A DNA stretch of 51,358 nucleotides from Spirulina sp. (GTDB lineage Bacteria > Cyanobacteriota > Cyanobacteriia > Phormidesmidales > Phormidesmidaceae). This document shows positions 1 to 51,358 of this stretch, piece by piece. The notes beneath the pieces were generated by a model. The model searched no databases and was not told where the DNA came from. It saw nothing but the letters and a program-made list of their open reading frames with translations. Both the position numbers and the translations under genes were made by a program. Position 1 is the first letter of the stretch. Each line of letters begins with the position of its first letter. Location of the stretch: contig JBIPSI010000035.1 of assembly GCA_044070495.1 (NCBI GenBank), forward strand, positions 1 to 51,358, read 5' to 3'.

Positions 1-750
1 GCGGGCGAAGGTGTCACCCTCAACAACATTGGGGCGGTGTATCGCAACCTAGGGAGATACGAACAGGCACTGGGCTACTACACCGATGCCCTGGCCATTC
101 TTCAAGAAGTCGGTGATCGCGCGGGCGAGGGTGTCACCCTCAACAACATTGGGTTGGTGTACCGCAACCTGGGGCAGTACGAACAGGCGTTGGGCTACTA
201 CACCGATGCCCTGGCCATTGTTCAAGAAGTCGGCGATCGCGCGGGCGAAGGTGTCACCCTCAACAACATTGGGGTGGTGTACAACAGCCTAGGGCAGTAT
301 GAGCAGGCCCTAGGCTATTACACCGATGCTCTGGCCATTCATCAAACGGTTGGCGATCGTGCGGGCGAAGGCACCACCCTCAACAACATTGGGGCGGTGT
401 ATCGCGTCCTGGGGCAGTACGAACAGGCGCTCGTCTACTACACCGATGCCCTGGCCATTGTTCAAGAAGTCGGCGATAGCGCGGGCGAAGGGGCCAACCT
501 TAACAACATTGGGGAGGTGTATCGCGTCCTGGGGCAGTACGAACAGGCGCTCGTCTACTACACCGATGCTCTGGCCATTCATCAAACGGTTGGCGATCGC
601 GCTGGCGAAGGTGTCACCCTCAACAACATTGGGGCGGTGTATGAAAACCTGGGGCAGTACGAACAGGCGCTGGGCTACTTCACCGATGCCCTCACTATTC
701 TTCAAGAGGTAGGTGATCGCAGTGGTGAATGCACCACCCTCAACAACATC
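1..750 (+). repeat. ~6 tandem 120-bp TPR-coding repeats
   Basis: Lines at 1, 121, 241, 361, 481, 601 are near-identical (gcgggcgaaggtgtcaccctcaacaacattggg). Confidence 0.95.
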
Positions 751-2430
751 GGCTTGGTGCTGGAAGCCTTGGATGAACCAGAGCTGGCAATCGCCCTCTT
801 CAAGCAATCGGTCAACGTTGCAGAAAACATTCGCGGCGACATTCGCGGCCTCACCGCCGAGCAGCAGCAGTCCTTCACCGAGACTGTTGCCAGCACCTAC
901 CGCCGCCTGGCCGACCTCCTCCTCCAGGCCGATCGAGTGCTGGAGGCCCAGCGGGTACTGGATCTGTTGCAGGTGCAAGAGCTAGACGACTACCTGCAAG
1001 ACGTGCAGCGCACCACCCAAACCGAGGGCGGCGTGCCCCAGAGGCCCGAAGAACTGGCCGCCCTAGAGCGCTTTGCCGCCAACCAAGACCAAATTGTCGC
1101 CCTGGGGCGAGAACTGCGAGAGCTAGAGGCCATTGCCACAGCCAATCGCACCGCCGAGCAAACCGCCCGCATTCGCGAACTGCGCCAGCTCCAGCAAGAT
1201 GCCCGCCTCGCCTTTGAGCAGTTCTTCACCAGTCCAGAGATTCAGGCCATTGTGGCCCAACTGCGGACGACCACCGGAGCCGCCAACCTAGAACTGGGGG
1301 AACTCAACGCCCTGCAAGATAACCTCAAAGCCCTCTCGCAAAATACCGTCGCCCTCTACCCGCTCATTCTTGAAGACCGCCTGGAGCTAGTGGTGGTGAC
1401 GGCCAATGCGCCCCCGGTGAGCCGCACCGTTGATGTTGGGCGCGAAGAGCTGAACCGGGCGATCGCGGAGTTTCGTTCTGCCCTGGGGTCGCCCCGGCGG
1501 GATGCCGTTGCCCCGGCCCAGCAGCTCTACGACTGGCTGATTCGCCCCATCGAGGCCGACCTAGCCCAGGCCAATGCCGAAGTGGTGCTCTACGCCCCCG
1601 ATGGCCAACTGCGCTACATTCCCCTGGCGGCGCTGCACGATGGCGAAAGCTGGCTGGTCCAGCGGCTCCAGGTCAACAACATCGTCGCCGCCAGCCTCAC
1701 CGACCTCAGCAACCAGCCCTTTGCGGGCGGGCTATCGGTGCTGGCCGCCGCCTTTACCGAAGGGCGGTACGACATCCCCACCAGCACGCGCACCCTGTCC
1801 TTTGGTGGCCTCACCTATGCGGGGCGCGAGGTGGAAAACATCGCCCGCCTGGTGCCTGGTACCGATCAGCGGCTGAACAAAGCCTTTGATCAGTCCCTGG
1901 TGCTGGATATGAACGACTTTAACGTGGTGCACCTGGCCACCCACGCCAGCTTTAACCCCGGCCCACCCAGCGACTCGTTTATTCTGTTTGGCGATGGTAG
2001 CCACGCCACCCTCGACCAGGTGCGCCGCTGGAATTTTCCCAATGTGGACTTGGTGGTGCTGAGCGCCTGTGAAACTGCCGTGGGCGATGTGCCCCTGGGC
2101 AACGGGGCCGAAATTTTGGGCCTGGGCTACCTGATGAAACAAGCCGGGGCCGATGCGGCAATCGCCTCCCTATGGATTGTCAGCGACGGCGGTACCCAGA
2201 TGCTGATGGATGCCTTCTATGCCAACCTCAGCCAGGGGCTAAGCAAAACCGAGGCCCTGCAACAGGCCCAAATCGCCCTGATCGAGGGCGACTTTACGGC
2301 GTCGGGGGTTGATCTCAGAGCGAGTGTTGAGATTATCAGTACCCAGACTGGCTTGCCCCTGGGTGTAGCCAACAGCCTCAGCCATCCCTGCTACTGGGCA
2401 CCGTTTATTTTGATTGGCAATGGGCTGTAG
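1..2430 (+). CDS. TPR-CHAT domain protease (5' truncated by window edge)
   Basis: Open frame from base 1; 40-aa TPR repeats (GEGVTLNNIGxVYxxLGQYEQAL); CHAT motifs PDGQLRYIPLAAL, HLATHA, VLSACET, WAPFILIG; His/Cys dyad intact. Confidence 0.93.
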   Translation, partial: AGEGVTLNNIGAVYRNLGRYEQALGYYTDALAILQEVGDRAGEGVTLNNIGLVYRNLGQYEQALGYYTDALAIVQEVGDRAGEGVTLNNIGVVYNSLGQYEQALGYYTDALAIHQTVGDRAGEGTTLNNIGAVYRVLGQYEQALVYYTDALAIVQEVGDSAGEGANLNNIGEVYRVLGQYEQALVYYTDALAIHQTVGDRAGEGVTLNNIGAVYENLGQYEQALGYFTDALTILQEVGDRSGECTTLNNIGLVLEALDEPELAIALFKQSVNVAENIRGDIRGLTAEQQQSFTETVASTYRRLADLLLQADRVLEAQRVLDLLQVQELDDYLQDVQRTTQTEGGVPQRPEELAALERFAANQDQIVALGRELRELEAIATANRTAEQTARIRELRQLQQDARLAFEQFFTSPEIQAIVAQLRTTTGAANLELGELNALQDNLKALSQNTVALYPLILEDRLELVVVTANAPPVSRTVDVGREELNRAIAEFRSALGSPRRDAVAPAQQLYDWLIRPIEADLAQANAEVVLYAPDGQLRYIPLAALHDGESWLVQRLQVNNIVAASLTDLSNQPFAGGLSVLAAAFTEGRYDIPTSTRTLSFGGLTYAGREVENIARLVPGTDQRLNKAFDQSLVLDMNDFNVVHLATHASFNPGPPSDSFILFGDGSHATLDQVRRWNFPNVDLVVLSACETAVGDVPLGNGAEILGLGYLMKQAGADAAIASLWIVSDGGTQMLMDAFYANLSQGLSKTEALQQAQIALIEGDFTASGVDLRASVEIISTQTGLPLGVANSLSHPCYWAPFILIGNGL

Positions 2431-2583
2431 CGCAGCTAGGTCTGGCCCTGCGCCCGCTACACTACAAGCTATAGCGTTAGCGGCATCGGGGCTGAGGTTC
2501 GCCCCACGACAGCGCCTCAAGCGCCTGCGTCGTTTAGGCTGCGCTGGTGGTATAAAACAACGCTCATCCGCGAGGGCCGTTGA

Positions 2584-3347
2584 ATGCACAATCCATTTCC
2601 GGGCATGAACCCCTATCTAGAACAACCCGGGTTGTGGCCCCAGATACACAATCGCCTGATTGTAGCGATCGCCGATGACATTACCCCCAGGTTGCCCCCA
2701 GGTATCGCGTTTCAATCGAAGAGCGAGTTTACGCCAGCACCGAAGCCATGCCGCTGATTGGCATTGCTGACGTGGCGGTTACACGCCGTCCCGCCGCTGC
2801 TGCCTCTACAACAACCGCTGTGCAAGCGATCGCGCCCAGGCGGGTGCAGGTGCCGTTGCCCATGGAGGTGACGGAGCGCTTTTTAGCCGTGCGGCTGGTG
2901 CAGACCAATGAGGTAGCGTGCGTCATCGAGATCCTGTCTCCGGCCAATAAGCGATCGGGCGATGGCCGCCGGGCCTATGAGACGAAGCGCCAAACGGTTT
3001 TGGGTTCGGCTACCAACCTGGTGGAAATTGATCTGCTGCGCGGCGGTGCGGGTATGGCTGTGGCAGAACCGCCCCAAAAGACCTACAGCATTTTGGTCAG
3101 CGCCAGTGGCGATCGCCCCAATGCCGAACTCTATGAGTTTGATCTGGCAGATGCGATCCCGAGCTTCCCGGTGCCGTTGCAGCCCCATGATGCGGTTCCG
3201 GTGGTGAACTTGCAGCGGCTGTTGAACGAGGTTTATGCCCGCGCTCGGTTTGATCTGGCAATCAACTACCATCAACCACTCCAGCCTGCACTATCTAGCG
3301 AGGAGACCGCCTGGGTGCAGAGTCTGGTGGCTGCTGGGGAGCAATAG
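2584..3347 (+). pseudogene. DUF4058-family protein with a 1-nt frameshift (or sequencing error)
   Basis: ATG 2584 gives MHNPFPGMNPYLEQPGLWPQIHNRLI (DUF4058-like N-terminus); one C missing in the C-run at 2684-2688; continues in the frame of ORF 2748-3347 (IEILSPANK, NLVEIDLLRGG). Confidence 0.8.
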
Positions 3348-3402
3348 CGGTTTGGCTGGGCCGGGGCGATTGACTGGCGGGGAAAGGAAATTTGTCTAAA
3401 GG

Positions 3403-3429
3403 TGAATAAGTGGCCCCGGCCCGGAGATA
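3403..3429 (+). promoter_or_regulatory. Island promoter motif copy (TGAATAAG-N11-CGGAGATA)
   Basis: 63 nt upstream of ATG 3466; same spacing as other copies. Confidence 0.7.
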
Positions 3430-3465
3430 TATAGTGATGTCACCCCCAGACGGAGCATTGCCCCC

Positions 3466-6400
3466 ATGCGATATTCACCGAAGTGGTTGGGTTTAGTCGC
3501 GCTGACGACGATTATGGTGCCCTTTGCCCAGAACCCAGGGTTCTCCAAAGAACCCTGGGTTCTGATGCCCCCCGACAAAACCTCGCTGCTGTCGCTCAAA
3601 ACTGCCGAGGTTGTCGCCCCAGGTACCCGGGGCAAACAGGCTGATGGCGCTGCCTTGCTGTTGCAGGTGGAGGGCATGTTAGAAGATGGCGACAGCGTTT
3701 TGGATGATGGCCGCCTATACGATACCTATACCTTTGAAGGGCAGACGGCCCAAACTATTGCAATAACACTAGAAAGTCTTGATTTTGATACTTATGTTGC
3801 CTTACTTGACCAGAAAGGAAATCTGATTACTAGTAATGATGATATTGATACTAGTGCAGGTAATTACCATTCATTTATTGAAGTTAATCTGTCTAGAAAT
3901 GGCGTCTATCATGTCTTAGTAAGTAGCGCTAACTCTTCCTCTCGTGGACAGTATCGACTAGTTGTGGCAGAGGCCACCCCAGGGCAAGCAAGACCAATGT
4001 TAAGTTCAGCAGCCCTGACGCAGTTAGAAGTTTTGAGGCTAATTTCTTTGGCCTTGTCTAGCCATGAGTCTGCATTGTCAAGAGATGAATTTCAGCACGC
4101 ACTTGAATATGCACAACAAGGTCTTGCTCGTGCCCAAGACATTCAAGACATTAGGCTTGAGGGGTATAGCTTATACGTCATAGGACAGCTTTACACCGAT
4201 GGGTTCAGCAGATATCAAGAAGCACTTGAGGTTTTAGAGAGGGCGTTTGACATTTCCGAACAGATAAATGATCCAAGTCTAGCTACAGTGTCTCTTTTGA
4301 GTTTAAGCTTAGTCCATGTGCATCTTGGCAATCATCAAGAAACTATAAGCCTCTTTAATCAGGCGTCAGTTTTTGCCGAAGAGATTAACGATGAAAGTAT
4401 AGAAGCCCTTTTGTACATTCCTGCCTATGCTCATGTGTTCTTAGGAAATTATCAAGAGGCTATTCAAGTTCTAGAGGTGGGTCTTTCTAGTGCCCGGAAA
4501 TATAATCTTCATAGGCCAGAATCGCACTCTTTAGGTATTTTGGGTTTAGCATACTTGTATCTTGGAGATTACGATAAGGCTCGTGATTTTGCAGAGCAAT
4601 CTTTAGCTATTGCAGAAGAAAATCAAGATCTCATTGTGCAATCTAATCCATTATTTGTCTTAGGAGCAGTCTATATCCATCTAAGTCAATACCAAAGAGG
4701 AATTGATTTTGCAGAAAGATCGGTTCAAATTTCTCGAGAGGCTGGAATAGATCAAATTAGAATTTGGGGCCTTATTACATTAGCATCAGGCTATGTCGGC
4801 CTTGATCGTCATGAGGAAGCAGTTAATATCTCTAATGAGGCACTTCAACTTGCGCGCGAGTTGGGAGATAAAAAAAGCGAAGCAAATGCCCTGAGAATTT
4901 TAGGTCACAGCTCCGGTTTGAGAGGTGAGTATCAAGAAGCTATCAACTATTATCAACGGGCTCTTCCCTTATCTCAGGAGGCTGGAGATCGTAACTCAGA
5001 AGGGTTTCTTTTTGGTGCTTTAGGGCAAATTTTATCTCAGCAAAACCAGCCCGAACTGGCCGTTACCTTCCTCAAGGCCTCAGTCCAAGTGCGCGAATCC
5101 ATTCGCGGCGACATTCGTGGTCTCGACTCTAGCCTTCAGCAATCCTTTACCGATACCGTTGCCGACGACTACCGCCGCCTAGCCAATTTGCTGCTCAACC
5201 AAGGCCGCATTCCCGAAGCCCAGCAAGTCCTCGACCTATTGCAGCTCGAAGAACTGCGGGAGTTCACCAACACCCGCGCCGCCTGGACTGGCACCGCCCT
5301 AGCCTTTACCGATCCCGAGCAAACCGTCATCGACGCCCACGGCAGTCTGATCGCCCTGGGCAGCCGCATCCTCGACTGTGAGGCCACCAACTGCGCCGAC
5401 CTTGAGGCCTACTACGGCCAGCAGGAAGCCCTCAAAGCCCAGTACGATAACCAGGTGGCCGAATTCAACCGCATCGTCCGGGCCAACCGGGCCGACGACG
5501 ACGTGTTTCAAAACCCTGAAACCATCAGCGGCGAAGCGGAGGAATTGCTGGCGGCCTATGCCGAAGCCGGGGAAACAGCAGTGCTGATCTACCCCTTTGT
5601 GCTGGAAGACAAACTGTGGCTGGTGTGGGCCACGGCGGGCAACGTCATCGGCAGTGTGGAAGTACCTGTACCCCAGGCAGAGCTATCGGCCACGGTGCAG
5701 CGATTTGGGGAACTGCTGAACCGGGGGGCGCTGGATGACCTCCAAGCCACCAGTCAGCAGCTCTACGGCTGGATCATTGAACCGTTGGAAGCAGAGCTAG
5801 AAAAAAATGGCGTTGACCACCTAATTTTCGTTAACGATCGCGTCACTCGCTACATCCCCATGGCGGCATTGTTCGATGGCGAAAACTTTTTGATTGAGCG
5901 CTACCGAGTCTCCACGGTGCTGGCCCCCGCCGTCACCGAAACCGACGGACGGCTGGGGGCGGTGGATGAATCCCAGGTGCTGGGGCTGGGGCTGACCCAG
6001 GCGGTAGCAGGGCTCAACCCACTGCCAGCGGTGAAGGAAGAACTGGCGGCGATCGTGCGGGACAACCGCCTGGGGTCAGGCATCTTTCCAGGGCGGGTGT
6101 TCCTCGACAATGCCTTCACCTTCGATGCCCTGCGGGACAACGTGGCCAGCCATCGGGTGCTGCACGTAGCCACCCACGCCGCCTTTGTGCCCGGTCGTGC
6201 CGAAGAATCGTACATTGTGCTGGGCAACGGCGATCGCCTCTTCATTCCCGACATCGAAACCATCGAGCGCCGCCTGCGCAACCTGCACCTGGTGGTGCTC
6301 TCCGCCTGCCAAACCGCCCTGGGTGGCCCATCTGGCAATGGCGACGGCACCGAAATCGCGGGTCTCAGCTCCTACTTCCTCCGCCCTGGACGGGCCGAAG

Positions 6401-6675
6401 CAGTCGTCGCCTCGCTGTGGAAGGTTGACGACAGCAGTACCAGCCTGCTGATGCAGCGCTTCTACGAGTTCTTGGCCACAGGCGAACTCACCAAAGCCGA
6501 GGCCCTGCGCCAGGCGCAGCTCAGCCTGCTCTACAACGAAGACACCGCCACCCGCCTCGCCGCTTCCCGCGCCTCGATATCGGTTGAAACCCTCGACGGC
6601 AGACCACTCTCAGCGGTGGGCTCCCAACACCCCTACCACTGGGCACCGTTTATTCTGATCGGCAATGGCCTGTAG
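3466..6675 (+). CDS. Secreted PPC-TPR-CHAT protease
   Basis: N-terminal hydrophobic leader; PPC-like domain (YTFEGQTAQTIAITLESLDFDTY..NDD); divergent TPRs; CHAT HVATHA/VLSACQT. Confidence 0.9.
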   Translation: MRYSPKWLGLVALTTIMVPFAQNPGFSKEPWVLMPPDKTSLLSLKTAEVVAPGTRGKQADGAALLLQVEGMLEDGDSVLDDGRLYDTYTFEGQTAQTIAITLESLDFDTYVALLDQKGNLITSNDDIDTSAGNYHSFIEVNLSRNGVYHVLVSSANSSSRGQYRLVVAEATPGQARPMLSSAALTQLEVLRLISLALSSHESALSRDEFQHALEYAQQGLARAQDIQDIRLEGYSLYVIGQLYTDGFSRYQEALEVLERAFDISEQINDPSLATVSLLSLSLVHVHLGNHQETISLFNQASVFAEEINDESIEALLYIPAYAHVFLGNYQEAIQVLEVGLSSARKYNLHRPESHSLGILGLAYLYLGDYDKARDFAEQSLAIAEENQDLIVQSNPLFVLGAVYIHLSQYQRGIDFAERSVQISREAGIDQIRIWGLITLASGYVGLDRHEEAVNISNEALQLARELGDKKSEANALRILGHSSGLRGEYQEAINYYQRALPLSQEAGDRNSEGFLFGALGQILSQQNQPELAVTFLKASVQVRESIRGDIRGLDSSLQQSFTDTVADDYRRLANLLLNQGRIPEAQQVLDLLQLEELREFTNTRAAWTGTALAFTDPEQTVIDAHGSLIALGSRILDCEATNCADLEAYYGQQEALKAQYDNQVAEFNRIVRANRADDDVFQNPETISGEAEELLAAYAEAGETAVLIYPFVLEDKLWLVWATAGNVIGSVEVPVPQAELSATVQRFGELLNRGALDDLQATSQQLYGWIIEPLEAELEKNGVDHLIFVNDRVTRYIPMAALFDGENFLIERYRVSTVLAPAVTETDGRLGAVDESQVLGLGLTQAVAGLNPLPAVKEELAAIVRDNRLGSGIFPGRVFLDNAFTFDALRDNVASHRVLHVATHAAFVPGRAEESYIVLGNGDRLFIPDIETIERRLRNLHLVVLSACQTALGGPSGNGDGTEIAGLSSYFLRPGRAEAVVASLWKVDDSSTSLLMQRFYEFLATGELTKAEALRQAQLSLLYNEDTATRLAASRASISVETLDGRPLSAVGSQHPYHWAPFILIGNGL

Positions 6676-6688
6676 GCAAGCAAAATAC

Positions 6689-6715
6689 TGAATAAGCTTT
6701 CTCCTCTCAGGTCGA
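6689..6715 (+). promoter_or_regulatory. Island promoter motif copy (TGAATAAG-N11-CAGGTCGA)
   Basis: 66 nt upstream of ATG 6755; second half degenerate. Confidence 0.5.
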
Positions 6716-6754
6716 TAGGCCGATGTAAACCTCAATCAGGAACCTGATATTGCC

Positions 6755-8278
6755 ATGCCTCTTCATCAAAAGTTTGGTGAGCGTCCCATTTCTGGCCCTA
6801 TGGCTTTCGTCAGCTTGGCGGCATCTACGCTGCTGCTAGCCCCTGCCACCCCGGCGCAGGATCTCATCGCCGGTAGCAATACCTCAGAAACAGACATCAG
6901 GCTGACACCTGAAGAAGTGCAGGTTCAGCAACAGTTCGAGAGTGCCATCCTCCTGGGTCAAGAACTTGCGGCTTTGGAACAAATCCCCACCGCCGAACGA
7001 ACCCCCGAGCAAGAGCAACGCATCTTAGCGCTCCGCCAAGCCCAGTCCGAGCTATCCAGAGCCTTTGCTAACTTTGCCAACTCTCCCGAGATTCAGGCAC
7101 AGCTTAATCAACTGCGTAGATCAACCCAGGGGCAAGCTCTGGAACTAAACGACCTACGCGCCATCCAGGACAACCTGGCGCAGCTAGACACCCCAGCCCT
7201 GCTTCTCTACCCGCTCATTCTGGATGATCGCTTAGAGTTGATGGTTGTCACCGCCGATGCTCCCCCCCTGCGCCGCACCGTTGAGGTGACCTCTACAGAG
7301 CTAAACCAGACCATCATGGCGTTCCGAGAGGCGTTGCAAGATCCTGGCAGCGATGTTTTGCCCCCAGCCCAGCAGCTTTACCAGTGGCTCATTCAGCCCA
7401 TTGATGCCGACCTGGCAGAGGCTGGGGCAGAGGCGATTTTGGTTGCTCCCGATGGAGCGCTACGCTATGTGCCCCTGGCCGCTTTGCACGATGGTGACCA
7501 ATGGCTGGCAGAGCGATTTGCCCTCAACACTCTCATTGCCGCCGGTCTAATGGACTGGTCAACCAATAATCCTCGTCCTGAGCCTCAAATTCTCGCTGCC
7601 GCCCTGTCTGAAGGCCCCTATGCCGTTATCGTTGGCGATCAGGAGGTGGTTCTCTCACCCATTCCGGGAGCGGTGGCCGAAGTAGAGGCTGTGGCGACGA
7701 TTTTCCCCAGCACGACGATCCTCATGGGAGCCGCCTTTACCCCCGAAGTGATCGCGCAACGGGCTAACCACTACGACATTCTCCACCTGGCTACCCACAC
7801 CCTAGTTCAGCCGGGTTCTCCGGAAGATTCGTTTATGCTGTTTGGCAATGGCGAAGTATTAACGCTCGGAGACTTTCGCACCTGGAACTTGGCCAATGTG
7901 GAGCTGGTAGTGCTGAGTGGGGGGGATACCGGGGTAGGGGTTCAGTTGGGCGATGGCACTGAGATATTAGGGATGGGCTATGAATTTCAGCAGGCAGGGG
8001 CCAGGGCGGTGATGGCGTCCCTCTGGAATGTGTCAGATTTTGGCACCACAGAACTGATGACAGCGTTTTACACCTCCCTCAGCCAGGGGAACTCCTTTGC
8101 AGAGGCACTGCAACAGGCCCAGATCTCACTAATTTCGTCTGTCCCCGAGTTGACCCGGCATCATCAAAAGGCCAGCGTGATGATCGAGTCCCCAAGTGAG
8201 GCGGTAGAGCCGCAGGCCGCCAACTATAGCCACCCCTACTACTGGGCACCGTTTATTTTGATCGGCAATGGCCTTTAG
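6755..8278 (+). CDS. TPR-less CHAT domain protein, catalytic Cys absent (pseudoprotease)
   Basis: Signal-like N-terminus; CHAT motifs PDGALRYVPLAAL, HLATHT, WAPFILIG; VLSGGDT replaces VLSACET. Confidence 0.88.
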   Translation: MPLHQKFGERPISGPMAFVSLAASTLLLAPATPAQDLIAGSNTSETDIRLTPEEVQVQQQFESAILLGQELAALEQIPTAERTPEQEQRILALRQAQSELSRAFANFANSPEIQAQLNQLRRSTQGQALELNDLRAIQDNLAQLDTPALLLYPLILDDRLELMVVTADAPPLRRTVEVTSTELNQTIMAFREALQDPGSDVLPPAQQLYQWLIQPIDADLAEAGAEAILVAPDGALRYVPLAALHDGDQWLAERFALNTLIAAGLMDWSTNNPRPEPQILAAALSEGPYAVIVGDQEVVLSPIPGAVAEVEAVATIFPSTTILMGAAFTPEVIAQRANHYDILHLATHTLVQPGSPEDSFMLFGNGEVLTLGDFRTWNLANVELVVLSGGDTGVGVQLGDGTEILGMGYEFQQAGARAVMASLWNVSDFGTTELMTAFYTSLSQGNSFAEALQQAQISLISSVPELTRHHQKASVMIESPSEAVEPQAANYSHPYYWAPFILIGNGL

Positions 8279-8332
8279 GTTTGGCCACCTCCGGATTGTC
8301 CCACGGCGATGAATGATCCTAGCGGCCAATCG

Positions 8333-8362
8333 TAGGGGCAAGGTCTCTTCACCTTGCTTCTA
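8333..8362. repeat. Short palindromic dispersed repeat (cyanobacterial SDR/REP-like)
   Basis: taggggcaaggt-ctcttc-accttgcttcta imperfect hairpin; related to 23511-23536. Confidence 0.5.
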
Positions 8363-8396
8363 GGCTGGCTTCTGACCAAGACGATCTCCAGTCATT

Positions 8397-8423
8397 TGAA
8401 TAAGTTCCCAGGGGTCAGCCATA
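8397..8423 (+). promoter_or_regulatory. Island promoter motif copy upstream of the sigma-like gene (TGAATAAG-N11-CAGCCATA)
   Basis: 98 nt upstream of ATG 8495; near-consensus. Confidence 0.7.
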
Positions 8424-8494
8424 GTTAACCTTGGGGGAAGCATCAACCCTTGCCCCTCGGCCCGATATCCTTAACTTGACCCTCCCTGCCTCCC

Positions 8495-9841
8495 ATGGAT
8501 ACTGCTTCCCGCTATTGGCAACTGGTGCGCCTGACGAGTTCAGGTCAGTGCCAGGTGCAGATGCTCCCCCAGGTAAAAGCCTGGTTTCAGGCCACCATCG
8601 CCCCTGCCCCCGATACTGATTGGGCGCAGATGATCTTTCTGGCCTGGGCAGCAGGTGGCCCCGAGGCGGATCTGGCGCAGCTTAGCCTGCGGTGCTTCAT
8701 CAGCTACCAGATTCAGCAGGTGTGTCTGGGGTTGGCCCAGCGGTTTGGGCGAGACTATGGCTTTGCCGCCACCGACCTGTTTTACCTGGTGCTGGATGAC
8801 GATGGGCGCAAGGCCGATACCCCGCCGCCCTTTAGCCTAGAGATTTTGACCACCTACGACCCCGCCAAAGCCGCCCTTAGCACCTGGGCCAGTCGGCGCA
8901 CCAGCCATCACCCGGCCCTGAACCAGGCGCTTTTGGAAAAAGGACTCTATCGCGCCAGCGACTGGGCCATTTTGAACGATACCCAGCCCGGACAACTCCA
9001 GCGAATCCTGCGCCAGTACCACCTATGCAGCGAGTACGAAGTGGCCCAGGCCGCCACCCTGCTAGAGCGCTATCAGCAGGTCTACCAACGGGCGCGGATT
9101 GCCCAGCGATTGAGTGGACAACGGGGCCGCTGCCAAACTCCCACCGTCGAGCAACTGCGGGCCATCAACCCCGACCTATCGCCCAAAGACGTGCTGGCCC
9201 AACTGCGCCACCTGGCTGGGCAACTGCGGCAATATCGCGTCCATGTGCGGGGCGGGCCAGCCCCGGTCTACCAAAGCGACAACCTCGACTGGGAAACGGT
9301 GGCCACCACCCAAGCCAGCCAGCCCCCCGACCTAGGCGACGACGACCATGATGAGTTTTTGCAAGCCTACCGCCAAGCCATGGTGAAGGAGTTAGCGGGC
9401 GCAATCGCTGTCGTCATCCAGGCCAATGTGGATCGGCTGCGAGGCCGTAAGCCTCCCCAGGATCGGGCCTATGTCCAAGGGCTGCACCTGTTCCACTGCC
9501 AGGGGCTACCCATGGGCAAGTTCGCCGCCGACATTGGCCTCACCTCCCAGGTGCAGGTGAATCGCTTGCTCAACCTCAAGCGCCTGCGGTCGGAGGTGCG
9601 TCATCGGCTGCTACCCCAGCTTTACGAAACCGTGCAGCGTCAGGCCATGGCCTACGTCTCCGCCGACCGCTTGCAGGCCATCGACCAAACCCTAGAAACC
9701 TTGCTGGCCGAAGAGGTGGATACCCTGATCGCCGCCGCCGCCGCCGAAGCCCAACAACCCAAGGGCCGCACCGCCAACAGCCTGTTTGCCCAACAACTCT
9801 GCACTACCATTCATTCCTTTATGCCGGGTACCGAGTCATGA
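8495..9841 (+). CDS. Divergent sigma70-like / HTH regulator (putative alternative sigma factor)
   Basis: YDPAKAALSTWASRR resembles sigma region 2.3-2.4; PTVEQLRAI resembles region 3; LFHCQGLPMGKFAADIGLTSQVQVNRLL resembles the region 4.2 HTH. CDS is certain, function is inferred. Confidence 0.6.
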   Translation: MDTASRYWQLVRLTSSGQCQVQMLPQVKAWFQATIAPAPDTDWAQMIFLAWAAGGPEADLAQLSLRCFISYQIQQVCLGLAQRFGRDYGFAATDLFYLVLDDDGRKADTPPPFSLEILTTYDPAKAALSTWASRRTSHHPALNQALLEKGLYRASDWAILNDTQPGQLQRILRQYHLCSEYEVAQAATLLERYQQVYQRARIAQRLSGQRGRCQTPTVEQLRAINPDLSPKDVLAQLRHLAGQLRQYRVHVRGGPAPVYQSDNLDWETVATTQASQPPDLGDDDHDEFLQAYRQAMVKELAGAIAVVIQANVDRLRGRKPPQDRAYVQGLHLFHCQGLPMGKFAADIGLTSQVQVNRLLNLKRLRSEVRHRLLPQLYETVQRQAMAYVSADRLQAIDQTLETLLAEEVDTLIAAAAAEAQQPKGRTANSLFAQQLCTTIHSFMPGTES

Positions 9842-11058
9842 TTTTGCTCTCTTTCGCTGCCCACCCCTTCATCTCCCTTTGTCCTATGAGCCACGCCACC
9901 GAGTCCACTGAATTTGAGTTTGAGCCTAGCCGCGCCACCACCGTCACGCTTTCAACCGCCGCTATCGACTGGGCCGTGCGGGCCTGTCAGCAAGACCCCA
10001 ACGAGGCGCAGCAGTGGCAGACCTTTCTGCGGGCCATGGCGGTTCAGGGTCTACAGGCGTGGCTAGAATCTGGGGCTGATGATCTCTCCCTGTACGGTGG
10101 GGCCGACCACCTGCCGCTCCCAGATTCTCTCTACAGGGTCAACGATTTTCGGCTGGCCATCGTGGCCCAGGGTAGCCTCAGCGATGATGTGGTGACAATT
10201 CCCCAAAGCAGCCTGGACGATACCAACCACTTTGCCCACCTCTACATCTTGGCTGAAGTCCATGAAGAGGCGGATCAAGTCACGATTCTGGCTGGGCTAC
10301 GGCGCGATCACCTCCTGGCCCATCAGCACAGGGGCGACCTCATCCCCCAAGCCGATGGCACGTATATCGTACCTGTGGCCTACTTCGAGAGTTCTCCCGA
10401 AGACATCCTGCTCTACCTAACCTGCCTCAATCCTGAACAACTGGCGGCATCCAGCCCCGCTACAGCCCCGACCCAGACGGCTACGGCACCCTCCCTCCTG
10501 ACACAATCGGGACAGCCGCCACAGCCTACACTCACCCAACCGGTGGAGCGCCTAATTAATGCAGGCCGCTGGCTGCGCGACCAACTCGACACCGTGGCCG
10601 ATGGGCTGGCCTGGAACCTGCTGCTACCCTTGGCCCCCGCCCATGCCATGATGTCCGTCAGCACCCCCGCCGAACAGCTAGAGGCCGTCTTGCGACAGCT
10701 TGCCCCCCAGGGTGTCACCATTCCCAGCACCGCCCGAGGAGCCTACACCGACCTCCAGCGCGTGGGTCTACCCTTCCGACTCTACGCCCTGACTTGGACA
10801 TTATTTGAATCTTCCCCACCGGAATGGTCGCTGATTTTCTTCCTGGGGCCATTGCCTGGGGAGCAGCTACCGCCCGATCTCCGCCTGGTGGTACGCGATG
10901 CGGAGATCATTTTGGTCAGCCAAACCCCAGGCCCGGATCTGTCCTACCTCTATGCCCAAGTGATCGGCACCTGGGACGAGCAGTTCACCGTCACTATTGA
11001 AATGCCCAACGGATCTACCTTAAACTGGCCCCCCTTTGCCTTTCAGCCGGAGGTTTAG
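9838..11058 (+). CDS. DUF1822-family protein (candidate anti-sigma partner)
   Basis: ATGA overlap with upstream stop; AHLYILAEVHEEADQVTILAGL and C-terminal YLYAQVIGTWDEQFTVTI..LNWPPF resemble DUF1822; alternative start near 9886. Confidence 0.75.
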   Translation: MILLSFAAHPFISLCPMSHATESTEFEFEPSRATTVTLSTAAIDWAVRACQQDPNEAQQWQTFLRAMAVQGLQAWLESGADDLSLYGGADHLPLPDSLYRVNDFRLAIVAQGSLSDDVVTIPQSSLDDTNHFAHLYILAEVHEEADQVTILAGLRRDHLLAHQHRGDLIPQADGTYIVPVAYFESSPEDILLYLTCLNPEQLAASSPATAPTQTATAPSLLTQSGQPPQPTLTQPVERLINAGRWLRDQLDTVADGLAWNLLLPLAPAHAMMSVSTPAEQLEAVLRQLAPQGVTIPSTARGAYTDLQRVGLPFRLYALTWTLFESSPPEWSLIFFLGPLPGEQLPPDLRLVVRDAEIILVSQTPGPDLSYLYAQVIGTWDEQFTVTIEMPNGSTLNWPPFAFQPEV

Positions 11059-11588
11059 GGGAACGGCAGAGATTGTCTCTAGGAGACGTTCAAAGCTAGG
11101 AATGGATCAAACATTAGACGAGTGGCGACGGTTTTATGAACCACTCTTTATCCTGGGCCACGACCATATCACCCGCAGCACAGCATCAGACAATGGTGCT
11201 GTGTTTTCAGTGTTCCCATCTCATCTGTTTGCTGAAGACGGTGGAGATGGTATCCCACGAGCTATCGTCAGCAATGGCAAGGCGGTCTGGCCACTAGCCA
11301 GAGGGGGATAGATTGCCAAGAGCCAAGAGATTGCCCATCCCATAGCAGTTGGTAGCTGGGTTCGGACATAACCGGGGCAGTGATATCAAATCCGGCTTAT
11401 TAACTCCCGATATCATCAGGCGAGGAGACTTTTTCCCTACGGTTTGCTGAACTGGAGATCGAGGTTGTCCAATTCGGACTTGCTCTAAACATAGATTTTT
11501 ATCCTTGGGGATGTCGCGCTAACGACATGGACAATTGATATGAACGGTTATTTCCATAACGGCAGCAATAAGGAGCTGCGGTTGTTTT

Positions 11589-11735
11589 TATAGCGGTTCT
11601 CGGTTCAGTGAGGTACAGCTTTTTTGGCTTCAGATCCCCCCAGGTTCTATCTGTAGTCGATTTATCTTTCACCCCCCTTAATAAGGGGACGGGGGGATCT
11701 TCACGGTGCACTTCATTCAAGTGAAATTCGCTATA
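11589..11735. mobile_element. MITE-like palindromic element
   Basis: Imperfect terminal IRs TATAGCGGTTCTCGGTTCAGTGAGGTACA ... TGCACTTCATTCAAGTGAAATTCGCTATA; inner IR AGATCCCCCC/GGGGGGATCT. Confidence 0.6.
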
Positions 11736-11990
11736 AATTCCCACCTTTGGAAGAAGGATGGATAGTTATTCCTGAATAATTGTGGCCTAGGGGCTGTTAT
11801 CCAATAATCTCAAATCTTGATCTTGCCTTCACTTTTCTGATGAAAAAAGGGTCTTAAGCTCCTTGTCTGGATAGCTAGAGTGTCGAAAAATCGTTGATCT
11901 CATCTAATTAATGACACGCTCTCATAAGCTCAGCTTTATTCAATCACCATGGCAGATTGCTGTTTTTCTTTGGGTATCAATTCATATAAC

Positions 11991-12025
11991 AAAAGGCGCG
12001 AGATGATTTCTCAAATCGCGCCTTT
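11991..12025 (-). terminator. Probable intrinsic terminator after the minus-strand S8 gene
   Basis: AAAGGCGCGA...TCGCGCCTTT stem, T-run on the minus strand, ~30 nt past stop 12057. Confidence 0.55.
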
Positions 12026-12056
12026 CCTGCCTAGGATAATTGCCTAGAGCTAACTG

Positions 12057-14561
12057 CTAGGCCGCGAGCGGTGTCCACAGGGCTTCCACCTGAAGCCTGC
12101 CTAGGGAGGCCAAATCTTCCTCCATCTCGGCCATCGGATTAAAGACCAGATCCGTTAGGGCCTGGTTCGCCAGGGAGGGCATGGCCTCGATCAGGCTATC
12201 AACGGTCACAACCAGAGGATTATTCTCCAGATTGGCGGCATCTTCGCCCCGTTCGGCCCAAGTGGGCATGGCTAGGGTGGTGGTGACGGCCATAGGATGA
12301 TCCATCACGGTCTTGATCGGGCTATCCATGGCTACAGCCAGGGGATTGTTCTCCAGATTGGCGACACCACTGCCCTGCTCCTCCCCGATAGGCATGGCTA
12401 GGGTGGTGGCGGCGGCTAGGAGGTGATCAATCACGGCAGTCGCCACCATTTCAGGAGCGCTAGCCTCGATGGGATCCTCCCAGGCCTCAGGGGCCAGAAC
12501 AGTGTTGGACACTAGGGACAGTGCCCAGGATCCCTGGGCTTCGGTTGTGCTGCGCAGGGACACCCCAGTTAGGGCCAGGGCACGGCGCACCGCCGCATCG
12601 GCATTCACCAAGCCCGCGCCATACTCTAGATCATAGCCAGGGAAGCCCAGATCCACCGCCGTCTGCTGCATGATGTTGTGGACTTGGGCGGCACTCAACA
12701 AGGGATTGGCACTCCACACCAAAGACGCCACGCCGCTGACATGGGGAGCTGCTGCCGAGGTGCCATTAAAGGGTGTGCCTGAGGGCGCATTGCCGTAGTA
12801 ACCAAAGCCCACATTGCCATTGCTGAGCACCGATGCCCGCGTGGTGATTACCTCGGAAGGTGCCATTAGCGATAGACCCATGCCATAGTTGCTGTAGTTG
12901 ATGCGAGTCCCGGGTGTGGTGGCTCGTCCGCTGGCGTCGTTGAGGCCCCAGGAGGCTCCCACCGCCACAACGTTGCTATAGATGTTGCTCAGGATGGCGG
13001 GGTAGGCCAGACGACCCTCGCTATCGTTGCCTGAGGACACCACAAATAAGGCGTTATCGAGGTTTTGGGCAATGAGCTGCTCCAGGGCTGGAATGGCCAT
13101 GCTGGTTTTCAGGCTCAGATTGACTACCAGCCGCTGGCCCGTTTCGCGGGTGTAGTTCAGCATGGATTGGGCCGCTGCATCCAGGCCAATTTGGTCGGGG
13201 CCAAAGACGTCAATGTTGAGCACCTCAGAGCGCCAGTTGAGGCCCGCCATGCCCGTGCCATTGTCCCCCGCAGCGGCCATGATGCCGTAGACTGCCGTGC
13301 CGTGGGAGGTGTTGCTAAACAAAAAATCGTCCTCCGAGTTGTTGTTGGGCGTGTAGAGCAGGGTGCGGCTAGGGTCGATATCCGGGTGTAGGTTGTCGCT
13401 GCGGTTGGTGCCTAACCCTGAGTCGATAATGCCCATGGCCACCGCAGACGACCCCTGGGTAAACCGCCAGGCTTGGTGAGCGCCAATCATGTGCATATTC
13501 CATTGCTGGCTATACAGCGGGTCGTTGGGCAGCGTCCCCTGGTTCAGGTTCAAAAAGCCATCCTGGAACTGAATGCCATCCAGCCCTTCTAGGAGGACGT
13601 GCTGGCCATTGCTAAGGCCCAGGGCATCAAAGACGCGACTGCCGTTGCCGGGGTCATAGATAACACCACCGCCCGATACCGTTGCCGGGTTCCAATAGAC
13701 GACGCTACTGCTGCTGATGGCGGACAGATCGAGCACATCGCGATCACCAAAGCCAAAGTCTACGTTGCCGTTACCGGAGACGATGGTGTAGGTGTTGGTG
13801 TCTGACAGGCTAAAGCTGTTGGCCCGTAGGTTGCCTGTGCGGGTGTGAATACCGCCCGTGGGGTTGGCTGCCGTATACAGGTTGTAGCTGGTGCTGCCAG
13901 TGAATTGTTCGACGGCAATGTAGTAGTTACCCGTCGCCAAGCCGCTAAAGGTGATGGCATCGACCTGAGTACCACTCCGGATCGACCTGGCCAGTACTTC
14001 ACCACTATCGACCCGCCCGTTACTGTTGGTATCACGGATGAGGTACAGGTCGGCATCGTTGCTGAGGCCCGCCAGCATTAGGTTAATGTCGCTGCGGGTA
14101 TCGAGACGGAAGCGGTAGAAGTCGAGGGGGTCGCTGCTGCTGACGCCGCCCTGAAAGGCCCGCCCGCCAATCAGCACACCAATATTATCTGCCGTAAAGA
14201 GGGTGTCGTTTTGGGTCGTGAGGTCAGTGGTGACCATCCCAACCCCGTCGAGGGCCATCCCCAGCAGGGTATCTTTAGGGCCAGCATCCGTAGTTCCAGG
14301 AGCAGGCGCAATTTGGCTTTCTGCTAGGGCAGCGGCCAGCACCGCACTCGCGCCATCAAACAGTTCAATAGAGGTAGATTGGCTAGCGCTGAGGGGCATA
14401 CCAGCACCAAGAGCCACGCCTGCATCTAGGCCGCTCAGGCCGGGGGTGGGTAGATCGCTCAGGCCATGGATCGCCAAGCTGCTATCGGGGCTGCCTGACA
14501 ACGGAGCAGCGGCACCTTCCAGGGGGCTGGCATGGGCCACCATCGAATCAATCTCGTACAT
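12057..14561 (-). CDS. S8 subtilase with N-terminal PPC-like domain
   Basis: Triad IIDSG / SHGTAV / GTSAAAPH; PPC-like DFYRF..GLSNDADLYL; start moved to 14561 because the promoter motif overlaps the ORF-track start. Confidence 0.9.
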   Translation of the reverse strand: MYEIDSMVAHASPLEGAAAPLSGSPDSSLAIHGLSDLPTPGLSGLDAGVALGAGMPLSASQSTSIELFDGASAVLAAALAESQIAPAPGTTDAGPKDTLLGMALDGVGMVTTDLTTQNDTLFTADNIGVLIGGRAFQGGVSSSDPLDFYRFRLDTRSDINLMLAGLSNDADLYLIRDTNSNGRVDSGEVLARSIRSGTQVDAITFSGLATGNYYIAVEQFTGSTSYNLYTAANPTGGIHTRTGNLRANSFSLSDTNTYTIVSGNGNVDFGFGDRDVLDLSAISSSSVVYWNPATVSGGGVIYDPGNGSRVFDALGLSNGQHVLLEGLDGIQFQDGFLNLNQGTLPNDPLYSQQWNMHMIGAHQAWRFTQGSSAVAMGIIDSGLGTNRSDNLHPDIDPSRTLLYTPNNNSEDDFLFSNTSHGTAVYGIMAAAGDNGTGMAGLNWRSEVLNIDVFGPDQIGLDAAAQSMLNYTRETGQRLVVNLSLKTSMAIPALEQLIAQNLDNALFVVSSGNDSEGRLAYPAILSNIYSNVVAVGASWGLNDASGRATTPGTRINYSNYGMGLSLMAPSEVITTRASVLSNGNVGFGYYGNAPSGTPFNGTSAAAPHVSGVASLVWSANPLLSAAQVHNIMQQTAVDLGFPGYDLEYGAGLVNADAAVRRALALTGVSLRSTTEAQGSWALSLVSNTVLAPEAWEDPIEASAPEMVATAVIDHLLAAATTLAMPIGEEQGSGVANLENNPLAVAMDSPIKTVMDHPMAVTTTLAMPTWAERGEDAANLENNPLVVTVDSLIEAMPSLANQALTDLVFNPMAEMEEDLASLGRLQVEALWTPLAA

Positions 14562-14608
14562 GGTTGTGCAATGGATAGACGACAGGTGAGTGGCCACTCG
14601 CCCATACC

Positions 14609-14635
14609 TACCCCCCGTGCCTTCGCACTTATTCA
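14609..14635 (-). promoter_or_regulatory. Island promoter motif copy, minus strand (TGAATAAG-N11-GGGGGGTA)
   Basis: 74 nt upstream of S8 ATG 14561. Confidence 0.55.
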
Positions 14636-14804
14636 CTTGCCTGAGTATTGAGCCAACCTTAACGGCAGGAAACTACCCCAAACGAAGGGCTGAAATGAAG
14701 GGCTACGCTGTTGCCAGGGCGTTAATATCCGTGGAACAAACCGATGGTTTACAGCGTTGGGAACCAAGGCCACGGGAGTTGAATGTGGGATTTCTGCGCC
14801 GATG

Positions 14805-14831
14805 TGAATAGGTTCTTCAGCGCCAGCCATA
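14805..14831 (+). promoter_or_regulatory. Island promoter motif copy (TGAATAGG-N11-CAGCCATA)
   Basis: 59 nt upstream of ATG 14864. Confidence 0.65.
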
Positions 14832-14863
14832 GGTCAGGGTGTCCCCCATTTCACCGTTGTTCC

Positions 14864-15586
14864 ATGAACGTCCAGCTATCGTTTCATTGCACCGTGGCCA
14901 CCCTCGCCCTCATCGTGGCCGATCTCGCCGCTTCACAGACGGCTGCGTCCCGCCAGGTTGCCCAAGCCCACCGCACCGAAGGGCTGCTCTACCTACAACT
15001 GGAACAATGGCCCCAGGCGATAGCCTGCTACCAAAAAGCGATTCCCGCCTTTCGCGCCGCCCAAGACTGGATGGGCCTAGGGCAAACCTGCTGCCACCTG
15101 GGAACCATGATGCTGCAACGCTATCAATATCAATCCGCCCGCCGCTGGGCCGACCTCGCCATCCACAGCGTTACCAAGGCCAGCCTCACCACCAAACACC
15201 CGACCGAGGTGCAAGCCCATTATGCGGCGGCACTGCACTTGCTGGGGCAGGTGAACTTCTGGGAGGGGCACTATGCCGTAGCGGTGAAACAGCTCGAACA
15301 GGTGCTCGCCATCCGCCAAGCGCTGCAAGACGAGGTGGGCGAAGCCCTAGCCCTGGTTGACCTCGGCCAGGTGTATCAAGCCCAGTCGCAATACTGGTAT
15401 GCCATCGCCTGCTACGAAGGGGCACTGGATATGGGGCAATCTTTGGAAGCTGTGTTTGAGGGCGGCTGGTTTGAGGCCAAGGTACGGCGACTGGTGGCAA
15501 AACTCTGCCGCACCTGTGGCCACTGGGATTTAGCCATCAAGCACCACCTAGAAGCCCTGGCGCTGGGGTCTAGCACCAGAGGGTAA
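14864..15586 (+). CDS. Stand-alone TPR protein
   Basis: TPR-like helices (LAIRQALQDEVGEALALVDLGQVY); start inferred from motif position. Confidence 0.8.
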   Translation: MNVQLSFHCTVATLALIVADLAASQTAASRQVAQAHRTEGLLYLQLEQWPQAIACYQKAIPAFRAAQDWMGLGQTCCHLGTMMLQRYQYQSARRWADLAIHSVTKASLTTKHPTEVQAHYAAALHLLGQVNFWEGHYAVAVKQLEQVLAIRQALQDEVGEALALVDLGQVYQAQSQYWYAIACYEGALDMGQSLEAVFEGGWFEAKVRRLVAKLCRTCGHWDLAIKHHLEALALGSSTRG

Positions 15587-15634
15587 GGAGAGTTGCATAC
15601 TCACGACTAATTCTAAAGATTGTCTGGGCCAGTC

Positions 15635-15661
15635 TGAATAAGTTCGGCTTGGCCAGGACTG
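15635..15661 (+). promoter_or_regulatory. Island promoter motif copy (TGAATAAG-N11-CAGGACTG)
   Basis: Upstream of the DUF928 remnant. Confidence 0.5.
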
Positions 15662-15769
15662 TAAAGGAGGGAATGCCCCCTTTGCCAACACCTACCCCCA
15701 AGAGGTTGCGATGAAAGCCCTTACCTTGGGGAAGCAGGAGCGCACGCTGGTTGGACTAAGTTTGAGATC

Positions 15770-16033
15770 ATGGATGACGATGCCTACGAGCAAATTGCCG
15801 CCGAGTTAGAAACTCTGGAGGCTTCTCTAGCGGCTGAGAATGCCGATGCTGAGACCGTCGCCCTAGCGCGAATGTCCTTTTTTGCTGAGCGAGGCCTCGC
15901 TGATGATGCCCTGCAGGAGCTATTCAGCATTGCAGAGCCTTCTCCAGAGATCTAGCAGCGGCAGGCTGAGGTGGTCAAGGGTGTTTGCTCTACCGAAGAG
16001 TCTGAGCAGGAAAAGCCTGACCAGACTGAATAA
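15770..16033 (+). pseudogene. DUF928-like C-terminal fragment with internal TAG
   Basis: EQIAAELETLE..AETVALARMSFFAERGLADDAL aligns with the C-terminus of 35347-36120; similarity continues past TAG 15953-15955 (QRQAEVVKGVCS vs TRQALVEAICS). Confidence 0.75.
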
Positions 16034-16053
16034 CTTCTCCTAGCCCAGACATA
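16027..16053 (+). promoter_or_regulatory. Island promoter motif copy (TGAATAAC-N11-CAGACATA)
   Basis: 64 nt upstream of ATG 16091. Confidence 0.7.
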
Positions 16054-16090
16054 GGTGAGAACAGATGCGTTGTTAGTAACAGTAACCCTC

Positions 16091-16615
16091 ATGTTCAAAC
16101 GATTTTTCGGTCGGCTCAGACGGGCAGTTTTGTTTGCTCTGGCTCTATGCCTGGGTTTTGGGCTGGTGATCGCCCCAAAGGCTCAGTTTTTTACGATCGC
16201 GCCTGACTCTCTGGCCCATGCCTCTGTTCACAAAGGCCCTACCCATATTGATAGGGAATGGATTGCGGCTAGCCCAGGTCGTTCTGTGCCAAATGTTCTT
16301 GATCAGCTTGAACCAGAATCACAAACCAATTCTGGCTGGTTTGGGAGGCTCTTTCGCAACTGGCTACCGTGGTCGGTGGCGTTGCCCCTGTTTTTGCTTT
16401 GGCAGGGAGCAGCTAGCATTCTCAGGCGGCGTTGCCCAAAGTGCTATCAATTTTCCCTAAAACGTACCATCACCACCTTGCAAGAGGCCACTCACATCAC
16501 CCCAGGCCGTCAGCGGGTTGATAGTCAATGTACAAGCTGCGACTATACGGCTACAGAAGTTCAACGGATTCCATCTTTTTCAGAGTATGGCGGTGATGGT
16601 GGCGGCGGCCAATAG
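16091..16615 (+). CDS. Membrane protein with C-terminal Zn-ribbon and Gly-rich tail (possibly an internally deleted TPM-domain protein)
   Basis: Hydrophobic leader, one further TM segment, CPKC...CTSC, tail GGDGGGGQ. Confidence 0.55.
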   Translation: MFKRFFGRLRRAVLFALALCLGFGLVIAPKAQFFTIAPDSLAHASVHKGPTHIDREWIAASPGRSVPNVLDQLEPESQTNSGWFGRLFRNWLPWSVALPLFLLWQGAASILRRRCPKCYQFSLKRTITTLQEATHITPGRQRVDSQCTSCDYTATEVQRIPSFSEYGGDGGGGQ

Positions 16616-16670
16616 CCGCACCTACTCATCCAGTGTTCATGTTTTTAATGCCTGCTTAGGAGTTCTATCC

Positions 16671-17624
16671 ATGACTCGTTTTCAGCGCCGTCGATTTTTG
16701 CAGTTCGCCAGTGCGCTTGGGTTGGCCTTGGCCCTTGGCCCTTTGACCCCAGCGACCCGGCCCAGCTACGCCCAGGCTGCTCCCCGCAAGCTGGCGCTAC
16801 TGATTGGCATTGATGAATACATCAATCCCCAAATTCGCCCTCTGCAGGGCTGCGTGACCGATGTAGAGTTGCAGCGGCGGCTATTGCGCGATCGCTATGG
16901 CTTTGCCGATACCGATATTCTCACTCTCACCAATGGCGAAGCCACCCAAGGGGCTATCTTGACGGCAATCGAGCAGCACCTGGTGCAGCAAGCCCAGCCG
17001 GGGGATGTGGTGGTGCTGCACTTTTCGGGCCATACCACTTACATTGCGGCAGCTGACTGCGAGGCTAGCGATTGTTGGATGGGGGTGCTGCTGCCGACGA
17101 ATGCTGAACCGTGGGAGGAAGGGGGTATGAGCCCGTCCTATGGTATTACCCAAGTAGCGCTGGAAGCAGCCCTTAGCCCCTTGGCTACGAACAATCTGAC
17201 GGTGGTGTTGGATGTGTTGTATGGCGGCAGCTTTGCAGCACAGGGGGAATTTTCTAAGGGGGTGCTGCTGGCGGCGTCTCTGGCAAACCAATTTTCAGCG
17301 GAAATTCCTTTGGAGGAGGGGTTTGCTGGGGCGTTTACCCACACGCTGACCCAGCATCTGTGGCAGCAGTCTGGCACTGAGTCGTTTGCGGAAGTGATGG
17401 CGTCGGTGATACCCGCTACCGAGGCATTGGCCAGACAGAACCGCATTGTGCAAACCCCAATCATGGTCACTGCCAGGGCCGACGATGCCCAGCAGCCGAT
17501 TTACTTTATGGCTCCGCTGGTGCCGACTGGGACTAGGCCAACTACAAGGCCATCGGCGAGACCGTTCACAAGGCGAAACCATGATCTAGACCCCTGGACT
17601 CGCCCCAGAACTTCACATCGTTAG
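16671..17624 (+). CDS. Tat-signal caspase-like (C14) protein, catalytic Cys absent
   Basis: FQRRRFLQ twin-Arg leader; KLALLIGIDEY, LQGCVTD, HFSGHT; VLDVLYG replaces VLDSC. Confidence 0.85.
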   Translation: MTRFQRRRFLQFASALGLALALGPLTPATRPSYAQAAPRKLALLIGIDEYINPQIRPLQGCVTDVELQRRLLRDRYGFADTDILTLTNGEATQGAILTAIEQHLVQQAQPGDVVVLHFSGHTTYIAAADCEASDCWMGVLLPTNAEPWEEGGMSPSYGITQVALEAALSPLATNNLTVVLDVLYGGSFAAQGEFSKGVLLAASLANQFSAEIPLEEGFAGAFTHTLTQHLWQQSGTESFAEVMASVIPATEALARQNRIVQTPIMVTARADDAQQPIYFMAPLVPTGTRPTTRPSARPFTRRNHDLDPWTRPRTSHR

Positions 17625-17693
17625 GCTAGGCTGGGCCATCGGGTTTTGGTTTATGAGGGATGGGTCGGTTTCTAAAAACTCTTGGGGCAAACG

Positions 17694-17720
17694 TGAATAA
17701 GCTCTGCTGTCCCGGCGATA
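17694..17720 (+). promoter_or_regulatory. Island promoter motif copy (TGAATAAG-N11-CGGCGATA)
   Basis: 59 nt upstream of ATG 17753. Confidence 0.65.
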
Positions 17721-17752
17721 TATGTCAGTGACGGGTTAACTCTACCGGAAGA

Positions 17753-20700
17753 ATGATGATGGGTCAGCAGCAAGACGGGATGCGGTGGGTGATGCTATGC
17801 GGGTTGAGGAGGTCTGCCCGTGCGGTGGGGTTGGCGATGCTGGCGGCGTTGCTGGTGGGCCATAGCTCTAGGGCTTGGTCGCAGCCCTCAGCCCCGGGTG
17901 AGGTGATGCGGGTAGCCCAGGCAGTTCCAGCAATTGAGCCGTTAACCATTACGGGAGTGCTGGATGAGAACAGCGAAGTTTTGGACGATGGCCGCTTTTT
18001 TAATATCCACACCTTTGAAGGTGTAGAAGGTCAAATCGTTGTCATTGACCTAATCAGCGATGAATTTGACGCATTCTTGGGGCTGACTGACTCTACTGGT
18101 GAACTCCTTGCCTCAGACGATAATAGCGGCGAGGGCACAAATGCACGCCTCACACTGAGCTTGACTGAAACAGGCACCTATGGGATCGGGGTTCTCTCTC
18201 TAAACTCTGGCGAAATAGGGCGCTACAACCTGACGTTGCAACCAGGGACGGTAGCTGACGTAGAGCGAACCGAGCAGTTGGCCGAAGCTGCCCGTCTTAA
18301 TGCCCAAGGCTTGGAACTGTATCGTGCGGGTCGTTACGGGGAGGCCGAACCCCTCTTCCAACAATCCCTCGCCATCCGCCGCCAGCAGTTGGGCGACAGC
18401 CATCTCGATGTTGCCACCAGCCTCAACAACCTGGCCGAGCTGTATCGAATGCAAGGACACCATAGGGAGGCTGAACCCCTTTTTCAAGAGTCACTTGCCA
18501 TTTATCGCCAGCAGTTGGGCGACAGCCATCCTGATGTCGCCACCAGCCTCAACAACCTGGCCTTGCTGTATCGCATCCAGGGCCGCTATGGGGAGGCCGA
18601 ACCCCTTCTTCAAGAGTCCCTTGCCATTTATCGCCAGCAGTTAGGTGATAGTCATCCCGATGTCGCCACCAGCCTCAACAACCTGGCCGAGCTGTATCGA
18701 ATGCAAGGACGCCATAGGGAGGCTGAACCCCTTTTTCAAGAGTCCATTGCCACTTATCGCCAGCAGTTGGGCGACAGCCATCCCAATGTTGCCACCAGCC
18801 TCAACAACCTGGCCGTGCTGTATCGCATCCAGGGCCGCTACGGGGAGGCCGAACCCCTCTATCAAGAGTCCCTCGCCATCTTCCGCCAGCAATTGGGCGA
18901 CAGCCATCTCGATGTTGCCACCAGCCTCAACAACCTGGCCGTGCTATACCGCATCCAGGGCCGCTATGGGGAGGCTGACCCCCTCTATCAACAGTCTCTT
19001 GTCATCCGCCGCCAACAGTTGGGCGACAGCCATCCCGATGTTGCCACCAGCCTCAACAACCTGGCCTTACTGTACCAATACCAGGGCCGCTACGAGGAGG
19101 CCGCCCCCCTCTTTCAACAGTCTCTTGCCATTTATCGCCAGCAGTTGGGCGACAGCCATCCCGATGTCGCCACTAGTCTCAACAACCTGGCCTTGTTATA
19201 CGAGGCTCAGGGCCGATACGGAGAGGCCGAACCTCTCTATCAACAGTCCCTCGCCATCTTCCGTCAGCAGTTGGGCGACAGCCATCCCAATGTCGCCACT
19301 AGCCTCAACAACCTGGCTTTGCTATACGAGGTCCAGGGCCGATACGGGGAGGCCGAACCCCTCTTTCAACAGTCTCTTGCCATTTATCGCCAGCAGTTGG
19401 GCGACAGTCATCCCGAGGTCGCTACCAGCTTCAATAATCTGGCCGGACTTTCCTGGGCGCAGAGAGACACAGACAATGCTTTAACCTGGTTTCAGCAAGG
19501 GCTGGACGTTCAAGAAACTAACCTCAGCCTTAACCTTGCCACCGGCTCTGATGATCGCAAACGGGCTTATATCGAAACTATTTCCTGGGCCACCGACTTC
19601 GTGCTCGCTCTACACCTGCAAGATGCCAATTCCAACCCTACCGCCGCCCGCCTAGCCCTCACTACCGTGCTGCGCCGCAAAGGCCGTGTCCTCGATGCCG
19701 TCACCGACACCCAACAACTCCTGCGCCAAAACCTCAGTGCTGACCTTGTGCCCCTGCTGGACGAGTACACTACCGCGCAAACCCAGCTTGCGGCCCAACT
19801 CTACGGCGGCCTGGGCGACCAAGATCCAGAGGTGTACCGTGCCCGAATCGACGAACTCCGCCAGGAAACCAACCGCCTAGAAAACGAGCTGTCCCGCCGC
19901 AGTGCCGAGTTCCGGGTGGAAACCGAACCTGTTGAAATCGAGGCCGTCCAGGCTCTGATTCCCACCGATGCCGCCCTGGTGGAACTGGTGCAGTATCGCC
20001 CCTTCAACCCCGCCGCCAGCCAAGCCGAACGCTGGGGCCAACCGCGCTACGCCGCCTATATTTTGCACAACTCCGGCGACCCAAAATGGGTCGATCTCGG
20101 TGATGCCGAACCCATCGACACCGCCGCCCGCGCCTTCCTCGCCGCCACCCGCAACCCAAACTCCGGTAGCCAAGCCCGTACCACCGCCCGCGCCCTGGAT
20201 GAGCTAGTCATGGCCCCCATCCGCTCCCTGCTGGGCGAGGCCACCCACCTGCTGCTCTCCCCCGACAGCCAACTCAACCTCATCCCCTTCGCCGCCCTGG
20301 TGGATGAGCAAAACCGCTACCTAGTCGAAACCTACACCCTCACCCACCTCACCACTGGACGCGACCTACTGCGCCTGCAAAATAAAGCTCCCAGCCAACA
20401 GCCCCCCGTCCTCTTCGCCAACCCCAACTACGACACCGCTTCTATCTCCAACTCCCCTCTCCCCATGGGAGAGGGGCCGGGGGTGAGGGCCAATCCAGGC
20501 TCAGCCGAGAGATCCACCCACCGCTCCACCGACATCACCAACCTGCGCTTAGGCCCCCTACCCGGCACCCAGCAAGAAGTCGATGCCATCGCCCCCCTAT
20601 TGCCCAACAACGCCATCATCCTCACCGAAGCCACCGCCACCGAAAACGCCCTCAAGCAGGTACAGGCCCCCAGCATTCTGCACATCGCCACCCACGGATT

Positions 20701-21235
20701 TTTTCTCGAAGATGTGGACTTTGTGTCGCCCCCGTCCACCCGTGGCGACCGGGCCACCGGATTTCTAGAACCCACGGGCCTAGTTGCGCCTCCCACCCGA
20801 CCCGTCAACAACGAAAATCCGCTGCTGCGCTCTGGGCTGGCCCTAGCGGGGTTCAACAGCCGCACCAGTGCAGGAGAAGATGGCGTCCTCACTGCCCTAG
20901 AGGCCACCGGGTTGAACCTGCGCGGCACCCGCTTGGTGGTGCTAAGCGCCTGCGAAACGGGGGTGGGTCAGGTCGCCAATGGCGAAGGGGTCTATGGCTT
21001 GCGGCGGGCCTTTGTGATGGCCGGGGCCGAAAGCCAACTCATGAGCCTATGGAAAGTGGACGACCTGGGCACCGCCGAACTGATGCAGCGCTACTACCAG
21101 CGATTGCAAAACGGCGAAGGGCGCAGCGAGTCCCTACGCCAGGTGCAGCTTGAGTTCATCGCAGACCCGGACTACCAGCACCCCTACTACTGGGCCTCGT
21201 TTATTTTTTCTGGCGAATGGCGACCCCTGGAGTGA
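17753..21235 (+). CDS. Secreted PPC-TPR(42-aa)-CHAT protease
   Basis: Hydrophobic leader, PPC-like domain, ~9 kinesin-light-chain-type TPRs (HPDVATSLNNLA), CHAT HIATHG/VLSACET; exact start among several Met uncertain. Confidence 0.92.
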   Translation: MMMGQQQDGMRWVMLCGLRRSARAVGLAMLAALLVGHSSRAWSQPSAPGEVMRVAQAVPAIEPLTITGVLDENSEVLDDGRFFNIHTFEGVEGQIVVIDLISDEFDAFLGLTDSTGELLASDDNSGEGTNARLTLSLTETGTYGIGVLSLNSGEIGRYNLTLQPGTVADVERTEQLAEAARLNAQGLELYRAGRYGEAEPLFQQSLAIRRQQLGDSHLDVATSLNNLAELYRMQGHHREAEPLFQESLAIYRQQLGDSHPDVATSLNNLALLYRIQGRYGEAEPLLQESLAIYRQQLGDSHPDVATSLNNLAELYRMQGRHREAEPLFQESIATYRQQLGDSHPNVATSLNNLAVLYRIQGRYGEAEPLYQESLAIFRQQLGDSHLDVATSLNNLAVLYRIQGRYGEADPLYQQSLVIRRQQLGDSHPDVATSLNNLALLYQYQGRYEEAAPLFQQSLAIYRQQLGDSHPDVATSLNNLALLYEAQGRYGEAEPLYQQSLAIFRQQLGDSHPNVATSLNNLALLYEVQGRYGEAEPLFQQSLAIYRQQLGDSHPEVATSFNNLAGLSWAQRDTDNALTWFQQGLDVQETNLSLNLATGSDDRKRAYIETISWATDFVLALHLQDANSNPTAARLALTTVLRRKGRVLDAVTDTQQLLRQNLSADLVPLLDEYTTAQTQLAAQLYGGLGDQDPEVYRARIDELRQETNRLENELSRRSAEFRVETEPVEIEAVQALIPTDAALVELVQYRPFNPAASQAERWGQPRYAAYILHNSGDPKWVDLGDAEPIDTAARAFLAATRNPNSGSQARTTARALDELVMAPIRSLLGEATHLLLSPDSQLNLIPFAALVDEQNRYLVETYTLTHLTTGRDLLRLQNKAPSQQPPVLFANPNYDTASISNSPLPMGEGPGVRANPGSAERSTHRSTDITNLRLGPLPGTQQEVDAIAPLLPNNAIILTEATATENALKQVQAPSILHIATHGFFLEDVDFVSPPSTRGDRATGFLEPTGLVAPPTRPVNNENPLLRSGLALAGFNSRTSAGEDGVLTALEATGLNLRGTRLVVLSACETGVGQVANGEGVYGLRRAFVMAGAESQLMSLWKVDDLGTAELMQRYYQRLQNGEGRSESLRQVQLEFIADPDYQHPYYWASFIFSGEWRPLE
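18330..19445 (+). repeat. ~9 tandem 126-bp TPR-coding repeats
   Basis: Recurring cagcagttgggcgacagccatc..gccaccagcctcaacaacctgg. Confidence 0.9.
20452..20489. repeat. In-frame palindromic dispersed repeat in the CHAT domain
   Basis: CTCCCCTCTCCCCATGGGAGAGGGGCCGGGGGTGAGGG, encodes SPLPMGEGPGVR; identical copy at 32088-32125. Confidence 0.75.
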
Positions 21236-21259
21236 ATCAGTTGATCACCGCCAGACATA
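21233..21259 (+). promoter_or_regulatory. Island promoter motif copy (TGAATCAG-N11-CAGACATA)
   Basis: Overlaps the TGA stop of the CHAT gene; 61 nt upstream of ATG 21294. Confidence 0.7.
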
Positions 21260-21293
21260 GGTAACAACAGACCTGTTGTAAAGGCAAACCTTT

Positions 21294-23453
21294 ATGCGCA
21301 AACTTTTCTCCAGTCTGCTCTTGGGTGGCTTCGTGCTCGGAGCCCTGCCCCTGCCCCACCCCTCCATGGGTCGGTTTTTGGCTCCTGCCACCGCCCAAGC
21401 CCAGACCAACCGCAGCGATATTTACTACACCTTCTACGGTCAGCGCATTCCCCTCACCCTGCGCCAAGACCGGATTGCGGTTTTGCTGACCCCTCCGGTC
21501 AGCGGGGCGCGGGGCGGGTTTTCGGCCTATCAGCAGCTAGAGCGGGCCTTGTCTGGCCGCAGCGGCAGTCGAGGGGGAGACAGCACCCCGGCCCTAGACG
21601 TTACCCTGCGCCCCCTGGGCAGTCGCTACGCGGTGATCGAATTGCCCAGCCTCGATGCCGAACTGGCGGCTGCGGTGCAAGACCGCCTCCAGCAGCCCTA
21701 CGTCGAAGCCACCCTGCCAGTGCTCAGCCGCGCCGGGGGCGACGACACCATCGTGCTGCCCAACCAAATCATCGTCAGCTTTGAGCCCGATACGCCCCAA
21801 AGCCAGGTGCAGCTTACCCTCAGCCGCTATGGCCTGGATATAATTCGGCCCCTGCAATTTACCCAAAACCGCTACCTGGTCAGCGCCCGCGAGGGCGATG
21901 GGCTGCGGGTGTTGAGTCTTGCCAACCAGCTCAATGGCGTGGTGGGTATTCAGTCGGCCACGCCCAACTTTGTGCAAACGGTGCCCTACCACGCCGTACC
22001 CCAATCCCTCGACCGCTCCCCCACCGCCCCCTCCACCGACCTCGATAGCCTGCTGGCCCGCCTGACTGGCCCCAGGAATTGGCCCGTGGCCACCGATTTG
22101 TTTCCCCTGCACTGGCATCTGGATAGTGCCGCCTTTCGTGGCCCCCACCAGCCCCGCACCGACATTCAGGCGGTGCAGGCCTGGCAGCAGGGCATCCAGG
22201 GCGAAGGGGTGGTGGTCGCCGTCATCGACAGCCTGATCCAGTGGGATCATCCCGACCTGGCCAACAGTCTCTACACCGTGCCCGATACCCAGCCCAACCG
22301 CCTACCCGGCGAAGTCCACGGCTGGGATTTCTCTAACCAGACCCAGACCTGCGAGGGCGATCGCTGCGCCATGGGCGACCCGGATACCCGCATCAGCACC
22401 ACCGAACTCGACCTGGTGCGCCCTGACCTGCAAAACACGTTTTTGCTGAGCGATGCCGAGCTTTTGGCGCAATACCCCAGCCTAGCCCAGGACATTCAAA
22501 CCGCGCGGCCCGCATTCTCCCAGCGCCAAGTGGCCAGCCTAATTCGCGACTGGATTCGCAGCGACATCATGGCCGAGTTCCACGGCACCTGGTCGAGCGG
22601 GGTGATTGCGGCCAGCCCAGCGGCGGAGCGCGGCGTTGTCGGCGTGGCCCCTGAGGCGCAGATCTTGCCGGTGCGGGTGTTTGGCCTGGGCGGCGAAATT
22701 ACCATGGCGGCCCTGGTCGAAGCGGTGGGCTATGCCGCCGATCGCGGTGCCGATGTGATCAACCTTAGCCTGGGGGGGCTGCTGCCCGATCGCGAACTCA
22801 CTGACCAAATCCTGGCGGTGCTCGATGCCCACCCCAACCTGGTGATCGTCGCCTCGGCGGGTAACGCCAGCCTGGATGGCGTCGGTTTTCCGGCGGCGAT
22901 TCCGGGGGTGATTTCGGTGGGGGCCACCACGATGGAAGGGCGACGCACCTTCTACAGCAGCTACGGCGGCGGGCTGGATGTGGTGGCCCCTGGGGGCGAC
23001 ATCAGCCAGGTGGGCCTGTTTGGCATTTTGACCACGGGCGGCACCGGGGTACCCGGCTTTTGGCGCGGCATGGAGCCGCCCACCACGCCGTGGGGCGTGG
23101 GTTTAGATGGGCTGGGGCAGTTTGTGCAGGTGCAGGGCACGTCGTTTTCGGCCCCGGCCACCTCGGGCACCGTGGCCCTGATGCTGGCCGCCAACGGCAG
23201 CCTCAGTCGCGACCAGGTGACGGAGATTCTGACCTCTACCGCCAGCTATACGGGGCTAGGGCTGACCCAGTCGGAGGCCAACCAGTATCGCCTCCAGGCG
23301 GAGGTGGGGCTGGGTACGGCGCTGGACAGCCAGGTGCTGCGGCCCTCGGGTATTTTTAGCTTTCCCCAGCCGATTTCGCCTGAGCAGTACTATTTTGGCC
23401 GAGGGCTGGTGAATGCGGCAGCGGCGGTGGAACGGGCCAGAGCGCTGCGGTAG
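21294..23453 (+). CDS. Secreted S8 subtilase with prodomain
   Basis: Signal peptide; triad VIDS / FHGTWS / GTSFSAP. Confidence 0.92.
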   Translation: MRKLFSSLLLGGFVLGALPLPHPSMGRFLAPATAQAQTNRSDIYYTFYGQRIPLTLRQDRIAVLLTPPVSGARGGFSAYQQLERALSGRSGSRGGDSTPALDVTLRPLGSRYAVIELPSLDAELAAAVQDRLQQPYVEATLPVLSRAGGDDTIVLPNQIIVSFEPDTPQSQVQLTLSRYGLDIIRPLQFTQNRYLVSAREGDGLRVLSLANQLNGVVGIQSATPNFVQTVPYHAVPQSLDRSPTAPSTDLDSLLARLTGPRNWPVATDLFPLHWHLDSAAFRGPHQPRTDIQAVQAWQQGIQGEGVVVAVIDSLIQWDHPDLANSLYTVPDTQPNRLPGEVHGWDFSNQTQTCEGDRCAMGDPDTRISTTELDLVRPDLQNTFLLSDAELLAQYPSLAQDIQTARPAFSQRQVASLIRDWIRSDIMAEFHGTWSSGVIAASPAAERGVVGVAPEAQILPVRVFGLGGEITMAALVEAVGYAADRGADVINLSLGGLLPDRELTDQILAVLDAHPNLVIVASAGNASLDGVGFPAAIPGVISVGATTMEGRRTFYSSYGGGLDVVAPGGDISQVGLFGILTTGGTGVPGFWRGMEPPTTPWGVGLDGLGQFVQVQGTSFSAPATSGTVALMLAANGSLSRDQVTEILTSTASYTGLGLTQSEANQYRLQAEVGLGTALDSQVLRPSGIFSFPQPISPEQYYFGRGLVNAAAAVERARALR

Positions 23454-23510
23454 TGGGTGCTTGCCCCCTTATCCGCATCAAAAAACCCTGATTCCCAGGC
23501 CGACAAACCC

Positions 23511-23536
23511 TAGGGGCGAGGTCTCCTCGCCCGCTA
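23511..23536. repeat. Short palindromic dispersed repeat
   Basis: TAGGGGCGAGG-TCT-CCTCGCCCGCTA hairpin. Confidence 0.55.
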
Positions 23537-23597
23537 ATACTGGGGGTAAACCAGCCGGATTTTCCTTGGGGGTGCCGCGTCAGCGGCATGGACGATT

Positions 23598-23624
23598 GGT
23601 ATAAGTAGCCTGGAGCAGGACATA
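23598..23624 (+). promoter_or_regulatory. Island promoter motif copy (GGTATAAG-N11-AGGACATA)
   Basis: 63 nt upstream of ATG 23661, within the shared leader. Confidence 0.7.
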
Positions 23625-23660
23625 TATAGTAATGTCACCCCCAGATGGAGCATTGCCCCC

Positions 23661-26600
23661 ATGCGTTACGTTGCGAAGCTGTTGGGTTTGGTTGCGGTTA
23701 CGGCGGTAATGGTGCCCTTTGCCCAGAACCCCGGTTTCTCTAAAGAAATCGGGGTTCTGATGCCCCCGGCCTTGGCCCAAAGCGCCACAGACCGCTTAGC
23801 CGAGGCGGATGCCCTGTTGCAACAGGGTATTGAGCAAGCCCAAGTTAGCCAGTTTCGGGAGGCAATGCAGTCCTGGGAACAAGCGTTGGAAATTTACCGC
23901 GAGATAGATGATCGGTTCGGGGAAGGTGCTGCCCTGGGCAATATGGGCAATGCTTACCATAGCCTCGGTCAATATGAACGCGCCATTGACTTCTATCAGC
24001 AACATCTGGCTATTACCCGCGAGATGAGTGATCGCCAAGGGGAAGGAATCGCTCTGGGCAATTTAGGTGCTGCTTACCATAGCCTCGGTCAATATGAACG
24101 CGCCATTGACTTCCATCAGCAAAGTCTTGCCATTGCCCGCGAGATTGGTGATCGCCAAGGGGAAGCAAGGATTCTGGACAGTTTGGGCAATGCCTACGCT
24201 GACCTCGATCAATATCAACGCGCCATTGACTTCTATCAGCAAAGTCTTGCCATTGCCCGCGAGATTGATGATCGCCAAGGGGAAGCAAGAATTCTGGGCA
24301 GTTTGGGCAATGCCTACGCTGACCTCGGTCAATATCAACGCGCTATTGACTTCTATCAGCAACTTCTGGCGATTGCCCGCGAGATTAGCCATCGCCAAGG
24401 AGAAGGAATCGCCCTGGGAAATTTAGGCATTGCCTACGCTGACCTCGGTCAATATCAACGCGCTATTGACTTCTATCAGCAAGGTCTTGCCATTGCCCGC
24501 GAGATTGGTAATCGCAAAGAGGAAGCAAGCGTTCTAAGCAATTTGGGCAATGCCTACACTGACCTTGGCCAATATCAACGCGCCATTGACTTCTATCAGC
24601 AAAGTCTTGTCATTGCCCGTGAGATTGGTGATCGTCAAGGGGAAGCAAACTGTCTAGGCAATTTAGGTATTGCCTACAATAACCTCAGTCAATATGAACG
24701 CGCCATTGGCTTCTATGAGCAGCATTTGGCGATCGCCCGCGAGATTGGTGATCGCCGAGGGGAAGGAAGCTTTCTAGGCAATTTGGGCATTGCCTACGCT
24801 GACCTCGGTCAATATGAACGCGCTATTGACTTCTATCAGCAAGGTCTTGCCATTGCCCGCGAGATTGGCGATCGCCGAGGAGAAGGAATCGCCCTGGGCA
24901 ATTTGGGCAGCGCTTACGATAGCCTCGGTCAATATGAACGCGCCATCGACTTCTATGAGCAACATTTAGCGATCGCCCGCGAGATTGGCGATCGCCGAGG
25001 AGAAGGAATCGCCCTGGGCAATTTGGGCATTGCTTACGATAACCTCGGTCAATATCAACGCACCATTGACTTCCATCAGCAAAGTCTTGCCATTGTCCGC
25101 GAGATTGGTGATCGCAAAGGGGAAGGAATCGCCCTGGGCAGTTTGGGCAATGCTTACCACAATCTTGGTCAATATGAACGCGCCATTGACTTCTATCAGC
25201 AAAGTCTTGCCATTGCCCGCGAGATTAGTGATCGCCAAGCAGAAGGAATCTCTCTGAGCAGTTTGGGCAATGCTCACCACAATCTTGGTCAATATGAACG
25301 CACCATTGACTTCTATCAGCAAAGTCTTGCCATTGCCCACGAGATTGGTGATCGCAAAGGGGAAGGAAGCGTTCTGGACTATTTAGGCAGCGCTTACTAT
25401 AGCCTCGGTCAATATGAACGCGCCATTGACTTCTCTGGACAAAGTTTGGCGATCGCCCGCGAGATTGGTGATCGCCGAGGGGAAGGTAATGTGCTAAGTA
25501 ATTTGGGCCTTACTTACTATCGCCTTGGTCAACATCAACGCGCCATTGACTTCTCTGGGCAAAGTCTGGCGATTGCCCGCGAGATTGGCAACCGTCTAGG
25601 GGAAGGTAATATACTAAGCAACTTGGGCCTTGCTTATCTGGAAACAGAACAATTCGCCTTAGCTGAAATAGCCTTGGCTGAAGCCCTAGATATTTGGGAT
25701 GCCCTACGGGATTCAAATCTACAAGACGCAGACAAAATTTCCCTTTTTGAAACCCAGCGCAGATCATTTCTCTTACTCCAGCGGGTACTGGTTGCCCAAG
25801 AGAAAGTTGGCCCCGCCCTGGAAGTGGCCGAGCGCGGTCGTGGGCGCGCCTTTGCCGAGCTCCTCTACCAGCAGCTTTCCACCGATGAGGCCGTACTCAA
25901 CCCGGCTCCACCCAACCTGGACGCGATCAAAGCACTAGCCCAGCAACAGCAAACCACCCTGGTGCAGTACTCGCTCATTCTTGCCGCAGATGATGACTAT
26001 GCGGCCCTCTATATCTGGGTGGTCTCGCCCACGGGCGACATCACCTTCCGCAGGCAATCCCTGGAAGGGGTTGACCTGGCCAGCCTGGTGACCACCACCC
26101 GCGATGCCATCGGTGTGCGCGGCGACCGGGCCAGCATTATTCCTGAACCTACCCCCGAATACCTCGCCCAACAGCAGGCCCAAACCGAGACCAACCTCAG
26201 TCAACTCTACGACCTGTTGATCGCCCCCATCACCGACCTGTTGCCCACCGACCCCAATCAGCCCGTCGTCTTCATGCCCCAGGAGGAGCTGTTTCTGGTG
26301 CCCTTTGCCGCCCTCAAAGCTCCCAGTGGTAGTTACCTGATCGAAAACCACACCATCCTCACCACCCCCTCCATCCAAGTATTTGGCCTAGCCAACGAAG
26401 CCGCCGCCGCCACCGCAGGGGCGAATGGCCATTCGCCCTTTTCTGCCAACAACGCCCTGATCGTCGGCAACCCCACCATGCCCACCGTCACCTTCCTCAG
26501 CGAAGGTGGCAGCTTCCAGGACGTGCGGCTTAGCCCCCTGCCCGGTGCCCAGCGAGAAGCCGAGGCGATTTCTGGCTTTCTGCAAACCCCTGCGCTGCTG

Positions 26601-27092
26601 GGCAGTGCCGCCACCAAGGCATCGGTGCAGCAGCGTATGGCCGGAGCTGATGTGATTCACCTGGCCACCCACGGCCTGCTGGAGTACGGCGACCCCCGCG
26701 AAACCGGCACCCGCGACCTGCCCGGTGCGATCGCTCTCGCCCCCGGCAGCGGTGACGACGGCCTGCTCACCGCCGCTGATATCTTGCAGATGGACTTGCA
26801 GGCCAACCTAGCCATTCTCAGCGCCTGCGACACCGGGCGGGGGCGCATCACAGGCGATGGGGTAGTGGGGCTTTCTCGCGCCTTTGTCGCGGCAGGGGTG
26901 CCCAGCATTATTGTGTCGCTGTGGGCCGTGGATGATGCCGCCACCGCCGATCTCATGGTCGCCTTCTACGACCACTGGCAGCAGAGCGGCGACAAAGCCC
27001 AGTCCCTGCGCCAAGCCATGCTCACCACCATGGCGCAACACCCCGATCCGCGCCTGTGGGCGGCATTTACCCTGATTGGCGCTGCCGAGTGA
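23661..27092 (+). CDS. Secreted TPR-CHAT protease
   Basis: Shared leader MRYVAKLLGLVA; ~14 40-aa TPRs; CHAT HLATHG/LSACDT/WAAFTLIG. Confidence 0.93.
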   Translation: MRYVAKLLGLVAVTAVMVPFAQNPGFSKEIGVLMPPALAQSATDRLAEADALLQQGIEQAQVSQFREAMQSWEQALEIYREIDDRFGEGAALGNMGNAYHSLGQYERAIDFYQQHLAITREMSDRQGEGIALGNLGAAYHSLGQYERAIDFHQQSLAIAREIGDRQGEARILDSLGNAYADLDQYQRAIDFYQQSLAIAREIDDRQGEARILGSLGNAYADLGQYQRAIDFYQQLLAIAREISHRQGEGIALGNLGIAYADLGQYQRAIDFYQQGLAIAREIGNRKEEASVLSNLGNAYTDLGQYQRAIDFYQQSLVIAREIGDRQGEANCLGNLGIAYNNLSQYERAIGFYEQHLAIAREIGDRRGEGSFLGNLGIAYADLGQYERAIDFYQQGLAIAREIGDRRGEGIALGNLGSAYDSLGQYERAIDFYEQHLAIAREIGDRRGEGIALGNLGIAYDNLGQYQRTIDFHQQSLAIVREIGDRKGEGIALGSLGNAYHNLGQYERAIDFYQQSLAIAREISDRQAEGISLSSLGNAHHNLGQYERTIDFYQQSLAIAHEIGDRKGEGSVLDYLGSAYYSLGQYERAIDFSGQSLAIAREIGDRRGEGNVLSNLGLTYYRLGQHQRAIDFSGQSLAIAREIGNRLGEGNILSNLGLAYLETEQFALAEIALAEALDIWDALRDSNLQDADKISLFETQRRSFLLLQRVLVAQEKVGPALEVAERGRGRAFAELLYQQLSTDEAVLNPAPPNLDAIKALAQQQQTTLVQYSLILAADDDYAALYIWVVSPTGDITFRRQSLEGVDLASLVTTTRDAIGVRGDRASIIPEPTPEYLAQQQAQTETNLSQLYDLLIAPITDLLPTDPNQPVVFMPQEELFLVPFAALKAPSGSYLIENHTILTTPSIQVFGLANEAAAATAGANGHSPFSANNALIVGNPTMPTVTFLSEGGSFQDVRLSPLPGAQREAEAISGFLQTPALLGSAATKASVQQRMAGADVIHLATHGLLEYGDPRETGTRDLPGAIALAPGSGDDGLLTAADILQMDLQANLAILSACDTGRGRITGDGVVGLSRAFVAAGVPSIIVSLWAVDDAATADLMVAFYDHWQQSGDKAQSLRQAMLTTMAQHPDPRLWAAFTLIGAAE
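23920..25630 (+). repeat. ~14 tandem 120-bp TPR-coding repeats
   Basis: Recurring ctcggtcaatatgaacgcgccattgacttctatcagc. Confidence 0.92.
26419..26438. repeat. In-frame 20-bp perfect palindrome (SDR-like)
   Basis: GGGCGAATGGCCATTCGCCC, encodes GANGHSP. Confidence 0.7.
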
Positions 27093-27116
27093 ATAAGCTA
27101 GGCGCAGCTAGACATA
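27090..27116 (+). promoter_or_regulatory. Orphan island promoter motif copy (TGAATAAG-N11-TAGACATA)
   Basis: Near-perfect consensus overlapping the CHAT stop; no credible plus-strand CDS downstream. Confidence 0.6.
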
Positions 27117-27336
27117 CATTTTTGCAGAACAACCCGCCACTGTCCCCTGGGAGTCCATCGCTATAAATAGACTTGTTGCGAAACTAGAATTCAAGCGTCC
27201 CCAGCTCAAACACAGCTAAGGGAGATGAAATCAGGGACACAGCGATGTGACGTTCCTCGGATGGGATGGCCTGGGCGATTGCGGGTTGACAACCCACTCT
27301 CTCTAGCAGGCACCCCTTGAGGTAATCAGTCCAGAT

Positions 27337-29370
27337 CTATCTCACGCTGGCCCGCACCAGGCGTACCGCCTCCTCCGCATCCACTAGGCCGCTGCCAAAG
27401 AAATACTGAAGCTCGTTTTCAGCGGGGGGGGTGGCGCTTTGATCGCGCAAGACTCTGTATAGCTCTTGCTCATCAGGGGCCAAGCTTAGAGGGCTGTGGC
27501 TAGAGGCCGCTTCCAATAGGGCAATGATGCGATCGCGGTTCAAGCGCCGCTCTGGATCAGCACTCAGCATCAACGCTACCACCCCTGCCACCGCTGGCGA
27601 CGCAAAGGATGTGCCCTGGGTCCACACGTAGTGGCCCCTGGGGTCTTGGGCCGGTGACCAGGGTTGATCTGGGATGGCGATGCCCTGCCAAAACTGGTCG
27701 TTACCCGTGCCACTGGTGGTTAGAATGCCGCCTTCTAACCCAGATTGCATATCGCCACCGGGGGCCACCAGCGTTAGCCCAGGGCCAAAGCTGCTGTAGG
27801 GGGCGCGGGTGCCCTGGAGGGTGGTGGCTCCCACCGAAACTACGTTGGGCAAGCTGGAGGGAAAATTAAGGCCAATTTCTCTCCTTCCATTATTGCCAGA
27901 GGAGGCGACAACAACCAGTCTGGGGTTGGCAGACAAGACTTCCTGGATGGCGTCTGAAACCTCTGTCGTTGGAGGCATTCTCCAGCTCAGGTTAATGACA
28001 TCAGCGCCCCGGGCGGCGGCATAGCCGATTGCTTCTATGCTGGCATCAACCAACGGCCCACTGGAGATAGTGCCTGTCCGCGCAGGCAAAATTTTGACCG
28101 CAGGGGCAACTCCTGTAGACCCCATTCCTTGGGCTGTGCTTGCACCAATGACACCGGCTACCGTAGTGCCATGAAACTCACCACCTGCAATTGCAGAGCG
28201 AATCTCTGCACGGATATGCTCTGCAATTTGCCTATCTGAACGGCGAGGGTTGTCCCGCTTTATCCTTCTCGCCATTGCATCATGCTGGCGTAGCAATTCA
28301 GTGTCAGAGAGGGTAAACGCACTCTGAAAAAGTGGACGCAGTAGGGAGAGTTCGGTGGCCTCTATCCGAGTATCTGGGTCGTTTTCTACAAAGTCCCAGC
28401 CACGTGATTCGCCGGGTAAACCCGCTGTGCCAGGTGAAAGTTCATAGGTATTGTTCACTAATTCGGGATGATCCCACTGGGTGAAGGTATCCAGCACCGC
28501 TACGGTAATGCCGTTACCACGACTGCCCAATGCCCAGGCCGCAGGGGCCTTGACGCCTGTGTTGCTACGGCCAGGGGCGATGGATGTGCTATCCAGATGC
28601 CAGGCCAGGGCCGCTAAATTATCGGCGGCAGAGCGAGAACGAGAACCAGCAACTGAGGCTGATAACTCACTGCCCATGGGCTCTCCGGGTGATCGCACTG
28701 GAATAAAGTTAGGCGTGGCCGATCGCACCCCGGCAGTTTGGTTGAGTTGTTCGGCGGCAATAAGGACGGCGGTTTCGTGGTCGAGGTTACTCACGCGGGC
28801 CAACACTCGGTTTTCGGTAAACCGCAGCGGGCGAATCAGTGCTAAGCCCTGGGCGGCTAAAATCTGTTGCTGCTCGGCCTCGGTGGTATTGGCTGCAAAA
28901 CTGACAATAATTTCGTTGGGTAGCAAGATCTGCTCGTCCTGGTCGGCCCGGTTGACGACTGCCAGGGTGGTCTCAACGTAGGGTAACTGGAGGCGAGGGC
29001 GCAGTGCCCCCAGGCCAGAGCGGCTACCGGCAGGCAGCGTGGCGATCGCGTACCGAGTGCCCACGGGTTGCACGGTGACGACATCGCCCCCCCGGCTAGG
29101 GGCAGCATTGAGGTCATTTTGCAACTGCTGATAGAGGGGGGTGGGGCTGGCCGAGCGACTGGGAGGCCGATCTTGAAAGGCAACGGCGATCGCAGTGTTT
29201 TGCACGACCAGGGGAACGGGTTCGCCGTTGAAGCGGTAGAAAAGGTCGGCGGGGTCGGCCTGAGCCAATGTTGGAATGGGGCGAAAGACGGCTAAGGCCA
29301 GGCCGAGGCTAAAGCCAATCGCCAGCAATAGCACCCTGAATAGGGGCCTGGGGGAAATAGGGGGCATCAT
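27337..29370 (-). CDS. Secreted S8 subtilase with prodomain (paralog of 21294-23453)
   Basis: Start MMPPISPRP then signal peptide; triad VLDT / FHGTTV / GTSFASP. Confidence 0.92.
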   Translation of the reverse strand: MMPPISPRPLFRVLLLAIGFSLGLALAVFRPIPTLAQADPADLFYRFNGEPVPLVVQNTAIAVAFQDRPPSRSASPTPLYQQLQNDLNAAPSRGGDVVTVQPVGTRYAIATLPAGSRSGLGALRPRLQLPYVETTLAVVNRADQDEQILLPNEIIVSFAANTTEAEQQQILAAQGLALIRPLRFTENRVLARVSNLDHETAVLIAAEQLNQTAGVRSATPNFIPVRSPGEPMGSELSASVAGSRSRSAADNLAALAWHLDSTSIAPGRSNTGVKAPAAWALGSRGNGITVAVLDTFTQWDHPELVNNTYELSPGTAGLPGESRGWDFVENDPDTRIEATELSLLRPLFQSAFTLSDTELLRQHDAMARRIKRDNPRRSDRQIAEHIRAEIRSAIAGGEFHGTTVAGVIGASTAQGMGSTGVAPAVKILPARTGTISSGPLVDASIEAIGYAAARGADVINLSWRMPPTTEVSDAIQEVLSANPRLVVVASSGNNGRREIGLNFPSSLPNVVSVGATTLQGTRAPYSSFGPGLTLVAPGGDMQSGLEGGILTTSGTGNDQFWQGIAIPDQPWSPAQDPRGHYVWTQGTSFASPAVAGVVALMLSADPERRLNRDRIIALLEAASSHSPLSLAPDEQELYRVLRDQSATPPAENELQYFFGSGLVDAEEAVRLVRASVR

Positions 29371-29458
29371 GGTAAATTTTCGGGGGGATGGGATGCGGGT
29401 TGAGTAAATTTTGCCCCATGGTAGACCGCACGGTAAATAAAGACTTTCTGGGCAGGGC

Positions 29459-29485
29459 TGAATAAGTTTGATGTAGCCAGGAATA
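29459..29485 (+). promoter_or_regulatory. Island promoter motif copy (TGAATAAG-N11-CAGGAATA)
   Basis: 77 nt upstream of ATG 29536. Confidence 0.7.
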
Positions 29486-29535
29486 TATAGAGAATGAAGC
29501 ATCCCGGTGCCACACTCTATAAAGGCTAGGCCGCT

Positions 29536-32500
29536 ATGAAGTCGTTACCACCACACATCCGCAGGTTGGTTTGGGTCATGCAGAAGGGTCGGCCTAGCCG
29601 TCTGGTAAGTCTGGCGCTGCTGGCGGCGCTGTTGGTGGGCCAAAGCCCTAGGGCTTGGTCGCAGCCCCCGGCCCAGGGTGAGGCGATGAGGGTAGCCCAG
29701 GCGGTTCCAGAGTTTGAGCCGTTGACGATTACGGGGGTTCTGGATGAAAACAGCCTGGTTGAGGATGGACTCTTTTTCAATATTCATACGTTTGAAGGCA
29801 TAGCGGGGCAAATTGTTGTCATAGATATGACTAGCGATGAAGTTGATGCATGGTTAGGGTTACGAACCCCCGCTGGTGAAATAATTGCTACCGATGAGAA
29901 TAGTGGCAAGGGTACCAATGCTCGTCTCGCGCTGCGCTTATCGGACACAGGGACGTACCAGGTTGCTGCCTTCTCGTTTGCCTCTGGTGAAATGGGGCGG
30001 TACCAATTGACTGTGCAGCCAGGAACAACGGCTGATGTAGATCGGGCCGAACTCCTCGCCGAGGCAACCCTTCTCAATACCCAAGGTATTGAACTGTATC
30101 AGGAAGGCCGCTATGGGGAAGCTGAACCCCTCTACCAGGAGTCGTTGGTTATTCGCCGGGAGCAGTTAGGCAACCGCCATCCCGATGTCGCCACCGGCCT
30201 CAACAACCTGGCCTCGCTATATCACGCCCAAGGGCGATACGGGGAGGCCGAATCCCTTGCCCAAGAAGCACTATCAATTCATCGTGAGCAGTTGGGCGAA
30301 AGCCACCCCAGTGTCGCCACCAGCCTCAACAACTTGGCCTCGCTATATCACGCCCAAGGGCGATACAGGGAGGCCGAACTCCTCTTCCAAGAGTCGCTGA
30401 CTATTGTTCACGAGCAGTTAGGCGACCGCCACCCCAACATCGCCAGCAGCCTCAATAATCTGGCCCTGTTGTATCGAGCCCAGGGGCGTTATGGGGAGGC
30501 CGAACCCCTCTTCCAGAAGTCGCTAGAGATTTGGCGCGAGCAGTTAGGCGACCGCCATCCCCATGTCGCCACCAGCCTCAATAATCTGACCCTGCTGTAC
30601 CAAGCCCAGGGGCGCTATGGGGAGGCCGAATCCCTTGCCCAAGAAGCACTATCAATTCGTCGCGAGCAGTTGGGCGATCGCCATCCCCATGTCGCCACCA
30701 GCTTAATCAGCTTGGCTTCGCTGTACCAAGCCCAGGGGCGTTATGGGGAGGCCGAATCCCTTGCCCAAGAAGCACTATCAATTCGTCGCGAGCAGTTGGG
30801 TGATCGCCACCCCTATGTCGCCAACAGCCTCAACAACTTGGCCACACTGTACCAATACCAAGGGCGCTACGGAGAGGCCGAATCCCTTGCCCAAGAGTCG
30901 CTATCAATTCGTCGCGGCCACCCCGATGTCGCTTTCGACCTTAATAACTTGGCCTTGCTATACGTGGCGCAAGGGCGCTATGGGGAAGCCGAACCCCTCT
31001 TCCAAGAGTCGCTATCAATTTGGCGCGAGCAGTTGGGCGACCGCCATCCCCATGTCGCCAACAGCCTCAAAAACTTAGCTGGTTTTTACCACGATCAAAG
31101 CAATATTGAGCGAGCGCTCACCTACTTCCAGCAGGGGCTAGCCATCGAAGAAACCAACCTCAGCCTCAACCTGGCCATTGGCTCCGACGATCGCAAACGC
31201 GCCTACATCGCCACCATCTCTAATACCACAGATGCTGCTATTTCCTTGCACCTGCAAAGTGCCGCAACCAACCCAACCGCTGCCCGTCTAGCCCTCACCA
31301 CCGTACTCCGTCGCAAGGGCCGCGTCCTCGATGCCGTCACCGACACCCAGCAACTCCTGCGCCAAAACCTCAGTGCCGACCTTGCGCCCCTGCTGGATGA
31401 ATTCACTGCTGTGCAAACCCAGCTTGCCGCGCAACTCTACGCTGGCCTGGACGACCAAGATCCAGAGGTGTACCGCACCCGTATCGACGACCTCCGCCAG
31501 GAAGTGAACCGCCTAGAGAATGAACTATCCCGCCTTAGTGCCGCCTTCCGGGTCGAAACCGAGCCCGTGGAAATCGAGTCCGTCCAGGCACTTATACCCG
31601 CCGATGCCGCCCTGGTGGAACTGGTGCAGTATCGTCCCTTCAACCCCGCTGCCAGCCAAGCCGAGCGCTGGGGCCAACCGCGCTACGCCGCCTACATTCT
31701 GCACCGTTCCGGCGATCCCAAATGGGTCGATCTCGGTGATGCCGAAGCCATCGACACCGCCGCCCGTGCCTTCCTCGCCGCCACCCGCCGCCCCAACGAC
31801 ATTACCCAGGCCCGCACCACCGCCCGTGCCCTCGACGAATTAGTCATGGCCCCCATCCGCCCCCTCCTCAGCGAGGCCACCCACCTGCTGCTCTCCCCCG
31901 ACAGCCAGCTCAACCTCATCCCCTTCGCCGCTCTAGTGGATGAGCAAAACCGCTACCTAGTCGAAACCTACACCCTCACCCACCTCACCACCGGACGCGA
32001 CCTACTGCGCCTGCAAAACACCGCCCCCAGCCAACAGCCCCCCATCCTCTTCGCCAACCCCAACTACGACACCGCTTCTATCTCCAACTCCCCTCTCCCC
32101 ATGGGAGAGGGGCCGGGGGTGAGGGCCAATCCAGGCTCAGCCGAGAGAGCCACCCAACGCTCCACCGACATATCCAACCTACGCTTTGGCCCCCTACCCG
32201 GCACCCAGAAAGAAATCGATGCCATCGCCCCCCTGCTGCCCAACAACGCCATCATCCTCACCGAAGTCACCGCCACCGAAAACGCCCTCAAGCAGGTGCA
32301 AGCCCCCAGCATTCTGCACATCGCCACCCACGGATTTTTCCTCGAAGATGTGGACTTTGTGCCGCCCCCGTCCACCCGTGGCGACCGGGCCACTGGATTT
32401 CTAGAACCCACGGGCCTAGTTGCGCCCCCCACCCGCCCCGTCAACAACGAAAATCCCCTGCTGCGCTCTGGGCTGGCCCTAGCGGGGTTCAACAGCCGCA

Positions 32501-32877
32501 CCAGTGCCGGGGAAGACGGCGTCCTCACCGCCCTGGAGGCCACCGGGCTAAACCTGCGCGGCACCCGCCTAGTGGTGATGAGCGCCTGCGAAACCGGGGT
32601 AGGCCAGGTGGCCAATGGCGAAGGGGTCTATGGCTTGCGGCGGGCCTTTGTGATGGCCGGGGCCGAAAGCCAGCTCATGAGCCTGTGGAAAGTGGACGAC
32701 TTGGGCACCGCCGAACTGATGCAGCGCTACTACCAGCGATTGCAAAACGGCGAGGGTCGCAGCGAGTCCCTACGCCAGGTGCAGCTTGAATTTATGGCCA
32801 ATCCCACCTATCAGCACCCCTACTACTGGGCCTCGTTTATGTTCTCCGGCCAATGGAGCCTGATGACGGATCGCTAA
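29536..32877 (+). CDS. Secreted PPC-TPR(42-aa)-CHAT protease (close paralog of 17753-21235)
   Basis: Same architecture, ~8 TPRs, HIATHG/MSACET. Confidence 0.92.
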   Translation: MKSLPPHIRRLVWVMQKGRPSRLVSLALLAALLVGQSPRAWSQPPAQGEAMRVAQAVPEFEPLTITGVLDENSLVEDGLFFNIHTFEGIAGQIVVIDMTSDEVDAWLGLRTPAGEIIATDENSGKGTNARLALRLSDTGTYQVAAFSFASGEMGRYQLTVQPGTTADVDRAELLAEATLLNTQGIELYQEGRYGEAEPLYQESLVIRREQLGNRHPDVATGLNNLASLYHAQGRYGEAESLAQEALSIHREQLGESHPSVATSLNNLASLYHAQGRYREAELLFQESLTIVHEQLGDRHPNIASSLNNLALLYRAQGRYGEAEPLFQKSLEIWREQLGDRHPHVATSLNNLTLLYQAQGRYGEAESLAQEALSIRREQLGDRHPHVATSLISLASLYQAQGRYGEAESLAQEALSIRREQLGDRHPYVANSLNNLATLYQYQGRYGEAESLAQESLSIRRGHPDVAFDLNNLALLYVAQGRYGEAEPLFQESLSIWREQLGDRHPHVANSLKNLAGFYHDQSNIERALTYFQQGLAIEETNLSLNLAIGSDDRKRAYIATISNTTDAAISLHLQSAATNPTAARLALTTVLRRKGRVLDAVTDTQQLLRQNLSADLAPLLDEFTAVQTQLAAQLYAGLDDQDPEVYRTRIDDLRQEVNRLENELSRLSAAFRVETEPVEIESVQALIPADAALVELVQYRPFNPAASQAERWGQPRYAAYILHRSGDPKWVDLGDAEAIDTAARAFLAATRRPNDITQARTTARALDELVMAPIRPLLSEATHLLLSPDSQLNLIPFAALVDEQNRYLVETYTLTHLTTGRDLLRLQNTAPSQQPPILFANPNYDTASISNSPLPMGEGPGVRANPGSAERATQRSTDISNLRFGPLPGTQKEIDAIAPLLPNNAIILTEVTATENALKQVQAPSILHIATHGFFLEDVDFVPPPSTRGDRATGFLEPTGLVAPPTRPVNNENPLLRSGLALAGFNSRTSAGEDGVLTALEATGLNLRGTRLVVMSACETGVGQVANGEGVYGLRRAFVMAGAESQLMSLWKVDDLGTAELMQRYYQRLQNGEGRSESLRQVQLEFMANPTYQHPYYWASFMFSGQWSLMTDR

Positions 32878-32960
32878 CTGAACCCGATCCACTCCTCTCA
32901 GACGGAGCAATTAAGCATCTCTCCCCATCTCCCTATCCCCTCATCTCCCAGTTCATCCCC

Positions 32961-35360
32961 ATGCCCTACCGTCTCACGATTCACAAAATCGACCAAAGCT
33001 GCCTGTTTGACCTCACCTGGGGCCAAGGGCAGCGGTTAACCGTGACGGTGCCGTTTCCTCCGGCGCTGTTGGGGTTGTATGGCGCTTGGCAGCGGGCCTA
33101 CCTGGGCTACTACAAGCACGGCATGAGGGGCCGAGGGGGGGTGGCGGGCCAGGTGGCGATGGTGGAGGTAGACTGGCACAGCCAGCTTAAGCAGGCCGAG
33201 GCGCGGCTGCTGTCGGAGTTCCACACCTGGCTGAAGGACGGCAAGCTTTACGATTTGCGGGCTGAACTGGCGGCGGCGTCCCAAACGGCGGAGCGCAACG
33301 GCACCATCCTAGAACTCTTCATTGCCTGCGACCCGATAGACATTGCCCGTCTGCCCTGGGAAACCTGGGAACTAGGCCAGCAGGTGCAGATTGTGCGTTC
33401 ACCGCCGAATATTCGGGCGACGACGGTGAATCGCCAGTCCTTTCGGCGGGGCAAGGCTAGGGTGTTGGCTATCTTGGGCGACGAAACCGGGCTGAACTTT
33501 ACGGGCGAACGCCACGCCCTGAATGCCCAAACTCGGCTGCTAGAGATTCACTACCTGGGCTGGCAGCCGGGGGAAGATACCCAGGAACTCAAGCAGCGCA
33601 TTAGCCGCACCATCGCCGATCCTCGCGGCTGGGATGTGCTATTTTTTGCCGGACACAGCAACGAATCGGCTCTGCTGGATGGCCAGGTGGCGATCGCGCC
33701 CAATACCGCCCTTTCCATCAAAGAATTGGCCCCCGCCTTGCAAGAGGCCCAGCGCCACGGGCTTCAGTTTGCCCTGTTTAACTCGTGCAGCGGGCTCGAT
33801 ATTGCCCAGGCATTGATTAGTCTGGGCCTCAGCCAGGTGGCGATTATGCGGGAGCCGATCCATAACCAGGTGGCCCAAACCTTTTTGGTGCAGTTGTTGC
33901 AGCACCTCACCCAGTTCGACAATGTGCAGGAGGCCCTGCGTCAGGCCAGCGACTACCTCAAGGTAAAGCAGGAACTCACCTATCCCTCGGCCTACCTGGT
34001 GCCGTCGCTGTTTCGCCATCCCGACTCGGTGCCCTACCGGATTCAACCCGTGGGCTGGCGTGCCCTGGCCCGTCGCTGGAAGCCGACCGCCTATGAAGCT
34101 GTCACCGTCGGTGCGCTGTGCCTGCTGAGTCTGGTGCCCTCGGTGCAGGATTGGCTGCTGGATCAGCGGGTCTTGGCCCAGGCGATGTACCGAGATCGGA
34201 CGGGGCAAGTGGCGACCGACTCCCCCCCGCCCATTTTGCTGGTGCAGATCGACCCCGACACCTTTACCCGCCTCGGCATCGACAACCCCAGGCCCATCAA
34301 CCGCGCCCTGTTGGCCGACCTCATCACCGAGCTGAGTGATCGTCAGGCCGCTGTGATCGGGCTAGACTACCTGCTTGACTTACCTCAGCCCGACCACGAC
34401 GCGGCCCTCAACCAAGCCCTGAGCCAAGCGATTGACCAAAACCAAACCTGGCCCGTGTTGATCAGCAGCCGCAACCGCGACTTTTCTTGGACAACCCCCT
34501 ACTCCACCGTGATCAACCCCGACCGCATTTTGCAGGGCAACGCCTTTCTTCCCTTTCGCCATGTGCTGCCCCGCGAGGCCCATCCCGAGGCCAAGACCCC
34601 CTTCAGCTATCAGTTGGCCACCGCCTGGAGGCTGCACCAACGGGCCATGCAAGGCGAACCCAATGTGCCCCGGCCCAGCCTGAGCGGCCCTGCCCTCGAA
34701 ACCCAAGTTCAGGCTTACCAGCGCGACACTGCTCTGGGCCTATCGCCCTGGGCCGAGGTGCATCCCCTCACCTATCTCTCGACTCGCTGGGGCCAACACT
34801 GGCTGCAACCGCTGATCGACTTTTCGATTCCGCCCGACCAGGTCTACCGCACCGTGCCCGCTTGGCAGCTCTTGGAAGACCCCGAAACGGCCCTATTGCC
34901 TCTCTCCCGCCTCGACAACACCCTGGTGATGATTGTGCCGGGGTACTACGATGCCGCAGGTATTGGCCGCGAGGGCGACGACAACTTTCCTCAGCCCCCC
35001 GCCATTGGCTACTGGCGCGACCGCACCGGACAACGCCTGCTAGACTTCACCGGCGGCGAAACCCACGCCTACATCACCCACCACCTCATCCACAATCGTC
35101 TGGTGATTCCCATCCCCGACCTGTGGCTGGTGCTGACGGCGGCGGCCATCGGCAAAGCGCTGACCCTGTACCTCCGCCAACGCTCCCCCCGTCGGACGAC
35201 CTTGGCGGCCTGTTTAGCAGCGGCCACCGTGGGCTATGGGGTACTCGCGTTGCAGGTGTATCTTTCGGCGGCGGTGCTGCTGCCCTGGCTGCTGCCCTCG
35301 CTCACCCTGTGGCTTTATAGTTTACCCAAGCTCAAGGAGGCTTCCTATGAACCAGGTTAG
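32961..35360 (+). CDS. Membrane CHAT-CHASE2 sensor protease
   Basis: N-terminal CHAT (LPWETW, FFAGHS, FNSCSG), TM segment, CHASE2-like (ILLVQID..RALLADLI..VIGLDYLLD..GGETHAY), three C-terminal hydrophobic helices; start MPYRLTIHKI inferred. Confidence 0.88.
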   Translation: MPYRLTIHKIDQSCLFDLTWGQGQRLTVTVPFPPALLGLYGAWQRAYLGYYKHGMRGRGGVAGQVAMVEVDWHSQLKQAEARLLSEFHTWLKDGKLYDLRAELAAASQTAERNGTILELFIACDPIDIARLPWETWELGQQVQIVRSPPNIRATTVNRQSFRRGKARVLAILGDETGLNFTGERHALNAQTRLLEIHYLGWQPGEDTQELKQRISRTIADPRGWDVLFFAGHSNESALLDGQVAIAPNTALSIKELAPALQEAQRHGLQFALFNSCSGLDIAQALISLGLSQVAIMREPIHNQVAQTFLVQLLQHLTQFDNVQEALRQASDYLKVKQELTYPSAYLVPSLFRHPDSVPYRIQPVGWRALARRWKPTAYEAVTVGALCLLSLVPSVQDWLLDQRVLAQAMYRDRTGQVATDSPPPILLVQIDPDTFTRLGIDNPRPINRALLADLITELSDRQAAVIGLDYLLDLPQPDHDAALNQALSQAIDQNQTWPVLISSRNRDFSWTTPYSTVINPDRILQGNAFLPFRHVLPREAHPEAKTPFSYQLATAWRLHQRAMQGEPNVPRPSLSGPALETQVQAYQRDTALGLSPWAEVHPLTYLSTRWGQHWLQPLIDFSIPPDQVYRTVPAWQLLEDPETALLPLSRLDNTLVMIVPGYYDAAGIGREGDDNFPQPPAIGYWRDRTGQRLLDFTGGETHAYITHHLIHNRLVIPIPDLWLVLTAAAIGKALTLYLRQRSPRRTTLAACLAAATVGYGVLALQVYLSAAVLLPWLLPSLTLWLYSLPKLKEASYEPG

Positions 35361-36120
35361 ATGGATGACAGCGGCAATTGGTAGTGTAGCGGTGGTAGCG
35401 ACCCTGTCCTTATTCACCCCCATATCCGCCGAAACTCGCGGCCCTTGGCTAAGCTGGGGTCGCCTGCGCACCTTGGTTGGCGGTGGCCCCCTGCAAGACA
35501 CTAACCGAGGCCGAGACGGTGGCTCGCGGGGCAGTGGTGTTTGCCTCATTGCCCCCGGCAATGGCGAGGTGGTTTGGACGGTGGAACCGCTGCTCGTCCT
35601 CCAGGGCGACCTCAAACGTGCGGCCCTTTATGTGGTGGATAACGACGGCACTGACGACGCAAGGTTGATTGATAACCAAGGGACGGATCATGAAGGGGCC
35701 GATTCCGTAGAACCCTTCTGGACAGCCTCCCTTTCCCCGGATACAACCTTGGTGTCCATCCAGCCCTACGATGGCGACCCCCTAGAACCCGGCACCACCT
35801 ATGCCCAGCAAATCGAGGGGTTTGCCATCGATGGCAGTGTGGTCTCCAGCCGTCGCTTCCCGTTCCAGATTATGCCGGAGGGAGAAGAGCGAGACCAAAT
35901 TGCCACCGATTTGGCGCACCTCGAAGCGGATCTAGCCCATGACGATCTGGATGCAGAAACCATTGCCCTAGCCAAAGCCGAGTTCTTTTTTGAACGCAAC
36001 CTCAACGCCGATGCCCTGGGCCTGGTGTTTTCGGTAGAGGAGCCTTCCGATGCCTTGGCAGAGACCCGGCAAGCCCTAGTAGAGGCCATTTGCAGCCAAG
36101 ACCTTTTTAGGGATGAGTAG
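35347..36120 (+). CDS. DUF928-like secreted protein
   Basis: AAGGAGG RBS, overlaps the CHASE2 stop; signal peptide; RDGGSRGSGVC motif. Confidence 0.75.
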   Translation: MNQVRWMTAAIGSVAVVATLSLFTPISAETRGPWLSWGRLRTLVGGGPLQDTNRGRDGGSRGSGVCLIAPGNGEVVWTVEPLLVLQGDLKRAALYVVDNDGTDDARLIDNQGTDHEGADSVEPFWTASLSPDTTLVSIQPYDGDPLEPGTTYAQQIEGFAIDGSVVSSRRFPFQIMPEGEERDQIATDLAHLEADLAHDDLDAETIALAKAEFFFERNLNADALGLVFSVEEPSDALAETRQALVEAICSQDLFRDE

Positions 36121-36189
36121 TCCCTGGGATGAATGATCTCTGGGATGAATGATCTCTGGGATGGGTAGTCCCTGGGATGAAACGTCTCT
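36110..36189. repeat. Five tandem 16-bp repeats
   Basis: gggatgagtagtccct / gggatgaatgatctct x2 / gggatgggtagtccct / gggatgaaacgtctct. Confidence 0.85.
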
Positions 36190-36193
36190 GGAA

Positions 36194-36220
36194 TGAATAA
36201 GTGGCGAGGGGTCAGAAGTA
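36194..36220 (+). promoter_or_regulatory. Island promoter motif copy (TGAATAAG-N11-CAGAAGTA)
   Basis: 72 nt upstream of ATG 36266. Confidence 0.65.
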
Positions 36221-36265
36221 CGTTCCTACGACAGCAAGCAAGCCCCTTCGTAAGGACTGACCCCC

Positions 36266-36724
36266 ATGCAACGTCTCAGCACTATCGGACTCTTTCTGGC
36301 TACCCTGGTGATTTCGACCGCTACGCCGTTGTCGGTGCGCTATACCTCCCAAAGTGCGCCGACGCTGACCCTAAGTCGGGCGGTGGCCTCTGCGCCGCTG
36401 TTGCAGGTGCAAGATCGCCTTGGCCCCCACAAGCAAGTGGTGGAGTTTGACCAAGGCAACCGTTTTGCCTCCACCCATGCCTTTAATGGCACCGCCGGAC
36501 AATCGGTGAGCATCACCCTCGACAGCAACGACTTCGACCCGATGTTAATTCTGATTAATGCCAAGGGCGAATCCATTGCTTCCAACGACGACATCAGCGC
36601 CACCAACACCAACTCCCGCATCGATATCACCCTCCCCTCCAGCGAGCGCTACCTGCTGCTGGTCACCTCCTTCGAGTTTGAGGGCCAGGGGGATTATCGT
36701 TTGGCGGTGGTGCCCCAGGAGTAG
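36266..36724 (+). CDS. Secreted stand-alone PPC-like domain protein
   Basis: Signal peptide; FNGTAGQSVSITLDSNDFDP..ASNDD..NSRI matches the PPC-like domains of the CHAT genes. Confidence 0.85.
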   Translation: MQRLSTIGLFLATLVISTATPLSVRYTSQSAPTLTLSRAVASAPLLQVQDRLGPHKQVVEFDQGNRFASTHAFNGTAGQSVSITLDSNDFDPMLILINAKGESIASNDDISATNTNSRIDITLPSSERYLLLVTSFEFEGQGDYRLAVVPQE

Positions 36725-36804
36725 ACCCGCAACCCCAGGCCAACCCGTGAATCTGGATGCAATCGAGTAGGCCACTATTGCCCTATCGATAGTTTTCCTA
36801 ACGC

Positions 36805-36831
36805 TAAATCGGTGGCCTGGGGTGAGACTTA
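36805..36831 (+). promoter_or_regulatory. Degenerate island promoter motif copy (TAAATCGG-N11-GAGACTTA)
   Basis: 63 nt upstream of ATG 36868, at the homologous position in the shared leader. Confidence 0.45.
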
Positions 36832-36867
36832 TATGGTGATGTCACCCCTAGATGGATTATTGCCCCC

Positions 36868-39800
36868 ATGCGACAGGCTGCGAAGTGGTTGGGTTTGATT
36901 GCGCTAACGACGGTTATGGTGCCCTTTACCGAGATCCCAGGGTTCTTGAAAGGAACTGGGGGTCTGATGTCTACCGCGATCGCTCAGACAGACAGCGCTA
37001 CGGCCCGTTTGAATAGGGCTAATCATCTTTACAGCAATGAAGCCTTTCAACTCTGGAACTCTGGTCAGTTGGAAGGAGCCTTTGACTTACTATTACAAGC
37101 CTTAGAGTTATACCGCCATCCAGAGGTGCGAGCCGCCTTTCCCCGTGAAAGTTATCTGGGTGAAAGCCGAACGTTAACCGGGCTGGGAGCAGTCTCTCGT
37201 CTATTGGAACGATACGAGCAGGCGCTATCCTACTACGCTGATGCCTTGGCGCTTAGTCGAGAGTTTGATGACCGTCCTGGTGAAGACACCATCCTCAACA
37301 ATATTGGGGTAGTGCATAACTCACTAGGACAGTACGAACAGGCGTTAGCCTACTACACCGAGGCCCTGGCCATTCGTCAAGCAACTGGTAATCGTGCAGG
37401 CGAAGGCATCACCTTATTCAACATGGGGGCAACCCATAACTCGCTGAGACAGTATGAGCAGGCGTTAGAACACTATGCTGCTTCTCTGGCCATTCGCCAG
37501 GATCTCGGCGATCGCGCAGCCATAGGAGACACCCTAAACAGCATTGCAGAGGTGTATGACAGCCTAGAGCAATATGAGCAGGCGATCGCTTACTACATTG
37601 AGTCCCTAGCTATTTATCAAGCTGTTAGCAATCGCACAGGTGAGGGAATGGCCCTTACCAGCATTGGCGTAGCGTATCGCAACCTAGGACAGTATGAGCA
37701 AGCCTTAGCCTACTATACCGATGCCCTAGCGATCGCTCGATCCATCAGTAGCCGAACTGGAGAAAGTACCGTCCTCGACAACATTGGAGTGGTGTACAGA
37801 GCGTTAGGGCAGTATGAGCAAGCGTTGGGCTATTACACCAATGCTTTGAACATTCGTCAGGAAATTGGTGATCGTGCGGGCGCGGCAGCAACTCTCCGCA
37901 ATATTGGAGTGGTGTATAGCAATCTGGGGCAATATGAGCAAGCAATGACCTTTCTGGCTAATGCGCTAGGGATTTTTCAAGACATAGATGATCGCAAGAG
38001 TGAAGGAACTACCATCATTAGCGTTGGAGCCTTATATGCCCACCTAGGACAAGACGAGCAAGCGCTGACCTCGTATACCGATGCTCTAGCGATTTTTCGA
38101 GCCATCGGCGATCGCAGCGGTGAAAGCGCTGCCCTTAACGGCATTGGAGCGGCCTATCAATACCTCAGGCGATATGAGGAGGCATTGACCTACTACACCG
38201 ATGCTCTGGCTATCCGTCAAGCCATCGGCGATCGCAGCGGCGAAGGCACTACTCTCAACAACATTGCGGCGCTGTACTATGTTCAGGGCCAGTATGAGCA
38301 AGCCCTAGCTTCCTACACCGCTGCCCTCGCGATTGCCCAAAATATTGGCAATCGAAGCAGCGAAGGCACTACCCTCAACAACATTGGGCGAGTTTTAGAA
38401 GCTTTAGGCGAGCTAGAGTTAGCGATTGTCTTCTATAAGCAATCGGTCAACGTCCGTGAATCAATACGTGGTGATATTCGCGGTCTCGACACAGACCTTC
38501 AACAATCTTTCACCGACACCGTTGCTCCCACCTATCGTCAGCTTGCAGATCTGCTGCTGCAACAAAACCGCATCCTGGAAGCCCAGCGGGTGCTGGATTT
38601 GCTGAAGGTTCAGGAACTGGATGATGCCTTGCGGGGAATTCGCAGCACCAGCGACACTAGCGGCGGCGTGGCCTTTTGGCAAATGGAAACTGACCTATTG
38701 GCTCTCTATAACCAAGTGATCGCCGATGCCGACGAACTGACCCAACTGCAATCCGCCGATTACGACAGCCTCAGCCCTGCCCAACAGCAGCGCCTTCAAG
38801 ATTTGCGCCAGCGTAACGCCGATGTGCAAAGCCGCTTTACGGCCTTTCTGGATTTGCCCGAAGTGCAGCAACTGTTGGCCCAAATTCGCCAAGAAACCGA
38901 AGGGGAAAACCTGGACATCGAGAACCAGCACCGTGCGCTACAAAATAACCTCCGTGCCCTGCCCCAAAAGACGGCTCTGCTCTACCCACTGATTCTGCCC
39001 GACCGCCTTGAACTCGTCCTGGTGACCGCCGATGGCCCGCCCCTGCGTTATCCCATCGCCGTGGGTGGGGCCGAGCTAAACCGCGCCATTGTTGCCTTTG
39101 GCCAAGCCCTTAAAGACCCCAGCAGCGACATTCAGCCCCTCGCCCAACAGCTCTATGGTTGGCTGGTGGCCCCGTTGGAGGATGCCTTGGCTCAGGCGGG
39201 GATTGAATCGCTGCTCTATGCGCCGGATGGTGCCCTGCGCTATGTGCCCCTGGCGGCCTTGCACGATGGCGACCAGTATTTGGCCCAACGCTTCAGCCTC
39301 AGTCAAATTACAGCGGTTTCACTGTCCAACCTTAACCAGGTGCCCGATCCAGATCAGCGGCGACTGTTGGCGGCGGCCTGTGCCGAATGCAGCTTTACGG
39401 TAACGGTGGGAGATCGGGCCTTTGCCTTTGAGGATTTGCCCTACACCGAACCTGAAGTCAAAGCCCTCGCCGAGCAGATGCCCAACACCCGCGTGCTGCT
39501 GAACCAGGGCTTTAGCCGTCAGGAGTTGGAAAATCGCCTAGGCAGCTACAGCATTATTCACCTGGCCACCCACGGCGCAGTGGTGGAGAATGCCCCGCGT
39601 CAGTCCTTTGTGGTCTTGGGTAGCGGAGAACACGTCACCCTGGAGGACATTCGCCAAGGCTGGAACCTGAACCGTGCAGAGTTGGTGGTGCTGAGCGCCT
39701 GCGAGACAGCGGTGGGCAGTACGGAACTGGGCAGCGGTGTGGAAATTTTGGGCCTGGGCTACCAGATCCAGGAGGCCGGAGCCATGGGGGTGCTGGCCTC

Positions 39801-40068
39801 GCTGTGGAAAGTGAGCGACCAGGGCACCCAGGTCTTGATGGGGGCGTTTTATGATGCCCTAGGCCAAGGCATGACCAAGGGCCAAGCGCTTCAAGCGGCC
39901 CAGCAGGCGCTAATTACGGGCGATTTTTCGGCAGTGGGGGGCGCACGGGCCACGGGGGAATTGGTCGAGATCGCCACGGGTCAGCCGCTACAGGGGAGTG
40001 AATCCGGTGACTCCTTAGCACACCCCTACTTTTGGGCACCGTTTATCCTGATTGGCAATGGGCTGTAG
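36868..40068 (+). CDS. Secreted TPR-CHAT protease
   Basis: Shared leader MRQAAKWLGLIA; ~10-11 TPRs; HLATHG/VLSACET/WAPFILIG. Confidence 0.93.
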   Translation: MRQAAKWLGLIALTTVMVPFTEIPGFLKGTGGLMSTAIAQTDSATARLNRANHLYSNEAFQLWNSGQLEGAFDLLLQALELYRHPEVRAAFPRESYLGESRTLTGLGAVSRLLERYEQALSYYADALALSREFDDRPGEDTILNNIGVVHNSLGQYEQALAYYTEALAIRQATGNRAGEGITLFNMGATHNSLRQYEQALEHYAASLAIRQDLGDRAAIGDTLNSIAEVYDSLEQYEQAIAYYIESLAIYQAVSNRTGEGMALTSIGVAYRNLGQYEQALAYYTDALAIARSISSRTGESTVLDNIGVVYRALGQYEQALGYYTNALNIRQEIGDRAGAAATLRNIGVVYSNLGQYEQAMTFLANALGIFQDIDDRKSEGTTIISVGALYAHLGQDEQALTSYTDALAIFRAIGDRSGESAALNGIGAAYQYLRRYEEALTYYTDALAIRQAIGDRSGEGTTLNNIAALYYVQGQYEQALASYTAALAIAQNIGNRSSEGTTLNNIGRVLEALGELELAIVFYKQSVNVRESIRGDIRGLDTDLQQSFTDTVAPTYRQLADLLLQQNRILEAQRVLDLLKVQELDDALRGIRSTSDTSGGVAFWQMETDLLALYNQVIADADELTQLQSADYDSLSPAQQQRLQDLRQRNADVQSRFTAFLDLPEVQQLLAQIRQETEGENLDIENQHRALQNNLRALPQKTALLYPLILPDRLELVLVTADGPPLRYPIAVGGAELNRAIVAFGQALKDPSSDIQPLAQQLYGWLVAPLEDALAQAGIESLLYAPDGALRYVPLAALHDGDQYLAQRFSLSQITAVSLSNLNQVPDPDQRRLLAAACAECSFTVTVGDRAFAFEDLPYTEPEVKALAEQMPNTRVLLNQGFSRQELENRLGSYSIIHLATHGAVVENAPRQSFVVLGSGEHVTLEDIRQGWNLNRAELVVLSACETAVGSTELGSGVEILGLGYQIQEAGAMGVLASLWKVSDQGTQVLMGAFYDALGQGMTKGQALQAAQQALITGDFSAVGGARATGELVEIATGQPLQGSESGDSLAHPYFWAPFILIGNGL

Positions 40069-40148
40069 CACAGTGAGCCACAGCTATCATTCTCAGGGCC
40101 GCCCAACCCCGCCGCTATACTAAAAGCACCCGCCACCCCAACGTTGCT

Positions 40149-40868
40149 ATGACCCTGGCCAAAGAACCCAGTACCTCGGTGATCGCCCCTGACGATCCGT
40201 CCCCAACGGCGGCATCCCCATCTGGGCAGGCGGTGGTGTTTCCCCCTGGCGACCTCTATAGCGATGAACCCCCCTTGGAAACCGATCTCCACCGCGACCA
40301 GATTGACCTCCTGATTCGCCTACTCCGATCCCTCTGGCATGACCGCCAAGACTTCTACGTTTCTGGCAACACCACCATCTACTACAGCCCCAAACAGCGA
40401 AAGTCTGAGGATTTTCGAGGGCCGGACTTTTTTGTGGTGCTGGGTACCGAGCGTCGTCCCCGCAAAAGTTGGGTGGTGTGGGAGGAAGAGGGCAAGTATC
40501 CCCATGTGATTATTGAGCTGCTGTCGGACTCCACCGCCCAGACTGACCGGGGGCTGAAGAAGCAACTCTACCAAGACACCTTCCGCACACCGGATTACTT
40601 TTGGTTTGACCCCCACAGTCTGGAGTTTGAGGGGTTTCATCTGGTGGATGGCACCTATCGCCCCCTAGAGGCCAATGAGCAGGGCTGGCGCTGGAGTGAG
40701 CAACTGGGGCTGTACCTGGGCATTCACGAGAACCAACTGCGCTTTTTTACCCCAGAAGGTGCCCTAGTGCCCAGCCCAGAGGAATCCGCAGTCGCCGCGC
40801 ACCAACGGAGTGAGAAGCTAGCCGCCAAGCTCCGGGAGTTGGGAATTGACCCTGATGAGATTTCCTAG
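40149..40868 (+). CDS. Uma2 (DUF820)-family endonuclease-like protein
   Basis: SDEPPLETDLH, FRGPDFFVV, VIIELLSDSTA, DYFWFDP typical of cyanobacterial Uma2. Confidence 0.9.
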   Translation: MTLAKEPSTSVIAPDDPSPTAASPSGQAVVFPPGDLYSDEPPLETDLHRDQIDLLIRLLRSLWHDRQDFYVSGNTTIYYSPKQRKSEDFRGPDFFVVLGTERRPRKSWVVWEEEGKYPHVIIELLSDSTAQTDRGLKKQLYQDTFRTPDYFWFDPHSLEFEGFHLVDGTYRPLEANEQGWRWSEQLGLYLGIHENQLRFFTPEGALVPSPEESAVAAHQRSEKLAAKLRELGIDPDEIS

Positions 40869-40874
40869 AGCGAT

Positions 40875-41102
40875 CTAAACGTGATAAGCCGTAATCACGA
40901 TCTAGCCATCGGGGCTGTAGATGGCTTCAATGCGCCTATAAGAGGTGTGATTCCACCAGACTTTTAAGCGGTTTCCTTTGGCTGGGGCCGATCCCGCTAG
41001 TTGATAGCCTGCTTTCTCCAGGCGTATTTCAAAGTCTTCTTTCGGCAATGTCTTTGAGGTGATTTGCGGGATGCCGTCAAGCTTGTGCTTGTCAAGGGTC
41101 AT
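40875..41102 (-). pseudogene. Small toxin/RNase-like ORF with premature TAG
   Basis: ...IEAIYSPDG*IVITAYHV*: read-through gives a VITAY C-terminus. Confidence 0.45.
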
Positions 41103-41343
41103 AGCTGCCCTGATAGCTGCTGTAAATGCGGTAGTCAGGTAGCACTAGGGCAATCCCCACGGGGCTGTGGATGGTGCCTAGGTAGGTCTCTTCGGCAATG
41201 CTGCCACCTAGGCGAAGTTTAAGGGGGCCAAGCCACAGATACAGTCCAGGAATCAGACAGTCGAGGCTGTAGGCGATGGCCTGCAACCTGCGATCTACGG
41301 GCTGCTGCTGATCTGATGGGTGATTCGTCTTTGTGGGTGCCAT
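41092..41343 (-). CDS. Hypothetical protein (coupled to the downstream ORF)
   Basis: 83-aa ORF overlapping the start of the next ORF at 41102. Confidence 0.55.
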   Translation of the reverse strand: MAPTKTNHPSDQQQPVDRRLQAIAYSLDCLIPGLYLWLGPLKLRLGGSIAEETYLGTIHSPVGIALVLPDYRIYSSYQGSYDP

Positions 41344-41415
41344 AGGCCGTCTTGCATGGAGGCTATAAACTCATTTTACCAACGGCCCCGACCTACCCTC
41401 TCCCCATGAAAGGGT

Positions 41416-41546
41416 GAAAGATTAGCTAAAGCTGAATAAGTCGCCTGGAGCAGGACATATATAGTAATGTCACCCTTAGATGGAGCATTGCCCCCATGGG
41501 ACAGGCTGCAAAGTGGTTGGGTTTGCTGGCGCTGACGATAATCTAA
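41416..41546 (+). pseudogene. Orphan CHAT promoter and leader (direct repeat of 41893-42016)
   Basis: Motif at 41433-41459; ATG 41496 gives MGQAAKWLGLLALTII*. Confidence 0.85.
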
Positions 41547-41624
41547 GTGATGGATATTGACCAAATTCAGGCAAAGGTGAAGGCCGATGAGTATGTCTAT
41601 ACCTCCCATGGGATCCTAAACCCT

Positions 41625-41873
41625 ATGAGCGAGAAGCGATGCACGACCTGCGGCAGTAGCGACTACGAAACGCGGCAGATTACCTATCTATATAGTCACC
41701 AGGGCCAGTATTTGATTGTGCCCAATACCCCGGTGGAAGTGTGCCAACACTGTGGGACGACTTACTATCGTGCGGCGGTGTTGAAGCAAATCGAGCAGCA
41801 GTTTTTTGATATCTACAGCGATGCCATGGCCCCGGACGACTATCTTCAGGTGCCGATGAAGGCGTTTGGATGA
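41625..41873 (+). CDS. YgiT/MqsA-type zinc-finger antitoxin-like protein
   Basis: CTTCG...IVPNTPVEVCQHCGTTYY; preceded in frame by a DUF4258-like stub (MDIDQIQAKVKADEYVYTSH, from 41547). Confidence 0.8.
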   Translation: MSEKRCTTCGSSDYETRQITYLYSHQGQYLIVPNTPVEVCQHCGTTYYRAAVLKQIEQQFFDIYSDAMAPDDYLQVPMKAFG

Positions 41874-41909
41874 TGGATCAAGGATGGTTAGCGAAAGATT
41901 ACCTAAACC

Positions 41910-41936
41910 TGAATAAGTCGTCTGGGGCAGGACATA
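41910..41936 (+). promoter_or_regulatory. Island promoter motif copy (TGAATAAG-N11-AGGACATA)
   Basis: 64 nt upstream of ATG 41974. Confidence 0.7.
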
Positions 41937-41973
41937 TATAGTGATGTCACCCTCTAGATGGAGCATTGCCCCC

Positions 41974-44574
41974 ATGCGACAGGCTGCAAAGTGGTTGGGT
42001 TTGGTTGCCCTAACGACTGTACTGGTGCCCTTTGCCGAGATTCCCGGTTTCTTTAAAGAAACCGGGAATCTGATGCCCGCTGCGATGGCCCAGAGTGCCG
42101 AGGATCGCTTAGCTGAGGTAGATCGCTTGCTCGATCTGGGTATTGAACAAGCCCAAGTGAGCCAGTTTTGGGAGGCGCTACAATCCTGGCAGGAAGCGCT
42201 GGAAATTTGCCGCGAGATTGGCTACCGGGGTGGAGAAGGGAGGGTGCTGGGGAATTTAGGCCTTGCGTACAACAGCCTGGGAGATTATCGCCGCGCTATT
42301 GACTTCCATGAGCAAAGTCTGTTGATCGCCCGTGAGATTGGTGATCGCCAAGGAGAAGGAATTGCCCTAGTCAGTTTAGGCACTACCTTTGTTGACCTCG
42401 GCCAATATCGACATGCCATTGACTTTTTCTATCAGCAAGGTCTAAGTATTATTCGCGAGCTTGGCAACCAACAATGGGAAGGAAGCATTCTGGGTAATTT
42501 GGGTATTGCTTATCATCGGCTTGGTCAATATCAAAGCGCTATTGACCTTTATTGGAAGCATCTGGCTATTGCCCGCGAGGTTGGTGATCACCAGGGAGAA
42601 GGAATTGCACTGGGCCATTTGGGCGTAGCTTACGCTGATCTTGGTCAATATGAACGCGCCATTGACTTCTATAGGCAACATCTGACCATTGTCCGCACGA
42701 TTGGTGATCATCAAGGAGAAGGAAATGTTCTAGGCAATTTGGGAAATGCCTACACTAAGCTCGGCCAACATCAACGTGCGGTTGACCTTTATCAGCGAAG
42801 TCTTGTGATTGCCCGTGAGATTGCTGATCGACAAGGGGAAGGCAGTACGTTGGGTAACTTGGGTCTTGTTTATGCTTATCTTGGTCAATATCAATATGCC
42901 ATTGAATTCTATCAGCAGCATTTGGCTATTGCCCGTGAGATTGGTGATCGAGAAGGGGAAGGAAACACGCTGAATAACTTGGGTCTTGCTTACAACTATC
43001 TTGGAGACTATCGCCAAGCCATTGGGTTCTATGAGCAAGCTCTGGCCATCGCCCGCGACATTCAGAATCGCCTTGGCGAAGGACTTGCCCTGAGCAACTT
43101 GGGCTTGACTTATTCAAATACAGAACGATTCGCCCTGGCAGAAACAGCCTTAGCCCAAGCCCTGGATATCTGGGACGCTCTCAGAGACTCAGACCTGCCC
43201 GACGCCGACAAAATTTCCCTCTTTGAAACCCAGCGCAACTCGTTTCTGCTGCTTCAGCGGGTACTGGTTGCCCAGGATAAAGTTGGCCCAGCCCTAGAAG
43301 TGGCCGAACGGGGGCGAGGCCGAGCCTTTGCGGAACTCCTCTCCCAGCGCCTTTCATCCGAGGACGCTGTGCTAGACGCGGCACCACCTCAGCTAAGCGA
43401 CATTAAAGCCCTAGCCCAGGAACAACAAACGACCCTGATCACCTATTCGGTGATCCGTTTCACCGATGAAGATGATGATGATGGCGTACTTCACATTTGG
43501 GTGGTTTCGCCCACGGGCGACCTCACCTTTCGCCGCCAACCCCTAGATGGCGTTGACCTATCCAGCCTCGTTACCACCGCCCGCCAGTCCCTGGGTGTGC
43601 GCGGCGACCGCTTGGCCACCGCCATCGTGGAACTCACCCCCGAAGCCCTGGCCCGCCAACAGGCCGAAACCGAAGCCAACCTCCGCCAGCTCTACGATGT
43701 GCTGATTGCCCCCATTGCCGACCTGCTGCCTGCTGACCCCACGCAGCCTGTGGTTTTCATGCCTCAAGATGAGTTGTTTTTGGTGCCCTTCGCTGCCCTC
43801 AAAGCGCCCGATGATCAATACCTGATTGAAAACCACACCATCCTCACGTCTCCCTCGATTCAGGTGTTTGGGCTGGCGACGGAGGCCAAAGCCGCTACGG
43901 TACGGGCCAACGGCGGTTCATCGGCGACCCGTAACCCCCTGATTGTGGGCAACCCCACCATGCCCAGCGTCACCTTTCTCAGCGAGGGCGGCAGCTTCCA
44001 GGATGTGCAGCTCAGTTCCCTACCCGGTGCCCAGCGAGAGGCCGAGGCGATTTCGGGCTTTCTACAAACCCCGGCCCTGTTGGGCAGTGCGGCCACCAAA
44101 ACAGCGGTGCAGCAACGCATGGCCGAGGCCGATGTGATTCACTTGGCCACCCACGGTTTGCTGGAGTATGGCGACCCGCAACAAACCGGGACGCGGGATT
44201 TGCCCGGTGCCATTGCCCTCGCCCCCGGCAGTGGGGAGGATGGCCTACTAACGGCAGCGGAAATTTTGCAGATGGACTTGCGGGCCGACCTAGCTGTACT
44301 GAGTGCCTGCGACACCGGGCGGGGACGCATTACGGGGGATGGGGTGATTGGCCTCTCCCGTGCCTTTGTGGCGGCGGGGGTGCCCAGCATCATCGTGTCC
44401 CTCTGGGCGGTGGATGACCAGGCCACCGCAGACCTGATGGTGGCCTTTTACGACCATTGGCAACAGAGCGGCGACAAGGCCCAGGCCTTGCGACAGGCCA
44501 TGCTCACCACCATGGAGACCCACCCCGACCCGCGCCTGTGGTCAGCCTTTACGTTGATTGGTTCCCCCAATTAA
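41974..44574 (+). CDS. Secreted TPR-CHAT protease (paralog of 23661-27092)
   Basis: Start set by the shared leader MRQAAKWLGLVA; ~7 TPRs; HLATHG/LSACDT. Confidence 0.93.
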   Translation: MRQAAKWLGLVALTTVLVPFAEIPGFFKETGNLMPAAMAQSAEDRLAEVDRLLDLGIEQAQVSQFWEALQSWQEALEICREIGYRGGEGRVLGNLGLAYNSLGDYRRAIDFHEQSLLIAREIGDRQGEGIALVSLGTTFVDLGQYRHAIDFFYQQGLSIIRELGNQQWEGSILGNLGIAYHRLGQYQSAIDLYWKHLAIAREVGDHQGEGIALGHLGVAYADLGQYERAIDFYRQHLTIVRTIGDHQGEGNVLGNLGNAYTKLGQHQRAVDLYQRSLVIAREIADRQGEGSTLGNLGLVYAYLGQYQYAIEFYQQHLAIAREIGDREGEGNTLNNLGLAYNYLGDYRQAIGFYEQALAIARDIQNRLGEGLALSNLGLTYSNTERFALAETALAQALDIWDALRDSDLPDADKISLFETQRNSFLLLQRVLVAQDKVGPALEVAERGRGRAFAELLSQRLSSEDAVLDAAPPQLSDIKALAQEQQTTLITYSVIRFTDEDDDDGVLHIWVVSPTGDLTFRRQPLDGVDLSSLVTTARQSLGVRGDRLATAIVELTPEALARQQAETEANLRQLYDVLIAPIADLLPADPTQPVVFMPQDELFLVPFAALKAPDDQYLIENHTILTSPSIQVFGLATEAKAATVRANGGSSATRNPLIVGNPTMPSVTFLSEGGSFQDVQLSSLPGAQREAEAISGFLQTPALLGSAATKTAVQQRMAEADVIHLATHGLLEYGDPQQTGTRDLPGAIALAPGSGEDGLLTAAEILQMDLRADLAVLSACDTGRGRITGDGVIGLSRAFVAAGVPSIIVSLWAVDDQATADLMVAFYDHWQQSGDKAQALRQAMLTTMETHPDPRLWSAFTLIGSPN

Positions 44575-44638
44575 GCGACGTTTCTGACAAAACCTGAAGC
44601 CTTTTTTGAGGGTTGCCATGAAATAATTTTGGCTGGGT

Positions 44639-44665
44639 TGTATAAGTTCCTTTGCGTCAGACATA
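44639..44665 (+). promoter_or_regulatory. Island promoter motif copy (TGTATAAG-N11-CAGACATA)
   Basis: 62 nt upstream of ATG 44701. Confidence 0.7.
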
Positions 44666-44700
44666 GATCACATTGTCGTCCTACAAACGTTGTGATTCTC

Positions 44701-45693
44701 ATGAAACGACTGTCTTTGTCTAAGCTGTCCTTTTTCAAAGCAGCAGGGCTAATGGCCACGAGTGCGGCATTGATTGCCACCCCCCTCTCAGTTCAAGCGG
44801 GTTCCGCTGTGCTGGAGGTGTTCACCCAGGCCCAGCACACCGCCGCCGAGAAAGTTCGCGCCTTTGGCTTAGTTCCCAATCTCGAACCCCATATCCCAGC
44901 GGATTTGAGTCAATCGCAGAATCCGACCGCGCAGGATGCTGATGGAGGTGGTCGGGGCATTATCGGCCTCAGCGATGATCGCACGCCGATGACCAGCCGT
45001 AGCTATCCCTGGTCGGCGATTGGGCGGCTGCAAAGCCCGATAGATAGCACCACCATTACCATCTGTAGCGGTACTCTGGTGGCCCCAGATATCGTCCTCA
45101 CCAATGCCCACTGTGTGATTAACCCCGAAACCAGCGAAATCAAGCCGAATATCACCTTTCATCCCAACATGATCGAGGGCCGTGTGGCCGACCCCAGCCA
45201 CATTGCCCAGGCCGTAGATCTGATCTATGGCACCGATTTTTACAACGACAACCGCGCCCCCCACCCCCAGGATTGGGCCTTCGTCAAGCTGGATCGACCC
45301 CTAGGCGATACCTATGGCACCCTGGCCTGGACATCCCTCTCCGTGGGCGACCTGGTGCGTAATCACCGCAACCAAATCATCACCGCTGGCTACTCTGGGG
45401 ATTTTCCTGCCGAGGCACCGGGGCGCACCGCTGGTGTTCACCTGGGCTGCAATGTGCTGGGCGAAGTGGAAGGTAGCCTGATCCACGACTGCGATACCCA
45501 CCCCGGATCCTCCGGTGGCCCGATGATGACCCTCATCAACGGTGAGTACCGGATTGTGGGCATCAATTCCGCCGAACGCACCGAACGCGCCACCAACCCC
45601 ACCACGGGCGAAGTCATCGCCAGCCAAGGAATCGTCAACTACGGAGTCAAAATTCAGCCCATCATCGACTTTATCCGTCAGGCCCAGCGGTAG
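44701..45693 (+). CDS. Secreted trypsin-like (S1, V8-like) serine protease
   Basis: Signal peptide; LTNAHC, QDWAFVKL, PGSSGGP; propeptide ends at GGGR-GIIG. Confidence 0.9.
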   Translation: MKRLSLSKLSFFKAAGLMATSAALIATPLSVQAGSAVLEVFTQAQHTAAEKVRAFGLVPNLEPHIPADLSQSQNPTAQDADGGGRGIIGLSDDRTPMTSRSYPWSAIGRLQSPIDSTTITICSGTLVAPDIVLTNAHCVINPETSEIKPNITFHPNMIEGRVADPSHIAQAVDLIYGTDFYNDNRAPHPQDWAFVKLDRPLGDTYGTLAWTSLSVGDLVRNHRNQIITAGYSGDFPAEAPGRTAGVHLGCNVLGEVEGSLIHDCDTHPGSSGGPMMTLINGEYRIVGINSAERTERATNPTTGEVIASQGIVNYGVKIQPIIDFIRQAQR

Positions 45694-45825
45694 CCGCCTC
45701 AGCCCGATCCGACCATCGTCCTCCATACACCCATCTGTCCTCACGGTGCCATCCCAATCCCCAGCATCCAATAACCAATAACCAACCCCACACCCAGCCT
45801 TTATTCCCTTCCTCGGAGATTTACT

Positions 45826-48138
45826 ATGCCCCCTATCAAACGTCGTCACTTCTTACAGGCCGCCGGATCGAGCCTAGCCGCCATTGGCCTCAGCCAGACG
45901 GGCTTTTTGCGTCAGGCCCAGCAGTACAACCGCGCCCTAGCCCAAACCACGCCTCGCAAGCTGGCCCTGCTGGTGGGCATTAACCAATACAGCGCCTTCA
46001 ACATCAGCGACCTAAACGGCTGCGTCCGGGATGTTGAGATGCAGTACGAGCTACTGGTGCATCGCTACGGCTTCAACCCCAGGGACATTGTGATGGTCAC
46101 GGATGGCTCTGGTCTGCCGCCCACGCGGGCCAACATTCTGCAAGCCTTTGAGGAACATTTGATTGCCCAGGCTCGCCCCGGCGATGTAGTGGTCTTTCAT
46201 TACTCCGGTCATGGGTCGCGAGTGCAGGATCCCGACCCGATTGTGGTGAGCCAGTGCGGCCCCAATAGCAATCCCAACGGCATCAACGGCACCCTCGTCC
46301 CTGGAGACGCCACCTTCACCTCCATCAGCGACACGGAGCGGGTGGTGACGGACATTATGGGCCGCAGCTTATTTTTGCTGACCCAGCGCATCCAGACCGA
46401 CCATGTGTGCATGGTGCTAGACAGTTGTTTTTCGGGGGCGGGCACTCGCGGCAATGCCCAGGTGAGATCCGCCACCAGTTCCCGCCAAAGCGATGGAACG
46501 AGGGTACTTCGACCTAGTGAAGCCGAACTGGAGATGCAGGCCCGATGGAAGCAGGATTTGGGCCTAGAACTCGATACCTTTAACCGTCGCCGATCCGAGG
46601 GCATCGCCAAGGGGATGGCCATCGGATCCGCCAGTTGCGACCAAGAAGCCTACGAACTCCCCTTTGACACCGATGTCATCGCCGGAGCCTTCACCTATCT
46701 GCTGACCAGCTACCTATGGCAATCTCCCGTTGTGGAACCCGCCCGCACCACGCAGATTAACCTCGTCCGCAGCACCCGCCTCGCCGCCCAGAGTCGAGGT
46801 ACCCAGGTGCCCATTTTTGAGGCCGCTCCCGGCAGTGATGTCCTGGCTCAGCCGCTGTACTTCGCCAATGCCCTAGCCCCCTTTGCGGAAGGTGCGGTGC
46901 TCAGCGTCATCGATAACCAAATTGAACTGTGGCTGGGGGGGATGTCGGAACACACCCTCGCAACCGCCCAACCGGGAAGTGTCTATGCCCTGATCGATCC
47001 CACCACATCCCAGGAGATGGGCGACGTTGAGCTAGAGTCACGCACGGGGCTGCGAGCCATTGCCCGTCCGGTGGGATCCGTCAATGCCCGCCCAGGGCTG
47101 CTGGTGCGCGAAAAGGTCGCCGCCCTCACCCTGCCCAATCTGCGGGTTGGGATTGATCCCTCCCTGGCTGATGAAGAGCAAGTGGCCACCACCGCCCTCA
47201 CCAGCGCCCTCAGCGCCAGCAACGGCGACAGTCGCGTCACGGTGCTGCCCCTGGATCAACAGAGCAATGTGGCCTACGTGCTGGCCCGTACCGATGCCGA
47301 CACCCAAGCCCGTCTGCGTCAGGCTGGAATCCCCGCTGAACATCTCCCTGCCGTGGGTTCCATCGCCCTCTACTCAGCAGATTTATCCACCGTAGTACTA
47401 GGCACCGCTGGAGGAGCCGTGAACGAAACCGCAGCGGCGGCGGTGCTACGCCTGCGGCCACGCCTGCGAGGCTTACTGGCGGCCCAGGTGCTGCAATCCT
47501 TGGCCGGACTCTCATCAGACTTGCGCGTCAGCGGTGAGATTGTCCCCCGCAGTGGTCGGGGTGGCACAGTGCCCTTCGCCAGCCGAGGAGCCAGGGGTCA
47601 GGGGGGCGTGCGCACACAGATTGCCCCTGCTACCTACCAATCCCAAGAACTTATTGATGTTCGTATCACCAATGAGGAAAGCACCCCCGTCTATGTGGCC
47701 TGTCTCATCATCGACAGCAGCGGCAACTTTATCACCCTCCACCCCGCCCGCTGGGATGCCCCCGACCTGGCTTCCGAAATTGCCCCCGGTGAGTCCCTAG
47801 TGGTGCCTCGGGCCGAGGATGGGGTTCAGTTTCGGGTCAGCGGTTCGGGCTTTTTGGAAATCCTCACCATTGTGAGCCAGGCTCCGCTGCGGGGGCTACT
47901 CCGCAATATGCAAGCCATCGCTAGCCGAGATGGGCGAACTGACCCCACCCGTGGCGCTGTACGTTTTGGCGACGGTGCAGGCGACCACCTCAATATGCTA
48001 GATGACCTGCTGGGGGATGTAGATACCCTCTCCCGCAGCCGCGCTACGGTGATGGTAGAAAACGTAGACAGCCGCAACACAGCGGTTGAATCAGGCGCGA
48101 TTGCCGCCTTTTCCACCATCCTCGAAATTGTGGAGTAG
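45826..48138 (+). CDS. Tat-signal caspase-like (C14) protease with C-terminal DUF4384-like domain
   Basis: IKRRHFLQ twin-Arg leader; KLALLVGINQY; HYSGHG; LDSCFSG (dyad intact); VYVACLIIDSSGNFITLHP. Confidence 0.9.
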   Translation: MPPIKRRHFLQAAGSSLAAIGLSQTGFLRQAQQYNRALAQTTPRKLALLVGINQYSAFNISDLNGCVRDVEMQYELLVHRYGFNPRDIVMVTDGSGLPPTRANILQAFEEHLIAQARPGDVVVFHYSGHGSRVQDPDPIVVSQCGPNSNPNGINGTLVPGDATFTSISDTERVVTDIMGRSLFLLTQRIQTDHVCMVLDSCFSGAGTRGNAQVRSATSSRQSDGTRVLRPSEAELEMQARWKQDLGLELDTFNRRRSEGIAKGMAIGSASCDQEAYELPFDTDVIAGAFTYLLTSYLWQSPVVEPARTTQINLVRSTRLAAQSRGTQVPIFEAAPGSDVLAQPLYFANALAPFAEGAVLSVIDNQIELWLGGMSEHTLATAQPGSVYALIDPTTSQEMGDVELESRTGLRAIARPVGSVNARPGLLVREKVAALTLPNLRVGIDPSLADEEQVATTALTSALSASNGDSRVTVLPLDQQSNVAYVLARTDADTQARLRQAGIPAEHLPAVGSIALYSADLSTVVLGTAGGAVNETAAAAVLRLRPRLRGLLAAQVLQSLAGLSSDLRVSGEIVPRSGRGGTVPFASRGARGQGGVRTQIAPATYQSQELIDVRITNEESTPVYVACLIIDSSGNFITLHPARWDAPDLASEIAPGESLVVPRAEDGVQFRVSGSGFLEILTIVSQAPLRGLLRNMQAIASRDGRTDPTRGAVRFGDGAGDHLNMLDDLLGDVDTLSRSRATVMVENVDSRNTAVESGAIAAFSTILEIVE

Positions 48139-48218
48139 GACTCTGCCCCTGCCCGCATTGGAACTCATCCTACGGGAAGCGTGTGACCCAAAAGCCCCTA
48201 AAACAAAACTTCAGTGCT

Positions 48219-48254
48219 GTTTCAATCCCTGAAAGGGTTTGGAGTGGGTTGAAC
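48219..48254. repeat. Solitary CRISPR-repeat-like sequence
   Basis: GTTTCAATCCCTGAAAGGGTTTGGAGTGGGTTGAAC; reverse complement ends in ATTGAAAC; single copy only. Confidence 0.5.
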
Positions 48255-48430
48255 ATCTTTCGTGAGATATCGTCACTCCAATTTAGCTTGCGAACCCTGG
48301 AAGCTTTTTGGAGAGCAGATTTTAGGGGCTATCTTGTCTCATCTTCATTCGGAATAATCATCCCGTAAAGCGTTTAGATACCGTTTCAAATGCCTTCTTA
48401 ACCTCTAAAATTTCCTAACCATAAGGCTTC

Positions 48431-48472
48431 AGGAGTATGGTGCCTATTCATATGAATAGGCACCATACTCCT
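48431..48472. repeat. Perfect 42-bp palindrome
   Basis: AGGAGTATGGTGCCTATTCATATGAATAGGCACCATACTCCT equals its reverse complement. Confidence 0.95.
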
Positions 48473-48501
48473 AAATAGCCTCTAAGTGGGAAAACCAAGC
48501 C

Positions 48502-49143
48502 TCAAAGATGACCTTTCTCAACCCAAATGGACCTCGCGTAAAACTCGCCTTCACCTGGTTCTAGCCGGAAGCCACCCAACAACAGCCCTAACCAAACCTG
48601 TACCAGAGGCCAATCAAGCTGGGCCTGAAGCTGCCGCACCTCGATGGCCTCTGGGTGGGCCTCAAACCAAGCCCGGATCTGCTCCACCCAATCCCCCACG
48701 GATTCATCGTAGGCAGCGATGGCCTGCTGGGTGGCCTCCATCTCATCCACCATCGCCAGCAGGGCAGCCTTGTCTACGGTGGCCACCACCGAGTCTTCCT
48801 CGTGAACCGACTCAGCCTTGATGCGCTGCCGAGTTGGTGGCGCAACTATACCCTCGATGTCGAGCTGCTGACTGGAGCGCACCAATCCCCTAAGCCAGTC
48901 CTGGGCCAGGGTCGGATCTTCAGGATGATAGACCGCCTGCCATTGCTCGAAAAGGGCTTCTGCCTTGGCCTGGTGCAGAGTCGCCAGTCGTTCAATCACC
49001 GCACCCCCGACCGCCAGTTGGTCATGCAGATCCAGACCAACTAAGACGGATTCAATCGCCTGCCAAAGCTGACCTAGGTTCGTGGTCTCTGGGTCAACCA
49101 AGGCCGCATCGAGGGCCGTCTCTAGGGGCGAGGGTGTCATCAC
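48502..49143 (-). CDS. Hypothetical protein, possible C-terminal winged helix
   Basis: 213-aa ORF with 4-nt overlap to the upstream gene. Confidence 0.75.
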   Translation of the reverse strand: MMTPSPLETALDAALVDPETTNLGQLWQAIESVLVGLDLHDQLAVGGAVIERLATLHQAKAEALFEQWQAVYHPEDPTLAQDWLRGLVRSSQQLDIEGIVAPPTRQRIKAESVHEEDSVVATVDKAALLAMVDEMEATQQAIAAYDESVGDWVEQIRAWFEAHPEAIEVRQLQAQLDWPLVQVWLGLLLGGFRLEPGEGEFYARSIWVEKGHL

Positions 49144-49679
49144 GTTGCCGTCACTACCAGTTCAGGCACAGCGGTTGGGTTGGAGGCCCGCAAGGGACAC
49201 CCCTTAATGGGGCATTCGGTGGGCTCTAGGCGAATTTCAGCCTCGAACTGGTGGATCTGGGGATAGCGCTGATGGATTTCATCGAGCACCTGCACCAGGT
49301 ATTGCTTCAGCCGACGCCCGGTGAGACCCGCACAGTGCATGGGTCGCACGGCCAGCAGTTGTTGGTCGCCCTGCCAAACCGAGGCCGCTACAGCATGGAC
49401 AGGACTATCGGCTCGTTTGGCTCGGTACAGGTAGAGATAAGCCGCCGGAGGTAAGTCCACTTCAATCTTCAGTTCATCCACCTTGACCTGGTGCTGACTG
49501 GCCCGGTATTGCTCTCGCCGCTGCACATTCACCTGGCCCCGGTGACGGTAGTGGGAGCGACGGCGATGGCAGCGTGACGCAATCCAGCAATCATCGCCCC
49601 CAGGGCCATGGCGGTCTTGGGCTTCCTCAACTGAAAGCTGGGCGCAGGCGACACATTTTGAATCAGGCTTGCGAGGCAT
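49140..49679 (-). CDS. Cys-rich basic hypothetical protein
   Basis: 179 aa; CVAC..CW..RCH, HCAG, CPIKGCPL; Arg-rich N-terminal half. Confidence 0.78.
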   Translation of the reverse strand: MPRKPDSKCVACAQLSVEEAQDRHGPGGDDCWIASRCHRRRSHYRHRGQVNVQRREQYRASQHQVKVDELKIEVDLPPAAYLYLYRAKRADSPVHAVAASVWQGDQQLLAVRPMHCAGLTGRRLKQYLVQVLDEIHQRYPQIHQFEAEIRLEPTECPIKGCPLRASNPTAVPELVVTAT

Positions 49680-50319
49680 CGGCTGAATCCCTGGCTCTAC
49701 CTAGGGTTTGGGCCATGTTGACCCCCTAACCCCATCCTAACCCTAAGTTGTGTAATTCATAGTGTAAGTCCAGGCGATGTGCCAGTATCCTAAAATAAGG
49801 CTGCATGAGTCTAGTGATAAGAATCGCTAAAACCCTTGAAAACTCGTTGTTTTCAATTGAGTAGTTGCAGTGACCGCAACTATTCAAAAACTTATAAGCA
49901 TTGGATTAAAAAGACTTTGAGGATTTATTCAAATCACTAGACTAAGACTGGACTAGATTGGCCTAGGCTCAACCCTGACTGTGGAATGTGACAATCGCAG
50001 GTGAGATTGAACCGGATGTGGGAATGGGATCGCTGAAACGGGGTTTTTGGCTTAACATTTCAGACTTTTGGACTGGGGTGGCTCGGTTACGCGGATCGTT
50101 AGGGCAAGCACTGAGAAATCAATGCTTTTCGGTGGTGTGTCAGTTAGCTAGCGCTATCACCTGGATTCTGAACGGTAGCCGCAGTTGCTCCACTGTGATG
50201 CCCCAATTTTACTCGAACCACCTCAATAGGCCCTGGAATAGGCAGCTTTTAACCCTGAAATGGCCTAGCCATAGGATCTTCAGGAGATGTGGCCCATTTT
50301 TACACGAATCGGTGCCATA

Positions 50320-50862
50320 CCCCTATACGTTAGAGTGGGTTTCCCAAACGGCGGTGTGGTATCACACTGGACTTCCCCCTGTCCCCATTCGTTGGGTCTT
50401 GGTCCGGGACCCGATGGGCAAGTTGGAGCCTCAGGCCTTTCTCTGTACTGATCTGGGGGCCACACCCGCCCAAATCTTGCGGTGGTTTCGGCAACGGTGG
50501 CAAGTCGAAGTCACCTTCCAGGAGGTGCGGGCTCATCTTGGCATCGAAACCCAGCGACAGTGGGCGGATTTAGCGATCCTACGCACCACACCTGCCCTGC
50601 TCGCAATCTTCTCCCTCGTCGTGCTTCTCACCCAGCGCCTGCACCCCAACTTTACCTTCCCCCTGCCTCAAACCGCCTGGTACACGAAGCCATGCCCGAC
50701 TTTTGCCGATGCCTTGGCCTTGGTCCGACGTTATTTGTGGGCTTCTCGTCTTTTTCAGACATCACCAGATGACCTGGGGTACGTTAAAGTCCCTCGCTCT
50801 ATCTTCGACACCTGGACCGAGTTACTCTGCCATGCCGCCTGATTGGATAAAGTCGAGCTTAG
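50320..50862 (+). mobile_element. Truncated DDE transposase (IS701/IS4-like), 3' part plus probable right end
   Basis: RWVLVRDP..QAFLCTD..RWQVEVTFQEVRAHLG to stop 50842, then TTGGATAAAGTCGAGCTTAG; 5' part missing. Confidence 0.8.
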
Positions 50863-51119
50863 CAGACCAGTGCCCTGTTCTGCATTTCCTCTACTTTGAT
50901 CGTACCTCGCACGTCTAGAATTCGCTATAAAACTCTACAATCCAGAAACGGGTGAATACACAGACCAGAAATTGGGTGAGAACGAACTATGCATGATACC
51001 AAAAGAATTTACTATAAAATTGTAGAAGCTTCAAAAAAATAGGCTCTGCGTTATCAGCGTCTCTTATTTCAATGACGATGATGAGTACATATCTGAAAAA
51101 CTTTGAGAAGAGAATTAAC

Positions 51120-51230
51120 ATGCTATTTGAAACCATTCCTCTACCTGAAAAATATAACTATCTCGCGCCTGACGGCTCCGAGATTCGGTTACTCCCTGGA
51201 ATGCAAGGAGGAAGCCTCCTGACTGCCTGA
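51120..51230 (+). pseudogene. Cupin-like gene N-terminus, interrupted
   Basis: MLFETIPLPEKYNYLAPDGSEIRLLPGMQGGSL then an abrupt stop at the putative IS end. Confidence 0.55.
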
Positions 51231-51358
51231 CAGAAGTGGGTGAAAGGCTTGAAACCTCGTAGAGCGAGGGGGAAAAGGTGAGGTGACATGAGACGCTGGA
51301 ATTTGCGTATCTCAGGGTCTTTGCCATGCCAGCCCCCACCTGTCTTTATGATCAAGTG
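51219..51358 (+). mobile_element. Left end of a probable IS4-like element (runs off the window)
   Basis: CTGACTGCCTGACAGAAG end-like sequence; ATG 51326 MPAPTCLYDQV. Confidence 0.45.

Follow-up and report, generated by a model that had tools for sequence, protein, structure and literature searches.

A conserved sigma-like/DUF1822/CHAT-CHASE2 cassette and its putative regulon of protease genes in a Spirulina contig

The DNA studied here, which we call the window, is a contig of 51,358 nucleotides from the filamentous cyanobacterium Spirulina sp. (JBIPSI010000035.1, assembly GCA_044070495.1); its features lie on the forward strand unless stated otherwise. An earlier note, written from the letters alone, had counted 15 peptidase-family genes in it (eight soluble CHAT, one CHAT-CHASE2, three S8, one S1 and two C14), and a Pfam scan of 27 ORFs of the window returned the same 15. 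The soluble CHAT genes encode a TPR-CHAT protein at 1-2430 (CHAT_a, Pfam CHAT E-value 8.7e-60), which has lost its 5' end at the contig end and has the His and Cys motifs, a PPC-TPR-CHAT protein at 3466-6675, a leader-bearing CHAT protein of 507 aa at 6755-8278 (5.3e-66), a (PPC)-TPR-CHAT protein at 17753-21235, and TPR-CHAT proteins at 23661-27092 (CHAT_e), 29536-32877 (CHAT_f), 36868-40068 (CHAT_g) and 41974-44574 (ORF 41941-44574). The subtilases are S8_a, a PPC-subtilase on the reverse strand (12057-14561, with 14561 as the likely start in the ORF 12057-14636), S8_b (21294-23453, 7.9e-44) and S8_c, also on the reverse strand (27337-29370 in the ORF 27337-29502, 1.6e-42). A trypsin-like S1 peptidase is encoded at 44701-45693 (ORF 44629-45693), an orthocaspase-like C14 protein at 16671-17624 (C14_a, ORF 16518-17624, 9e-15) and an orthocaspase with DUF4384 at 45826-48138 (C14_b), and the CHAT+CHASE2 ORF spans 32853-35360. 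The region also codes for a TPR protein (14864-15586, start predicted, Pfam TPR), a small PPC-domain protein (36266-36724, Pfam PPC 9.5e-9), both predicted to be secreted, and a small membrane-anchored protein without a family match, which ends in a CxxC...CxxC pattern (16091-16615). Unrelated genes (DUF4058, Uma2, YgiT-type) are found within the same span. The contig makes up 1% of the genome and contains nine of its 23 CHAT matches. A repeat search of the window found only TPR-coding repeats and duplicated 5' regions of CHAT genes.

All nine CHAT proteins match the Pfam family (PF12770), and alignment shows both dyad residues in eight of them. In the ninth, encoded at 6755-8278, the sequence reads LSGGDT where the paralogues have LSAC, thus Gly replaces the catalytic Cys. 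C14_a has FSGHT, and the D-x-C-x-SG motif was not found in it by regex search and reading by eye. With the catalytic Cys replaced in the one and its motif not found in the other, these two of the 15 are probably pseudo-proteases. C14_b has both motifs (HYSGHG and DSCFSG), the three S8 proteins have the D/H/S motifs and the S1 protein has NAHC and GSSGGP, as read by eye. Most of the proteases do carry Sec- or Tat-like leaders, as the earlier note had stated: called by eye, Sec-like leaders are present on seven soluble CHAT proteins, S8_b, S8_c and the S1 peptidase, and twin-arginine leaders on C14_a and C14_b; none was evident to the eye in S8_a. The CHAT proteins at 3466-6675, 17753-21235 and 41974-44574, CHAT_e, CHAT_f, CHAT_g, S8_b and the S1 peptidase are predicted to be secreted.

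Between these genes lies what had been called a sigma-like/DUF1822 pair. The DUF1822 member (PF08852, 9838-11058) is a clear Pfam match (E 7.9e-32, 111.2 bits, cut-off 25), whereas its neighbour at 8495-9841, a protein of 448 aa, matched no Pfam or NCBIfam family at E<=0.01 and nothing relevant at E<=10, and we assign it to the sigma-70 family, as a divergent member, because of fold and profile evidence. Its AF2 model (pLDDT 91) has a sigma-2-like domain at about residues 14-152, a helical middle domain and a sigma-4-like HTH at about 320-380. The sigma-2-like domain is preceded by an additional beta-hairpin and helix at the N-terminus (residues 1-40), and residues 258-276 form a disordered loop. 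In a VIA structure search sigma factors made up 13 of the 16 top rows, all with Z below 8, which is the range of frequent chance matches for helical models; RpoS region 2 gave Z 7.2 (rmsd 3.2, 95 residues aligned), SigA domain 2 gave Z 7.2 (rmsd 3.0, 92 aligned) and sigma32 gave Z 7.5 over residues 5..371. Foldseek returned no match to this model at E<=0.001. In a profile comparison, hhalign aligned the family profile with a sigma paralogue on contig C16 of the same genome over 276 columns including the HTH (97.4% probability, E 1e-11), and this paralogue matches Sigma70_r4 at 5.5e-7, whereas its Sigma70_r2 match (9.4e-4) falls short of the Pfam cut-off. Against the PDB the family profile gave an HTH match at E 0.022.

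The DUF1822 gene starts 4 nt before the end of the sigma stop codon, i.e. the two ORFs overlap. Its product is modelled as a nuclease-like alpha/beta domain and a beta-sandwich, two folded domains joined by a disordered linker (219-234). The earlier note had suggested modelling the complex of the pair, and the result supports binding of the sigma-like protein to DUF1822: the complex model scored 0.78 (runs 0.78, 0.80 and 0.77), the best of three controls 0.01, and 116 of 157 solved complexes attain a score of 0.78, as do two of 215 mismatched pairs. The runs share at least 56% of contacts, with a partner pLDDT of at least 72. Residues that are invariant or nearly so in the families lie in the modelled interface (W157, Y197 and C213 of sigma; W60, E143 and E144 of DUF1822). 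The interface spans the sigma-2 and middle domains and not the sigma-4-like region, therefore the predicted arrangement is unlike a classical anti-sigma clamp.

The membrane protein, which we refer to as receptor-caspase, is encoded at 32961-35360; the ORF opens at 32853, and the homologues begin at M37. Pfam matches (CHASE2 1.3e-17, CHAT 2.7e-9) and hydropathy (hydrophobic segments at 413-431 and 782-810) predict a cytoplasmic N-terminal domain and CHAT domain (H268, C312), one transmembrane helix, CHASE2 and C-terminal transmembrane helices. Among 57 homologues the His/Cys dyad (GHS, NSC) is kept at 90% or more, and the N-terminal domain is conserved as well. The next gene (35347-36120), whose start overlaps the stop of the sensor gene by 14 nt, encodes a protein predicted to be secreted. 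The earlier note had placed a DUF928 protein in the island; what stands of this is at best a remote relationship. The protein has no Pfam match even at E<=10. Eleven of 35 homologues match PF06051 at E<=0.01, two of the 35 above the cut-off, and hhalign with a bona fide DUF928 protein in the same genomic position gave only 23% probability (E 8.9e-4, 95 columns). The two proteins share the leader and the motifs R-GG-x-SR-x-C, PG-x-Y-x-W and C-terminal W-x-(E/D)-AL, and in the DUF928-like family a near-invariant Arg stands five residues before a near-invariant Cys right after the leader (consensus GGSRxxxC).

Of 299 good Cyanobacteriia genomes, 95 have the sigma-like family, and so have 54 of 149 genera. 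We analysed 80 foreign loci, taken from the listed family matches with higher scores first and at most three per genome, thus not a random set, with profile HMMs. DUF1822 was present in 72 of them, the receptor-caspase in 65 (with a length of at least 600 aa in 61) and a DUF928-like gene in 43, and 35 loci had one more CHAT gene; DUF1822 and receptor-caspase both accompanied the sigma gene in 64, and all four cassette genes were found together in 43/80. The co-occurrence that the earlier note expected from a neighbourhood survey is thus strongly conserved. In eight of the 80 loci sigma and DUF1822 are present but no receptor-caspase was found within 10 kb, in seven none of the three partner genes was found, some of these loci being cut by contig ends, and in 37 no DUF928-like gene was detected. 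In the Spirulina genome itself, contig C12 carries a second canonical copy of the cassette and C16 a third, Pfam-recognisable one (Sigma70_r4 5.5e-7, DUF1822 9.5e-72, CHAT-CHASE2, DUF928 2.4e-36). In the window the operon is split: the sigma/DUF1822 and sensor/DUF928-like pairs are on the same strand with 22 kb of protease genes between them, and in a close relative one gene separates the two sides.

The shared promoter motif reported in the earlier note is real: the exact 8-mer TGAATAAG occurs 14 times in the window against 0.97 expected, and none of 100 shuffles reached 14. It forms part of a bipartite motif of fixed spacing, TGAATAAG-N12-AGnnATA, which can also be written TGmATAAG-N12-AGnnATA. 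A PWM was trained on sigma-upstream regions, so that the matches there are by construction; at a score of 12 or higher it matched 35 of the 65 regions preceding the sigma gene and not the other 30, the maximum over 325 shuffles being 10.8. In the window the motif stands 26-72 nt before the start of 12 genes, ten of them at score >=14. The best copy, at a position conserved in other genera, is upstream of the sigma gene itself (8397-8423, score 27.0). Others are located at 3403-3429 (26.5, 36 nt before the start of 3466-6675), 6689-6715 (weaker, 14.3), 14609-14635 on the reverse strand (12.9, 48 nt before the S8_a start), 14805-14831 (21.9, with TGAATAGG as its -35 element), 16027-16053 (20.8), 17694-17720 (19.7), 21233-21259 (18.8), 29459-29485 before CHAT_f (16.5), 36194-36220 (24.9), 41910-41936 (17.4) and 44639-44665 (18.7, -35 element TGTATAAG). 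The genes behind them encode secreted TPR-CHAT, subtilase, trypsin-like, orthocaspase-like, PPC and TPR proteins as well as the sigma. Of two further copies, the 13th (27090) is not followed by an ORF and the 14th (41433) precedes the remnant of a gene. Before CHAT_e and CHAT_g the motif is present only in degenerate form (36805-36831, score 8.5, for CHAT_g), the PWM scan of the window found none before S8_c or C14_b, and none was found within 84 nt upstream of the receptor-caspase gene, the copy before CHAT_f being followed by no further motif before the downstream sensor genes.

Genome-wide there are 21 matches at score >=17 against two in reversed or complemented controls, and of the 27 own-genome matches at >=16, 12 are in the window and five in the C12 locus. 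The 80 foreign loci hold 125 matches at >=15 against two in controls, and 56 of these loci have at least one; 86 of the 125 are not before sigma, and most of these precede CHAT genes or small ORFs with a leader. The sequences flanking the motif are unrelated, except within the CHAT_b/g/h/remnant group. Since the motif upstream of the sigma gene also precedes most island genes, the proposal of the earlier note that the sigma switches on the island is the best reading of these computational data, and the placement of the motif puts the secreted proteases among the predicted outputs of the circuit.

Taken together, the most probable explanation is that a signalling cassette conserved in cyanobacteria occurs once in the window, along with an unusually large gene set that the cassette probably switches on. 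The cassette consists of the divergent sigma-70-family factor, the translationally coupled DUF1822 protein, the CHAT/CHASE2 membrane receptor and the secreted DUF928-like protein. DUF1822 would keep the sigma inactive; a signal perceived by CHASE2, with the DUF928-like protein as a periplasmic partner, would activate the cytoplasmic CHAT domain, which may then cut DUF1822 (or the sigma itself) and free the sigma. The freed sigma would raise the expression of its own gene, of the sensor and of the protease set, which amounts to positive feedback. In this lineage the operon itself appears to have received regulon gene insertions, which would have parted sigma/DUF1822 from sensor/DUF928-like by the 22 kb.

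Cell-surface signalling by ECF sigma/anti-sigma pairs such as RseA/sigmaE involves an autoregulated sigma, a co-transcribed partner, an envelope sensor and proteolytic release. We propose the same elements here, with differences: the window sigma is a protein of 448 aa whose middle domain is large, its soluble partner bears no relation to known anti-sigma domains, and the receptor itself contains the protease as a fused caspase-fold domain. The earlier note took the system for a candidate undescribed one; this is wrong. Its core was catalogued by Kaur, Iyer, Burroughs and Aravind (eLife 2021, PMC8195603), in a purely computational study, among EACC2-caspase systems with ECF sigma and DUF1822 / TRADD-N: a constant N-terminal domain, a caspase-fold domain and TM-CHASE2-TM at the C-terminus, beside a sigma gene and DUF1822, with a proposed sequence of sensing, caspase activation and sigma-driven response. 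The N-terminal domain conserved in the 57 receptor homologues may correspond to EACC2. The promoter motif, the putative regulon and the modelled sigma-DUF1822 interface presented here are absent from section 9 of that paper and from its supplement matches, DUF1822 is described there as a TPR protein and not as the nuclease-like alpha/beta plus beta-sandwich protein of our model, and the window operon differs in being split by regulon genes.

There are likenesses to other caspase-fold systems as well. In the type III-E Craspase (bioRxiv 10.1101/2023.06.23.546230) a CHAT protease is proposed to release a sigma factor from the protein that binds it; unlike there, the trigger in the window would be a membrane CHASE2 receptor and not target RNA, and the partner is DUF1822 and not Csx30/Csx31. 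None of the 27 ORFs scanned with Pfam matched a Cas family, and no gRAMP/Cas7-11 or Csx30/Csx31 association was seen. The Haliangium type III-B SAVED-CHAT to PCaspase cascade treated in the same preprint also links a caspase-fold protease to other proteases and a dedicated sigma, but it is cytoplasmic, triggered by cyclic oligoadenylate and biochemically shown, whereas in the window the other proteases are predicted to be exported and the link to sigma is transcriptional and inferred. HetF of Anabaena, a CHAT-type protease acting on PatU3 (PMC9457339), is another caspase-fold protease of cyanobacteria whose substrate is a specific regulator, such as we propose here; the part of that paper drawn on here concerns another architecture, cell division and heterocysts, and no sigma factor. 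The receptor resembles a Trichodesmium metacaspase-CHASE2 protein (Asplund-Samuelsson et al. 2012, PMC3501461) with a cytoplasmic caspase-fold and an extracellular CHASE2 flanked by one and three TM helices, described in the part used here as a single protein with its topology, without partners or regulon.

Other explanations have to be weighed. The motif could be read by another sigma factor, or be a regulator-binding site, with the divergent sigma-like gene a member of the regulon and not its driver. The assignment of the motif to the 8495-9841 sigma is our inference, and the protein fails the Pfam sigma models and has modest structural Z values; against this, the spacing of the two motif blocks is constant, as in a -35/-10 pair, the motif is concentrated at loci encoding the sigma family (56/80 foreign loci, 17/27 own-genome matches >=16), and the preferred -35 variant differs between paralogous loci (AAG in the window, AGG on C12), so that we find this reading rather unlikely. 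About equally improbable, in our view, is a pro-sigma-like activation in which the sigma itself is the protease substrate and DUF1822 is an adaptor to the receptor CHAT and not an inhibitor. The extra N-terminal hairpin and helix and the disordered loop of the sigma model, the sigma-4-like region left uncovered by the modelled contact and the two-domain build of DUF1822 with its disordered linker would suit it, but a conserved cleavage motif was not identified, and translational coupling and the conserved interface fit an inhibitor equally well.

A somewhat better, though still minor, chance is given to a counter-invader or programmed-death function as proposed by Kaur et al. (2021), in which a threat leads to receptor-caspase autoproteolysis and the sigma deploys variable effectors, here proteases, which damage the cell or its neighbours. 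Section 9 of PMC8195603 proposes exactly such logic. The content of the regulon varies by genome, with small unknown secreted proteins in C12 and many other loci and proteases here, a variability typical of conflict systems, and paralogue expansion and pseudo-enzymes are present; yet the Pfam scan of the window revealed no phage or defence gene context, and the effectors are predicted to be exported, not cytoplasmic. This alternative is about the biological role, and the signalling mechanism that we propose could hold along with it. The full loop of the earlier note, here spelt out with the secreted TPR/PPC proteases as sensors and Toll/Spaetzle-type extracellular cleavage of the DUF928-like protein into a CHASE2 ligand, appears very unlikely. 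The putatively co-regulated orthocaspase and trypsin-like enzymes would be expected to prefer basic residues, which together with the near-invariant Arg and Cys after the DUF928-like leader (GGSRxxxC) and the translational coupling of this gene to the sensor counts in its favour. The motif, on the other hand, puts the proteases downstream of the sigma, and a DUF928-like gene is undetectable in 37/80 loci and an extra CHAT gene is absent within 10 kb from 45/80, therefore the proteases are not an obligatory input.

Returning to the cassette as the preferred reading, one may still imagine, as a long shot, a self-amplifying trans-envelope circuit in which the sigma-driven secreted proteases (TPR-CHAT, orthocaspase, subtilase and trypsin-like) process the DUF928-like protein at GGSR into a CHASE2 ligand and the caspase-like domain of the receptor cuts DUF1822, releasing more sigma. 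If true, this would be a bacterial counterpart of Toll/Spaetzle or complement-type cascades joined to a caspase-gated transcription switch, and could serve damage or invader sensing along the filament. As for the cassette itself, it belongs to a gene set predicted in 2021, and the protease genes, most of them behind a shared promoter signal, give it a putative output that can be read.

The sigma-like gene at 8495-9841, the DUF1822 gene at 9838-11058, the receptor-caspase (CHAT-CHASE2) gene at 32961-35360 and the DUF928-like gene at 35347-36120 make up a conserved four-gene cassette, and a private bipartite motif precedes the sigma gene and the genes of the island's secreted proteins; both were established computationally. 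A search for related loci with a single protein gave only three close loci, therefore the survey of the cassette was run on genome-wide profile matches and fetched regions. It covered 80 regions of up to 20 kb among the sigma-family matches listed (high scores first, no genome supplying more than three); this choice was not random, and contig ends interrupt several regions. By profile HMMs, DUF1822 accompanied the sigma gene in 72 of the 80 loci, a receptor-caspase consisting of the conserved N-terminal domain, CHAT and CHASE2 was present in 65 (61 at 600 aa or more), and the DUF928-like gene accompanied the sigma gene in 43. All four genes occurred together in 43/80 loci, and at least one further CHAT gene was found in 35. 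An earlier note on this DNA had called for such a neighbourhood survey, and the co-occurrence that it expected was indeed found. Typically the genes follow one another on a single strand as sigma, DUF1822, receptor-caspase and DUF928-like, with TPR-CHAT, C14, S8 and PPC genes as common flanks.

The same genome contains a second, canonical cassette on contig C12. Approximately 5 kb upstream of it lies a gene for a 1040-aa Tubulin_2 protein (PF13809, 1.1e-70; L086:16849-19971). A third cassette, on contig C16 (L090:5147-13678), is recognisable by Pfam (sigma-70 r4/r2, DUF1822, CHAT-CHASE2, DUF928), and is followed on its 3' side by a gene for a 988-aa protein with a TPS domain of two-partner secretion. 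The window cassette is split: sigma and DUF1822 occupy 8.5-11 kb, the other two genes 33-36 kb. In a closely related foreign locus (L003) one TPR-CHAT gene separates the two halves, and a locus from a Nodosilinea genome (L002) resembles the window arrangement, which argues that the 22-kb insert is a lineage-specific build-up.

The protein encoded at 8495-9841 had no match in Pfam or NCBIfam. Its AF2 model, built with 65 homologues in the alignment, had a pLDDT of 91. Foldseek with this model against the PDB returned nothing at E<=0.001, with sigma chains frequent among the weak rows; when PDB sequences were searched with a profile, a weak match to an HTH (E 0.022) and an unrelated one were all that came up. 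In an exhaustive VIA search 13 of the 16 top rows were sigma factors; the matches included sigma32 (Z 7.5, spanning residues 5-371), RpoS region 2 (Z 7.2, rmsd 3.2, 95 aligned), SigA domain 2 (Z 7.2, rmsd 3.0) and several ECF sigmas (Z 5.2-6.2). Taken alone, the VIA result does not go beyond suggesting a sigma factor, because helical models can reach such Z values by chance. The first gene of the C16 cassette matches Sigma70_r4 at 5.5e-7 and Sigma70_r2 at 9.4e-4 (under that model's cut-off), and its alignment with the profile of the window sigma family, 276 columns that take in the HTH, has a probability of 97.4% (E 1e-11). Because of this alignment to a Pfam-recognised sigma we take the protein to be a highly divergent member of the sigma-70 family, with a helical domain between a sigma-2-like domain and a sigma-4-like HTH; the sigma-like label of the earlier note is thus upheld through the C16 gene, although the Pfam and NCBIfam models themselves match nothing. 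The family is present in 95 of 299 good Cyanobacteriia genomes and in 54 of 149 genera, and multiple copies are common.

The DUF1822 gene overlaps the sigma gene by 4 nt, and its previously claimed identity agrees with the Pfam match. Modelling supports binding of the two predicted partners: the complex model scored 0.78 (0.78, 0.80 and 0.77 in the individual runs), the best of three controls 0.01. A score of 0.78 was attained by 116 of 157 solved complexes and by 2 of 215 mismatched pairs, a rough calibration since the alignments were our own. The runs shared at least 56% of contacts, and partner pLDDT was at least 72. The modelled interface comprises residues 76-88, 133-167, 194-213 and 244-253 of sigma and residues 23-64, 111-117 and 141-147 of DUF1822, and includes the family-invariant or near-invariant residues W157, Y197 and C213 of sigma and W60, E143 and E144 of DUF1822; the sigma-4-like region lies outside it. 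The DUF1822 model (pLDDT 86.5) consists of an N-terminal alpha/beta domain, a disordered linker (219-234) and a C-terminal beta-sandwich. For the N-terminal domain the best VIA matches were PD-(D/E)xK nucleases (D212, Z 10.0, rmsd 3.7, 129 aligned); a TRADD-N-like fold was also sought, and no TRADD entry was present among the VIA rows listed for this domain. The near-invariant Glu pair of the nuclease-like domain, E143/E144, sits within the predicted sigma interface.

The receptor ORF opens at 32853, and the start used by homologues corresponds to M37 (32961). Its CHAT His (GHS) and Cys (NSC, C312) motifs are at least 90% conserved among 57 homologues. The cytoplasmic part takes in about residues 37-410, the CHASE2 ectodomain about 432-757. 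One hydrophobic segment precedes CHASE2 and more follow it, the same topology as that of the metacaspase-CHASE2 of Trichodesmium in the available part of that description (PMC3501461). The DUF928-like gene overlaps the receptor stop by 14 nt. Its designation as DUF928 in the earlier note could be kept only in part: like the true DUF928 gene of the C16 cassette it stands directly 3' of a CHAT-CHASE2 gene, and the two products have a leader and three short motifs in common, but Pfam gives nothing for 35347-36120 even at E<=10, and hhalign of its family against the C16 DUF928 reached only 23% probability. Among 35 homologues PF06051 was matched by 11 at E<=0.01, with 2 over the cut-off. The protein has a conserved GGSR sequence. 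On these sequence similarities we call the protein DUF928-like, a putative remote relative.

The window is the complete 51,358-base contig C35 of a 5.3 Mb cyanobacterial assembly, whose nearest named relatives by protein are Leptolyngbya sp. BL0902, with a 90% identical sigma, and Nodosilinea/Phormidium strains. A search of sequencing runs listed no RNA run for this DNA, the matches being three metagenome runs of one study that contain under a fifth of its words. Nearly all long ORFs are on the plus strand. The count of 15 peptidase-family genes was reproduced with Pfam: besides the receptor there are eight soluble CHAT genes (CHAT_a, 1-2430; CHAT_b, 3466-6675; CHAT_c507, 6755-8278; CHAT_d, 17753-21235; CHAT_e, 23661-27092; CHAT_f, 29536-32877; CHAT_g, 36868-40068; CHAT_h, 41974-44574), three S8 subtilases (S8_a, 12057-14561, minus strand; S8_b, 21294-23453; S8_c, 27337-29370, minus strand), a trypsin-like S1 (44701-45693) and two C14 genes (C14_a, 16671-17624; C14_b, 45826-48138). 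TPR arrays are present in 7/8 soluble CHAT proteins, a PPC domain in 3/8, and the window, 1% of the genome, holds 9 of its 23 CHAT matches. Leaders, ascribed earlier to most of the protease-type proteins, can be read at the N-terminus in 12 of the 14 that can be assessed (CHAT_a is interrupted by the contig end). Both C14 proteins have twin-arginine leaders, and N-terminal reading of S8_a revealed no evident leader. In the CHAT-domain alignment the His motif occurs in all eight soluble copies and the Cys motif in seven, the exception being CHAT_c507 with LSGGDT; in C14_a the His motif is kept and no Cys motif was found. To judge from the sequences, about 13 of the 15 look active and two look like pseudo-enzymes, hence the earlier wording "protease or protease-like" was apt. 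CHAT_c507, in which Gly replaces the catalytic Cys, is encoded immediately 5' of the sigma gene. Since it and C14_a have both retained leaders and promoters, they may be pseudo-protease regulators or decoys. Passengers unrelated to the island are a DUF4058 gene (2748-3347), a gene for a Uma2-family putative endonuclease (40149-40868) and, at the right edge of the island, an IS701-family transposase fragment (49988-50842).

The motif emerged when k-mers were counted in the upstream regions (300 nt) of 65 sigma genes. Its first block is TGAATAAG or TGCATAAG, its second AGnnATA, and the spacing between them is a constant 12 nt. The weight matrix scored at least 12 in 35 of these 65 regions, the maximum in 325 shuffles being 10.8; it must be noted that the 65 regions were the training set, and that the genome, the window and the foreign loci served as independent tests. 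On both strands of the whole genome there were 21 matches scoring at least 17 (2 in reversed/complemented controls) and 27 scoring at least 16 (5 in controls), of which 12 fell in the window and 5 in the C12 cassette; further matches stand in front of CHAT genes on contigs C11, C73 and C74. The 80 foreign loci yielded 125 matches of at least 15, compared with 2 in controls: 39 before the sigma gene and 86 elsewhere. Of the latter, 10 stand in front of a CHAT gene and 54 in front of an unlabelled ORF, in most cases a small one with a hydrophobic leader. The shared promoter motif reported earlier was confirmed in the window: 0.97 copies of the exact 8-mer would be expected there, and 14 are present. 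Twelve window genes carry the full motif 26-72 nt ahead of their likely start, namely CHAT_b, CHAT_c507, sigma, S8_a (on the minus strand), a TPR protein, the small membrane protein heading C14_a, CHAT_d, S8_b, CHAT_f, PPC152 (36266-36724), CHAT_h and S1. CHAT_e and CHAT_g have degenerate copies only, and the window scan found no motif upstream of S8_c or C14_b. Nor did it find one belonging to the receptor gene, which is separated from CHAT_f by 84 nt and may be transcribed from the CHAT_f promoter.

It could be supposed that the motif copies were merely carried along by gene duplication. This was ruled out except for the group of CHAT_b, CHAT_g, CHAT_h and a remnant; the other flanks are unrelated, therefore the window copies are not mere duplicates. 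A 22-mer common to four CHAT 5' regions was dropped as a candidate shared signal, it marks only that paralogue group and one remnant. Another copy (27090-27116, plus strand, score 17.0) overlaps the CHAT_e stop with no ORF behind it, is aimed at the 3' end of S8_c, a gene itself without a motif, and may be a sigma-dependent antisense start. The -35 preference differs by cassette: 4/5 C12 matches have TGAATAGG, the window ones mostly TGAATAAG. The two sigmas are 58% identical, and the differing variants may insulate them from each other.

Each TPR array is a tandem repeat at the DNA level, with units of 120 or 126 nt that, within a gene as well as from gene to gene, share 60-89% identity with the reference unit (23750-25730, 42090-43180, 18200-19580, 30100-31220, 1-900 and 37150-38415). 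Such repeats probably explain the shortness of C73 and C74, which carry additional TPR-CHAT genes with the motif in front, thus the island may continue past this contig. Four CHAT genes have in common a 184-nt block (3391-3574, 23586-23769, 36793-36976 and 41899-42082; 62-77% identical to the first copy), which spans promoter, 5' UTR and leader peptide (MR..AKWLGLVALT..VPF...PGF); the alignment shows almost no variation in the leader or in the final ~40 nt ahead of the ATG. The CHAT_h promoter, with the first ~17 leader codons, is present again 480 nt upstream (41420-41540), in a copy that ends in a stop; a YgiT/MqsA-type zinc-finger gene (41547-41873) separates the two. It seems that an insertion here duplicated roughly 110 nt of target. 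Within 15635-15955, a 61-aa ORF (15770-15955) preceded by a weak copy of the motif (score 11.8) resembles the DUF928-like protein in its C-terminal third, and is probably the decayed remains of a second such gene.

The earlier note had presented the island as an undescribed system. Its interpretation is supported in part, as regards the co-occurrence and the sigma-preceding motif on island genes, but the system is not undescribed, because the cassette was catalogued by Kaur, Iyer, Burroughs and Aravind (eLife 2021, PMC8195603). In the available part of that paper, EACC2 proteins have a constant N-terminal EACC2, a caspase domain and a variable C-terminus including CHASE2 and TM helices, and section 9 proposes that a stimulus leads to caspase activation and a sigma-driven response. 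A supplementary operon string ends in "TM+beta_rich+TPRs" and "TPRs+CASPASE", matching the DUF928-like and TPR-CHAT genes of the window; the paper labels DUF1822 a "TPR protein", whereas our model predicts a nuclease-like domain and a beta-sandwich. The promoter motif, the regulon and the sigma-DUF1822 interface were not found in the available part of PMC8195603 or in the other literature searched. Nor did that literature, with subscription journals outside coverage, yield an experiment on the cassette or the motif; literature matches to TGAATAAG in cyanobacteria were, judged from titles, primer coincidences. The cassette is catalogued and computationally predicted. Its mechanism would be similar to classical ECF signalling and, as far as the accessible accounts go, to the Craspase Csx29/Csx30/CASP-sigma switch and the SAVED-CHAT/PCaspase cascade, but the window system is a member of none of these. 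What is new in the window is the split cassette and an exceptionally large predicted protease regulon.

We propose that DUF1822 would restrain sigma, that CHASE2 and the periplasmic DUF928-like protein would sense a signal, and that the cytoplasmic CHAT domain would then cut DUF1822 or sigma; the freed sigma would boost its own gene, the sensor and the protease set. The motif evidence makes the proteases outputs, and they might also feed back as inputs, as the earlier note proposed. An obligatory input is excluded by the 45/80 loci without an extra CHAT gene nearby and the 37/80 without a detectable DUF928-like gene.

Roughly one in three of the sampled cyanobacterial genomes carries the cassette, and the window makes the pathway directly testable. 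It offers a read-out in the form of a defined promoter motif before a dozen genes, a binding interface in the predicted sigma-DUF1822 contact made of the invariant residues of both families, and a naturally amplified case with 15 protease-family genes as output. Should the gating be proteolytic, this would be a non-CRISPR case in which a CHAT protease sets a sigma factor free, and a new bacterial route from an envelope signal to RNA polymerase.

Follow-up and report, generated by a model that had tools for sequence, protein, structure and literature searches.

A sigma-like gene and the DUF1822 gene next to it probably switch on a 50-kb arsenal of protease genes in Spirulina sp. through one common promoter motif. 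Both genes lie on the plus strand of a 51,358-nucleotide stretch of contig JBIPSI010000035.1 that was analysed as a whole and is referred to here as the window. The sigma-like gene (8495..9841) codes for a 448-aa protein with no family assigned, and the DUF1822 gene (9838..11058) codes for a 406-aa protein that is the predicted partner of the sigma-like protein and a candidate anti-sigma factor; the third member of the conserved module is a CHAT-CHASE2 membrane sensor-protease gene (32853..35360, plus strand). The large sets of protease genes in cyanobacteria, of the CHAT/orthocaspase and other kinds, are puzzling, and a defined motif together with a candidate sigma/partner/sensor module makes their regulation directly testable.

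A shared promoter-like motif in the protease island

With its first base at 8397, the bipartite motif TGAATAAG-N12-AGAnnTA begins 98 nt before the ATG of the sigma-like gene, and the promoter-like site of the sigma-like/DUF1822 operon (8397..8434, plus strand) has TGAATAAG at positions 1-8, AG at 21-22, TA at 26-27, and TG at 36-37. It scores 25.1 with a matrix derived solely from 46 sites in other genomes, against a null of 15.3, the maximum of 40 shuffled strand scans. Allowing up to one mismatch, TGAATAAGTT occurs 19 times in the window, with 1.36 occurrences expected and four as the largest number in 100 shuffles. The motif elements (TG[A/C]ATAAG, AGA at 21-23, TA at 26-27, and TG at 36-37) are fixed in their spacing, the motif is directional and non-palindromic, and the T expected last in a housekeeping -10 hexamer is found at only 8 of 50 motif sites. 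The operon is preceded by a bipartite promoter of the cognate type, which the sigma-like protein would be expected to read.

A matrix scan of the window identified 14 sites above every shuffle. Of these, 13 are on the island's coding strand, and nearly all precede a CHAT, subtilase, trypsin, or PPC gene by 30-100 nt. On the plus strand, the PPC-TPR-CHAT gene 3466..6675 is preceded at 63 nt by a site at 3403..3440 (score 31.6), the TPR-CHAT gene 17753..21235 at 59 nt by one at 17694..17731 (28.0), the S8 subtilase gene 21294..23453 at 61 nt by one at 21233..21270 (21.0), and the PPC-domain gene 36266..36724 at 72 nt by one at 36194..36231 (29.0). The TPR-CHAT gene 29536..32877, which overlaps the CHAT-CHASE2 gene by 25 nt, has a further plus-strand site 77 nt ahead of it, at 29459..29496 (22.2). 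The TPR-CHAT gene 41941..44574 is preceded by two plus-strand copies, a distal one at 41433..41470 (19.6) and a proximal one at 41910..41947 (20.4), 31 nt before the annotated GTG. Several sites fall at or within the ends of the longest open reading frames: 14598..14635 (minus strand, 18.7) is at the 5′ end of that of the S8 subtilase gene 12057..14636, whose true start is probably further in; 14805..14842 (plus strand, 22.6) lies within that of the TPR gene 14783..15586; and 44639..44676 (plus strand, 21.4) is just inside that of the trypsin-like gene 44629..45693. The plus-strand site at 16027..16064 (19.1) falls at the beginning of ORF 16055..16615 and precedes the caspase gene 16518..17624, and for that at 15635..15672 (plus strand, 18.3) the nearest downstream ORF is a 61-aa acidic one (15770..15955). 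A regulon-type site at 27090..27127 (plus strand, 22.0) has no plus-strand gene downstream and would read antisense into the S8 gene 27337..29502 (minus strand). A weaker plus-strand site at 6689..6726 scores 15.2, just under the null maximum, and is 66 nt upstream of the CHAT gene 6755..8278.

We extended the motif survey from the 51-kb window to related loci with 6-kb flanks. The 83 related loci carry 137 motif sites, against three in the shuffle, and 59 of these are upstream of the sigma-like gene; among the remaining 78, 35 precede an ORF of at least 150 aa by 54-97 nt. The core 8-mer, with at most one mismatch, precedes the sigma-like gene in 56 of the 83 loci, across cyanobacterial orders and including plasmids. 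The preliminary description had placed an island motif upstream of the sigma-like gene, and this is well borne out: the motif is conserved, directional, and promoter-shaped, and about 14 further island genes have it upstream as well. A generic sigma-70 promoter and terminator scan of 8200-12100 gave results at chance level, and Rfam found no match over the window. The -35 element varies at position 3 (A or C) in step with residues of the HTH recognition helix and also with two clades, with loci L025 and L030 as exceptions; because this covariation is confounded by clade and has two exceptions, we do not use it as evidence.

Sigma-like features of the 448-aa protein

The 448-aa protein is predicted to be all-helical and to contain a disordered acidic linker (residues 257-280) and, from about 326 to 372, an HTH that is followed by a C-terminal extension. 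Its family comprises 692 clusters at 50% identity and 364 genome loci, and the linker is acidic across the family, with a median net charge of -6 and a charge of -3 or lower in 80 of 83 members. The protein of the window itself matches no Pfam or NCBIfam sigma model. At the family level, TIGR02937 (sigma70-ECF) is by far the commonest family matched, with 26 of 107 members at E values up to 1 and a best of 2.4e-5; every such match is below the curated cut-off of 42.9 bits, the best member reaching 24 bits. Seven TIGR02937 matches have E values of 0.002 or better, and four of them run collinearly with the profile between positions 40 and 155; these alignments begin at position 40-41 and reach into the part of the profile for region 2. 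Sigma70_r4_2 is matched by 3 of the 107 members (best 8e-6), and hhalign aligns residues 304-359 to RpoE 127-175 in the right register, at E 0.035 and a probability of 1.4. Other HTH families match similarly weakly, with HTH_40 in 8 and MarR_2 in 3 of the 107 members.

Region 2 gave a different picture. Sigma70_r2 is not among the 25 families listed of the 160 matched by the 107 members, and hhalign of the N-terminal half against the RpoE profile returned nothing in region 2. An hmmsearch with a narrow RpoE profile gave only noise (best E 0.11); this profile is narrow in that all of the at least 120 E. coli RpoE homologues listed are orthologues of 86-100% identity. A PDB sequence search with two family profiles found no sigma match, and its best matches were DMAP6 (4.5e-4, over a helical stretch), a DeoR-type HTH (0.012), an endoglucanase (0.098), and a MarR HTH (0.16). 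Foldseek had been proposed as a check for a sigma fold, and fold searches of the PDB with the whole model and with residues 1-256 returned nothing at E up to 0.001. Sigma chains nonetheless rank top in both searches, none of them significantly, at E values of 0.18-0.3 and TM scores of 0.16-0.27, and about 29 of the 48 and about 29 of the 49 matches listed are chains of RNA polymerase initiation complexes, taken here as sigma. The HetZ cryo-EM structure is absent from the fold matches and may post-date the PDB copy used. Among protein-language neighbours, cyanobacterial clusters with Sigma70_r4 and Sigma70_ECF score 0.92-0.95.

The preliminary description had recognized region 2-, 3-, and 4-like segments in the correct order in this protein. 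Of these, the region 4 part alone is recovered, and at the family level only, where TIGR02937, Sigma70_r4_2, and hhalign partly show a region-4-type HTH; the region 2 part has no significant fold or profile match, and the sigma identity of the protein is only partly shown from its sequence.

DUF1822 and the CHAT-CHASE2 gene

The product of 9838..11058 matches PF08852 over residues 37-390 (E 7.9e-32; 111.2 bits against a gathering cut-off of 25). Its gene was described earlier as overlapping the sigma-like gene by ATGA, and plus-strand bases 9838-9841 do read ATGA, such that the sigma-like stop overlaps a possible DUF1822 start; an in-frame start with a 4-nt overlap occurs in 32 of 75 related loci. 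An alternative start is offered by the ATG at 9886, which encodes the conserved Met 17; it is the one used in another database record and aligns with the start of distant homologues, and from the sequences the DUF1822 start is ambiguous between 9838 and 9886. The pairing itself is conserved: DUF1822 is directly 3′ of the sigma-like gene in 77 of 83 related loci, and the same 19 plasmid records carry both genes. One natural sigma-like/DUF1822 fusion, P0203, was found among six long forms scanned from 150 listed representatives, and it may be an assembly or gene-calling artefact.

DUF1822 is the sole domain detected in each of 42 partner proteins scanned; none has a known anti-sigma domain (ASD/ZAS helical bundle) or matches TRADD-like_N or TPR models. 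We found no PDB relative and no NCBIfam match for DUF1822, and the 90 matches of a DUF1822 N-domain profile are all PF08852, with no PatU among them.

Prediction of a complex of the sigma-like protein with DUF1822 gave an ipSAE of 0.77 (0.79, 0.70, and 0.77 in separate runs), against 0.01 for the best of three controls. The ipSAE mark used is reached by 116 of 157 solved complexes and by 2 of 215 mismatched pairs. The partner has a pLDDT of 72, and at least 36% of the contacts are common to the runs. The predicted interface involves the invariant DWAILNDT segment at residues 155-163 together with Y197 and R201 on the sigma-like side, and W60 and E143/E144 on the DUF1822 side, and it is the most conserved surface of both proteins. 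All confident contacts are to the N-terminal half of the sigma-like protein, with none to the HTH. Because neither protein has a solved relative, a memorised prediction is unlikely. The model, with its clean controls, supports binding of DUF1822 to the sigma-like protein.

The CHAT-CHASE2 gene (CHASE2 1.3e-17, CHAT 2.7e-9) is displaced by 22 kb from the sigma-like/DUF1822 pair in the window, and its architecture is that of the next gene after DUF1822 in 36 of 65 related loci. An EACC2 test of residues 1-166 gave no match with a library that holds no EACC2 model. Using jackhmmer with RpoE on all ORFs of at least 80 aa, we found no canonical ECF sigma in the window or the 83 loci (0 matches), and no other regulator was found in either. 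The overlapping minus-strand ORFs 49140..49679 and 48502..49143, considered as a canonical sigma/anti-sigma pair, received no support.

Proposed regulation and related systems

The reading that we lean towards is that a divergent HetZ-like ECF sigma directs RNA polymerase to TGAATAAG-N12-AGAnnTA, with DUF1822 as its anti-sigma and the CHAT-CHASE2 protein as a sensor. HetZ is an ECF sigma with three insertions that is inhibited by the co-transcribed PatU3 (Hu et al., PNAS 2026, PMC13342950), and the 448-aa protein would be an ECF-type factor of this kind, with extra domains. The motif before its own operon would provide positive autoregulation, and about 14 other such promoters would serve the island's CHAT, subtilase, trypsin, caspase, and PPC genes. 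DUF1822 would come from the same mRNA, perhaps through translational coupling, and its N-terminal domain would bind the most conserved surface of the sigma-like protein, which would most likely be held inactive, making DUF1822 a soluble anti-sigma. The membrane CHAT-CHASE2 protein is the probable sensor that would relieve this hold, presumably as a protease, with cleavage of DUF1822 as one possible route of release.

An ordinary HTH activator could also account for the motif, by binding the -35 element TGAATAAG and recruiting RNA polymerase with a standard sigma while DUF1822 modulates it. We regard this as unlikely, although the HTH alone is detectable in the family, there is no significant sigma-2 fold match, and HTH_40 (8/107), MarR_2 (3/107), and the DeoR-type HTH (E 0.012) match about as weakly as the sigma models do. 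The site is directional and non-palindromic, and its downstream element is fixed in spacing yet differs from a housekeeping -10 (final T in 8/50); moreover, TIGR02937 is the commonest match by far (26/107), with four of the seven best reaching the region-2 part of the profile, and sigma chains top both fold searches. HetZ, too, was long held to be an ordinary regulator and turned out to be a sigma. An alternative of another kind leaves the reader outside this locus, encoded elsewhere in the genome, with the sigma-like/DUF1822 pair as a regulon member acting as adaptor or effector of the protease system. The link between protein and motif is inferential, clade confounds the covariation of motif and HTH, which also has exceptions, and the survey spans just the 51-kb window and 6-kb flanks; however, the motif travels with the sigma-like gene across cyanobacterial orders (56/83 loci, plasmids included), neither the window nor the 83 loci contain another regulator or canonical sigma, and a sigma-4-type HTH is detectable in the family of the sigma-like protein, so that we consider this very improbable.

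The sign of DUF1822 action has to be weighed separately. DUF1822 could act positively, as a co-activator or second subunit on which promoter recognition or stability depends, as might be expected of a pair that is almost never split, that has one natural fusion (P0203), and whose predicted interface coincides with the best-conserved surface on each protein, with confident contacts only to the N-terminal half and not the HTH. We think this quite unlikely: the closest proven analogue, PatU3, is encoded downstream of hetZ and is an inhibitor; the sole fusion may be an assembly or gene-calling artefact; and the sensor-protease gene that follows DUF1822 in 36 of 65 loci fits release by destruction.

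We speculate further, and with more doubt than conviction, that DUF1822 founds a novel class of soluble anti-sigma proteins and is destroyed or displaced by CHAT-CHASE2, as a dedicated membrane protease, once the sensor domain of the latter is triggered, and that the freed HetZ-type sigma amplifies itself and switches on the CHAT, subtilase, and trypsin proteases, constituting a caspase-triggered transcriptional 'execution programme' in multicellular cyanobacteria. If the sigma/anti-sigma reading is true, a widespread 'hypothetical' family would be named, DUF1822 would gain a function, and the newly recognised insertion-bearing ECF sigma factors of the HetZ type would extend beyond heterocyst development.

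In classical ECF pairs such as E. coli RpoE-RseA, the sigma is released by DegS/RseP proteolysis. The sigma-like/DUF1822 module resembles these in its presumably autoregulated operon, where the sigma or sigma-like gene comes before that of its partner and often overlaps it (the order rpoE-rseABC is seen for E. coli-type RpoE), in its putative dedicated -35/-10 promoter, and in a release that would be protease-based. However, the sigma-like protein is more than twice the length of RpoE and has no Sigma70_r2 match, DUF1822 differs from RseA in having no transmembrane segment or known anti-sigma domain, and the putative release protease, unlike DegS and RseP, belongs to the caspase-like CHAT type and carries a fused CHASE2 sensor.

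The sigma assignment is not wholly new, as the neighbour of DUF1822 was already termed an ECF sigma by Kaur et al. 2021, who listed an ECF sigma and DUF1822 beside EACC2-caspase genes and proposed that the coupled sigma regulates many genes. As in that EACC2-caspase system, the sigma-like gene, the DUF1822 gene, and a CHAT caspase-fold protein with CHASE2 share one neighbourhood, in this order. The available part of Kaur et al. 2021 contains no promoter, regulon, sigma-DUF1822 interaction, or anti-sigma role that we could find, and its 21 'DUF1822 family' rows are TRADD-N with TPRs, whereas 0 of the 42 partners here match such models. We found no published description of the promoter motif, the regulon, or the predicted complex.

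By analogy, HetZ-PatU3 is the nearest proven counterpart of the sigma-like/DUF1822 pair. HetZ and the sigma-like protein are both cyanobacterial, of about 400-450 aa, and long annotated as something other than sigma factors; HetZ has, and the sigma-like protein would have, an ECF-type core with N-terminal, internal, and C-terminal additions and a linker; both have a bipartite promoter of their own, a putative one here; and in both the next, co-transcribed gene codes for a soluble protein that binds the first, as predicted here for DUF1822, while PatU3 inhibits HetZ. We found no mention of DUF1822 in the accessible parts of that paper and its SI (Hu et al. 2026, PMC13342950). The systems differ in their regulons, which are proteases here and heterocyst genes for HetZ; in their partners, DUF1822 being a protein of about 400 aa with two domains; and in their promoters, with TGAATAAG/AGAnnTA here and another bipartite sequence for HetZ. 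The HetZ elements are reportedly TCCGGA/TGnA. Among the matches listed, no sequence-level link to HetZ or PatU was found, with the presence of the HetZ model PF28104 in the libraries unconfirmed. Protein-language scores, which we take as leads only, are 0.84-0.86 for HetZ clusters against the sigma-like protein and 0.82 for a 'putative PatU' cluster against DUF1822.

The gene pair, its island and its family

Family scanning shows protease and scaffold genes gathered into an island that makes up the window, with nine CHAT-domain proteins (most carrying TPR arrays), three S8 subtilases, two C14 caspases, one trypsin-like protease, and PPC-domain proteins. Within it, an ORF call at 8495..9841 (+ strand) gives the 448-aa sigma-like protein, which matches no Pfam or NCBIfam family, and it is followed by a DUF1822 gene at 9838..11058 (+ strand; 406 aa; PF08852, E 7.9e-32). 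The preliminary description had the two ORFs overlapping by ATGA, and they do share these four bases, at 9838-9841. The DUF1822 start is nonetheless ambiguous, lying either at this overlap or at Met17 (ATG at 9886), which is conserved, lines up with the start of distant homologues, and is where another database begins the protein; an in-frame 4-nt overlap start is present at 32 of 75 related loci (ATGA at 26, GTGA at 3, and TTGA at 3).

The ~1 kb 3′ of DUF1822 (11059-12056) contains no notable ORF and no Rfam match, has a G+C content of 0.46 versus ~0.6 around it, and includes one terminator-like hairpin at 11562-11579. G+C also drops, to 0.41 between flanks of ~0.59, at 4001-5000, within the TPR-coding part of the CHAT gene at 3466..6675. 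At 2748..3347, 40149..40868, and 49988..50842 the island contains interspersed genes for DUF4058 and Uma2 (putative restriction-endonuclease-like) proteins and, towards its right end, weak DDE-transposase similarity.

Among records carrying names, the sigma-like family is confined to cyanobacteria; one search returned 230 matches, every named one a 'hypothetical protein', clustering of the family at 50% identity leaves 692 representatives, and species genomes contain 364 loci. We compared 83 loci, comprising 79 of 80 genome loci (the other, L012, extends past the end of its contig), three plasmid loci, and the window. DUF1822 lies directly 3′ of the sigma-like gene in 75 of them, and accepting longer ORF overlaps adds two more; among the six without it, two have less than 600 nt of sequence remaining. 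Both genes are found in the same 19 plasmid records.

A promoter-shaped motif

Allowing one mismatch, TGAATAAGTT occurs 19 times in the window versus 1.36 expected, and of the 14 copies of the exact motif 8-mer, 10 lie on the + strand, most of them 30-100 nt ahead of a start codon. A consensus from 50 non-redundant sites 5′ of the sigma-like gene in other genomes has, at fixed spacing, TG[A/C]ATAAG at positions 1-8 (the criterion by which the sites were selected), AGA at 21-23, TA at 26-27, and TG at 36-37; at loci with two candidate sites the choice was made by the downstream element, which slightly biases the consensus towards it. With a transcription start near position 37, the 8-mer would fall between about −37 and −30 and the TA around −12/−11, matching the geometry of a sigma-70-family promoter. 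Only 8 of the 50 sites have the terminal T of TAnnnT, so the downstream element does not look like a housekeeping −10. The motif is real, and it has the shape of a promoter.

A matrix trained on 46 sites, with the window and its five closest relatives left out, finds 14 window sites (13 on the + strand, one on the − strand) above the top score of 40 shuffled strand scans (15.3); a fifteenth, at 6689, scores 15.2. These sites precede the sigma-like operon, four TPR-CHAT or CHAT genes, two subtilases, a trypsin-like gene, a PPC gene, a TPR gene, and the caspase region. The motif claimed upstream of the sigma-like gene itself, at 8397, is thus recovered by a matrix built from other genomes. The strong site at 27090 (score 22.0) falls where a CHAT gene ends and no + strand gene follows, and transcription from it, through 27090-27336, would enter the subtilase gene 27337..29502 (− strand) antisense. 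The site at 15635 is followed by a very acidic 61-aa ORF (15770..15955) absent from the 60-aa-plus gene list of the annotated region. A near-identical leader (…ATATATAGTGATGTCACCC…GGAGCATTGCCCCC) follows three promoter sites (3403-3490, 41433-41520, and 41910-41997), two copies being 477 nt apart and both 5′ of one TPR-CHAT gene; duplication of a 5′ region or a leader element common to these genes could explain it.

Across the 83 loci, 56 have a coding-strand copy of TGAATAAG, with one mismatch at most, in the 250 nt 5′ of the sigma-like gene, whereas a background of 0.47 per kb per strand predicts ~10 matches in the 20.6 kb examined. Over the full 920 kb the matrix finds 137 sites versus 3 in the shuffle; 59 are the operon's own (46 of them training sites) and 78 lie elsewhere, 35 of these at 54-97 nt 5′ of an ORF of at least 150 aa. 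The motif and the sigma-like/DUF1822 pair travel together across loci.

Possible sigma identity of the 448-aa protein

The evidence for sigma identity is partial. When 107 family members are scanned singly, TIGR02937 (sigma70-ECF) is matched by 26 of them at E up to 1 (best 2.4e-5), and every other family in that scan by three at most. Sigma70_r4_2 is matched by three of the 107 (best 8e-6); all sigma-model matches score under their curated cut-offs. Seven members match TIGR02937 at E up to 0.002, four of them aligning from profile position 40-41 to ~155 over residues ~126-390 (~126-252 in family member P0217), a stretch that takes in part of region 2 and extends to region 4, interrupted by large insertions, and the other three aligning the region-4 part alone. 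Hhalign places residues 304-359 on RpoE 127-175 (regions 4.1-4.2) in a sensible register, although weakly (E 0.035, probability 1.4). At 0.92-0.95, the nearest protein-language neighbours come from cyanobacteria and are clusters of 340-550-aa proteins in which Sigma70_r4 (12-87% of members), Sigma70_ECF (16-20%), or Sigma70_r2 (11%) occurs; HetZ clusters come next (0.84-0.86). Of the sigma segments described as present in order, region 4 is weakly recovered, at the family level only; Sigma70_r2 is not among the 25 families listed of the 160 matched, and the window protein itself matches nothing.

The predicted model is all-helical (pLDDT 88) with a single disordered linker (257-280), which is acidic family-wide (median net charge −6; −3 or lower in 80 of 83) and resembles the sigma 3.2 linker, though acidity is not specific to one. 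The fold comparison proposed in the preliminary description gave no match at E up to 0.001 for the whole model or for residues 1-256 (pLDDT 93), but the listed rows are rich in RNAP initiation-complex chains (about 29 of 48 and 29 of 49; E 0.16-1.6, TM 0.14-0.27), which we take to be sigma and, as one redundant family, count as a single weak observation. Segment 165-206 (window 8987-9112) looks HTH-like, with hhalign placing residues 171-185 on the RpoE region-4 helix and the TIGR02937 profile in one member aligning to residues 126-252; it may be the segment earlier called region 3-like, and is suggestive of either duplication within the protein or a domain resembling sigma-3.

DUF1822 as a predicted partner

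With both family alignments, the best of three controls scores 0.01 in complex prediction and the pair itself 0.77 (runs 0.79, 0.70, and 0.77). Solved complexes attained this mark in 116 of 157 cases and mismatched pairs in 2 of 215, counts that are approximate when own alignments are supplied. The partner has a pLDDT of 72, and the runs have 36% or more of their contacts in common. Contacts predicted with confidence run between sigma-like residues 146-164, 194-213, and 244-252 and DUF1822 residues 24-31, 43-64, 112-117, and 141-147, and they take in the invariant or nearly invariant residues of both families (DWAILNDT, Y197, and R201; Q59, W60, E143, and E144). We found no solved relative of either protein, which makes it unlikely that the score merely reflects a complex already known. 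The two are also fused in one 907-aa protein (P0203). The prediction supports binding of DUF1822 to the sigma-like protein and is compatible with inhibition or activation alike.

The idea is partly in print. In Kaur et al. 2021, a sigma is proposed to regulate many genes, and a table labels 21 'DUF1822 family' proteins TRADD-N+TPRs, 5′ of EACC2+caspase genes; since no locus examined has a canonical ECF sigma within 6 kb of the pair, their 'ECF sigma' is most likely the family described here. PatU3, co-transcribed with the ECF sigma HetZ, binds and inhibits it, according to Hu et al. 2026 (PMC13342950), which does not mention DUF1822. Literature on DUF1822, EACC2, orthocaspase/sigma factor, and CHAT/CHASE2/cyanobacteria yielded no publication with the motif, regulon, autoregulation, sigma-DUF1822 complex, or predicted interface.

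We regard the original observation as sound and its interpretation as reasonable. The most likely account, which we favor slightly, is that the protein is a HetZ-like ECF-type sigma factor, autoregulated through a TGAATAAG-N12-AGAnnTA promoter and held by DUF1822, that a CHAT-CHASE2 sensor-protease would provide its release route, and that the released protein would drive the protease genes of the island. We are more confident that the protein is the transcription factor of this regulon and is bound by DUF1822, and more hesitant that it is a true sigma or that DUF1822 inhibits it.

The window's CHAT-CHASE2 gene (32853..35360, + strand) overlaps the 3′ end of a motif-preceded TPR-CHAT gene. Among 65 loci scanned, the gene 3′ of DUF1822 is CHAT-CHASE2 in 36, CHAT-only with the same layout in 2, TPR or TPR-CHAT in 14, other in 7, and unassigned in 6. 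Besides P0203, the sigma-like module is fused to CHAT+TRADD-N (P0215; 758 aa) and AAA_35 (P0133; 951 aa), all three fusions lying outside the window.
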